A stretch of DNA of 64,000 nucleotides, from assembly GCF_003918875.1 (NCBI RefSeq), contig NW_025767460.1:186001-250000 (forward strand), given 5' to 3'. Numbering within the stretch: position 1 is the stretch's first letter; every line of letters starts with the position of its first letter. Position numbers and translations under genes: made by a program. Below the pieces are notes generated by a model. That model was given only the letters and a program-made list of their open reading frames with translations. It did not search any database and had not been told where the DNA came from. Positions 1-64,000 of this stretch are shown here, piece after piece. This DNA is from Haliotis rubra (Eukaryota).

Positions 1-335
1 CTCAGTCACCCACTTCCCTGTCAGTCTGATCCATCTCATTCCCAGTGATCCCTGCCCTTCCCCGTCTTGTGTCTGATCCATCTCACCCTGCTCTCACCCA
101 CTGCACAGTGATCCCCGTCCTTCCCCTGTTGTGTCTGATCCATCTCACCCTGCTCTCACCCACCGCACAGTGATCCCCGCCCTTCCCCGTCTTGTGTCTG
201 ATCCATCTCACCCAGCTCTCACCCACCCCGCAGTGATTCCCGCCCTTCCCCTGTTGTGTCTGATCCATCTCACCCTGGTCTCACCCACCCCGCAGTGATT
301 CCCGCCCTTCCCCTGTTGTGTCTGATCCATCTCAC
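1..335. repeat. Minisatellite, ~62-bp unit (runs off the window edge)
   Basis: GTGTCTGATCCATCTCACCC.. recurs every ~62 bp. Confidence 0.9.
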
Positions 336-394
336 GTACCTTGTTCGACCTAACCGAATCTATCGTGTGATCAAACCTATGCTTCCCACTGTCT

Positions 395-1700
395 CACCAC
401 ACACGTGACCCCCTACCCCGTGTTTCACCACACACGTGACGGCTACCCCGTGTTTCTCCACACACCTGACGGCTACCCTGTGTTTCTCCACACACGTGAC
501 CCCTACCCCGTGTTTCACCACACACGTGACCCCCTACCCCGTGTTTCACCACACACGTGACCCCCACCCCGTGTTTCACCACACACGTGACCCCTACCCG
601 GTGTTTCTCCACACACTTGACCCCTAGCCAGTGTTTTTCCACACACATGACCCCCACCCCGTGTTTCACCACACACGTGACCCCTACCCGGTGTTTCTCC
701 ACACACTTGACCCCTAGCCAGTGTTTTTCCACACACATGACCCCCACCCCGTGTTTCACCACACACGTGACCCCTACCCCATGTTTCACCACACACATGA
801 ACCCCACCCCGTGTTTCACCACACACGTGACCCCTACCCTGTGTTTCACCACACACGTGACCCCCTACCCCGTGTTTCTCCACACACGTGACCTCTACCC
901 CGTGTTACACCACACACATGACCCCTACCCCATGTTTCACCACACACTGGACCCCCTTCCCCGTGTTTCACCAAACACTGGACCCCCTTCCCCGTGTTTC
1001 ACCACACACGTGACCCCTACTCGGTGTTTTACCACACACATGTGACACCCTACCCGATGTATCACCACACACGTGACCCCTACCCCGTGTTTCACCACAC
1101 ACGTGACCTCTACCCCTTGTTTCACCACACACGTGACCCCTACCCTGTGTTTCACCACACACGTGACCCCCTTCCCCGTGTTTCTAGACACACGTGACCC
1201 CCTACCCCATGTCTCACCACACACGTGACCCCTACCCCGTGTTTCACCACACACTTGACCCCCTACCCCGTGTTTCACCACACACGTGACCTGCTACCCC
1301 GTGTTTCACCACACACTTGACCCCTACCCCGTGTTTCACCACACACGTGACCCCTACCCGGTGTTTTACCACACACACGTGACCCCCTACCCGATGTATC
1401 ACCACACACGTGACCCCTACCCGGTGTTTCACCACACACGTGACCTCTTCCCCGTGTTTCACCACACACGTGACCCCTACCCTGTGTTTCACCACACACG
1501 TGACCCCTTCCCCGTGTTTCTAGACACACGTGACCCCTACCCTCGTTTCTGCCTCACACGTGACCCCTACCCCGTGTTTTTCACCCCACACTTGACCCCC
1601 TACCCCGTGTTTCACCACACACGTGACCTGCTACCCCGTGTTTCACCACACACGTGATCCCCTACCCCATGTTTCACCACACACGTGACCCCCTACCCTC
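395..1700. repeat. Minisatellite, 30/31-bp unit CCCCGTGTTTCACCACACACGTGACCCCTA
   Basis: Direct tandem repetition, about 42 units. Confidence 0.97.
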
Positions 1701-3533
1701 TGCATCATATATTTGTACATCACCCACCCGCCTGACCGTACGGAGCCAGCCCCAATGCCCCATCCATCAGTGTCACCCACCGGATAACCTCGCCCAACTG
1801 GGACATATGTTGCACATTAGGGCAACCTTACTTCAAACACTAGCCAGCAATAAAACTGTGAAGGCAACATACATCACGGAGAGAGTCGGCGGCGTGTGTA
1901 TATGGGTACAAGTGGGGGACCTCCTAACGCCCTGCCAGACCCACCCCGCCATGTGTAATTGCTGTCGTGTCAGATAGCCTGACTCCCCGGGAGTACACAA
2001 TTACGACATAATTAGACAGTTAATGTAAGCAACCCACGGGGTAATTAGCATAACAAGCCTTAATTGAGACTTTCACAACATTTCTATGTGTTTGTTTGTT
2101 TCTGATAATAAGGAAGAGTCTGTAAGACTTATAGTGCCCTAACCCCATACCATATAATTCCACCGTACACGATGTCGGTAAAACATTCTACATGCCTCCA
2201 TACACGACGTCGTAAGACTTTAATGATAAAATGTATTGATTTAGGAAAAACTACAGATCTTGATGTAGGAACGCTTATGTATAGATGTAGTCTCATAGAT
2301 GGGCGGAATTTCAATTTCACGGTTACACGTTGATTCTCTTATCTGAAACGTTTGATCTTTAGATTTAGTCGTCCATACTCGTGATATAAAGGGGCGTTTG
2401 ATAAAATCGTATTGGGGTATACGTCAAGGCATTTATGATACTAATTCGAAATTTGAAATTCTGAAACTGTAAGACGATTTTATAGGTTTCGTGAATGTTT
2501 GACGGCTTCCATAAACCACACGGTGAACCTCTTTGACAATAAGGTTTATTTACGTTAATAAACCCTCATTGTTTGGTGTGGGTGAGGATGGAGCAGCGTG
2601 TCAATATACCGCTCTTGTCATTGACAAACTGTTTTCAGCTAGTGTTTGTCTGAGGTCGTAAATATCCCTTGGTATGCTTGTGTTTGTTCAATAAAGATTG
2701 ATGTTGATTTCATAAATTGCTTGTTCATTTCAAAGCTTGTCAGTTGCTAATCATGGCGTTTTTACGACTGTGGCAGGGCGTTATGACAAGTCTTTATGGC
2801 AGGGCCTGTGCCGCGTACCTCCCGCGAGGGGTGTATATTTCACACTGATATAGACAAGCAGACAGATGAAATGAGATCCACTGGCGGTCACCTGGCCTTT
2901 GTGTCTTGAGCATCCACTGCTACAGTTTGCCGCTGTCACAATAGGTAGATTTAGTGTTGAATATTAAGGGAAAATACCGTAACATATCCTGGTCATGTAT
3001 GTACACTCGCCTGGGTATTTCCCGTAGACTGGACTAATAACTTCATCAGATGTATTAGCATTGTTACAACCATGTACAGCCCTGTCACTGCATAGAGATG
3101 GTCAAGAATATGCAACTCGTGATAGCCGACGAGTTGGACTCATGTACCCTGAACGTAGGTATTGATCCCCTGCCTGTTTCCTCCATCTGCGGGTAGTATG
3201 TAGTGAGCAGTTGGTTAGCTGCCGGTAGACAGACTCGTGTTCCACCCAATCCAGTTGTTCTACAATTACCGATGTTATTAATAAGACAGTAGCAGTACAC
3301 GACAAACATTAGCAATCCAGTGCGAGAGGTTGCCATTTGGCACTCACTTGAAAATCGTCAAGACCTGTCGGCCGAACCTTTAATAGTTAATGTTCTGGCA
3401 TACGGGTTTGGAGAAGACATTGGCCGTGTATTTGGGGTAAGTGTTGCGGGGTTGGCGATACCCTCGGTCGCCGTATGCCGTGTAGTGACTCCCTGCAGCG
3501 GCATGAACGACATAGCCACTCACCTTGTGCACT

Positions 3534-3535
3534 AA

Positions 3536-3594
<59 letters not shown>

Positions 3595-3615
3595 GTAGTA
3601 GTAGTAGTAGTAGTA
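3534..3615. repeat. Compound microsatellite (CAG)n(TAG)n
   Basis: Seen directly. Confidence 0.97.
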
Positions 3616-4279
3616 GGTGTAACAGCTTCCGTCTTTTCACTATATGCGGATAGATGGACGTGTTCCCCGGCATGCTCTCTTCGCTATCTACTCGCTGAAT
3701 AATGTTGCATTTTATAAGATACGCGATTGTTGCGAGTAGCGTGTGTCAAAGGGAGCCGGTGCAACAACATGTTGAAACGATGATGTACTGTCACACTAAT
3801 GCCTTCAACGAAACACGTTGGTTGCCTGTTGCTTTTTCTTGTATACAGCTGTTATCTGTTTGTCCACAGGTCGCGGAGGAAAGAAGATGTGAGAAACGGA
3901 AAACGGGAGGGCACAGATTAAGAGATAGCATCGTTTCCAGGATTATTATGAGGATTAATGCGGATTAAAAGAGACGAGGTCAGGTCGCTGTCGGATTACC
4001 AGGGATTACTTGTCCAGAGTTTTAGTGTTTAGAGACGACACGTTTTTCGGGTGGTCCACCCATGGAAATTACAATGTCTCTGCTTTCATGAATTTCAGTG
4101 ACAGTTTTATCAGCGCGGTGTTATACAGGGGTATGTGCTGACCCCGCTGGTGTTTCTGTCTGGTCGGTGAGTATCACTGGCAGCTTGGGATTATTGCCGT
4201 GTGTAACTTGTGTGGCGCGTGACCATATCACTCACCCTTTCAAACTGACAAGGAGATTACCCTTTACAAGGAGATCAAG

Positions 4280-4782
4280 ATGAAATCGAGTGGCCTGTTC
4301 CTGGGCCTCATTGTGGCCTGCTTGTGTTGGACAGTTTTCGCTGCAAAAGAACCCAAGAAAAACGGGAAGGTGTAAATGTATGCAGAGATTTCTCAAAGAT
4401 GTGGACAAAATGATTGACAGAAAAATGCAAAAATTGGAAGAAAAATATTTCCGTTCTGCGATCAGTAACAAAGACAACTCCAGTTCCATATCAAAACAGA
4501 ACAGGCGATGGTTGAAACTCAACGAAGATGTTCACTTTACCAAGGAGGCGTTGCAAACGCTGAGCCGGAACCTCCAGTTCGTTACAGACCAGGTGAACTC
4601 GCAGAGCCAGGACACGGAGTCTCTGAACGAGCACTTTAACCAGCTGAACGGGTATGTGGCCAACCTGACAGGCGTGGTGGATCGACTTGAGAAGATGATG
4701 CTGACCAGAGGCAGTATGGAGATGACCACGTCCTCCACAAGTCTCCACGAGTCACCATCGCCTGAGCCGTCGTACCCGAGAC
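4280..4782 (+). CDS. Alternative N-terminal exon A of a fibrinogen-related (FReD) secreted protein: signal peptide + CxC + coiled coil + Ser/Thr/Pro linker; contains a +1 frameshift as assembled
   Basis: ATG at 4280 reads MKSSGLFLGLIVACLCWTVFAAKEPKK (basic n-region, hydrophobic core, A-A cleavage region) and stops at TAA 4373. Removing one base at or near the A5 run 4358-4362 joins it to the frame ...GRCKCMQRFLKDVDKMIDRKMQKLEEKY...LNGYVANLTGVVDRLEKM...SPEPSYPR. It ends TAC CCG AGA C|GTGAGT, a strong phase-1 donor at 4783. An upstream acceptor ATTTCAG| lies at 4098. Confidence 0.8.
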
Positions 4783-5708
4783 GTGAGTATATGCAGTTTA
4801 CTATAGATAACACACATGTATGAGTTCTGTCTTATTTCTGGAGATATAATCACTGCCACTCGCTCATAATATGAGAGTAAAGAAAAGATTTATATCGACT
4901 CCAAAATATTGCTTAAACATATGTCTTAAGCGGAACCTCGCCAGGAGATATGCCTTCAGGTTTTGTTATTTAGGGCTGGTAGAGACGTGGGTCTTAGTTG
5001 AAGCTTAGTTAATGGAGACCAATGTCTAACCGAGGGTCTGTTGAGAACCCAGCGTCAGTCTTAGGTAAGGGTCTATTAGGGATGCCAGTGCCGGTCTTGA
5101 CTGAGGTGATGTGAGCGGAATACGGTCTGAGCCCACCTGTGACGGTCAAGGTTGTTGGCCCGTGTGCAAACTCACCGAAAGAAAACTGTCCCACTCCTCT
5201 AAAACCCGTCCGTTTTCTTTACCCATTACCTGTGCCAATTGGCATGAACACGATAATCTCTCCCAGAACCTCATAACCAAACATTCCGTAAAAACTCGGC
5301 AACACGGTCAGTCATTTCTTAAGAAATCCGCGTTTTTCGACTTTTACAAATATTTGAAATTTTCTCGTGTCCACACTGCAACTAGTTCGGAGGGAATTCT
5401 TCGATGGTGTTAAATGTTGATCTCCACATGGTATTTGTTGTCAAAACGTCATATTTCCGGGGGAAAGTGGCCGAATCTAAATAAAGGCCAGATTACCCCA
5501 GTTTGGCTGTTGTTTGGGCCGAATCATTGACTTAGCATGTCCGCGTCTGGAGAGAGAAGGTTTGTACAGAAATGGGTATCGGATGTAGTGCCATCTTGCA
5601 TAATGCCAGCTGGTGTCTGTCTGTGTAGTGTAAACTAAGAGAAGAATTGTTGGTCCATCAGTAGGGTCGCTGTTGTACGTCCATCAGGGCGTGTTGGAAA
5701 CCGACGAC

Positions 5709-5970
5709 AACCTGTAACATATCGGTTGTCGTGTCAGTCGTGTATATAACCTGTAACATATCGGGTGCTGTCAGTCGTGTATATAACCTGTAACATATCG
5801 GGCGCTGTCAGTCGTGTACGTAACCTGTAACATATCGGGCGCTGTCAGTCATGTACATAACCTGTAACATATCGGGTGCTGTCAGTCGTGTATATAACCT
5901 GTAACATATCGGGCGCTGTCAGTCATGTATATAACCTGTAACACGTCGGGTACTTAGTTATCGGGCGCTG
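5709..5970. repeat. Minisatellite, 37-bp unit TAACCTGTAACATATCGGGCGCTGTCAGTCGTGTATA
   Basis: About 7 tandem units. Confidence 0.95.
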
Positions 5971-6109
5971 TGACGTCAGTGCGAGATCCTTTTATCTATA
6001 TCAGCCTTGGTGAGACTTGTGCACAGACTGCCAATTAAATTCACTTCATTGATAGCAAGCAAATGAAGCCCGTGAAATTCCGGTTTAAAATTTGGCAACC
6101 AACGAACTA

Positions 6110-6245
6110 AGGTGGTCAGGCTCGCTGACTAGGCTGGTGCATGTCATCGTGTCTCTAATTCGATGCTCATGATATCAGTCACCGCATTGTCTGGTCCAGA
6201 CAGGGATGGTTACATATTCATCTTGCTAAGTGGGGCTTAAAAGCC
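6110..6245 (+). mobile_element. Degenerate copy of the second SINE-like family
   Basis: TCGATGCTCATGATATCAGTCACCGCATTGTCTGGTCCAGAC matches the reverse complement of 57546-57590. Confidence 0.55.
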
Positions 6246-6960
6246 GCTTCATTTCTCACATGTAAGGTGTCAGTAAACAAGGGTTTATCAAACGTTTATC
6301 GAGGGTCATAATCAGGGCGAATTTGGGATCAATGTTTGACTTTAACCTACTACAGCGCTATTGACCTTTTGTACATTGTAAATAGCTATGATGAACAGAA
6401 TCCCTACGTGACTTGTTAACACCGTATGAATGCCATCACCCGCATGAGAGACGTGTCCTTCTTTCCGTTCATAGTTTGTTAATTTCACGAGAAAGGTCTC
6501 TGTACAAAAGCAATGTATGTTAATCAAAGTGGTGAGATAAGTGTCTGTACCACCAGGGGGAATGTAGTACGTTAAATCTCACGTTCCTGAGGTTTAACCG
6601 TGCACTCATGCACCGCGAGTCTGACCTACATTGTAGATTACGTCATTTCCGGGGCAGGGAAGAGAGGAAGCATGGTGAATGGGAATGATGCCGTGCAGCA
6701 GGAAGAGCTGGAATGGTGGTACTGACACGGGCGCCACCCGGATACCAGGATGTCAGTCGGGACAAGTGGGCATCCACAACGAGATCCGGGTTGGTGGGCA
6801 GACTGGTGATTGCAACTAACTTCACTTTTGTTTCCAAGTTAATTAAGGTTTGCAATCATCCACGAAATGTACACGCGCAAGTTGCTACCTACAATGTCAC
6901 TTCAACCGCATAATGATTTCAGGATATTCCTCCAGCTCCCTGGCGGAATCAGGCCTGCTT

Positions 6961-7475
6961 GTGTTATGTGTAGAAGGTGGTATACATGTTGTGTGTGATG
7001 TGTAGAAGGTGGTATACATGTTGTGTGTGATCTGTAGAAGGTGGTATACATGTTGTGTGTGATGTGTAGAAGGTGGTATACATATTGTGTGTGATGTGTA
7101 GAAGGTGGTATACATGTTGTGTGTGATGTGTAGAAGGTGGTATACATGTTGTGTGTGATGTGTGGAAGGTGGTATACATGTTGTGTGTGATGTGTAGAAG
7201 GTGGTATACATGTGTGTGATGTGTAGAAGGTGGTATACATGTTGTGTGTGATGTGTAGAAGGTGGTATACATGTTGTGTGTGATGTGTTGAAGGTGGTAT
7301 ACATGTTGTGTGTGATGTGTGGAAGGTGGTATACATGTTGTGTGTGATGTGTAGAAGGTGGTATACATGTTGTGTGTGATGTGTAGAAGGTGGTATACAT
7401 GTGTGTGATGTGTAGAAGGTGGTATACATGTTGTGTGTGATGTGTAGAAGGTGGTATACATGTGTGTGATGTGTA
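6961..7475. repeat. Minisatellite, 32-bp unit GTGTAGAAGGTGGTATACATGTTGTGTGTGAT
   Basis: About 16 tandem units. Confidence 0.97.
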
Positions 7476-8736
7476 GTCCACGGCAGCCCGCAACATCATC
7501 AACTCCAACCGCCACAACCTGTAGTACTCAATACAGTGTCGCTATAACATCACTGACACCTGACTGGTCATCGACTCCCACCAGCACCCCGGTATTCTGT
7601 GGAGTGCTACTACATCATTACAAGCAGCGACAGGATGCTAATTTGACGTGTCTGTTTGTGTGTGAGTGACGATTGCGCGTCTGTGAGTCACTTTCCACCA
7701 GTATATCCTTGCCTTCAAGTTTCCCAAGGCCTACTTAATAAGCCCAGTGATGTAAAGTCCGACGAAGTTGATTAATTCGAGGAATGTCTGCAAATGGAAA
7801 GTGAATATTCTGGTCCCTTTTACATATCATTATGTTATATGCGTTTATTAACAATGTGGGAAGTTGATGGAATTGGTTACGGACAGACTCTCACAAGAAT
7901 CACGGTGAACACTGTTACCGACATGGTGAACCTGCCCTGTAGTTACGACCAAGCCGTACGTCTCCCCACAACTTGGGGCAGTGTGAAGACACATAGAAAA
8001 CTTAACACGGTCACTGTTTGGTCTGCCTTGTCCAGTCTATTTACAGACCGCCGTGATTTAGGCTAGCAGGTCACAGAACAACAACGCTTAGCGCATCGTC
8101 AAGTGAACATCTTTGTGAAGACGGAGAGGAAGGTTGAAGGTTGCACATGGCGGCAGCTAGGAATGGTTATTTATGTGTCACAGAGAATATAAAGGCCACT
8201 GATGGGGAGAGGTCAGTATGACGACACACAGAAGCCGTCAGTGCGTGGGTGCACTCGACAGCCGCCTGTACCCCCTCTGTCGACACCCTGCCCCAGGGTC
8301 ACATAATTGCCCTGACCCCCGCCGCAATTAATATAATTTCCCGGCGATCCCGAAAGATGTTTTCAAAATGTTGACGGGCATCCTGTGAGAAGTTCCAGAA
8401 TAGACGCAAGCTGGACGATAAGACGGCGTTATGGCAGTTTGTTAGTTTGGTTGGTCTAAGTTTAAAGTAACCGCGATCTTATCTGTAAACATCATCGTAC
8501 AAACATTGACAAGGTTACTGTTAGCCATGAGAGTCGGCCACAGCATGGTCGGTAGTAGGTACGTGGAGAGGTTAGTGTTAGCTGTGGGGTGGGGGCTTGG
8601 TTTGTGGGGAGGAAGGGGTGGGGTTACTGTTGTAGCTGTAGGCCATGCATTCATTCGCTTGGGATGAGGAGGAGGTGGAGGTAGGTTGAGTTGATGCTGG
8701 ATCGTACTTGATGATTCAGTACTGGTTATATAAGTA

Positions 8737-8903
8737 TAGACTAACATCTAGTCTCTGAAATGTACATATTTAACAGAAACAACAGTTCCTAAATTACAAT
8801 AATATGATATAATGAAAAGGAGCCCAGAGACTTGCTTCATTTTCAGAAACTGCTTGACTTGCATGGGCATTCTTGGATAAATTTGTTTCAGGGTCTGTGA
8901 CAG
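8737..8903 (-). mobile_element. Diverged inverted copy of the TAG..CTA element
   Basis: TAGACTAACATCTAGTCTCTGAA...GAAAAGGAGCCCAGAGAC...TTCAGGGTCTGTGACAG is the reverse complement of the family ends. Confidence 0.6.
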
Positions 8904-9045
8904 TAACAGTTTAACAAAAAGTTGGACACGATGCCCAATACTTTATGTTGTCAAGAGGCAGTCATTACACATGAAGTACTAGTGTCTGCTGGTGCACGTT
9001 TACCCATATCTAACTACTTCCTGGTGGGCCTAGCTGTCGCCGCGG

Positions 9046-10130
9046 TCTAGAGGCCATGCAAGCACTGATATCTGTGATCTCATCTAGAGGCCATGCAAGC
9101 ACTGATATCTGTGATCTCATCTAGAGGTCATGCAAGCACTGATATCTGTGATCTCATCTAGAGGCCATGCAAGCACTGATATCTGTGATCTCATCTAGAG
9201 GTCATGCAAGCACTGATATCTGTGATCTCATCTAGAGGCCATGCTGGCACTGATATCTGTGATCTCATCTAGAGGCCATGCAAGCACTGATATCTGTGAT
9301 CTCATCTAGAGGCCATGCAAGCACTGATATCTGTGATCTCATCTAGAGGCCATGCTGGCACTGATATCTGTCATCTGATCTTGTGGTCATACAGGCACTG
9401 ATATCTGTCATCTGATCTAGTGGTCATACAGGCACTGATATCTGTCATCTGATCCAGTGGCCATACAGGCACTGATATCTGTCATCTGATCTAGTGGTCA
9501 TACAGGCACTGATATCTGTCATCTGATCTAGTGGTCATACAGGCACTGATATCTGTCATCTGATCAGTGGTCATACAGGCACTGATATCTGTCATCTGAT
9601 CTTGTGGTCATACAGGCACTGATATCTGTCATCTGATCCAGTGGCCATACAGGCACTGATATCTGTCATCTGATCCAGTGGTCATACAGGCACTGATATC
9701 TGTCATCTGATCTAGTGGTCATACAGGCACTGATATCTGTCATCTGATCTAATGGTCATACAGGCACTGATATCTGTCATCTGATCTAGTGGTCATTCAG
9801 GCACTGGTATCTGTCATCTCATCTAGAGGCCATGCTGGCACTGATATCTGTCATCTCATCTAGAGGCCATACAGGCACTGATATCCTTCATCTCATCTAG
9901 AGGCCATGCTGGCACTGATATCTGTCATCACATCTAGAGGCCATGCAAGCACTGATATCTGTCATCTCATCTAGAGGCCATGCTGGCACTGATATCTGTC
10001 ATCTCATCTTGAGGTATGGCACTGATATCTGTGATCTCATCTAGAGGCAATAAATATAAGTATGATCTGGGATCGTATCTAGAGGCCATGCATGCTCGTA
10101 TTATCTGTGATCTAATTTAGAAGCCACATT
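9046..10130. repeat. Minisatellite, 37-bp unit TCTAGAGGCCATGCAAGCACTGATATCTGTGATCTCA (two variants)
   Basis: Tandem units with a central TCTAGTGGTCATACAGG variant block. Confidence 0.97.
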
Positions 10131-10640
10131 TACCCTATAGACATAACAAAGTTATGCCATGGAGTGTTTAGTTGTGGTAATTTTGTTTTTTGTTACAACA
10201 CTTACACCATCGTGACCTACATGGGGTCAGGTATCCTCCCCTGCTATCAGTCCATCTAAGCACGGTCGCCTAAATGGGACGCAATGTTTCAAGTTCATCG
10301 TGACCTTAATGACGCTGGACGTTAACCCCACCCCACGTCATCAACGACTTCATCAGTGTCCAACAACAGCAGCGCCGTAATCTGAACTAGCAATTTTCTC
10401 CACGCTGCTGTTTGCAGATGGTATTACTACGCACACAAAAGCAAGGTCTCGGGCTGTGATCAATGTGCGTTAATTATTAAATATTCATTGTTGTACTAGC
10501 ATGTATAGAGTTAATGTCGAGTATTATGTTACCATCTCCTACAAGAGTTATCAGGAAACGACCCCCACAAATGACAAGGGGACTTTAGTTCTGCTGGTCA
10601 CACAGTCACTGGAGTTTCGTTCTTTGCGCACCAGGCTATA

Positions 10641-11097
10641 ATGATGACGGGTGTAGTGTGCGTCCTTGCGGCAGTATTGTCTGCTGGTCAACTTGCAGCA
10701 CACAGTGGACACTTTCGGACGTTCAAAAATGAAGTAGACATTCTCAGGTCAGACTTCCGTTCTGAGGCGGACTTATTACGACAGGAGATGAAAAATGTAA
10801 CCACCCAATTGGCAAAGGATATGTTACAATATAAAATGTCTCGGAGACAGAAGAGTTCTAGGGGGTTAAATAACAAGATTATAGATGGCTGGCTGATTTA
10901 CCTGGTGAGATTTGCGTCCAGTGTGGACAAGAGGATTACTTCGCTAGGGACGGCTAGAGAGTTACGCGATGATAAAATCGAAACATGGATGGGCGAAATT
11001 GAAGAAAGGCTTGAGAAACTGGAGAACATTACAAAACGACGACATCGTAGTAAGAAAAGGAACAGGACAGAATCGGTGAAGAAAGACATTCCTAGAG
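10641..11097 (+). CDS. Alternative N-terminal exon B of the FReD protein: signal peptide + coiled coil + polybasic linker
   Basis: Intact ORF MMTGVVCVLAAVLSAGQLAAHS...IETWMGEIEERLEKLENITKRRHRSKKRNRTESVKKDIPR. It ends ATT CCT AGA G|GTATCA (phase 1). G+AC from the next exon gives the canonical FReD start IPRDC. A pyrimidine-rich acceptor TTCGTTCTTTGCGCACCAG| lies at 10634. Confidence 0.85.
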
Positions 11098-13894
11098 GTA
11101 TCATGTAATATTATTACACTTAGTGCTTACACGCACAGTCTGTCTGCAATCTATTAGCATGTGCCCTTTAGACTCCCAATGTGGTTGGTGCGGATGCAGT
11201 CAGATGTATTCCCGTCCAAAGTATTGGTTATGCATGCCCGCTGTAGGCCACGCAGGTACCAGTGGCACACGTGGTCGTCAAGTGTTGTTGCATTGGATAT
11301 GTGCTGTGTACATGTCTGTGTTTGACTTTGTAATACGAGCGTTCCCCGTCTCTGTTTCGATGTCTCCTATTGTGGCTAGTATTCGAAAGGACATCATCTG
11401 TAGCTGGTAACCCAAGGCTAACACATTAATGAACAAAAAACAGTTTTCGTCCACAAATGATGTCCTCACTCCATTTCCTCCGACTCCAGATGCAACCTTC
11501 CTAGATAGTCGTTAACCTTATTGAGGACTTGGCGGAGTTAATGAATGAGTTTGTACCTGTTCCTCACTGCCTCGTAATCAATGAAGGATAAGGTTGCCGC
11601 GAGGTGTGGTTTCTGCCACCTCTCATCCTCTTTACCATTGCGTCTGGATAACACATAATTACATCCCCCTCCCACCCAAACAGACAGGTGCCCCCACACC
11701 ACCCCTCCAGCCACTGCACGTACGGGTAGACCGTGGCCTCTGATGTCGACAGACATCTTTCACGTATGCAAGATAAGGCTCGAGGATCGTTGATATTGAT
11801 GTCTGGTTCCATGCTGACGAAGGGAACTTGATGTCCATCTTGTCAAAAGTGAAACTGTTTTGACCTTGGAAAGCAGTTCTATGCATTTCAGTTTGTCCAC
11901 TTTCATGCTCGTGCAGATTTCGCCAGGTCAAGTGTTGTGATTTGATAAATGGACAATGTAATTTCAAAACTTAGGCAGAATTTATGCAGTTCTAACAAAA
12001 TCTAGATTCCAGGTGGCCAACTCTGTTATGTCCTATTTGTATGTTGATCCCGCGGATACGGGTTGTCTGTGACTCCCTATTGACACTCGCGACCAGGAAG
12101 GGTCATTATAGCCCCGTCATAGTCGACATTACTGATCAGCAGACTGGAGCCTGGCGCCACCGAGACTTTGGTCGGAACTGAGTCAACACACTTGTGTGAG
12201 CTGCAGGCTTCTCACAGTCCATTTCATGGAGTATATTCATATCCTTTATGTAGTTGTGACGCTTCTCGCGTGTTGCCACATGACTGATAATATTATTGCA
12301 AGCGTATGAATACATATACGCTCTGCAACATTTAATCGTATAAAATAAAATGTACAAAAATAAAACTTATATCTACGGGAGGTTTTGATGATCACACAAG
12401 AACGCGTTAGGAATGTCTTCACGACGTCAGTCCGGGAACCACACATCTTTGGGGCTCACTTTGAAACATGTTAAAGATAAAAAACAACAACGTTTGATCA
12501 GTATTATTTAAAATAACAGCGTAGCCATTTTACGAGAACATGCACGTGTCCTGCTAGTTCTCACGTCCCTTTGAAAATATTTCACAATGCATTGTCACAT
12601 GTATCATATTGTAATTGGCGGAAGTCGATGCGGATAGCTACATAGCTATTGTTGGGCCCGGTCGGAAGTTGTACTGTAGCTGGTAGAACGTTGTATATGC
12701 TGTCACGTCGAAGGAAGATTTAAAGCACTACAATAATGAAAATTTATTTTGAAAATTATCATAATTCCCCGCCAAGTTTGGAAACCACTTAACTTCATTA
12801 AACTGTCCACGAGGACGACCCTACATCCAGCCCGCCCCAGAGCCGGCGTTGAGTAGATGGTGTTAACGATCCAGCTATTGTGATCGTAGTGAATGCAAGT
12901 GATCTGAAATAGGAAATAGTTAACAGAGGTGTGGAAAAAACTAACACTATCTCACCTAAATAGACTCCCATTGTTATTTTAGCACCACTGATAATACAGT
13001 AAACGAATAAATTATTTACACAAACGGTTTAATTCACTTCTTTGTTCGAGATGACGTTAGAGAAAAGTAAATGCCAAGTTTGCATAGAAGATGGCGATGA
13101 TGGTGACTGTATAGCTGTTTTCTCTCATACAGCGGTTCTGTGTGGTGAATACACGCTCTCGATCTGTAGCTGTTTGTGTGATAAAACCGAGATGACCGAG
13201 CAGGCATCTTCTGATGTATGAGGTAACTAGTGTAGAATCAGTGTCCACAGTTAGTAGCATTTACTGGTTTCCATAGTAACGTTAAGTGTAGACAAGGACC
13301 GACATGACATGACTTGTATGTTCATTAGTACCCTCTTGTTAATATCGGATGGTAAGTTAAAGATTACACAACACATATACGTCATGTACATGTTGTCTCT
13401 CGTGGGTGAACTGTTAGTGTGAGTATACAATCAGCCAGGCATGATCTTCACTGGGAAGACAAGCTTTGATCTGTGACACCCCCTACCTTCCCCACCACCC
13501 GTCTGTGTCGGATATCCCCCAACAGTTGCGCCAGTAATAACGTAATTTGCCATGTTGAATGTCAAAGTGAAGAGAAACAAATTTAAGTAGGATTGCTCAA
13601 CCGACAAGGCATTCATAGCCATGTTTTAATCTCAAAACGTCTACACGGCTCTTCATGTGGTACACACTTGTCCCCCTACATCCGCCCTTGTATAATCATA
13701 GTTTATATTATGTATCTATGTCCCTCCGGGACTCCACTACAGGTAAATACATCCGTCGATGTGAGCGCCGAGATCAGTAGGAGGATGTACGTGGGGCTGA
13801 TAACACGGCCTCCACTGTGGAGGTGATCTGTCATAGCCGGCACCTTGTAGTTCCAGTGTGTTACCTGAAGCTGCCCTGTCCGCCTGTCCAGGTC

Positions 13895-15958
13895 CGTTCT
13901 GAAACATTGTCACTCAACATAGTCACTAAAAGGACGTGGGTGAAGTGTTGGTAGTGTCCTGAAACATAGTCACTTATAGGACGTGGGTGAAGTGTTGGTA
14001 GTGTCCTGAAACATAGTCACTTATAGGACGTGGGTGAAGTGTTGGTAGTGTCCTGAAACATAGTCACTTATAGGACGTGGGTGAAGTGTTGGTAGTGTCC
14101 TGAAACATAGTCACTTAAAGGACGTGGGTGAAGTGTTGGTAGTGTCCTGAAACATAGTCACTTATAGGACGTGGGTGAAGTGTTGGTAGTGTCCTGAAAC
14201 ATAGTCACTTAAAGGACGTAGGTGAAATGTAGGCAGTGTCCTGAAACATAGTCACTTAAAGGACGTGGGTGAAATGTAGGCAGTGTCCTGAAACATAGTC
14301 ACTTAAAGGACGTAGGTGGAAATGTAGGCAGTGTCCTGAAACATAGTCACTTAAAGGACGTGGGTGAAGTGTTGGTAGTGTCCTGAAACATAGTCACTTA
14401 TAGGACGTGGGTGAAGTGTTGGTAGTGTCCTGAAACATAGTCACTTAAAGGACGTGGGTGAAGTGTTGGTAGTGTCCTGAAACATAGTCACTTAAAGGAC
14501 GTAGGTGAAATGTAGGCAGTGTCCTGAAACATAGTCACTTAAAGGACGTGGGTGAAATGTAGGCAGTGTCCTGAAACATAGTCACTTATAGGACGTGGGT
14601 GAAGTGTTGGTAGTGTCCTGAAACATAGTCACTTAAAGGACGTGGGTGAAGTGTTGGTAGTGTCCTGAAACATAGTCACTTATAGGACGTGGGTGAAGTG
14701 TTGGTAGTGTCCTGAAACATAGTCACTTAAAGGACGTGGGTGAAGTGTTGGTAGTGTCCTGAAACATAGTCACTTATAGGACGTGGGTGAAGTGTTGGTA
14801 GTGTCCTGAAACATAGTCACTTAAAGGACGTGGGTGAAGTGTTGGTAGTGTCCTGAAACATAGTCACTTATAGGACGTGGGTGAAGTGTTGGTAGTGTCC
14901 TGAAACATAGTCACTTATAGGACGTGGGTGAAGTGTTGGTAGTGTCCTGAAACATAGTCACTTATAGGACGTGGGTGAAGTGTTGGTAGTGTCCTGAAAC
15001 ATAGTCACTTATAGGACGTAGGTGGAAATGTAGGCAGTGTCCTGAAACATAGTCACTTAAAGGACGTGGGTGAAGTGTTGGTAGTGTCCTGAAACATAGT
15101 CACTTAAAGGACGTGGGTGAAGTGTTGGTAGTGTCCTGAAACATAGTCACTTATTGGACGTGGGTGAAGTGTTGGTAGTGTCCTGAAACATAGTCACTTA
15201 TAGGACGTGGGTGAAGTGTTGGTAGTGTCCTGAAACATAGTCACTTATAGGACGTGGGTGGACATATATGTAGTGTCCTGAAACATAGTCACTTAAAGGA
15301 CGTGGGTGAAGTGTTGGTAGTGTCCTGAAACATAGTCACTTATAGGACGTGGGTGACATGTATGGTAGTGTCCTGAAACATAGTCACTTATAGGACGTGG
15401 GTGAAGTGTTGGTAGTGTCCTGAAACATAGTCACTTATAGGACGTGGGTGAAGTGTTGGTAGTGTCCTGAAACATAGTCACTGGGTGAAGTGTTGGTAGT
15501 GGACGTGGGTGAAGTGTTGGTAGTGTCCTGAAACTTGAAGGACGTGGGTGGTTGGTAGTGTCCTGAAACATAGTCACTTATAGGACGTGGGTGAAGTGTT
15601 GGTAGTGTCCTGAAACATAGTCACTTATAGGACGTGGGTGAAGTGTTGGTAGTGTCCTGAAACATAGTCACTTAAAGGACGTGGGTGAAGTGTTGGTAGT
15701 GTCCTGAAACATAGTCACTTAAAGGACGTGGGTGAAGTGTTGGTAGTGTCCTGAAACATAGTCACTTAAAGGACGTGGGTGAAGTGTTGGTAGTGTCCTG
15801 AAACATAGTCACTTAAAGGACGTAGGTGGAAATGTAGGCAGTGTCCTGAAACATAGTCACTTAAAGGACGTCGGTGGAAATGTAGGCAGTGTCCTGAAAC
15901 ATAGTCACTTAAAGGACGTAGGTGGAAATATAGATAGTGTCCTGAAGCATAGACACTG
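13895..15958. repeat. Minisatellite, 47-bp unit GTGTCCTGAAACATAGTCACTTATAGGACGTGGGTGAAGTGTTGGTA
   Basis: About 44 tandem units. Confidence 0.97.
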
Positions 15959-18900
15959 AATTGCCGTGGGAACGCATTGTCGTTGTCAGCTTGGTTTCAA
16001 AGATATGTTGATGATGACGAGACGCTAAAGTTACCCCTGATACAAGTTAAACAAGAGACGATGACAAGATTACCGTGTCTGTGGCTATCGAGGCCGTACA
16101 TTCGTAACATCCTTGTGGTCTTGTATAATGATAGATACGGCCTTTTGAGAAGCCGCTAGCTTACGATAGGTGACAGTTCCTCCAGAACACAGCAGCACAG
16201 AGTGGGTGAGTGAGGTCCGGGACTCGCTACACTGACACCCAGGCGTTCTGTCGAACTCGTCAGTATATTTTGCGTATCTTTACTCGAACAAGACCTTTGG
16301 CGCAGCGTGAGTATACACTCGAACCATAGCGAGCTGTAATGACACATAGTGAAATAAGTTCTACATATGGTGTAAACATTGAAGCATCAGATACGCGCAC
16401 ACTCAAAGGCGTCACACGCGGCGCGCACCGGTCTACACGCCGACTCCCCTGGCGGGAACATTCTGATTGTGTTGGATGACGGCCAAGGGAAACAACTCTA
16501 ACTTGCTGAAAGCAGATCACGACCTTGGTAAACTCGTCGATGTTTTCCGACAATCAAAATACTGGTATTTGTTGCGGTAAGGTGTGCGGGGTGGAATTGG
16601 TTAATAAGGAATTATGTGTTTTTTAACAACAACACCAAGAATCTCTAAATTTTAAGCAGGTGTAAAAATATTTGTTGATGTGTCGTCAGATCTCGTCAGC
16701 CTGAAGGAGTTGGCGATAGTACAAACATGTGGTAAATTCGAGGCACAGCTTTCACTGCTAAGTAGATACACATAGTTTTGATGAATATTGTTGCTGGTAA
16801 CGGCTTCAATATTGTGACGGAGCAGAATACTGTTTTGTCTTTTCTTTGGTCCTTGAAGGCCTGGCTGCCTAACGCCTCCGGTAGCCATTTGTTTTATTTG
16901 GATATGTCCTGGCCCCTGAGCTCAAACGTTTCGCGAGCACCCGTGGTCTATTTTCACTGTTGCGTTTTCTTGTTATGGAAACATTTCCCATGGGCACACA
17001 ACGGTCAGTATCGGTTTAATCCTGGATTATGACGGCTGGATTACAGCAGTGTCAATGGGCATTTCTTGGTCTTATTCGGCAGAATATCAAAGCCTTTTCA
17101 GTAGATGGTTGGGAGTCGTTAAACAAGGTGGAGTTCAAATAACGTCAAATAGCCGCTGAGTATTAGTGATATTAAGTGATTAAATGTATCGACGATGGAA
17201 ACAATGGATAATTCAGCTTTGTCATCGGACTGAGTATCCCAGTGATGGTTACACCTGTACATGGGAACGCCATGCATTCCTCTCTGTTCTCCATCTCAAG
17301 ACATACATACCAGTTGCTTGCATTAGCAGTTGAACAGCGCAGTACCTGTACATTTGAACTCTGTCGTCGCTGCTAATATTTCCCATGGAATTCGGTTTGT
17401 CTGTGTTTCTAGTTAAATGGACCGATATTTCAATACCGATTGTGCGCATGTTTAGGATTGGTTGAACAGAAATAATTAGTTGTTGAAAGTAGCAAATTGT
17501 GATTACATCATTACCGGTGTGATACCGCTTACTGGAGATGAGAGTCAAGCGAAGTTACCACTCATCAATCATTTTGTGTAAGATTAAACCCCTCTCGTCA
17601 GAATCATCAACTGCGGTCTGTTCTCCTGACAAGTGTTCAACTGATCATATCGTGTAATCGGCGGTAAAAATACTATTAAAGATAGTCTCAGATGTAATAG
17701 TTATCGCTGAAATCATGCGATACATTTGAAACAGTTGCAACTCTCATTTATCATAGATCTCGAGGACTGAGTGAGCAATTCTAGGAAAGCACACTGTCTA
17801 AATAAAAACCGCTCACCTCCCCCACCGCCAACCCTCGTGAATTAGCACCTAGTGTGCTGAAGTCGGACTGCCTCACCCTGGTGCGCACCTGCCGTTGTGA
17901 GGTCGTGTAACCCCCAGAGAGCTTACCTCGCCCGTGAGGGAGAAATACATTATTATCATTAGCTTGCAGAAATCGTACATAACTGCAAGTGAAATATTAT
18001 GCAACTGTAGCTGCGAGTTGTGCACCCATACATAATCATTACGTCTGCAGGATTTACTTTAAAGCACATGTTACAGGAGCGATGTAAACCAGTAGCATCT
18101 TCCCAAGCTCTTGCAGCTGACGTCGTACATGGTGTATATGTGTATTCCAGTTTAAAGGTATTTGAGTTAGTAATCGCCAACATGGAAACAAATAGAAGCA
18201 TGTTACGAGCGTGAAAGAGGCATGTAAGACATGAAGTGGTTATATCTCTGGTGACTACGCATGTTGATACGACACCCTCCCCTCTATCGTCCAGGGTAAT
18301 CTACAGGAGGCATACCGATAGACGGGCCACGTTATCCACGGTTTATCCCATATACATCTGAGGAGTGTTTTCCTACTCAATCTACTGCGAGCCTACTCCA
18401 GCCATTCCGGCTGTCATGTCCACTTGACCAGTGTTATATAGTGACCCTCTTATCTCCTGACCTGTGCAGTAAACACGTACTATCTACACGCCTGCACCGG
18501 TCTTTGTCCACCCCGCATTTGATCTTCAAAACCACCCGTCGCCTTCGGTCAGCAGTTCGATGACCAGAGTTGCGTCCCCTGGGTGTTAAAGCTCCTTATG
18601 ATCTTGAATTCAAGTCGATGACATGGTCCTTGGTTTCTCAGCACCACACCTAGCTTATTCGTTTCTACACATTTTCAAACGTTTAAAGAGTAGCATTACA
18701 ACAGAGTGACTGATTCCCCCGGTACTGGGAAGTTGTACACCGCTGATACCAGACTGGGTGTTGGATCTGATTCATCTGACGTTAGTGTTGCAGGCTCTTT
18801 CACGGCTTTAAGGTGCACGAGTTGTAACACAATAGTTGGCAAAGCTCTGTTTGTGTGACATTCGGAGTTACCGAAGGTCATGTTCATATATTTTGGCCGT

Positions 18901-21262
18901 CCTTGTATCTTTATATTGGCACTGATAATAAGTGTTTTCCAAACAGAGAAAGCTTGGCCTTATTGATGAAGGCCGGCTTGACCATAGCCTCGCTCCAAGG
19001 CCGTACTGGATGATAGTTCCACATGTGGATAGTATTCTGTCCTTACAATAGGCAGGTCGAGATAGAGGGACAGTACGGGTGTTTTATCGGGATGACTTTT
19101 TCTTATTATATATCTGATCTAGGATTTGTGATGACCTAACTAATGATTGTTACTGAAACTTGTACAAGTGTACCTTGGTCACTGTATACAATAGCCATGT
19201 TCCGTGAGGCCGACCTGTTCCGCCTGTTTGTATAGCGGGTCCTTCTGCTCTGTGTGCTCTGGCCAGACATGGAATGTGATACTATGTTTAACATTGATAA
19301 AGCCAAGCATTTGCTCACAGCCGCGTTGTATCGGCCTGTAAATCCTAAAAGCCTAATCTATCGCATTGAAGTGATCAGCGCAGTTTCCTCATCTAGTAGC
19401 CCCTGGCCAGTCGCCGCTATCTTAATTACTATTTGACCACTCTATCAAAGACCTTACATCTCCCTGTGGGAGAGTTTCCCAGAGATTCGATTCCTCGTGC
19501 GCTCAAGTCTCCGTTCAGCTCTCTTACCTGTAAGAACTTAATAACGTGCTCGGCTTGTGACAAAGCTTGAAATTGGTCAATTTAAAGACCGTTAAAGGTG
19601 TTGGCTTTGCATTCAGCCTTCAGTATATGAGACCGAGAAGGCAGTTAGTGCACATGACAAATTCCAGTGATCTTTGCAAGGGTCGTAAATGGCGATAGCT
19701 GTTTTGAATGGCTGTGTCTGAGGACAGAATGGGATGCTAATTGTTATCAGGATTACCTGGATGATTCTGGAGCTATAATGATAGTAATGTGTTGAGGTTG
19801 GATTGCTCGACTGTTCTACTGCACTTCGTGAGACTGCGTGCATAATGGATGTCTGAACTGGCTCGCGGTTATCTCCCGAACTTCATACATGCTCTTTGAT
19901 AACTATTAATAAATCATTCATATTTATCAGTTTGCAAAATACTGATATGACGAACATATCACCGAGCGAATTGAATCATGTCATTCGTATCACTTACCAT
20001 TCCAAAAGTGTAAAATCAGTTTTTCGTGTAGTTTGTTGAATATATCGTTTTAGCACCTGTCCTAAGTTGTCTCTGTTGCAATATTTGAAGTAACGAAACT
20101 TTGGTTATGTCCGTCAGATGGGAGGTTTGGATTCTCTCTCTTTCAAATGAAAAGTTTAAATTCTCTCCGTCTCATTAATACGTTTAACAGCCGTCCTAAG
20201 TTTGATACTTATACCGCACCCAAGTTTCACTGCAATTATTTCGGGCATTGCTATGTAGCTTCTGTAAGGTAATAATCCCACAACTATTTATAAGTATAAT
20301 ACATGTACCCTGCAGGTCCGTGTAAGCATGACTTGCGGATCCTCCACATAACTAGCACAGGAGGCACACGTGTCTCCCTTATAAACAGGCATACGTAAAG
20401 TATTGTAATTGTGAAGCTCTATCGTCACATTCCGCCTGGCTACTGGTGTATACTACTAGTATCCGACTAGTTACAGCTCTTAACTACACGGGGCACTAAC
20501 CAGCAGAGATCAACATGTCATGTCAGGTATCACCACCCCACTGTCGTAACTGCACACCCCAAATACCGGCACTATACATGGTGATTCTGTCATTGGGTAG
20601 CACATCAACTCATCTGTTGACGTATTAACTCATATCCTTTTATTTCCGCTCTCTTGCAGTTTGGAATACGTTAGAACGAAACATTAAGCAAGTCACAATA
20701 GCGTTAATTCTTCATTTTGGAACACCTGGTGAAGTCTGACATACTGATCCCGACGTAAACAGTTGTAGTGACTACACAGCACTGGCAGTGATGCCCACGT
20801 CTTACCTCACCTGTAGAGCTGTTATTACACACCTAGCACAGGTATTTGGGGGGCTTTATACCCACAATCTCCAACCCCTGTCTGGCAACCCCACAATGTA
20901 GGTGACAGACGCACACCACATGAAGAGGATTTGGGGTCTTGGCGTCCTATGGAAGTCACTCATTTGGAAAATGCAACAATTTGTTCCCTTGAGATATATA
21001 TTCCTCATTTATTGAGCTTAATGTCTGGATGAAGTAACTCCCTGACCCCATCACAACTCAGGCGTGACCACACAACTAAATGGTAGACGCTACGCTGTTC
21101 TGGTGTAAAATTATCGTCATGCGTGTACGCCCGTACTGCAAGCCCCGTCAGTAAATATGGTGGTTAGATCCGCGAACGCGTAATTCAGAGGAGGGGAATA
21201 AACCAAAGTTAAATAATGATAAAAACAAATGATCAACGAAGCAATCGCAATCACTGTGCAAA

Positions 21263-21594
21263 CAGTGTGCGAAATAGTTTCCAAAGTTTGCTAGCCAGTC
21301 GGGCTAGCTATGCCTGAAAGTTACTAGCCCACAAAATAGTCCACTAACCTGAAAGTTGAATGTCGACGCAGGTTTCATCGTCAAGCTGCTAATATGATGA
21401 ACATTTTAATCAGGCCATAATCTTGCATGATTTCAAAGTGCATTATAACTTAAACAAATCGGAGAGATTTATTTACACAATGACGCCATGAAAATTCATT
21501 AGTCAGTCGGGCCAGTGCCTGTGGAGATCTTTACTTGCCCGATTGGATTTTTACTAGCCACAGGGTAGCGGGCCAGTGTCTATTTCGCACACTG
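21263..21594. mobile_element. MITE with 15-bp perfect TIRs (hAT-like CAG.. ends)
   Basis: CAGTGTGCGAAATAG (21263-21277) and CTATTTCGCACACTG (21580-21594), with subterminal CTAGCC/GGGC(T/C)AG motifs. No clear 8-bp TSD. Confidence 0.7.
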
Positions 21595-22051
21595 CTAGGG
21601 AACGATGACATGGACGTTTAGGAACGTGTTGATAAGGGTCAAGAAGACGGGGTTGAGAAACCGCGCCAGGATAAGGCCTCAGTCTACATGGATCTTTAGA
21701 ACCTGGGGACCATCTGTAGACGGAAGATTTGTGTATCAGCCCTTTGCTGCTGTTAGTATAGTCCCCCTGCCGATATTGTTGCCCTTTGCTAAAGGTCATC
21801 TAATCTTTGTTTTGATTGGCTACGACACCTTAATGGCATCGTTGACCTTTGATCTTTTACTGATGTCGCAATGGTCTATTATGCGTACACTTTTTCAAAA
21901 GTTGATTGAAGTTTTCGTGTTAAAACGATTCAAACAAATTAAAGCAAAGCCAGTGAACGGATTCGATAAGAATATTTTGTTATGGGAATATTTGACGGAA
22001 GGAGGATACATAATTACAACCTAGTTTGTTCCTGCACTCAACGAGGTCCAC

Positions 22052-23150
22052 ACCGCTCCCAATCAGGTGAAGGTGAAGTGACGGGGCTGTGATTGTCTCT
22101 ACTGCTCCCTACCAGGTGAAGGTGTAGTGACGGGGCTGTGATTGCCTCTACCGCTCCCTACCAGGTGAAGGTGTAGTGACGGGGCTGTGATTGTCTATAC
22201 TGCTCCCTACCAGGTGAAGGTATAGTGACGGGGCTGTGATTGTCTCTACCGCTCCCTATCAGGTGAAGGTGTAGTGACGGGGCTGTGATTGTCTCTACCG
22301 CTCCCTATCAGGTGAAGGTGTAGTGACGGGGCTGTGATTGTCTCTACCGCTCCCTATCAGGTGAAGGTGTAGTGACGGGGCTGTGATTGTCTCTACCGCT
22401 CCCTACCAGGTGAAGGTGTAGTGACGGGGCTGTGATTGTCTCTACCGCTCCTATCAGGTGAAGGTGTAGTGACGGGGCTGTGATTGTCTCTACCGCCCCT
22501 ATCAGGTGAAGGTGTAGTGACGGGGCTGTGATTGTCTCTACCGCTCCCTATCAGGTGAAGGTGTAGTGACGGGGCTGTGATTGTCTCTACCGCTCCCTAC
22601 CAGGCGAAGGTGTAGTGACGGGGCTGTGATTGTCTATACTGCTCCCTATCAGGTGAAGGTGTAGTGACGGGGCTGTGATTGTTTCTACCGCTCCCTATCA
22701 GGTGAAGGTGTAGTGACGGGGCTGTGATTGTCTCTACCGCTCCCTACCAGGCGAAGGTGTAGTGACGGGGCTGTGATTGTGTCTACCGCTCCCTATCAGG
22801 TGAAGGTGTAGTGACGGGGCTGTGATTGTCTATACTGCTCCCTATCAGGTGAAGGTGTAGTGACGGGGCTGTGATTGTCTCTACCGCTCCCTACCAGGTG
22901 AAGGTGTAGTGACGGGGCTGTGATTGTCTCTACCGCACCCTACCAGGTGAAGGTGAAGTGACGGGGCTGTGATTGTCTCTACCGCTCCCTACCAGGTGAA
23001 GGTGTAGTGACGGGGCTGTGATTGTCTCTACCGCTCCCTACCAGGTGAAGGTGTAGTGACGGGGCTGTGATTGTCTCTACCGCTCCCTACCAGGTGAAGG
23101 TGAAGTGACGGGGCTGTGATTGTCGATACTGCTCCCTATCTTGTGAAGGT
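22052..23150. repeat. Minisatellite, 49-bp unit CCAGGTGAAGGTGTAGTGACGGGGCTGTGATTGTCTCTACCGCTCCCTA
   Basis: About 22 tandem units. Confidence 0.97.
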
Positions 23151-23803
23151 TTAAAGATGACGAGGGGGCATACGGATAACACTGGTGTCAGGGCCAATCA
23201 ACATACATTATTACACACATTACCTGTTATCTTTTAACCCAAGACACCCTTTTTATTTCCCTCCATATTTCATAGTTAATCAAGAGCGTGCTTGATGTGT
23301 TTGCCATCGCGACTGCGTGTATGTTGCAGTAGGTAAACCACTTGCTGTCGAGGTGTTTATCTGCCGACTGCAGCTAGGGCGGAACAGTGTTGGGGGCAGC
23401 AGAGCGTCATAGGCCATACACCGACATATGGTCAAATACTTGAGTCCTACGTAGCTCCAGGAACCACGAGACTCAGAAGGCGCTGATTCATGCTTAATTC
23501 CCCACATAAAAGACCCCCAAATAAAGCTTTGGCGCTCATTACTGGCCAGTAATTGAAACCACGTGCTCGCTCGCTAGCGTTAATTGTAGCGAGGAAAAGT
23601 TCATTACTCTATGTTCATGTGACATGCAATTCATCTGCAGCAGACAGAACCGAAACAGAGGATACACAGTCAACAGGCCAGACACAGTATGTTTGGTATA
23701 TTGTAAGCTTTATTATCACTCTTAACGTGTCACGTGTCACTACCCCTATGTCGGACCGACGTCGTGTCCACACAGTGAAACTGGTCACTCATATCACTGG
23801 ACT

Positions 23804-23993
23804 TAGTTCGTCTCACAGTCCCTGAACCACATTATTGTCCCAGCTCTTTTTGCAATGCTAAAGCCCTAAATGTAGCAAGTGTATATTTCCTCAGGTTCAG
23901 AACCTCTTGTCTCCCTGGGGCTCCTTTTCAAGTTATATGGGTTCGTTTGTTACTATCAAGATTATATATATTCAGAGACTAAGCGTTAGTCTA
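23804..23993 (+). mobile_element. Second copy of the TAG..CTA element
   Basis: Shares CTCACAGTCCCTGAACCACATTA and TTTGTTACTATCAA.ATTATATATATTCAGAGACTAAGC.TTAGTCTA with 57320-57489. The flanks CACTGGACT / CGCTGGACC match at 7 of 9 positions. Confidence 0.75.
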
Positions 23994-24834
23994 CGCTGGA
24001 CCCTGCAACACTGTACTCCGGACTGAGATGTATCGTACGCCACGATGTACCAACGCGTAACTCTGCAAGTGGGGTATCCAGTGCGGAGTATCTGTCTCCA
24101 GACACATCAAGGAATAATGCACAGGGGCGGACTGATGCTGGTTGCGGTGACCATGTGGTAGTTCCTCAATGTTGTGCTGGACGGTGTCCAGGTGTGTTGG
24201 GCCAGCTTCCCAGCCTCCACCAGGAGTGGAGAGGGGAGCATGGCGAGGCCAGGCAGCAGTTAGCTGGCCTTCTTACCTTCGCGGAATGTCAATATTCTAT
24301 TGTGAAAATAAATATTCCTTCGCGGCCCAGTTAAACAAACACATTTCTCTGCCATGATGAAGCCGAGTCTAAAGGGCAACGGACATGCGCAGAAAATAAT
24401 ATTTCCCATGATCCCGCTAAAATGTTTACAGAACAATAAATATGACAAACTGAGATTGCTGTTTGGGATCCCACAGGTGCCCACTGGTCAGAATATGACC
24501 TTGGTTCATATGCTAGTAGTTTAACTCTGGCCGACAAGGTCGACTCAGGTATTTCCGCTAAGTAGCTTCACCCTGTGACCAATTACACGTATGCAGTCAC
24601 AGAAAGTGAGCTAAAAACACTTGAATCAAGAAGTGAAGAGGGTTTGTTTCTTTTCGTATAGCATGCGGGGTAAATCCGCTAACACTCCTTACGTCAAACC
24701 ACAGACGCTACACACCGTGCATGTGCGTGCCTAACAAGGAGAGGTTCGACGCAATATAAGAGGGCTTGTGTTCAGTGGGCGGCCAACTGGACAACCGTCA
24801 GATTTTGATCTGCAGAAAGCTACGGAGAGAGAGA

Positions 24835-27800
24835 GAGAGGTGTACCCTATACCCCCGTCAGTTGGGGACCTACAGAGCCTGAACTGTGTCCTGTACCCCC
24901 GTCAGATGGGGACCTACAGAGAGAGGTGTGTCCTGTAACACCGTCAGTTGGGGACCTACAGAGCCTGAACTGTGTCCTGTACCCCTGTCAAATGGGGACC
25001 TACAGAGAGAGGTGAACCCTGTACCCCTGTCAGATGGGGACATACAGAGAGAGGTGTGCCCTGTACCCCCGTCAGATGGGGACCTACAGAGAGAGCTGTG
25101 CCCTGTACCCCCGTCAGATGGGGACCTACAGAGAGAGCTGTTCCCTGTACCCCCGTCAGATGGGGACCTACAGAGAGAGGTGTGCCCTGTAACCCCGTCA
25201 GATGGGGACCAAGAGAGAGAGCTGTGCCCTGTACTCCCGTCAGATGGGGACCTACAGAGAGAGCTGTGCCCTGTACCCCCGTCAGATGGGGACCAAGAGA
25301 GAGAGCTGTGCCCTGTACTCCCGTCAGATAGGGACCTACAGAGAGAGGTGTGCCCTGTAACCCCGTCAGATGGGGACCAAGAGAGAGAGCTGTGCCCTGT
25401 ACTCCCGTCAGATGGGGACCTACAGAGAGAGGTGTGCCCTGTACCCCCGTCAGATGGGGACCTACAGAGAGAGCTGTGCCCTGTACCCCCGTCAGATGGG
25501 GACCTACAGAGAGAGAGGTGTGCCCCTGTAACCCCCGTCAGATGGGGACCTACAGAGAGAGCTGTGCCCTGTACCCCCGTCAGATGGGGACCTACAGAGA
25601 GAGCTGTGCCCTGTACCCCCGTCAGCTGGGGACCTACAGAGAGAGCTGTGCCCTGTACCCCCGTCAGATGGGGACCTACAGAGAGAGCTGTGCCCTGTAA
25701 CCTCGTCAGATGGGGACCTACAGAGAGAGCTGTGCCATGTAACCCTGTCAGATGGGGACCTACAGAGAGAGAGGTGTGCCCTGTACCCCCTGTCAGCTGG
25801 GGACCTACAGAGAGAGGTGTGCCCTGTACCCACGTCAGATGGGGACCAAGAGAGAGCTGTGCCCTGTACCCCCGTCAGATGGGGACCACAGAGAGGGTGT
25901 GCCCTGTAGACCTACAGAGAGAGCTGTGCCCTGTACCCCGTCAGATGGGGACCTACAGAGAGAGCTGTGCCCTGTAACCCGTGTCAGATGGGGACCTACA
26001 GAGATGCTGTGCCCTGTGCCCCCGTCAGATGGGGACTTTACCTGTGCCCTGTAAACCCTGTCAGATGGGGACCTACAGAGAAGATGGGGAACCCCGTCAG
26101 ATGGGGACCACAGAGAGCTGTGCCCTGTAACCCCGTCAGATGGGGACCAACAGAGAGAGCTGTGCCCTGTAACCCCGTCAGATGGGGACCCTGAGAGACC
26201 CTGTACTCCCCGTCAGATGGGGACCTACAGAGAGAGCTGTGCCCTGTAACCCTGTCAGATGGGGACCTACAGAGAGAGAGCTGTGCCCTGTGACCCTGTC
26301 AGATGGGGACCTACAGAGAGAGCTGTGCCCTGTAACCCCGTCAGATGGGGACCAAGAGAGAGCTGTGCCCTGTACCCCCCGTCAGATGGGGGACTTACAG
26401 AGAGAGCTGTGCCCTGTAACCCCGTCAGATGGGGACCACAGAGAGAGCTGTGCCCTGTACCCCCGTCAGATGGGGACCTACAGAGAGCTGTGCCCTGTAA
26501 CCCCGTCAGATGGGGACCAAGAGAGAGAGCTGTGCCCTGTACCCCCGTCAGATGGGGACCTACAGAGAGAGCTGTGCCCTGTAACCCCGTCAGATGGGGA
26601 CCTACAGAGAGCTGTGCCCTGTACCCCCGTCAGATGGGGACCTACAGAGAGAGCTGTGCCCTGTAACCCCGTCAGATGGGGACCTACAGAGAGAGAGCTG
26701 TGCCCTGTACCCCCGTCAGATGGGGACCTACAGAGAGAGGTGTGCCCTGTAACCCCCGTCAGATCGGGGACCAAGAGAGCTTTGCCCTGTACCCCCGTCA
26801 GATGGGGACCTACAGAGAGAGGTGTGCCCTGTACCCCCGTCAGCTGGGGACCTACAGAGAGAGCTGTGCCCTGTACCCCCGTCAGATGGGGACCTACAGA
26901 GAGAGCTGTGCCCTGTACCCCCTGTCAGATGGGGACCTACAGAGAGAGGTGTGCCCTGTAACCCCGTCAGATGGGGACCTACAGAGAGAGCTGTGCCCTG
27001 TACTCCCGTCAGATAGGGACCTACAGAGAGAGCTGTGTCCTGTAACCCCGTCAGATGGGGACCTACAGAGAGAGGTGTGCCCTGTAACCCCGTCAGATGG
27101 GGACCTAGAGAGAGAGCTGTGCCCTGTACTCCCGTCAGATAGGGACCTACAGAGAGAGCTGTGCCCTGTACCCTCGTCAGATGGGGACTTACAGAGAGAG
27201 CTGTGCCCTGTACCCCCGTCAGCTGGGGACCTACAGAGAGAGCTGTGCCCTGTAACCCCGTCAGATGGGGACCAACAGAGAGAGCTGTGCCCTGTAACCC
27301 CGTCAGATGGGGACCTACAGAGAGAGCTGTGCCCTGTAACCCTGTCAGATGGGGACCTACAGAGAGAGCTGTGCCCTGTACCCCGTCAGATGGGGACCTA
27401 CAGAGAGAGCTGTGCCCTGTAACCCCGTCAGATGGGGACCTACAGAGAGAGCTGTGCCCTGTAACCCCGTCAGATGGGGACCAAGAGAGAGAGGTGTGCC
27501 CTGTACTCCCGTCAGCTGGGGACCTACAGAGAGAGCTGTGTCCTGTACTCCCGTCAGATGGGGACCAAGAGAGAGGTGTGCCCTGTAACCCCTTCAGATC
27601 GGGACCTACAGAGAGAGCTGTTCCCTGTAACCCCGTCAGATGGGGACCAAGAGAGAGAGCTGTGCCCTGTACTCCCGTCAGCTGGGGACCTACAGAGAGA
27701 GGTGTGCCCTGTAACCCCGTCAGATGGGGACCTACAGAGAGAGCTGTGTCCTGTACTCCCGTCAGATGGGGACCAAGAGAGAGGTGTGCCCTGTAACCCC

Positions 27801-28105
27801 TTCAGATGGGGACCTACAGAGAGAGCTGTGTCCTGTACCCCTGTCAGATGGGGACCTACAGAGAGAGCTGTGCCCTGTACCCCGTCAGCTGGGGACCTAC
27901 AGAGAGAGCTGTGCCCTGTACTCCCGTCAGCTGGGGACCTACTGAGAGAGGTGTGCCCTGTCAACCCCGTCAGAGAGGGAGACTGTGCCCTGTAACCCCG
28001 TCAGATGGGGACCTACAGAGAGAGAGGTGTGCCCTGTACTCCCGTCAGCTGGGGACCTACAGAGAGAGCTGTGCCCTGTAACCCCGTCAGATGGGGACCT
28101 ACAGA
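24835..28105. repeat. Minisatellite, 42-bp unit GTGCCCTGTACCCCCGTCAGATGGGGACCTACAGAGAGAGCT
   Basis: About 78 tandem units. Confidence 0.97.
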
Positions 28106-28749
28106 AGAGTGGCCTTGTGTGTATTATCATGACAAATAAGGTCCTCATCGGCAACCATCCACAGACTACAAAGTACATTAACTCGACAGATAGCATTCAT
28201 GACATAATTAACTCCAAGTTATAACCGATGACCACTCGATTCCTTCAATAAAATCAGAGATCTAATAGTAACAAAACATTGTCTGAAGAGGTTTACAGTT
28301 ACCAGTACACCGAACAGATCAAACACTGGCTGGAGAAAAGAGAGTGTTTGACGCACGAGAAAAACTCCTCTCTTTAAAGTTAATTGTAGACCAGGGCAGC
28401 CGTTTGTTCACTTCCCAAGGGAAATAAAAACACTATCGTTGAGCCGAGCGGCTTAAAATCTATTCTCGCCCAAGAGACACAGAAAGTTATCGTTTACGCT
28501 CTAATTGATATCCACAACATATTGTAGTAGTCGTTTCTTGTATTGCGAGACGTCGGTGCATATGGAAATGTCGCTTGCACTGGGGCAGGTCTCTCCAGTG
28601 TGTTTAGGAGCTGCATATCCAACCATTGTGTCATAACTGGACACCTACTTGTCGCTATGACATGCAGTTCTCAAGCTTTGGCGTTGCATGTTTTGTACGC
28701 GCTCATATACATGTATAATGAGTCGATTAAAGGTTTGTGTAAAATGCCT

Positions 28750-29630
28750 TGAATATACGTTTATATATTGGGTTGAATTTTCGTTTGTGTATAATGTGAA
28801 GGATGTACGTATATATACAATATGTTGAATACACGTTAATGTATAATGACCTGAATGCTCGTTTAAGTATATTGAGTTGAATGTAGTTTATATAATGGGT
28901 TGAATATACGTTTGTGTATTATTTATTGAATACACGTTATATATAATGTGCTGGATGCATGTGTATATATAATGGGTTGAATGTACGTTTATATAATGGG
29001 TTGAATATACGTTATATAATGGGTTGAATATACGTTTGTGTATTATTTATTGAATACACGTTATATATAATGTGCTGGATGCATGTGTATATATAATGGG
29101 TTGAATGTACGTTTATATAATGGGTTGAATATACGTTTATATAATGGGTTGAATATACGTTTGTGTATTATTTATTGAATACACGTTATATATAATGTGC
29201 TGAATGCATGTGTATATATAATGGGTTGAATGTACGTTATATAATGGGTTGAATATACGTTTATATAATGGGTTGAATATACGTTTGTGTATTATTTATT
29301 GAATACACGTTATATATAATGTGCTGGATGCATGTGTATATATAATGGGTTGAATGTACGTTTATATAATGGGTTGAATATACGTTGAATATACGTTATA
29401 TAATGGGTTGAATATACGTTATATAATGGGTTGAATATACGTTTGTGTATTATTTATTGAATACACGTTATATATAATGTGCTGAATGCATGTGTATATA
29501 TAATGTGCTGAATGCATGTGTATATATAATGTGCCGGATGCATGTGTATATAATGTGCTGAATGCATTTGTATATATATATAATGTGCTGGATGCATATG
29601 TATATATAATGGGTTGAGTACACGTCTGTG
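28750..29630. repeat. AT-rich ~24-26-bp satellite with higher-order (~125-bp) structure
   Basis: ATAATGGGTTGAATATACGTTTAT variants recur in a fixed order. Confidence 0.9.
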
Positions 29631-31017
29631 TATAACTAGTTCACCATTCAGGGTGGAGGTATTCACGGAATGTACCCGTACCAATCAGCGAACATATGAC
29701 AGCTAAGTTCTGCAGGGAGGAACATAGGAAGCGGTTAACACGGGGGTAGTTAGATCCAGCGCATGAAGAAGTACCAGTACGTCGTGTGTCGAGAACATAT
29801 ACGACAGAGCAAGGTTATTAATAATCAGTCACGCCTATGCCTGTGTGTGTTGTGTCGTCTGTGGAGTAGACTCAGATCTACAGTTGTACAGTTGCACATA
29901 TGCACTGTTGCGTCAGGTCAACCTCTGGGGCACCTCAAACCTCATCACCACACACCAGCTCCCTTCATCATATCACCCTGCCTTGTACACAGGTGCAGGC
30001 GGTCGCACCACCACGAGTTGAAGAAACCACGAGACACAGTTCCACACCTGGTCCACTGTCACTGACAATGTGAGGGACACTGTGTGGCAGTCAAAGCTGT
30101 AAACGCTCTCTATTGCTTCCATGTTTCAATTTCACGGAAATGTGGTCACATTTGCTCGAGATGATCGCATTCAGAGCCGCCATATTGCCTTGACTAAACA
30201 GCTTCATTCTCGGCATTATGTAAACCGCACTAAGCAGCCAGTGAACCGCAAACTCGTGCCTGCTAAAACCTTGTCAACCATGGAATATTAGCTTACATCA
30301 GTGGAACCCCTCTTCTTTTATATAGCTGAATAGTTGCGGTGAATTTTGCAGCTAAAACATTGAAATTTCCAACTGAAGAGCTGGACTGTTGTAGCTAGTT
30401 GTGTGGTCCCACTTGCATTCAGGGCTTGGTGAAAAGTTTGAAAAGCATCAGTGGCGACAGTTTCAGGGGGTATTGCTCAAGATTTGAGTAATAAAACATA
30501 TAATTAACGAGCAGAACATTTCACGTCTCTAAGGTTCTAACACTATGTTAACTTTAGGCCCCCAGTAAGTTCAAAGGCCAGGGATGGACAAGGTAAACTG
30601 AGGCTGGTCACGCTCAGTTAATATAATGTTGCTTGGTAAGAAGCCGGTATCTCGCTTAACTGCATCATCGTCTACATCTATTTACAAATATGAACCTTAA
30701 TAAGACCAGCTGAAATGTTCGCATGTCCGTAACAGACTGGCTTCTTTACTGTCCGTTAATCTAGACGTGCCACTGTAAGGATAGAATTACTTTATATCTA
30801 TGAGCTTAGCATTCAGTACAGCCTTGGTGCAAGGCTACGTATGTATCTGCACACTGACTCGGTGTTCAGGTGTACTCAGATATACACTGTAGAAAGTAAA
30901 TCAGTGCTTGGAGAGCAATATTACATTAGTCAATTTTAGTGTGCACATTTCGCACACAGGACTATCAGGACAGGGATTTGTGTAGAAAGTTTCTGTGACG
31001 AATGCTGAACACATAGA

Positions 31018-31227
31018 AACATGGGGACTCCGACACCGATACATGGGGGACTCCGACACCGATACATGGGGGACTCCGACACCGATACATGGGGGACTCC
31101 GACACCGATACATGGGGGACTCCGACACCGATACATGGGGGACTCCGACACCGATACATGGGGGACTCAGACACCGATACATGGGGGACTCCGACACCGA
31201 TACATGGGGGACTCCGACACCGATACA
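31018..31227. repeat. Minisatellite, 23-bp unit ACATGGGGGACTCCGACACCGAT
   Basis: 9 nearly perfect units. Confidence 0.97.
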
Positions 31228-32149
31228 GGTTTCTCACACAATATAATTATACATGACATTGTCATCTTGCCTTGGTTTCTTTCTTGTTATGTACATTAAC
31301 ATTTTGCAGCTTGATATCTGTCCGATTGGACCTAAAAGGAGTAGAGCTAAATCGGAAGATTTTTTTCCGAGGAAAACCTGTTTCAATGATTTAAAAAAAA
31401 GAGTTTATCGATTTGTGATTAAAAATTCCAGTGTAGTGGTGACTGTAGAGTAATTTATCATATCTCACAATACCAGTACCCGAGATTGGTTGCCAGCCAG
31501 CCCGTGTGTCTGGTGCACGGACGATCGTTACAATAACCATGCATATTTCAGTAAAGATGGAATGGCTGATATCTGGTCAGTAATTCCACGTGGAACGTCT
31601 AAGACAGGGGAAGGATTAGCTGCATCTCGAGATGCGAGAACTATACTCATAGCTTGTCAATTTCACTTTGCACACAGTTTGACAGGCTCGGTACATTCAA
31701 GTCCCGACAGTAATCCTACTATGTACATTGCTCTTGTATCAACTATTGCTGTCAGAAAAGTTCTTATTTCATATCCAGATAATTGACTATAAAGATATTT
31801 CCGTAAAAGCTACTACTTAAAACTTCAGCTTCAATTCATAAAGGGAAGTTTATACATTGATATCGGAGCAGACGTGACATTGAGAGTCAGCTTGTAATGT
31901 CTGCTTTCTAGCACAACTGTCATGGACACTCCATGGAACTGGTATTAAGCCCTATATTTTCACTTCGGATTCATTTCATGCACGCCATTTCGCGGAAGTG
32001 AGCGTCTTAATATGTTTTATTTTAGGGAAGTCGAATCCATAAAATGCCTGTCTTCCCGTAAAACGCAATTCTAGATAATTGTTGGTCACATAGATGTTCT
32101 CCCGCCGGTAAACAATGATATTGCGCAGTTGTGTTGACTTCCGTTGTGT

Positions 32150-32958
32150 TGATAGGAGAGTTTACATGGCGGGTTACCAGATGTTACCTAGTGTAGTGGT
32201 GAAGTAGTATAGGAGAGGTTACATGACGGGTTACCAGATGTTACCTAGTGTAGTGGTGAGGTAGTATAGGAGAGTTTACATGACGGGTTACCAGATGTTA
32301 CCTAGTGTGTGAAGTAGTATAGAGAGGTGACGGGTACCAGATGTTATAGTGAGTGGTGAAGTAGTATAGGAGAGGTTACATGACGGGTTACCAGATGTTA
32401 CCTAGTGTAGTGGTGAAGTAGTATAGGAGAGGTTACATGACGGGTTACCAGATGTTACCTAGTGTAGTGGTGAAGTAGTATAGGAGAGGTTACATGACGG
32501 GTTACCAGATGTTACCTAGTGTAGTGGTGAAGTAGTATAGGAGAGGTTACATGACGGGACAGGTTACCTAGTGTAGTGGTGAAGTAGTATAGGAGAGGTT
32601 ACGGGTTACCAGTGTTACCTAGTGTAGTGGTGAAGTAGTATAGGAGAGGTTACATGACGGGTTACCAGTTAGGAGGTTACATGACGGGTTACCAGATGTT
32701 ACCTAGTGTAGTGGTGAAGTAGTATAGGAGAGGTTACATGACGGGTTACCAGATGTTACCTAGTGTAGTGGTGAAGTAGTATAGGAGAGGTTTACATGAC
32801 GGGTTACCAGATGTTACCTAGTGTAGTGGTGAAGTAGTATAGGAGAGGTTTCATGACGGGTTACCAGATGTTACCTAGTGTAGTGGTGAAGTAGTATAGG
32901 AGAGTTTACATGGCGGGTTACCAGATGTTACCTAGTGTAGTGGTGAAGTAGTATAGGG
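32150..32958. repeat. Minisatellite, ~57-bp unit ATAGGAGAGGTTACATGACGGGTTACCAGATGTTACCTAGTGTAGTGGTGAAGTAGT
   Basis: About 14 units. Confidence 0.95.
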
Positions 32959-33656
32959 GAAGACCTGTGTAATTAATTACTGTAGGCGTACACGTCTTGT
33001 CTACACACACACCCCTCTCACACCCTCCTCCAGAGAACCGTGTTTACCGACTTAGCAAGGGGCACACACACACAATTATCATCGCTTTGTTAAAAGTTCG
33101 CAGTTTCTGCAGTTATTATTATAATATTCTACAAATAATCAACGACCAAGATCCTTCATGTTCGGTGGAAAGCACAAAAGCTGGGGCATTGGAGTCAGCG
33201 CGTTGATGTTTTGATGATATTAACCATGCCATGTGTTTATGTTGCGTCCAAATTCCCCGACTCGCCCTTGCCCGAAGGGAATCTATTGAATTACTTTCCT
33301 TTTGATGTCATATAGGCAAGATTTTCATTTGATGCATCGTCCATGATGCAACTTTGGTGATTGTAGGCTTTTAAAACAGCTACTGTTACCTATCCAAATA
33401 TAACCGTCGGTCTTGGAGATCCACTCATTTGACCAGGTCGTGCTGGGGAACTCCTTCCTATATTAATGGGAAAGATCTAAGAACATTTTATAGATGAGTT
33501 GATTTAAGTCCAAAAGCTGAAATGTTGGTAACCGAACATAAAGTGTTGAAAAGACGACGTAGTGTTAATCATTGACGCGGCTGTGATGGTGTCTGGGCGA
33601 CATCGGCAACCGTCTCTAGTTCAGCCGTATCTGCGTACTTGTGGTGCTTATTAACA

Positions 33657-33715
33657 TGAGTGAGTGAGATGGGTTTGACGATGTTTTCATCAGTATTTTA
33701 GTTATATGGCGGCAG
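33657..33715 (-). mobile_element. SINE 3'-end fragment
   Basis: GAGTGAGTGAG tail followed by the degenerate reverse complement of the SINE 3' core (..CAGTATTTTAGTTATATGGCGGC). Confidence 0.55.
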
Positions 33716-33962
33716 GATATGAGCAGAAGGAAAGCCTGAAGTGTTTGCAGACATTAAACGTTTACCACTGTGGTGTCACCCACGGGTGTTGACAAACGTA
33801 GACACACGATTAGGGCGAGTCCCGAACATTATGATGAGAAGAGAGGTGAGTTTTGATAAGAGCATATAGTTAATAAAAGACGAGGAGCCGAAGGCATGCA
33901 GTGTTCTCTCTCTTGTCTATTTTATGAAAGGAAAGTATAGGTGTGTGAGGTACAGCAGTCCC

Positions 33963-34312
33963 TAGTCTGTCATACAGACCCTAAAACAAATATATATACT
34001 TAATGTATACTGAAGAAAGCCTATGCAAGTCTAGAATATGTTACAAGTCTAGATTACCACAGTTTCTGAAAATGATGAGAGTCTCTGGGTTCCTTTCATT
34101 ATGGGGCGGTGGGGTAGCCTAGTTGTTAAAGCGTTCGCTCGTCACGCTGAAGACACGGGTTCGATTCCTCACATGGGTACTATGTGTGAAGCCCATATCT
34201 GGTGTCCCCCGCCGTGATATTGCTGGAATATTGCTAAAAGCGGCGTAAAACCAATCTCACTCACTCCTTTTCATTATATTTTATGATTATTTTTATGAGC
34301 AGTACATTTCTG
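33963..34312 (+). mobile_element. Copy of the TAG..CTA element split by the SINE
   Basis: TAGTCTGTCATACAGACCCT..ATGCAAGTC..AGTTTCTGAAAATGA..GTCTCTGGGTTCCTTTCATTAT[SINE]..GTACATTTC aligns with the reverse complement of 8760-8903. Confidence 0.6.
34103..34266 (+). mobile_element. tRNA-derived SINE, full length
   Basis: Pol III box A-like TAGCCTAGTTG, box B GGTTCGATTCC, a body ending GCTGGAATATTGCTAAAAGCGGCGTAAAA, a (CACT)n tail, and the flanking duplication TTTCATTAT (34094-34102 / 34269-34277). Confidence 0.9.
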
Positions 34313-34374
34313 TAAAAAATATATCTTGGCTATCCCGTGTAGGTAAAGTTGATCAAACTGATCGATGTTCTCTT

Positions 34375-36122
34375 GTCTGTAGTGTGAGGGTGGGACAGTT
34401 GACACTGGCCGAGTGGCTGGGTTTACAGTGGGCTGTAGTGTGAGGGTGGGGCAGCTGACGCTGGCCGAGTGGCTGGGTTTACAGTGGGCTGTAGTGTGAG
34501 GGTGGGGCAGCTGACACTGGTAGAGTGGTTGGGTTTACAGTGGGCTGTAGTGTGAGGGTGGGGCAGCTGACACTGGCCGAGCGGCTGGGTTTACAGTGGG
34601 CTGTAGTGTGAGGGTGGGGCAGCTGACACTGGCCGAGCGGGCTGGGTTTATAGTGGGCTGTAGTGTGAGGGTGGGGCAGCTTGACACTGGTAGAGTGGTT
34701 GGGTTTACAGTGGGCTGTAGTGTGAGGTGGGGCAGCTGACACTGGTCGAGTGGTTGGGTTTACAGTGGGCTGTAGTGTGAGGGTGGGGCAGCTGACACTG
34801 GTAGAGTGGTTGGGTTTACAGTGGGCTGTAGTGTGAGGTCGGGGCAGCTGACACTGGTCGAGTGGTTAGGTTTACAGTGGGCTGTAGTGTGAGGTCGGGG
34901 CAGCTGACACTGGTCGAGTGGTTAGGTTTACAGTGGGCTGTAGTGTGAGGGTGGGGCAGCTGACACTGGTCGAGTGGTTGGGTTTACAGTGGGCTGTAGT
35001 GTGAGGGTGGGGCAGCTGACACTGGTCGAGTGGTTAGGTTTACAGTGGGCTGTAGTGTGAGGGTGGGGCAGCTGACACTGGTCGAGTGGTTAGGGTTTAC
35101 AGTGGGCTGTAGTGTGAGGGTGGGGCAGCTGACACTGGCCGAGTGGCTGGGTTTACAGTGGGCTGTAGTGTGAGGGCAGGGCTGGCCGAGTGACACTGGT
35201 CAGTGGGCTGTAGAGCTGGTGAGGCTTTACTGACACTGAAGTACAGTGGGCTGTAGTGTGAGGGTGGGGCAGCTGACACTGGCCGAGTGGCTGGGCTTTA
35301 CAGTGGGCTGTAGTGTGAGGGGTGGGCAGCTGACGCTGGCCGAGTGGCTGGGTTTACAGTGGGCTGTAGTGTGAGAGGCTGGGGCAGCTGGGGCTGGCCA
35401 AGTGGTTGGGTTTACAGTGGGCTGTAGTGTGAGGGTGGGGGGCTGACACTGAGTACAGAAGGGTGTAGTTGGGTTTACAGTAGGCTGGACGCTAGTCTGA
35501 CAGCTGGACACTAGGAGTGGCTGGCTGGGTTTACAGTGGGCTGTAGTGTGAGGGTGGGCAGCTGACACTGGTAGAGTGGTTGGGTTTACAGTGGGCTGTA
35601 GTGTGAGGGTGGGGCAGCTGACACTGGTCGAGTGGTAGGTTTACAGTGGGCTCTAGCTGTGAGGAGGTGGGGCAGCTGACGCTGGCCGAGTGGTTGGGCT
35701 TACAGTGGGCTGTAGTGTGAGAGATGCGGCAGCTGACGCTGGTGAGGGAGTGGCTGACACTTTAGAGTGAAGTTAGGTTTACAGTGGGCTGTAGTGTGAG
35801 GGTGGGGCAGTTGACACTGGTAGAGTGGTTGGGTTTACAGTGGGCTGTAGTGTGGGGGTGGGGCAGTTGACACTGGTCGAGTGGTTAGGTTTACAGTGGG
35901 CTGTAGCGTGAGGGTGGGGCAGCTGACACTGGCCGAGCGGCTGGGTTTACAGTGGGCTGTAGTGTGAGGGTGCGGCAGCTGACACTGGTCAAGTGGCTGG
36001 GTTTACAGTGGGCTGTAGTGTGAGGGTGGGGCAGCTGACACTGGTCAAGTGGCTGGGTTTACAGTGAGCTGTAGTGTGAGGGTGGGGCAGTTGACACTGG
36101 CCGAGTGACTGGGTTTACAGTG
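34375..36122. repeat. Minisatellite, 56-bp unit GGGTTTACAGTGGGCTGTAGTGTGAGGGTGGGGCAGCTGACACTGGCCGAGTGGCT
   Basis: About 31 G-rich units. Confidence 0.96.
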
Positions 36123-36854
36123 GACATGGTGATATCAGTAAACGTCAACTTTTGACAGCAACTTGAATCCACATCTTGTTTAGACAATCTAATCACTGGT
36201 CATGGGAGACTGGACCTGTTCGGCCACGGTGTGATTAGCTCGTGAGCGCCGACCTCAGCTTGCTAATTAGTGCAGTGTCAGGAAAAGGGCTAAACCTCAC
36301 TGTCACGTGTACGGTGGACTTCAAGTTAGGGACTGGTCATGTATTAGTAGGGTGGGGGTCAAATATTTTAGGTGTACTGATATACAGAATCTAATGAACC
36401 TCCCCTGATGCTTTTAGTATTTTGTATGGCCACTTCCCTTGAAAGTGTTTATTTTTTCACATCCCTAAACATTTTTCTCATCCCTAAACATCTAAAATTT
36501 AAAACACTTGACATTTATAAATAAATTCTCATTTTTTTCATTACCTTCCCTGAATATGAATTAAATAATCTTTACACGTCGGAGAACACGTATGATGGTG
36601 AGAACCGTAGCCGTAACGAAAATCTAATTACTTTCCACCCCTACCCCCCTGCTGGGCGGTGCAGTCACAGGGAAGAACAACGATAATAATCTCCCTGCAA
36701 CCAACACACAACATATGTTGAAGCACGTGACACCTCATCTGACTACTGGAGTATCATGATGTGTAACACAAGACCTCTCCCACTGACCGCCCGGGGAACA
36801 CTCAGCCCTGACCACCTGACCACTGATCACAGGGTAAACAGTACACTGACTTAC

Positions 36855-39800
36855 CGGTGGGGTGTGTGGTCTAACTGTAGATGGGGTGAACCACTCACGA
36901 CATGGTCTAAGTGTAGATGGGGGGAACCACTCACGACATGGTCTAAGTGTAGATGAGGTGAGCCACTCACGACATTGCCTAACTGTAGATGAGGTGAGCC
37001 ACTCACGACATGGTCTAAGTGTAGATGGGGTGAGCCACTCACGACATGGTCTAAGTGTAGATGGGGTGAACCACTCACGACATGGTCTAAGTGTAGATGG
37101 GGTGAGCCACTCACGACATTGCCTAACTGTAGATGAGGTGAGCCACTCACGACATGGTCTAACTGTAGATGGGGTGAGCCACTCACGACATGGTCTAAGT
37201 GTAGATGAGGTGAACCACTCACGACATGGTCTAAGTGTAGATGGGGTGAGCCACTCACGACATGGCCTAACTGTAGATGAGGTGAGCCACTCACGACATG
37301 GTCTAAGTGTAGATGGGGTGAGCCACTCACAACATGGTCTAAGTGTAGATGGGGTGAGCCACTCACGACATGGTCTAAGTGTAGATGGGGTGAACCACTC
37401 ACGACATGGTCTAAGTGTAGATGAGGTGAGCCACTCACGACATTGCCTAACTGTAGATGAGGTGAGCCACTCACGACATGGTCTAACTGTAGATGGGGTG
37501 AGCCACTCACGACATGGTCTAAGTGTAGATGAGGTGAACCACTCACGACATGGTCTAAGTGTAGATGGGGTGAGCCACTCACGACATGGCCTAACTGTAG
37601 ATGAGGTGAGCCACTCACGACATGGTCTAAGTGTAGATGGGGTGAACCACTCACGACATGGTCTAAGTGTAGATGAGGTGAACCACTCACGACATGGTCT
37701 AAGTGTAGATGGGGTGAGCCACTCACAACATGGTCTAAGTGTAGATGGGGTGAGCCACTCACGACATGGTCTAAGTGTAGATGAGGTGAACCACTCACGA
37801 CATGGTCTAAGTGTAGATGGGGTGAGCCACTCACGACATGGCCTAACTGTAGATGAGGTGAACCACTCACGACATGGTCTAAGTGTAGATGGGGTGAGCC
37901 ACTCACGACATGGTCTAAGTGTAGATGGGGTGAACCACTCACGACATGGTCTAAGTGTAGATGGGGTGAGCCACTCACGACATGGCCTAACTGTAGATGA
38001 GGTGAACCACTCACGACATGGTCTAACTGTAGATGGGGTGAGCCACTCACGACATGGTCTAAGTGTAGATGAGGTGAACCACTCACGACATGGTCTAAGT
38101 ATAGATGGGGTGAATCACTCACGACATGGCCTAAGTGTAGATGTAGATGGGGGAACCACTCACGACATGGTCTAAGTGTAGATGGGGGAACCACTCACGA
38201 CATGGTCTAAGTGTAGATGGGGGAACCACTCACGACATGGTCTAAGTGTAGATGGGGTGAACCACTCACGACATGGTCTAAGTGTAGATGGGGGAACCAC
38301 TCACGACATGGTCTAAGTGTAGATGGGGGGAACCACTCACGACATGGTCTAAGTGTAGATGGGGGAACCACTCACGACATGGTCTAAGTGTAGATGGGGG
38401 GAACCACTCACGACATGGTCTAAGTGTAGATGGGGTGAACCACTCACGACATGGTCTAAGTGTAGATGGGGGGAACCACTCACGACATGGTCTAAGTGTA
38501 GATGATGGGGAACCACTCACGACATGGTCTAAGTGTAGATGGGGTGAACCACTCACGACATGGTCTAAGTGTAGATGGGGTGAGCCACTCACGACATGGC
38601 CTAACTGTAGATGAGGTGAACCACTCACGACATGGTCTAAGTGTAGATGGGGTGAACCACTCACGACATGGTCTAAGTGTAGATGGGGTGAACCACTCAC
38701 GACATGGTCTAAGTGTAGATGGGGGGAACCACTCACGACATGGTCTAAGTGTAGATGGGGTGAGCCACTCACGACATGGTCTAACTGTAGATGGGGTGAA
38801 CCACTCACGACATGGTCTAAGTGTAGATGGGGTGAGCCACTCACGACATGGTCTAAGTGTAGATGAGGTGAACCACTCACGACATGGTCTAAGTGTAGAT
38901 GGGGTGAGCCACTCACGACATGGTCTAAGTGTAGATGGGGTGAACCACTCACGACATGGTCTAAGTGTAGATGGGGTGAACCACTCACGACATGGTCTAA
39001 GTGTAGATGAGGTGAACCACTCACGACATGGTCTAAGTGTAGATGAGGTGAACCACTCACGACATGGTCTAAATGTAGATGGGGTGAGCCACTCACGACA
39101 TGGCCTAACTGTAGATGGGGTGAACCACTCACGACATGGTCTAAGTGTAGATGGGGGGAACCACTCACGACATGGTCTAAGTGTAGATGGGGGGAACCAC
39201 TCACGACATGGACTAAGTGTAGATGGGACATGGGAACCACTCACCTCACGACATGGTCTAAGTGTAGATGGGTGAACCACTCACGACATGGTCTAAGTGT
39301 AGATGGGGTGAACCACTCACGACATGGTCTAAGTGTAGATGGGGTGAACCACTCACGACATGGTCTAAGTGTAGATGGGGTGAACCACTCACGACATGGT
39401 CTAAGTGTAGATGGGGTGAACCACTCACGACATGGTCTAAGTGTAGATGAGGTGAACCACTCACGACATGGTCTAAGTGTAGATGGGGTGAACCACTCAC
39501 GACATGGTCTAAGTGTAGATGGGGTGAACCACTCACGACATGGTCTAAGTGTAGATGGGGTGAATCACTCACGACATGGTCTAAGTGTAGATGGGGTGAA
39601 CCACTCTTTGACATTGTCTAAGTGTAGATGGGGTGAACCACTCACGACATTGTCTAAGTGTAGATGGGGTGAACCACTCACGACATTGTCTAAGTGTAGA
39701 TGGGGTGAATCACTCACGACATGGTCTAAGTGTAGATGGGGTGAACCACTCACGACATTGTCTAAGTGTAGATGGGGTGAATCACTCACGACATGGTCTA

Positions 39801-40220
39801 AGTGTAGATGGGGTGAACCACTCACGACATTGTCTAAGTGTAGATGGGGTGAATCACTCACGACATGGTCTAAGTGTAGATGGGGTGAATCACTCACGAC
39901 ATTGTCTTACTGGGTATGGGGTGAATCACTCACGACATGGTCTAACTGGTGTGAGCCACTCCCAACATGGTCTAACTGGGTACGGATTGAACCACCCACG
40001 ACATGGTCTAACTGTAGATGGGGTGAACCACTCACGACATGGTCTAACTGTAGATGAGGTGAGCCACTCACGACATGGTCTAACTGGGTATGGGGTGAAC
40101 CACTCACGACGTGGGATAACTGGGTATGGGGCGAACCACTCACGACATGTTCTAACTGGGTATGGGGTGAACCAATCACGACATGTTCTAACTGGGTATG
40201 GGTTGAACCACTCACGACAT
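36855..40220. repeat. Minisatellite, 36-bp unit CATGGTCTAAGTGTAGATGGGGTGAACCACTCACGA
   Basis: About 93 units. Confidence 0.97.
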
Positions 40221-40221
40221 G

Positions 40222-40560
40222 TGTGTCTCATGCGATGAGGTTTTCACCATCAAGCATATTCTTCTTGAATGCGTGGACTTATCGTCTGCAACGGACTCAC
40301 ATTATGATGCAACAAACCTGAAAGATCTGTTCTCCCGCGTGAGCGCTCATCTTATAGTCAAGTACCTGAGGGAAGTTGATCTGTATCATAAATTGTAACT
40401 GTGAAATGTGAATAACGACTTTCCTGCCTTTAAATTTGGTGCTATGACTTATTCTGCTTTTAAATGAATATATGTTTTTGAAATAAAACTCATTTGAGTA
40501 TGTATGACTTTTCTCGCTATTTTAAATGACGAATATATGTATGGGGTTTGAAATGAAAAT
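40222..40560 (+). mobile_element. 3' end of an I/Nimb-group LINE (C-terminal CCHC knuckle) plus 3' UTR
   Basis: 40222-40398 translates CVSCDEVFTIKHILLECVDL...KDLFSRVSAHLIVKYLREVDLYHKL*. The CxxC..T..H.L..C motif is typical of ORF2 C-termini. Confidence 0.75.
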
Positions 40561-42429
40561 GCGTGGTCTAACTGGGTATGGTATAAGTGGAGGCGGTTGT
40601 TGGGCGACAATGTAGTGTGTGTGGAAGTGAGCCCCATTCAGTTGTGTTATAAACATTGGATCTGTTCAGGATGGGTCTGAGGTTGGAAATGATCGCCTGG
40701 CAGTAAAGATAAGATAATCTGGCGTTATCCCCGGATCCAGTCAGTTGCCTCTGGTCCCAGAATTCCGTGTTGATCAGATACACAATAACACCTCTGTGTG
40801 AATCAACAAGACCACTTGTAGCTTCATACACTACATTATTGACAGACAATATAAATACCAGCCTTACAGTGATGACACGTTGGTGTGTAAATACAGACGC
40901 CAGGGCCACATAACCGGAGGTTGATAGCATGAGCACGGGGGCAGCGTGACACAGCTCCGTCAAACATTGTGACTCCACAGATGTCCTGCTGTGCGCTAAG
41001 CTCTCAGACAGTATTTGGAACCCACTAGATAGGCTTGTTGTATCTGCTGGCCATGGAGCTCTCTCCCTTGTGTATCTGCTGACACCGTTGTACGTCTCAA
41101 GTCTGTGTTATAATGCTGGCGGGTGATTGAACTGATTTTACAAGCGAAGTAACACCGATGTCAACGTGTAGGTGCTGCAGTGTTGACGACTATCGCCAGC
41201 AGTCTGGCGGAAACCCAATACCAGTTTTTGAAGAAGGTCATATTTATCTTGGCGGCTACAGCCTTTCTACCAGAAAGGGTATTAAGCAGGAATCGGAATC
41301 TTTGAAGTATTTGAATGTATTTTTGCTTAACTTACAATATGTTGACAAAGCCTTTAAAGGGGAGACCATGTTACTTGATAACATCGCGATTGAGTTGAAC
41401 CACATCGAGACAATTTACCTTTTAGATATTATAATACAACATATGTTATACTAGCTGACGGGGAGAATTAGCCAATGACATCCTTATTTATAATTAATAG
41501 GTTTTATGAAAAGAAAGTCAAAACGTGGCTGCTGCTGTACACATGTCGAGCTCGTGTTGGTTTTATACAGAACTTTAAAATATATCTGACATTTACAGCT
41601 TTGCTATATGTGTCATAATGTCAACAAACAATCCTGCTTCTAAGGCAATAAGCTGATGTCACTGGATACCACGCGTCCGATTTAATAACGTTGCGTTTGC
41701 CCCATGCATGGAGTTCGCTGTGAGAAGGAGAACGTGTATGTGAATTGCACACTCATTCATAACACGTTGTGTGATTACACACTCAGTTTGCATGAGAATG
41801 AAGAAGATGCTGAAGTCACTCTTAAAACATACACAAGGATCCAGTTCTACAGCTTGTCAAAAGAAAACTAAACATCTTCTGCAGTAGATTATTTGGATGT
41901 TGAGTGGCCTTGTCACATCGCCATATGGCTGATCCTCCTCCGTCTGTTTACGTTGGCCACCCGTTTTGTGTGTTTGTGTTTTTGATACTTTGCTGATGAC
42001 CGAAACATCTATGGAATCTGAAAGAAACTGTAAGCTCCTTATAAGTGAGATGTTTTGTCAAAGAAACATTTTTTTCAAAACATCTTTCATAATCGTGTTG
42101 TGATATGCAGCATTTCCAGCCGACGTGAATCGTGCAGGCGCATGATGTATATGTCATCACGAATGTGTGCTCGACACTGTTAGGGCGGCTTCGCTACTTT
42201 ATGACGCAAGCTTATCTTTATATGCTTGTAAATGCACAAGCCAGAGGTGACTCTGCACTTTTTACCATGGGTACCACGTATCCAGATAGTGCCCTCTCCT
42301 TGCTGGAAATGGGGCCTCATGCCTTTATTATGTGTTTATATGTAAGGAAAAATACGATTTTACAACTTATCAGTGTATTCCTGTGCAGATATATCAAGCC
42401 CAGTCACCTACTTGCTGGTTTTATTTAGC

Positions 42430-43780
42430 CAGGGCACAGTTAAATTGCTACATCGAGGACACTGTTACAACACCCAGGGCACTGTTGTAACATGGCAGGA
42501 GTCAGGGCGCTGTTGTCACAGACAGGGCACTGTTGTATCAACCAGGGCACTATTGTAACAGTCAGGGCGCTGTTGTAACAGACAGGGCACTATTGTATCA
42601 ACCAAGGCACTTTTGTAACAGACAGGGCACTGTTGTAACAGTCAGGGCACTATTGTAACAGTCAGGGCACTATTGTAACAGTCAGGGCACTATTGTGACA
42701 GTCAGGGCACTATTGTAACAGTCAGGGCGCTGTTATAACAGTCCGGGCACTATTGTATCATCCAGGGCGTTGTTGTAACAGTCAGGGCACTATTGCAACA
42801 GTCAGGACACTATTGTAACAGTCAGGACACTATTGTAACAGTCAGGGCACTGTTGTCACAGTCAGGGCACTATTGTATCATCCAGGGCGTTGTTATAACA
42901 GTCAGGGCACTATTGCAACAGTCAGGACACTATTGTAACAGTCAGGACACTATTGTAACAGTCAGGACACTATTGTGCAACAGTCAGGACACTATTGCAA
43001 CAGTCAGGGCACTATTGTAACAGCTGTTGTAACAGACAGGGCACTTTTGTATCAACCAAGGCACTTTTGTAACAGACAGGGCACTGTTGTAACAGTCAGG
43101 GCGCTGTTATAACAGTCAGGGCACTATTGTAACAGTCAGGGCACTATTGTAACAGTCAGGGCACTATTGTGACAGTCAGGGCACTATTGTAACAGTCAGG
43201 GCACTATTGTAACAGTCAGGACGCTGTTATAACAGTCCGGGCACTATTGTATCATCCAGGGCGTTGTTGTAACAGTCAGGGCACTATTGCAACAGTCAGG
43301 ACACTATTGTAACAGTCAGGGCACTATTGTAACAGTCAGGGAACTATTGCAACAGTCAGGACACTATTGTAACAGTCAGGACACTATTATAACAGTCAGG
43401 ACACTATTGTAACAGTCAGGGCACTATTGTAACAGTCAGGACACTATTGTAACAGTCAGGGCACTATTGCAACAGTCAGGACACTGTTGTCACAGTCAGG
43501 GCACTATTGTAACAGTCAGGACACTATTGTAACAGTCAAGGAACTATTGAAACAGGGCGCTGTTATATCAGTCAGGGCGGTGTTGTAACCGTCAGGGCAC
43601 TATTGTATCAACCAGGCACTATTGTAACTGTCAGGGCACTATTGTAGCAGTCAGGGCACTATTGTAACAGTCAGGGCACTATTGTAAGAATCAGGACACT
43701 ATTGTAAGAATCAAGGCACTATTACAACAGTCAGGGCGCTATTGTAACAATCAGGGCACTGTTGTAACCGTGAGGGCGCA
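42430..43780. repeat. Minisatellite, 20-bp unit CAGTCAGGGCACTATTGTAA
   Basis: About 67 units. Confidence 0.96.
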
Positions 43781-44482
43781 ATTGCAAGTCAGACTTTGAA
43801 CACTGTTCACACGCAAGAGCTCACACAGTAGACACGTGTCTTCTCTTTGAGCGTTTATTACATATGGTGGCCATAGGCTATTTGATGGTAGATTTGACCA
43901 CGGCAGTTCAGCAGATGTTTGTTCCATAGTGTGGCCATCTAAGGTCTGCGTCAGTTGGGACTCCGGCATCAAACTGCCCCAATATAACTGGAATACTGTT
44001 CAAAGCAGCGTTAAACCAGTGTGTAGATGATGGAGTGATATCGACTGTACCTACAATCTACACACAAGAATGTAGATCATGCGGACCTCCAGATTCCCCT
44101 GCTGCCTCTCGTCGCCCGTGTTTACTGAGGTTAAGACCGGGGATTCATTTTAGGAAGCGCCGTGCCTGTTTCACGCAACAGCGTGACGAAATTAGCATTG
44201 TTTGAAATCTCGTTGATAGCCTGTTCTTACCAGCTGTAGTAGTGGAAGGAAGCTTCTTCGTCAGGACTTGGACTTCTGACAGACGGTGGGGAAACGGTTC
44301 CTTCCACACTAAGGAGAAACGTCAGGCAGATCGTGCAGTGTGATTGATAGGTGCTAGAAGTGTCTGTTGCTCCAGCACCAGGCTGTCCACATTTGGAGGC
44401 AACACTGGGGAAAAGAAGCATTTACAATTGAAATAGGAAATATATCTGATGATATCTACTGGCCATGTAGTCAATACACTCG

Positions 44483-46215
44483 GGTGACAGTGCCTCTGTA
44501 TACAAACAGGTGACAGTGCCTCTGTATACATACAGGCAACAGTGTCTCTGTATACATGCAGGTGACAGTGCCTCTGTATAAAAACAGGTGACAGTGCCTC
44601 TGTAAACATACAGGTGACAGTGCCTCTGTATAAAAACAAATGACAGTGCCTCTGTATACATACAGGTGACAGTGCCTCTGTATACATACAGGTGACAGTG
44701 CCTCTGTATAAAAACAGATGACAGTGCCTCTGTATAAAAACAGATGACAGTGCCTCTGTATAAAAACAGATGACAGTGCCTCTGTATACATACAGGTGAC
44801 AGTGCCTCTGTAAACATACAGGTGACAGTGCCTCTGTATACATACAGGTGACAGTGCCTCTGTAAACATACAGGTGACAGTGCCTCTGTAAACAGATGAC
44901 AGTGCTCTGTATAAAAACAGGTGACAGTGCCTCTGTATACATACAGGTGACAGTGCCTCTGTATACATACAGGTGACAGTGCCTCTGTAAACATACAGGT
45001 GACAGTGCCTCTGTATAAAAACAGATGACAGTGCCTCTGTATAAAAACAGGTGACAGTGCCTCTGTATAAAAACAGATGACAGTGCCTCTGTATACAAAC
45101 AGGTGACAGTGCCTCTGTATACATACAGGTGACAGTGCCTCTGTATACAGGTGACAGTGCCTCTGTATACACAGGTGACAGTGCCTCTGTAAACATACAG
45201 GTGACAGTGCCTCTGTATACAAAACAGGTGACAGTGCCTCTGTATACAAACAGGTGACAGTGCCTCTGTATAAAAACAGATGACAGTGCCTCTGTATACA
45301 AACAGGTGACAGTGCCTCTGTATACATACAGGTGACAGTGCCTCTGTATACAAACAGGTGACAGTGCCTCTGTATACAAACAGGTGACAGTGCCTCTGTA
45401 TACAAACAGGTGACAGTGCCTCTGTATACAAACAGGTGACAGTGCCTCTGTATACATACAGGTGACAGTGCCTCTGTATACAAAACAGGTGACAGTGCCT
45501 CTGTATACAAACAGGTGACAGTGCCTCTGTATACATACAGGTGACAGTGTCTCTGTATACAAACAGGTGACAGTGCCTCTGTATACATACAGGTGACAGT
45601 GCCTCTGTATACATACAGGTGACAGTGCCTCTGTATACAAACAGATGACAGTGCCTCTGTATACATACAGGTGACAGTGCCTCTGTATACATACAGGTGA
45701 CAGTGCCTCTGTATACATACAGGTGACAGTGCCTCTGTATACAAACAGATGACAGTGCCTCTGTATACAAACAGGTGACAGTGCCTCTGTATATAAACAG
45801 GTGACAGTGCCTCTGTATACAAACAGGTGACAGTGCCTCTGTATACAAACAGGTGACAGTGCCTCTGTATACATGCAGATGACAGTGCCTCTGTAAACAT
45901 ACAGGTGACAGTGCCTCTATATACAAACAGGTGACAGTGCCTCTGTAAACATACAGGTGACAGTACCTCTGTATACATACAGGTGACATTGCCTCTGTAT
46001 ACAAACAGGTGACAGTGCCTCTGTATATAAACAGGTGACAGTGCCTCTGTATAAAAACAGATGACAGTGCCTCTGTATACAAACAGGTGACAGTGCCTCT
46101 GTATACAAACAGGCGACAGTGCATCTGTAAACATACAGGTGACAGTGCCTCTGTATACATACAGGTGACAGTGTCTCTGTACATACACGTGACAGTGTCT
46201 CTGTATAAAAACGGG
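44483..46215. repeat. Minisatellite, 26-bp unit ACAGGTGACAGTGCCTCTGTATACAT
   Basis: About 66 units. Confidence 0.97.
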
Positions 46216-46346
46216 TGACTGGAGAAATGAAGTATCTCTAATTGAAATAACAAATATGTCTGATGGTATCTACTGACCATGTAGTCAATACACTCGGGTG
46301 ACAGTGCCTTGTGATGCATACCGTTGACAGTGTCTCTGTATATATA

Positions 46347-47553
46347 TAGTATGACCAGAAATATTTGAGAATTTTAGGAATATGTTTTATTGGATTTCTA
46401 GTATAAACAACCTTGACCAGCCATCAAGTGCTTTATTCATTCAAGAGAGACAACTCCGTTAATCCTTTTTCATTAGTTTGTGAAGAGTTATCCCCCTTTG
46501 TTTACTTGCTGGCAGACGACATTTTCAGTGATCCTCAGTATGGATGATTTAGAGAAGAGGAAGTTGATTTTAGAGTATTATAACAAGGATATCAGATCAG
46601 CTAAAGTGATTTCAAGTAGAACAGGCATCCCTTTGTCCACTGTTTATCGTGTTTTGGAAAATATTGCAAATGGATATGGCATTGAGCACCAGGGAGGCGC
46701 AGGTAGGCCCAGAAAATTGACTGTTGGTGACAGGAGGCGGATTGGTATTCTTGTTTCTAAAAACAAACGAAGGACTGGATAGGTTTGATAAAGGAGCTGT
46801 GGCTGTCTGTAAGGAGACAATTTGAACTGAGCTGCATGCAATGTGTTGGCAGAAAAGTCGAGGAATTCCATCACCGATCATGAAACCTGAACAAAAGGAG
46901 CGAAGGTTGAACTGGTGCTTACAGGATAGAAATTTTAACTGGGACAAAAACCTTTGTATCAGCGCCCAAAGTACAGTTCGAAATTGAACGTGTGGGGTGG
47001 CATATCTGTGTTAGGGCAACGCCCCTCTGTGTATTTGAAGGGAATATGAACAGTGAGCGGTACACAGATATTCTCGAGGGACATTTACTTCCATCTGCTC
47101 ACGTGTTCTATGGAAAGTTTTGGATTTTTCAGCAGGACAACGACCCAAAACATCTTTCAAAGCATTCACAGGCCTGGTTTTGGTCCAAAAATATGACATT
47201 ATTAGATTGGCCAAGCTATAGCCCTGAACTAAATCCAATAGAAAATGTTTGGGGACTTATGAAGGAAAGTGTCAATAAGAAAAATCTGACAAATATTGCT
47301 GAAATGAAAGAAGAGGTGGTCCGATATTCGGACAGCAGGGATCGCGACTTTCTAACTTCTTTGATCAGTAGTATGCTCCGCCGCATTGAAGCCTGCATTG
47401 CTGCCCATGGTGACTTGACAAAATACTAACTGTTCACCTGTCTTTGAATCTGGAGTTATGTTCTACTAATATTCACATTTAATACGTGAGTAATGAGTGC
47501 AAAAATAAAAGAAATTACAATCTTTAAATTCTCAATAATTTCTGGTTGTACTG
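46347..47553 (+). mobile_element. Tc1/mariner-superfamily DNA transposon (Tc1, DD34E), decayed
   Basis: Imperfect TIRs of about 30 bp: TAGTATGACCAGAAATATTTGAGAATTTTA versus the reverse complement of TTTAAATTCTCAATAATTTCTGGTTGTACTG. The left end abuts a TA run; the right flank reads TT. Transposase remnants lie inside. Confidence 0.93.
46540..47429 (+). pseudogene. Tc1-like transposase pseudogene
   Basis: N-terminal HTH (IPLSTVYRVL) with GRPRKLT, then RLNWC, VWGGIS, and FQQDNDPKH...WPSYSPELNPIENVW with 34 residues between D and E. It has a stop at 46780, frameshifts, and a deletion of the first catalytic-Asp segment. Confidence 0.93.
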
Positions 47554-47659
47554 TTCAAATGATATTGTTTCTGTATACTGACAGTGGTCCCTGTATACAT
47601 ACTGTTGACATTACCTCTGTATACGTACGAGTGACCCTGGACTCCCTTACAAGGTTACT

Positions 47660-47746
47660 ACTTCACTTTTTATTGTATAAATTGTTTTCGTCACGATATG
47701 GCTGAGATATTGCCGATGTGACGTTAAATATTAACTCACTCACTCA
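47660..47746 (+). mobile_element. 5'-truncated SINE/LINE 3' end with (CACT)n tail
   Basis: GATATGGCTGAGATATTGCCGATGTGACGTTAAA...CTCACTCACTCAC resembles the 3' end of the 34103 SINE. It has a perfect 14-bp TSD CTTACAAGGTTACT (47646-47659 / 47747-47760). Confidence 0.8.
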
Positions 47747-48346
47747 CTTACAAGGTTACTTTTCCTGCATATCAATGAGGGATGTATGTATACACATTTA
47801 CCATAATGATTCCGTGGCGTCGTGTCTGTAGATATGGGGCGTATACACTGCCTCGTGGTGCATGTATACACAAGCTACTGTGCTGTCTGTTTTCATGCGC
47901 TTCCATGGGCCTCCAACGAAGGAGAAGTAGGGTTACTCGGAAGGGTCTTCAGATGACCCAAACTATCTGACCAAACCCGCAGAAATATGGCCACAAGTAC
48001 TTCCAGTGGTTGGTGGAACGTTCATCTTGTCAGGGAAGTATTTAGATGGCCCCATTACGCTGCTGGCGGCATGTGTTAGATCTATGTGGCTCCCAGGCAG
48101 TTCCAGCAGCACTGGTGACGAGAAACGCAAGATGTAGTCAGGACGGTAGAAGACAGCGCTAGAGAAAGTAGATAAAATTAGATAATGTTTTCAGGATATC
48201 TGTTTATATCATTTAACCTTGCAGCAAAATGACACGAGACACTTTTTGAAGCTGCCCAGATAGAGTGGTGCCCCTCGGAAGGGGCGAGTTAAAGGATCGG
48301 CTGGGGGACTTTACTGACCGCTGTTGTCATACCCTGCATAACATCT

Positions 48347-49518
48347 GTGATATATCTACAACCATCATATATCAACAACCATCATATATCTACAACCATC
48401 ATACATCTACAACCATCATATATCTACAACCATCATACAATATACAACAATGATATATCTACAACCATCATATATCTACAACCATCATACATCTACAACC
48501 ATCATATATCTACAATCATCATATATATACAACAATGATATATCTACAACCATCATATATCTACAACCATCATATATCTACAACCATCATACATCTACAA
48601 CAACCATCATATATCTACAACCATCATATATCTACAACCATCATATGTATACAACAATGATATATCTACAACCATCATATATATACAACCATCATATATC
48701 TACAACCATCATATATCTACAACCATCATATATCAACAGCCATCATATATCTACAACCATCACATATGTACACCCATGATATATCTACAACCATCATATA
48801 TCTACAACCATCATATATCTACAACCATCATATATCTACAACTATAATATATTTACAACCATCATATATCTACAACCATCATATATCTACAACCATCATA
48901 TATCAACAACCATCATATATCTACAACCATCACATATCTACACCCATGATATATCTACAACCATCATATATCTACAACCATCATATATCTACAACCATCA
49001 TATATCTACAACCATGATATATCTACAACCATCATATATCTACAACCATCATATATCAACAGCCATCATATATCTACAACCATCATATATCTAGAACCAT
49101 CATATATCTACACCCATGATATATCAACAACCATCATATATCAACAGCCATGATATATCTATCACCATCATATATCTACAACCCTGATATATCTACAACC
49201 CTGATATATCTACAACCCTGATATATCTACAACCCTGATATAAACCCTGATATATCTACAACCCTGATATATCTACAACCCTGATATATCTACAACCATC
49301 ATACATCAACAACCATGATACATCTACAACCATCATATATCTACACCCATGATATATCAACAACCATCATATATCAACAGCCATGATATATCTATCACCA
49401 TCATATATCTACAACCCTGATATATCTACAACCCTGATATATCTACAACCATGTTATATCTACAACCCTGATATATCTACAACCATCATATATCTACACC
49501 AATGATATATCTACAACC
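48347..49518. repeat. Minisatellite, 17-bp unit ATATCTACAACCATCAT
   Basis: Tandem units; a CCCTGAT variant appears toward the 3' end. Confidence 0.96.
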
Positions 49519-50320
49519 AGCCTTCATACCCACGGTGTCAAACAAACAATAAAACAACCTGGTTTGCGTTTTTCAATCCCCTAACGAAATGGTATTGTAA
49601 ATGAGACAAATGCTTGATGTCGACGGTGATTACACACTGGAGTTGCTTTCACCTAACGTGTATTATAAGTATAACTACTAGCCATCGATGTATGGCTAAA
49701 CAAAACTTATGTGGACTGTAGTCTTTAAATAACACAAGGGAATGATGGGGCACAATATAGAGAATGGTTAGTTTGGCAGCCAAGCTTCCGCTCTTATGGG
49801 CACGGGGCACACGTCAGTATCATTTCCCGCAATTATTGTATGACCTTTTATTGGTGTTCATTATGGCATTGACCGGCATACGGGTGGTCAGTCTGGCACA
49901 TGTGTGGACAATGGACAAACAAGCCCGTGTTTAATAGCAGCTGTTTGCACGTATTCATTTCACCACCCTCTTCACCACGGTTTGATCTTGGTTGACGAGG
50001 AGTCGCGGGCGCACGTTAACACTCCCAAGTGCAATACAAGACTCGTCTGTGAACGTGGGTAATTGTCCAGAATTTATGGTCAAGGATCATTTGAAGATGT
50101 CCGCTTTATGGCGTTGTGTCCATAAACCTCTCCTCAACTCCGGACAGTTACAAGGCAAAATGGCAATGAATATATATTTTGTAATGACACGGGCATGAAA
50201 CTAAACTTAAAGAAGTCTTAATTTATACTCTTTGTAGCAATGATGACCCGTACTTATGAAAACTGGTTAGAATGAAACTGCATCCTTCTATAGATGACTG
50301 GGACTCTTCCTCCTGAATCC

Positions 50321-51020
50321 AGGAACTTTGCCCACAGAAACTTTGTCCACAAGGAACTTTCCCCACAGGAACTTTGACCAAAACAATTTTTACAGGGGAG
50401 GAACTTTGCCCACAATATAAATTTTAATACTCACCCACCTTAATACCCTGCTCAGGATGTGTTATTTATAAAAGAGATTAAACATTAATTGCACTCCACC
50501 ATGGCTTCTCTGCTTGTTGGCATTTCTTTTTCTAATTACAATAAACACTTACCTTACTACTCACCCACCTTAATGCCCTGCTCACGAATATGTTGTTTTT
50601 GAACTTCACCAAAGCTTGACAAAGTAAATAAGGTTGTTTACAGATTTACATAGCATTACAAGATCGAAATTATAAGACATATCTCATTTTCAACTAACAA
50701 TGTGCTATATTATATGCTATTTCGGTGTAGTTTAATAAAATAAAATAATATCATTTATATCATGTTGTATTATTATTGTGGGCAAAGTTCCTTGTGGGCA
50801 AAGTTCCTGTGGGCAAAGTTCCTTGTGGGCAAAGTTCCTGTGGGCAAAGTTCTTTGTGGGCAAAGTTCCTGTGGGCAAAGTTCCTTGTGGGCAAAGTTCC
50901 TGTGGGCAAAGTTCCTTGTGGGCAAAGTTCCTGTGGGCAAAGTTCCTGTGGGCAAAGTTCCTTGTGGGCAAAGTTCCTTGTTGGCAAAGTTCCTGTGGGT
51001 AAAGTTCCGTACACCCTCCC
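50321..51020. mobile_element. Foldback-like element with inverted arrays of a 15/16-bp unit
   Basis: GGAACTTTGCCCACA copies at 50321-50417 face about 15 reverse-complement copies (TGTGGGCAAAGTTCC) at 50776-51009 across an AT-rich spacer. Confidence 0.7.
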
Positions 51021-51119
51021 TACCAAAACCGTATGGAGTATATCCCAAACATGTTTGGGTCAAAAGCAATTAGAGCGATTCTTGTCTGTAAATGTTTTTG
51101 ACAAAAATGTTTGTAATTC

Positions 51120-51302
51120 CTGAAATCAGGAGGACAACATCTCTGTGGTCCAACACCCAGCAAAACACGCTTTGGCGACCGCAGCTTCTCCAGAGCAGCC
51201 CCTGTTCTCTGGAACAGCCTTCCACAGGAGATCAGATCCATCACAGAACTCACGACTTTTCAGTCAAAGTTGAAAGCCTACTTTTCACTGAAACATATTG
51301 TT
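51120..51302 (+). mobile_element. 3' fragment of a CR1/L2-group LINE reverse transcriptase ORF
   Basis: Translates ..KTRFGDRSFSRAAPVLWNSLPQEIRSITELTTFQSKLKAYF, the characteristic CR1/L2 ORF2 C-terminus. Confidence 0.8.
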
Positions 51303-52634
51303 AAAGTACTGTCGGAAATAGAAAAAAGCCGTTTTTCACATTCATATATACAATTTATGTCGTTAATATGTGAAAGTGTAAAATATATGTTAAACTAAGT
51401 ACGGCCTAGCTACAGTCTTAGTGGTAGGGAGATAGGAAACGTAAAAAGGACTTTTCTGAGGAGAGATTAGTGCAGAAATGAGCAATGCTTTTATTTTGTA
51501 GGTCCAAAACAGACCACATGATGTACTGAGTTCTCGTCACGTCATCTGACGGAGGGCTGCAGAGACCATGTCTTTATGCACATTAGTGTGGGAGGATATT
51601 GTATTACAAAGGACACTTTTTAAATGCCCATTTTGACATTAGACTTAGCTTCATTATAAACGATAGCTGACGTACAAAATAATACTTTTAATGCTGAAAC
51701 TATTAAGTATGTAGCTATAATGGAGTCTCACCAAAGCTATTTGCAGTTTTGTGCAGGCTCCAAAAAGCGCTTCTGAGCTGAACTGGATATTAGCGCTATA
51801 GAAACATCTACTTATTATCATCGTTAGTAATATCAATTGCACTTGACTTATTCAGTAGTTTGGGATATTTTTGAAACCTCTAAATGTCGGTTCATGGAGA
51901 CTGTTCAGTTTCTAAACAGTATGTGAATACAACGACTTTTAATGGTGTTTGGATTGTGTGGCAGCATTTACAACCTGCACACATGTGGCGGGTAGTGTAT
52001 CGACGTACACGGGCATTGACATCGGTGACACCTACTGTAGAGATCACTTTATGATGTTACTTCAACTCGGGGTCAAACTGTAAGAAATGTCCCTTATCAA
52101 TACAATTTGGTAATACTTGGCTCGGACATGAAACAAGCAATTGAAACAATATCTAATATTACTTAAGCAAAGGGTAGCTGATAATCTAATTTGTTAAGGA
52201 TTCATCAAAACGTGCACTATATAATAAACCACGTAGCACCATGTTAACAATGTTGAATATATACAGAATTTATGTTGTTATATTCCAATACTTAAAAGAT
52301 TAGTGCTTTTAAGAGTTAGTTGCATTAATTTCAAAACAATATTGAAATCGGTGGATCTCCAGAAATAGCCCCCATTTTGTCCTGAAAACTTATTAAATGA
52401 CCATTGAAACGCTGTGAACTGTGAACACCCCCACTCCCTCCCCTTTCTCCGCTGTATCCGCCCCTGCAAGATATATTGATTATATTCAACATTTTAATCT
52501 CATACATATCTCATAAACACAGTATCACTCTATCTTGAATTACAGAATTATTAAGGCCAGAAATACCTGATATCATGTACAATATTCATTGGTGATCAAT
52601 GGTTATCCCTGCATATATATGCAAACATATGTGT

Positions 52635-54942
52635 GAATCTGCCCTGAACAATCTCTGTTTCATCGGTATGGTCAACAATCTGTCCTGAATAATCTCTGTT
52701 TGATCGGTATGGTCAACAATCTGCCCTGAACAATGTCTGTTTGATCGGTATAGTCAACAATCCGCCCTGAACAATCTCTGCTTGATCGGTATAGTCAACA
52801 ATCTGCCCTGAATAATCTCTGTTTGATCGGTATGGTCAACAATGTGCCCTGAACAATCTCTGCTTGATCGGTATGGTCAACAATCTGCCTTGAACAATCT
52901 CTGTTTGATCGGTATAGTCAACAATCTGCCCTGAACAATCTTCTTTGATCGGTATGGTCAACAATCTGTCCTGAACAATCTCTGTTTGATCGGTATGGTC
53001 AACAATCTGCCCTGAATAATGTCTGTTTGATCGGTATAGTCAACAATCTGCCCTGAACAATCTCTGTTTGATCGGTATAGTCAACAATCTGCCCTGAACA
53101 ATCTCTGTTTGATCGGTATGGTCAACAATCCGCCCTGAACAATCTCTGCTTGATCGGTATAGTCAACAATCTGCCCTGAACAATCTCTGTTTGATCGGTA
53201 TAGTCAACAATCTGCCCTGAACAATCTCTGTTTGATTGGTATGGTCAACAATCTGCCCTTAACAATCTTCTTTGATCGGTATGGTCAACAATCTGCCCTG
53301 AACAATCTCTGTTTGATTGGTATGGTCAACAATCTGCCCTGAACAATCTTCTTTGATCGGTATGGTCAACAATCTGCCCTGAACAATGTCTGTTTGATCG
53401 GTATAGTCAACAATCTGCCCTGAACAATCTCTGTTTGATCGGTATAGTCAACAATCTGCCCTGAACAATCTCTGTTTGATTGGTATGGTAAACAATCTGT
53501 CCTGAACAATCTTCTTTGATCGGTATGGTCAACAATCTGTCCTGAACAATCTCTGTTTGATCGGTACAGTCAACAATCTGCCCTGAAGAATGTCTGTTTG
53601 ATCGGTATGGTCAACAATCTGCCCTGAACAATCTCTGTTTGATCGGTTTAGTCAACAATCCGCCCTGAACAATCTCTGCTTGATCGGTATAGTCAACAAT
53701 CTGCCCTGAACAATCTCTGTTTGATTGGTATGGTCAACAATCTGCCCTGAACAATCTCTGTTTGATCGGTATGGTCAACAATCTGCCCTGAACAATCTCT
53801 GTTTGATCGGTATAGTCAACAATCTGTCCTGAACAATCTCTGCTTGATCGGTATGGTCAACAATCTGTTTTGAACAATCTCTGTTTGATTGGTATGGTCA
53901 ACAATCTGTCCTGAACAATCTCTGTTTGATCGGTATGGTCAACAATCTGTCCTGAACAATCTCTGTTTGATCGGTATGGTCAACAATCTGCCCTGAACAA
54001 TCTCTGTTTGATCGGTATGGTCAACAATCTGCCCTGAACAATCTCTGTTTGATCGGTATGGTCAACAATCTGCCCTGAACAATCTCTGTTTGAACAATCT
54101 GCCCTGAACAATCTCTGTTTGATCGGTATGGTCAACAATCTGCCCTGAACAATCTCTGTTTGATCGGTATGGTCAACAATCTGCCCTGAACAATCTCTGT
54201 TTGATCGGTATGGTCAACAATCTGTCCTGAACAATCTGTCCTCTGTTTGATCTGTTTGATCGGTATGGTCAACAATCTGCCCTGAACAATCTCTTGATCG
54301 GTATGGTCAACAATCTGTTTGATCGGTATGGTCAACAATCTGCCCTGAACAATCTCTGTTTGATCGGTACAGTCAACAATCTGCCCTGAACAATCTCTGT
54401 TTGATCGGTACAGTCAACAATCTGCCCTGAACAATCTCTGTTTGATCGGTACAGTCAACAATCTGCCCTGAACAATCTCTGTTTGATCGGTATGGTCAAC
54501 AATCCGCCCTGAACAATCTCTGTTTGATCGGTATGGTCAACAATCTGCCCTGAACAATCTCTGTTTGATCGGTATGGTCAACAATCTGTCCTGAACAGTC
54601 TCTGTTTGATCGGTACAGTTAACAGTCTGCCTCGAACAATCTCTGTTTGATCGGTACAGGCAACAATCTGCCCCGAACAATCTCTATATGATCGGCACAG
54701 TCAGCAATCTGTTTAGAACAACCTCTGTTTGATCGGTATAGTCAACAATAGCTGTTTTGAATAATCTTTGTTTAATCTTCCCCGAACATTCTCTGTTTGA
54801 TCGGTATAGTCAACAATCTGTTTTGAAAATCTTTGTTTAAACTTCCCCGAACAATCTCTGTTTGATCGATGTAGTCAACAATCTGTTTTGAACAATCTCT
54901 GTTTGATCGGTACAGTCAACAATCTGCCCTGACCAATCTCTA
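52635..54942. repeat. Minisatellite, 41-bp unit CAACAATCTGCCCTGAACAATCTCTGTTTGATCGGTATGGT
   Basis: About 56 units. Confidence 0.97.
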
Positions 54943-55247
54943 GGTGAACTACATGGTGCTGATGTATCAAAGGTTCCCTTATCATATCAGGTGTACTTGT
55001 GAAGAATGCACTCTCGTGAACCCGTCGCCCCTGCCCCACACATTATGACCCTCAAGGAATAATGCTGTAATATCGCCCTCTCGATCGTCCGTCGCGGCAA
55101 TTGTAAATCCCACGTTAGGAGCACCCTTGAAGGCGGTATCTCCTTACCTTCTACACTTACATGGCTGTAAAATTATTATTTGGGTGATAAGAGCACCGTT
55201 TCATATATGACATTTGTCGTAAATACCTTCTCCGCTCGAGTGTTTAG

Positions 55248-55706
55248 GTACCTCCACGTTAGGTATTGACATCCCGATAATGTCATTGCATCACCGAGTA
55301 CCTCCATGTCAGGTATTGATACCCCAATAATGGCATTGCATCACTGAGTACCTCCATGTCAGGTACTGATACCCCGATACTGGCAGTGCACCTCTGAGTA
55401 CCTCCACGTCAGGAATCGATACCCCGATAATGGCAGCGCATCACCGAGTACATCCATGCCAGGTATCGATACCCCGATAATGGCATTGCATCACCGAGTA
55501 CCTCCGTGTCATGTAATGGTACCCCGCTAATGGCAGCACATCCCCGAGTACCTCCATGTCAGGTATTGATACCCCAATAATGGCATTGCACCTCTGAGTA
55601 CCTCCACGTCAGGTATCGATACCCCGATAATGGCAGCGCATCACCGAGTACCTCCATGTCAGGTATTGATATTGCGATAATGTCAGTGCCACGTCAGGTA
55701 TTGATT
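55248..55706. repeat. Minisatellite, 50-bp unit GAGTACCTCCATGTCAGGTATTGATACCCCGATAATGGCATTGCATCACC
   Basis: About 9 diverged units. Confidence 0.92.
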
Positions 55707-55896
55707 ATCCACTAGTAGCAGTGTGCCACTCACACGACCTAGCCTTGTACCGCTCACATTCACTGGGACTGTCGCCTGGAACAACATTGAATAATGTATA
55801 TGATATTGATGCGATGTAGTTCTATTGGTTTATTTTAAAATGTAATTGACGAAACCCGACTAATTCTGTGAATTAATTATGTTTGATTGAAAAACA

Positions 55897-56310
55897 TAAG
55901 ATAAGATAAGATATTTATTGTTTAGCATTACATGAAGGAACCGTGACAATATTTTATAATCGACGACAAGATACAGAAATACACAGATACACACACATTA
56001 TGTACATAAGAACAATTTCACATGGAAAAACATATGTAGTATAATAACATGGAAACAATACGAAGAGTGGGGATAATATGGAAATACACAAAATGTGTTT
56101 ATAATTGTAAATACAATAATAGGTCAAATACGAACAAAATGTGTTTAAACAAATGAAGGGGTGACAACCATTATTGGCATGAGTATATGATGACATATCT
56201 GGACATCTGTTTGTAAACATTGTTAAGAGTTGTTCATTTTTACAGAGAGTAGTAAATTGTGGATCATGCTTGTAGTAAATTATGGATTGTTTGTAGAAAT
56301 GATTCATATA
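55897..56310 (-). mobile_element. Probable retroposon 3' end
   Basis: The minus strand shows a T-rich UTR-like tract ending in AATAAA followed by a (CTTAT)3 tail. Confidence 0.4.
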
Positions 56311-56927
56311 TTCTAATCATTACATACTGTGGACTGAATTTGACGGTATCGCTGATACGACAATATGACGAGTGATTGTAAAATCCGTGAATACACACAG
56401 AATCTACTCATCATTTTTCGCACATGTAGACAGTTAAAGCAAACAACAGGGTACGAAACAATGATGTCCCATTTGGTTGAAAAGTAACAGGAAAATAGAC
56501 TTTGTAATCTCAATATGAATCTGAGATGTGGGTCGGATTGTGAGAGCCATGACACCAACCTGATGGCCCGCCAAACACGTCGCTTCGCCCTCTCTACAGC
56601 CCTCCGTCAGATGACGTGACGAGAACTCAGTACATCACGTGGTTCACGTCGAGGCAGTAGTCGGGGCGTGACGGGTCAACTAATTACACGCCATATTTTT
56701 CACTCCATCGGTTTGGTATGTAGCTTGGCCACTTTCGTCCAGTTGATGCACGGTGGAGAAACGCCATACCATAGCCCTACATTCCTTATCTTGCACTAAC
56801 CAACACTGTCGTAAACGTATGTCCATTAAGGGAGTCCAAATGACAGAGTAATGTTACTTTAGTATCAAACATTACAACGAATTACAACTACCATCGTATC
56901 TCCCTGTTTGTATGTAGAACCGTGGCG

Positions 56928-57069
56928 ATGAACCATCCCCATTTGGCAGCAGCTGTCAGTCTGTCTGCGATGTTTCTCCTGACACAGTATCAAGACGCTG
57001 TTCATTATCTGATTAAACGGCGGACATTCTTGAAAGAGCATGTTCCTTTCAAGCGAGCTATGCTGAATG
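56928..57069 (+). CDS. Possible short third N-terminal exon (C) for the FReD gene
   Basis: Acceptor CTCCCTGTTTGTATGTAG| at 56917, ATG at 56928, MNHPHLAAAVSLSAMFLLTQYQDA... (weakly signal-like), and phase-1 donor AAT G|GTATCG. It lacks the PR ending and any coiled coil, so support is weak. Confidence 0.2.
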
Positions 57070-57298
57070 GTATCGTGGTGCGGCTGTGTCCTATCACAAC
57101 ATCTCGTTACTGGGAAGTTCCACCACACTGGCTGCCGGTCTACGTTATCTAATATATGTTGTATACTTCTGGGCTTTTCAAAAATACATCGCAAACATGA
57201 TCTTAAACCAGCGAGGAATGTGAGCGATCGAGTCGCAAAACAGTGAAGGGGAGGTAACTCTTGTAAAGAGTGCTGATACAGGGTTCCGTGAAAGATTT

Positions 57299-57600
57299 GC
57301 TTGGTTGGCTTATTCAACGTAGTCTGTCTCACAGTCCCTGAACCACATTAATTCCCCTACTGCCAAGCCCTCTCTGGTGCTCTAAAGCAAGTCTAGATTT
57401 CCTCAGAGATTCCCTGCTCCTTTTCAATATAAATGGGCTTGTTTGTTACTATCAAAATTATATATATTCAGAGACTAAGCATTAGTCTATATTCAACGCT
57501 GCACTCAGCAATATTCCAGCTATATGGCGGCGGTCTTGACATAATCGAGTCTGGAGCAGACAATCCAGTGATCAACAGCATAAGCATCGACCTACGCAAT
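57299..57600 (-). mobile_element. SINE-like repeat (second family), interrupted by the TAG..CTA element
   Basis: The reverse strand reads ..GATGCTTATGCTGTTGATCACTGGATTGTCTG..CCGCCGCCATATAGCTGGAATATTGCTGAGTGCAGCGTTGAA, sharing the 3' core with the 34103 SINE. Related forward fragments lie near 6110-6245 and 8010-8060. Confidence 0.65.
57320..57489 (+). mobile_element. Non-autonomous DNA element with TAG..CTA termini and 9-bp TSD (Academ/AcademH-like)
   Basis: Starts TAGTCTG and ends TAGTCTA. TATTCAACG is duplicated at 57311-57319 and 57490-57498. It is homologous to 23804-23993. Confidence 0.75.
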
Positions 57601-58014
57601 GTTCTGTAAAAGAGGCGCAGAGTGATAGCTGTTGTTGTTGAGTTAGATGCTTTGGAGGACGCCTTCGCCGGTTGGCATGTCGGCAGACCTATATGTGATA
57701 GCTTTGTGCACTGGTTTTAGTAGCTGTAGGATATGTATTTCACTATTTATGAGTACTTCACTATACAAAAGCACGTAGTTGATGACAGCTCATCTTTAAT
57801 TGGTGACCGAATGAAGATGATATCCGTTGGCGCGCAAGCGTGAGGATGTCGTATATGAAGTATTCCAAGAAACCTGCTTAAACTTAAACTAAAAATTAAA
57901 TTGTTGTAAAGATAAATGTGTACGGTGTCGAGTTGACAGTGCATCACGTGTAATGCTTATCGAAATGAGACTTATTTGACTATCCGTATGAAACTTTAGT
58001 GCGCATGCTTACTA

Positions 58015-58220
58015 ATCGTAGTACATGTTGGTGTGTTGGTACGGAACAGGTCGACTTGTAGTAGATGTAGTGTTGCTGGGGAACACGTCGACTTGTCGGA
58101 GTAGATGTTGGTGTGTTGGTAAGGAACAGGTCGACTTGTCATAGTAAATGTTGGTGTTGCTAGGGAAAACGTCGAGTTGTAGATGTTGTTGTGTTGGTAG
58201 CGAACATGTGGACTTGCCGT
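58015..58220. repeat. Old degenerate tandem repeat (~40 bp) just upstream of FReD exon 1
   Basis: GTAGATGTTGGTGTGTTGGTA..GAACA.GTCGACTT recurs about 5 times. Confidence 0.7.
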
Positions 58221-58281
58221 GTTTTTAACGTGTATGGTGGGAGTGTAGCTGAATCTCATGGCTTCATAACGTTGGTTACAG

Positions 58282-58401
58282 ACTGTCACGAGGTATACCT
58301 GCAAGGAGGGCTCAAGTTTGAAGGGGACTACCAGATACTCATCAAGCCGGATGGAGCCCCTGCCCCTTTCAAGGCCGTCTGCAGGGTCTTCAACAACTGG
58401 G
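58282..58401 (+). CDS. FReD exon 1 (shared/constant), 120 bp, phase 1-1
   Basis: TTACAG|AC TGT CAC... translates (D/H)CHEVYLQGGLKFEGDYQILIKPDGAPAPFKAVCRVFNNW(G), matching the DC...GxY.I.P....F...C pattern of the fibrinogen C-terminal domain. Donor G|GTGAGT at 58402. Confidence 0.92.
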
Positions 58402-58824
58402 GTGAGTACAACGCCTTTGTCACTGTAAGCGCTCGTAAAATATATTGCGGTAGCAGCCTACACTGGTTAGCCTAGCGGAGGATCACAATTTGTATGCGGT
58501 GAGATGGGTGAAAATGTTAGACACTGGTTGTTTATTATAGGGTGTTGGGTCAGAAGGCATCGGGTGGGGAGGGTCCTATTTAGGGAGGGTAATTAAAAGA
58601 GGTCGTTTATAATGAAGCATAAAGTGCTCGGGAGGGTCATGATTTAAAATGTACAAATACCTGGGTGATGCTCATCCAAAATAAAACAAGGATAAGGACA
58701 GGAACATTATTTTCAGTTCATTAGATCCTTCCCCGTCCCTAACCCGTCCCTAACCCGACCCTAACCCGCCCCAGAATATATAGTTCCTCTCTAACCAGTC
58801 AACATAGAAAGGTCGTCCTGCAGC

Positions 58825-59745
58825 AGCCTGGTTGCCAGGTAATCACCCTGCTGAAGTAGCCTGGTTGCCAGGTTATCACCCTGCTGAAGTAGCTTGGTTG
58901 CCAGGTAATCACCCTGCTGAAGTAGCTTGTTTGCCAGGTAATCACCCTGCTGAAGTAGCTTGGTTGCCAGGTAATCACCCTGCTGAAGTAGCTTGGTTGC
59001 CAGGTAATCACCCTGCTGAAGTAGCTTGGTTGCCAGGTAATCACCCTGCTGAAGTAGCCTGGTTGCCAGGTAATCACCCTGCTGAAGTAGCCTGGTTGCC
59101 GGGTAATCACCCTGCTGAAGTAGCCTGGTTGCTGGGTAATCACCCTGCTGAAGTAGCTTGGTTGCCGGGTAATCACCCTACTAAGGAACTTGGTTGCCAG
59201 GTAATCACCCTGCTGAAGTAGCTTGGTTGCCAGGTAATCACCCTGCTGAAGTAGCCTGGTTGCCAGGTAATCACCCTGCTGAAGTAGCCTGGTTGCCAGG
59301 TAATCACCCTGCTGAAGTGGCTTGGTTGCCAGGTAATCACCCTGCTGAAGTAGCTTGGTTGCCAGGTCATCACCCTGCTGAAGTAGCTTGGTTGCCAGGT
59401 AATCACCCTGCTGAAGTAGCTTGGTTGCCAGGTAATCACCCTGCTGAAGTAGCTTGGTTGCCAGGTAATCACCCTGCTGAAGTAGCTTGGTTGCCAGGTA
59501 ATCACCCTGCTGAAGTAGCTTGGTTGCCAGGTAATCACCCTGCTGAAGTAGCCTGGTTGCCAGGTAATCACCCTGCTGAAGTAGCCTGGTTGCCAGGCAA
59601 TCAACCCTGCTGCAGTAGCCCGATTTCCGGGCAATCACCCTGCTGCAGTAGCCTGATTTCCGGGTAACTACCCTGCTGCAGTAGCCTGATTTCCGGGTAA
59701 CTACCTGCTGCAGTAGCCTGGTTGCCAGGTAACCACCCTGCTGAG
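58825..59745. repeat. Minisatellite, 33-bp unit CTGGTTGCCAGGTAATCACCCTGCTGAAGTAGC (intron between FReD exons)
   Basis: About 28 units. Confidence 0.97.
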
Positions 59746-59836
59746 TTATTTGACCTGTGTCAGTCTGGTGTTAAGCACACGTGTGCTCTCTTCATTCTTA
59801 TCGATGTGGTTGGTCATGGTGACGTGTGTGTTCCAG

Positions 59837-59974
59837 GGTGGACAGTGATCCAGCGGCGACAGGATGGGTCAGTGGACTTCTACCGGTCGTGGGCGGACTA
59901 CAAGGTCGGGTTTGGAGACAAACACAAGGAGTTTTGGCTCGGAAACGACAACCTGCATTATCTCACAACACAAG
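59837..59974 (+). CDS. FReD exon 2 (shared/constant), 138 bp, phase 1-1
   Basis: TTCCAG|GG TGG... gives [46 protein letters not shown](G), the hallmark fibrinogen/angiopoietin motif. Donor G|GTGTGT at 59975. Confidence 0.97.
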
Positions 59975-59990
59975 GTGTGTATGGACTGCA

Positions 59991-61105
59991 CTACACAACA
60001 GCTACAACACCACAAACAGCTACAACACCACACAACTACAACACCATACAACAGCTACAACACACACACAACAGCTAGAACACCACACAACAACTACAAC
60101 ACCACACAACAACTACAACACCACACAACAGCTACAACACCACACAACAGCTACAACACCACACAACAGCTACAACACCACACAACAGCTACAACACCAC
60201 ACAACAGCTACAACACCACACAACAGCTACAACACCACACTACAACACCATACAACAGCTACAACACACACAACAGCTACAACACTACACAACAACTACA
60301 ACACCACACAACAGCTACAACACCACACAACAGCTACAACACCACACAACAGCTACAACACCACACAACAACTACAACACCACACAACACCTACAACACC
60401 ACACAACAGGTACAACACCACACAACAGCTACAACACCACACAACAGCTACAACACCACACAACAGCTACAACACCACACAACAGCTACAACACCACACA
60501 ACAGCTACAACATCACACAACAGCTACAACACCACACAACAGCTACAACAACTACAACACTACACAACAGCTACAACACCACACAACAGCTACAACACCA
60601 CACAACAGCTACAACACCACACAACAGCTACAACAGCAAACAACAGCTACAACACTACACAACAGCTACAACAACACAACAACAACTACAACACACAACA
60701 ACTACAACACCACACAACAGCTACAACACCACACAACAGCTACAACACCACACAACAGCTACAACACCACACAACAGCTACAACACACAACAGCACAACA
60801 CCACACAACAGCTACAACACCACAGAACAGCTACAACACCACACAACAACTACAACACTACACAACAGCTACAACACCACACAACAACTACAACACCACA
60901 CAACAAGTACAACACCACACAACAGCTACAACACCACACAACAGCTACAACACCACACAACAGCTACAACAACTACAACACTACACAACAGCTACAACAC
61001 CACACAACAACTACAACACCATACAACACCTACAACACCACACAACAGCGACAACAATACACAACAGCTTCAACACCACACAACAACTACAACACAATTG
61101 CAACA
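59991..61105. repeat. Minisatellite, 19-bp unit CACAACAGCTACAACACCA
   Basis: CA-rich tandem array starting about 16 bp after the exon donor. Confidence 0.96.
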
Positions 61106-62276
61106 ACCAATAGAGTGTAGTGATTCAGATAGAATTAAACACAAAACATTCTGAATAGAATTACTTGTCTATGCCGAATGATTTGGAGACTGCAAGGTGT
61201 AAATCGGCAATAATGTTTCTCATCAGCGTAGTTGCTGGTTTTGTCGTGGAGTGGATGTGAAAGTTATGGATGTGAACGATAAAGAGCTGGTGCTTGACGC
61301 TATACTGAATATGAACACGCACTTTGTCATATAGTTTAATTATTATGACATTGCGAGCGTACAAGGTACATACATTACCATATATATGTACATTTACACA
61401 GTGCATTATACACGGTGTGTGTGATATTACTGACAGATAGCGAACATAACACACTTGTGTATGCCTGACAAGATATGACACGGTTAAGAAGATACTATGC
61501 CTCACTTGGCCACATATGGATGTACAGCATTATGAACAAAATACGGTATAAGTGAACACATTGTATATAGTGACTAACTGATTAGTGTAGGACGGCCAAT
61601 TTCATGTTGCTATATTATTGCAGCAGAAATGTTTTCTTAACGCTGGGTAGTTTGGTAATCCTTTGTCCTCGCGGATGGCGATATAACTTGGTAGTTATGT
61701 GAGTTACTGTACTTGTCCATTGGCTGATTACCTGATCTTGAACCAGGCAGAGATGACACAGCCGCTGCTGTTGATGTTCACGACCTACACCAAGCTAAGC
61801 TGACATTCTGATATGTAGGAGATTCCGTGAAATGTAATTGCCCAAATCACACCATACCCAATCGTGTTATTCACAACAGCTGGCGCATTACGTCGGTAGA
61901 ACGGGTATTTTTGGCATTCATTCGGTACTCATTCAGAAAGAGGTGGCACCAACTTTCCCTTGAGTTTATACCCTTGACGGGCCCAGTCTGACAAACTTAA
62001 AAGTACTGATTCCTGACCTCGTAGTCTTGGTGATAACACTCCGCTACATGACTGTTTTTATAGCTCACAGTTACATACGTCATGTGGCGTACTTTTGATA
62101 TTTGATGTTTATCTAAATACTTTGCGGCATACCTAATAGGCTGAACTTGATTCCCCCCGTCTCAGCAGCAGTTGTTGAGCGACCACGCTGTGAACACATG
62201 TGGGGATGTTGATGAACACTGGTGCAGTCATGTGTTGGTCAAGGCCAAAAGTCGGGGAATGCCCCTAGCACTGGAC

Positions 62277-64000
62277 TGGAGCGTCACATACACCAGGGAG
62301 CGTCACATACACCAGGGAGTGTCACATACACCAGGGAGTGTCACATACACCAGGGAGCGTCACATACACCAGGGAGCGTCACATACACCAGGGAGCGTCA
62401 CATACACCAGGGAGCGTCACAGGGAGCGCATACACCAGGGAGTGTCACATACACCAGGGAGCGTCACATACACCAGGGAGCGTCACATACACCAGGGAGT
62501 GTCACATACACCAGGGAGCGTCACATACACCAGGGAGCGTCACATACACCAGGGAGTGTCACATACACCAGGGAGCGTCACATACACCAGGGAGCGTCAC
62601 ATACACCAGGGAGCGTCAGATACACCAGGGAGCGTCTGGGAGTGTCACATACACCAGGGAGCGTCACATACACCAGGGAGCGTCACATACACCAGGGAGC
62701 ATCACATACACCAGGGAGTGTCACATACACCAGGGAGCGTCTGGGAGTGTCACATACACCAGGGAGCGTCACATACACCAGGGAGCGTCACATACACCAG
62801 GGAGCATCACATACACCAGGGAGTGTCACATACACCAGGGAGCGTCACATACACCAGGGAGCGTCACATACACCAGGGAGCGTCTGGGAGTGTCACATAC
62901 ACCAGGGAGCGTCACATACACAAGGGAGCGTCACATACACCAGGGAGCATCACATACACCAGGGAGCGTCACATACACCAGGGAGCATCACATACACCAG
63001 GGAGCGTCACATACACCAGGGAGCATCACATACACCAGGGAGCGTCACATACACCAGGGAGCGTCACATACACCAGGGAGCATCACATACACCAGGGAGT
63101 GTCACATACACCAGGGAGCGTCACATACACCAGGGAGCGTCACATACACCAGGGAGCATCACATACACCAGGGAGTGTCACATACACCAGGGAGCGTCAC
63201 ATACACCAGGGAGCGTCACATACACCAGGGAGCGTCACATACACCAGGGAGCGTCTGGGAGTGTCACATACACCAGGGAGTGTCACATACACCAGGGAGC
63301 GTCACATACACCAGGGAGCGTCTGGGAGCGTCACATACACCAGGGAGTGTCACATACACCAGGGAGCGTCACATACACCAGGGAGCATCACATACACCAG
63401 GGAGCGTCACATACACCAGGGAGCGTCACATACACCAGGGAGCGTCACATACACCAGGGAGAGTCACATACACCAGGGAGTGTCACATACACCAGGGAGG
63501 TCACATACACCAGGAGCGTCACATACACCAGGGAGCGTCACATACACCAGGGAGTGTCACATACACCAGGGAGTGTCACATACACCAGGGAGCGTCACAT
63601 ACACCAGGGAGCGTCACATACACCAGGGAGCGTCACATACACCAGGGAGAGTCACATACACCAGGGAGCGTCTGGGAGTGTCACATACACCAGGGAGGGT
63701 CACATACACCAGGGAGCGTCACATACACCAGGGAGTGTCACATACACCAGGGAGAGTCACATACACCAGGGAGCGTCACATACACCAGGGAGCGTCACAT
63801 ACACCAGGGAGTGTCTGGGAGCGTCACATACACCAGGGAGTGTCTGGGAGTGTCACATACACCAGGGAGCGTCACATACACCAGGGAGCGTCACATACAC
63901 CAGGGAGTGTCTGGGAGTGTCACATACACCAGGGAGCATCACATACACCAGGGAGCATCACATACACCAGGGAGCGTCTGGGAGTGTCACATACACCAGG
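62277..64000. repeat. Minisatellite, 19-bp unit GCGTCACATACACCAGGGA (runs off the window edge)
   Basis: About 90 units. Confidence 0.97.

What the first reader, a model, noticed from the sequence alone, without database searches (positions are those of the whole stretch)
4280..59974. Variable N-terminal exons feeding one shared fibrinogen domain (protocadherin/UGT1A-like layout in a FReD gene)
Seen in the sequence: exons A (4280-4782) and B (10641-11097) show no obvious similarity to each other, yet each has its own ATG, signal peptide and coiled coil. Both end in [Y/I]-P-R plus one base at a GT donor (phase 1). The only FReD exon 1 I can find (58282) has a phase-1 acceptor, giving YPR-H-CHEVY from A and IPR-D-CHEVY from B. 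Splicing A into B is out of frame and reaches a TGA within about 33 codons, so they cannot be consecutive exons. I saw no FReD-like exons between A and B or between B and 58282. Established: 'PRDC' opens the fibrinogen C-terminal domain, and the N-terminal coiled coil sets oligomerisation in angiopoietins, ANGPTLs and fibrinogen. Mollusc FReD lectins are known to diversify mainly by gene duplication, somatic variation or internal splicing. Inference: this locus swaps whole secretion/oligomerisation modules onto one constant recognition head, possibly allowing hetero-oligomers. More variable exons may lie upstream of the window.
Basis: partly seen in the sequence, partly recalled or inferred. 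Interest (0 to 1): 0.9.

Follow-up and report, generated by a model that had tools for sequence, protein, structure and literature searches.

The report
Abalone FGL1-like gene, two N-termini
An abalone fibrinogen-like gene joins either of two unrelated signal-peptide/helical exons to the same fibrinogen domain; this is real, but it is ordinary two-way alternative 5' exon use already annotated in sister species, not a protocadherin-like exon cluster.

Summary
The window is Haliotis rubra DNA holding most of a conserved FGL1/angiopoietin-like gene.

RNA contigs show the junction 4782^58282 directly. The junction 11097^58282 is the RefSeq model of H. rubra itself. Three other Haliotis species carry RefSeq isoforms X1 (A-type, 400 aa) and X2 (B-type, 384 aa) with the same exon order.

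Three corrections:
- In this assembly exon A is frameshifted: the signal peptide runs into a TAA at 4373. DNA and RNA contigs from four runs add one A and one G, so this is most likely an assembly error.
- Exon A is not a first exon. It has an acceptor at 3869/3870, and non-coding leader exon(s) lie upstream of the window.
- There are only two variable exons, and they are not paralogous.

A is the ancestral spiralian module (signal peptide, CxC, helices). B is a Haliotis-only orphan exon under purifying selection; it lacks CxC and has a polybasic linker. The FReD head is extremely conserved, so an immune-diversity reading is unlikely. Whether B has its own promoter is unresolved.

Ordinary, low novelty. 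In passing: a 205-nt element in the intron between B and the first FReD exon is identical in four species.

The parts
3870..4782 (+). Exon A (internal exon). 5' UTR 3870-4279; CDS from the ATG at 4280 to the phase-1 donor after 4782. Encodes signal peptide, basic patch, CxC, helical stalk, S/T/P linker and YPR. The assembly lacks one A after 4357 and one G after 4363.
   Evidence: RNA contigs cover 3867-4782 only, with loose ends on both sides and both inserted bases. Acceptor cacag|G read. Orthologue of RefSeq X1 N-termini.
10641..11097 (+). Exon B coding part (152 codons + 1 nt): signal peptide, helical stalk without CxC, polybasic KRRHRSKKR linker, IPR, phase-1 donor. The 5' end of the exon was not determined.
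   Evidence: 100% identical to residues 1-152 of XP_046550106.1. Intact 152-codon ORF with dN/dS 0.19-0.29 in four Haliotis species. Its words are held by RNA-labelled runs.
58282..58401 (+). First constant (FReD) exon, phase 1 to phase 1. Shared acceptor for A and B.
   Evidence: tblastn of P0001. The loose end behind 4782 in RNA contigs equals 58282 onward. Pfam Fibrinogen_C starts at the PR|DC boundary.
59837..59974 (+). Second constant (FReD) exon, phase 1 to phase 1. The last coding exon (146 codons) lies beyond the window's 3' end.
   Evidence: tblastn of P0001. Exon map of the sister species. No exon found in 61100-62200.
10495..10600 (+). Approximate position of a conserved block 60-180 nt upstream of the B ATG. 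It is either B's core promoter and 5' UTR, or a 3' splice site region (contains a conserved TTATCAG|G). Unresolved.
   Evidence: Four-species alignment. The cag|g just before the ATG in H. rubra is not conserved.

Best explanation
This is one gene for a secreted FGL1/angiopoietin-like protein, a fibrinogen-related domain (FReD) on a helical N-terminal stalk. It makes two isoforms through two mutually exclusive 5' coding exons.

Exon A is the ancestral module and is conserved across Spiralia: signal peptide, basic patch, CxC, helices, S/T/P linker and [YF]P[RK][DH]C. Transcripts carrying it start at non-coding leader exon(s) upstream of the window, splice into A at 3870, and then go from 4782 to 58282.

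Exon B lies 5.9 kb downstream of A, inside a first intron that is large in every species examined. It is a Haliotis-specific orphan exon with its own ATG, signal peptide and helical stalk. It has no CxC pair and carries a polybasic linker, and it splices from 11097 to the same acceptor.

The most likely mechanism for B (inference, about 65%) is an internal alternative promoter just upstream of B. Under that model B needs no acceptor and is never joined to A.

Expected consequence (inference): the receptor- or ligand-binding head stays the same while covalent multimerisation and linker processing differ.

The frameshift of exon A in this assembly is an assembly error, not a pseudogene.
For: - Junction A^58282: three RNA-run contigs end their match at 4782 and continue with the first 30 letters of 58282 onward. 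Two of them are about 3.8-kb full-length contigs.
- Junction B^58282: P0001 = XP_046550106.1 (H. rubra) equals exon B plus the FReD exons of the window at 100%.
- RefSeq X1/X2 pairs exist in H. asinina, H. rufescens and H. cracherodii, with the same order A, B, FReD1-3 in their genomes.
- Both exons are constrained: dN/dS is 0.10-0.18 for A and 0.19-0.29 for B, and B keeps 152 codons in all four species.
- The A-type N-terminus, with invariant CxC, is found in gastropods, bivalves, Lingula and Owenia.
- B is found only in Haliotis among 1.84 billion representatives and is absent from the Gigantopelta and Patella loci.
- Frameshift: all four runs insert A after 4357 and G after 4363, matching H. 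cracherodii.
- In run X9 the A contig stops exactly 30 nt past the junction. That is the k=31 de Bruijn signature of a second path into the first FReD exon. The same run also holds B words. Suggestive only.
Against: - I did not see the B junction in reads myself. It rests on Gnomon models in four species and on B words in runs labelled RNA by guess.
- The only Logan contig encoding B is unspliced or genomic.
- B's own promoter is not shown. A conserved TTATCAG|G about 95 nt upstream of the ATG could be an acceptor, which would make B an internal exon fed by the same leader as A.
- The coiled-coil and oligomer-state differences are inferred. The AlphaFold2 models of both stalks are helical but low confidence (pLDDT about 45-60).
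- A private null allele in the assembled individual cannot be formally excluded, because the run laid as DNA differs from the window by 1.7%.
Confidence: 0.8

Rival explanations
1. A and B are mutually exclusive internal exons under one promoter. Transcripts start at the shared non-coding leader upstream of the window and splice into either A or B. This would be alternative splicing, not alternative promoters.
For: A is shown to be an internal exon behind a leader. A block containing a possible acceptor, TTATCAG|G, with a pyrimidine-rich run is almost invariant in four species 60-180 nt upstream of the B ATG.
Against: - If B had a working acceptor, A's donor would be expected to use it, giving an out-of-frame product (a TGA after about 31 codons, by my reading).
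- A and B are not homologous, unlike typical mutually exclusive exon pairs.
- Each exon carries its own ATG and signal peptide.
- Alternative promoters are the commoner cause of such layouts (general knowledge).
Confidence: 0.3
2. Exon B is not a productive coding exon. It is an annotation artefact or a rare, non-functional transcript, and only the A isoform matters.
For: I did not see the B junction in reads. The two full-length RNA contigs of organism A carry only A. The only Logan contig with B is unspliced. B has no relatives outside Haliotis.
Against: - B keeps an intact 152-codon ORF with a conserved ATG, donor and phase in four species, at dS up to 0.37 and dN/dS 0.19-0.29.
- Gnomon built the B isoform independently in four genomes.
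- B words are present in many RNA-labelled runs of two organisms.
Confidence: 0.07
3. A and B belong to separate or collapsed tandem paralogous genes, each with its own FReD exons.
For: None found beyond the prior that mollusc FReD genes are often tandemly duplicated.
Against: There are no further FReD exons in the window on either strand. Four independent assemblies give the same single set of FReD exons behind A and B. An RNA contig joins A directly to 58282.
Confidence: 0.02

Closest known systems
RefSeq isoforms X1 ('fibrinogen-like protein A', 400 aa) and X2 ('fibrinogen-like protein 1', 384 aa) of H. asinina, H. rufescens and H. cracherodii, plus XP_046550106.1 of H. rubra
   Same: The same gene and the same two N-terminal exons on the same three FReD exons, in the same genomic order.
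   Different: H. rubra has no A-type model among the proteins found. Exon A is frameshifted in its assembly, which may be the reason. I found no paper discussing the isoform pair.
Vertebrate FGL1, angiopoietins and ANGPTLs
   Same: Signal peptide, N-terminal Cys and helical stalk, then a C-terminal FReD. The best solved matches are ANGPTL2, angiopoietin-1, ficolin-1/2 and FGL1. From established knowledge, the stalk sets multimerisation, and ANGPTL3/4 are cut by proprotein convertases in a basic linker.
   Different: Orthology to any one vertebrate member was not tested. Swapping the entire stalk by an alternative 5' coding exon is not, to my knowledge, the usual route in those genes. Cleavage of the B linker is untested.
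Clustered variable-first-exon loci (protocadherin alpha/gamma, UGT1A)
   Same: Alternative 5' coding exons, each with its own ATG and signal peptide, join one common acceptor of the constant exons.
   Different: Only two exons, and they are not paralogous. A is not promoter-proximal (it sits behind a spliced leader). No evidence of stochastic or combinatorial choice.
Mollusc immune FREPs / diversified FReD lectins (Biomphalaria)
   Same: Secreted mollusc protein with a C-terminal FReD.
   Different: No IgSF domains. One locus per species examined, with strong purifying selection on the head. No sign of diversification.

Membership tests
Fibrinogen-related domain proteins (Pfam PF00147 Fibrinogen_C) | Full-length match to the Fibrinogen_C profile above the gathering score | tested here: met
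   P0001 scores 228.8 bits and P0005 223.8 bits (cut-off 22), covering profile positions 1-220 of 221. The window itself holds only the first 87 residues of the domain.
Spiralian FGL1-like orthologue group (A-type) | Signal peptide, CxC, helical stalk, [YF]P[RK][DH]C boundary, FReD; four coding exons with a very long first intron | tested here: met
   CxC and the boundary motif are present in most relatives examined, and CxC is invariant in the 20-sequence alignment. The same four-exon map is seen in Haliotis, Gigantopelta and Patella.
Clustered variable-first-exon locus (Pcdh/UGT1A type) | An array of several tandem variable exons | tested here: not met
   Only A and B in the window. No further A/B-like exon in the sister-species loci, including 10 kb upstream of A. 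RefSeq lists only X1 and X2. A third, unrelated exon farther upstream cannot be excluded.
Clustered variable-first-exon locus (Pcdh/UGT1A type) | Each variable exon is a true first exon with its own promoter | tested here: not met
   Exon A has an acceptor at 3869/3870 and a spliced non-coding leader.
Clustered variable-first-exon locus (Pcdh/UGT1A type) | All variable exons splice to the same first constant exon | tested here: met
   A is shown by RNA contigs. B is shown by RefSeq models in four species.
Clustered variable-first-exon locus (Pcdh/UGT1A type) | Variable exons are paralogues from tandem duplication | tested here: not met
   BLASTP E 1.8. hhalign probability 0.9%.
Mollusc FREPs (IgSF + FReD immune lectins) | One or two N-terminal IgSF domains, and a diversified multigene family | tested here: not met
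   No IgSF domain in Pfam. One locus was found for each of the six species examined, and dN/dS of the head is 0-0.03.
Mutually exclusive internal exons | Both alternatives are flanked by the same upstream and downstream exons | tested here: inconclusive
   The downstream exon is shared. The upstream leader is shown only for A. A possible conserved acceptor lies upstream of B.

The most novel reading that the evidence does not exclude
Exon B arose de novo (or by capture of unrecognisable sequence) inside the long first intron in the abalone lineage. It became a selected alternative 5' coding exon with its own promoter. It replaces the ancestral disulfide-knotted CxC stalk, which is conserved from annelids to molluscs, with a Cys-free stalk that convertases can cut. 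The result would be a monomeric, dimeric or shed form of the same highly conserved FReD ligand that modulates or antagonises the multimeric A form, in the manner of angiopoietin-2 versus angiopoietin-1 or of cleaved ANGPTL4.
Probability: 0.15. Interest if true: 0.5.

Novelty: new member of a known kind. Interest (0 to 1): 0.25.

Why it matters
As it stands, this is routine alternative 5' exon use that NCBI's pipeline has already modelled in four abalone genomes. It does not reveal a new way of diversifying lectins.

Three modest points of value remain:
- It flags a two-base homopolymer error in the H. rubra assembly that breaks the ancestral isoform and may explain why no A-type model was found for that species.
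- It gives a clean case of a lineage-specific orphan exon, under purifying selection, that replaces an N-terminal oligomerisation module conserved across Spiralia. That is useful for studying how new coding first exons arise and how stalk architecture tunes FReD ligands.
- The extreme conservation of the head, together with a cluster of invariant non-coding elements in the intron, suggests a tightly regulated signalling ligand rather than an immune lectin.

Tried and rejected
- **Hidden FReD exons:** tblastn of the full 384-aa protein at E up to 100 on both strands found only 58282 and 59837.
- **More A/B-like exons:** tblastn with five A-type N-termini and a pattern scan for ORF + P-[RK] + 1 nt + GT found none.
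- **A-B homology:** BLASTP and hhalign of a 20-sequence A profile against four B sequences found none.
- **A 16-nt 'intron' (4367-4382) to restore the exon A frame:** rejected as too short. The reads show two missing homopolymer bases instead.
- **Leader exon of A in the window:** not found with up to 3 mismatches. One leader, from organism B, matches H. cracherodii about 6.1 kb upstream of exon A.
- **Spliced Logan mRNA for B, to read its 5' end:** the only hit (P0125, contig L006) reads through the donor into the intron, so it is genomic or unspliced.
- **Conserved intron blocks as further coding exons:** the 148-codon ORF at 21602-22045 is broken in H. cracherodii and H. rufescens. There is no usable ORF at 24186-24543.
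- **Rfam:** nothing over the whole window, and only a sub-threshold mir-456 match near the ultraconserved element.
- **AlphaFold2 of both isoforms:** helical stalks but low confidence, so no fold search was run.
- **Earlier notes of this scan:** nothing at this place.
- **Literature:** no paper on these isoforms.
Full report
**What is in the sequence**

Exon A has an ATG at 4280 and a GT donor after 4782. Exon B has an ATG at 10641 and a donor after 11097. Both donors are phase 1 behind ..YPR and ..IPR. The first FReD exon begins at 58282 behind ttacag, and the second is 59837-59974.

The signal peptide in frame 1 runs into a TAA at 4373-4375, while the helical part that ends in YPR is in frame 2. 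The window is rich in minisatellites. It contains no further FReD exon; 61100-62200 is empty and 62150-64000 is satellite.

**Identity of the gene**

I searched exon B against 1.84 billion representative proteins. Apart from one low-complexity repeat protein, the only hit was a 384-aa protein whose first 152 residues equal exon B. Its continuation equals the two FReD exons of the window at 100%. It is XP_046550106.1, 'LOW QUALITY PROTEIN: fibrinogen-like protein 1' of Haliotis rubra. So the window is H. rubra, and the junction 11097^58282 is the existing RefSeq model.

I then searched with the FReD part alone. H. rufescens, H. cracherodii and H. asinina each carry an isoform X2 (B-type, 384 aa) and an isoform X1 (400 aa). 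The X1 N-terminus is the orthologue of exon A.

I mapped these proteins onto the fetched loci. All three species show the same order: A, then B 5.8-7.8 kb downstream, then three FReD exons 26-35 kb further on. The window lacks only the last coding exon. Four independent assemblies with one set of FReD exons exclude collapsed paralogues.

**Reads**

I laid contigs of four public runs on 3750-5700.

- **Frameshift.** Two RNA runs and a DNA-like run of organism A, and an RNA run of organism B, all insert an A after 4357 and a G after 4363. These are the two homopolymer bases the window lacks relative to H. cracherodii. The frameshift is therefore almost certainly an assembly error. That fits the 'LOW QUALITY' flag on the H. 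rubra model, and it may explain why no H. rubra A-type model turned up.
- **Junction A^58282.** The RNA contigs match 3867-4782 only. Behind 4782 they continue with 30 letters identical to 58282 onward (one mismatch in organism B). The junction is thus seen directly in RNA, in two cases on contigs of about 3.8 kb.
- **Leader.** Before 3867 the RNA contigs carry 130-359 letters that are not in the window. The DNA-like contig runs straight through this point. The window has a strong polypyrimidine tract and cacag|G at 3869/3870. Exon A is therefore an internal exon fed by non-coding leader exon(s) upstream of the window. The organism-B leader matches H. cracherodii about 6.1 kb upstream of its exon A.
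- **A second path in X9.** In run X9 the exon A contig stops exactly 30 nt beyond the junction. For 31-mer assembly graphs, that is the signature of a second path entering the first FReD exon. X9 also holds exon B words. This is suggestive, not proof.

**Evolution of the two exons**

The A-type N-terminus has a signal peptide, a basic patch, an invariant CxC, helices, an NLT site, a linker and [YF]P[RK][DH]C. It is shared by gastropods, bivalves, Lingula and the annelid Owenia. A is therefore the ancestral exon 1 of a conserved spiralian gene.

Gigantopelta and Patella have the same four-exon gene with a 49-62 kb first intron but no B-like exon. B has no relative outside Haliotis. A and B are not detectably homologous.

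Both exons are under purifying selection in four Haliotis species. dN/dS is 0.10-0.18 for A and 0.19-0.29 for B, and B keeps 152 codons throughout. The FReD exons are at 0-0.03. The head is 78% identical to Gigantopelta and 63% to Lingula. This is a conserved ligand-type FReD protein, closest in sequence to the solved ANGPTL2, angiopoietin-1, ficolin and FGL1 domains. It is not a diversifying FREP, and it has no IgSF domain.

Mature B has no conserved cysteine. It carries a conserved KRRHRSKKR stretch in front of IPR. A has CxC and an S/T/P linker. AlphaFold2 predicts helices for both stalks, but at low confidence. Different covalent multimerisation and linker processing are therefore plausible but remain inferred.

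**How B is transcribed**

This is open. The cag|g just before the ATG in H. rubra is not conserved. A block 60-180 nt upstream is almost invariant and contains TTATCAG|G. It could be a core promoter with 5' UTR, or an acceptor region.

I favour an own promoter at about 65%. With a working acceptor on B, A's donor would be expected to splice into it and give an out-of-frame product. The two exons are also unrelated, and each has its own ATG. Also, the only Logan contig encoding B is unspliced.

**Comparison with known systems**

The shared-acceptor logic resembles UGT1A and protocadherin clusters, but the defining features fail:
- there are two exons, not an array;
- the exons are not paralogous;
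- A is not a first exon.

It is best described as ordinary two-way alternative 5' coding exon use, already modelled by RefSeq in the genus. I found no paper on it.

**Verdict**

Interest is low.

**Seen in passing**

A 205-nt stretch in the intron between B and the first FReD exon (24249-24453) is identical in all four Haliotis species, although the coding exons differ by 4-12%. It has no conserved ORF, no Rfam match and no notable RNA fold. Several shorter invariant blocks lie nearby.

Noticed in passing
window 24249-24453: A 205-nt stretch in the intron between exon B and the first FReD exon is 100% identical in H. rubra, H. asinina, H. cracherodii and H. rufescens, although the gene's coding exons differ by 4-12% (dS 0.12-0.8). 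It is single copy and absent from the Gigantopelta and Patella loci. It has no conserved ORF, no Rfam hit and RNA fold z-scores of -1.4 and -0.7. Probably a cis-regulatory ultraconserved element.
   Followed up: partly
window 2689-2729, 4035-4091, 16482-16536, 21710-21837, 28330-28392, 33097-33145, 50056-50094: Further runs of 39-63 nt are invariant in all four Haliotis species. One lies in the 5' UTR of exon A (4035-4091, containing upstream ATGs). The rest lie upstream of exon A or in the intron between exon B and the first FReD exon. Such a cluster of conserved non-coding elements is more typical of tightly regulated genes.
   Followed up: partly
window 4353-4366: Two adjacent single-base homopolymer deletions in the assembly (A5 for A6, G3 for G4) break exon A. 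All four runs laid carry the longer forms.
   Followed up: yes
L001 53562-56733 (-), L002 44139-47138 (-), L003 59581-63204 (-), L004 73436-75084 (-), L005 77569-78891 (-); beyond the window's 3' end: A nested minus-strand gene (309-336 aa, no Pfam family) sits in the last intron of the FGL1-like gene in Haliotis, Gigantopelta and Patella. This nesting is conserved across gastropods.
   Followed up: no
window 46477-47426 (+): Remnant of a Tc1/mariner-type transposase (HTH plus DDE_3, E 2.8e-14), split over two frames, in the intron between exon B and the first FReD exon.
   Followed up: partly
whole window: More than 25 minisatellite arrays (periods 17-57 nt, up to 3.4 kb) fill the introns. 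Examples are 36867-40221, 24832-28109, and 58818-59744 between the two FReD exons.
   Followed up: no
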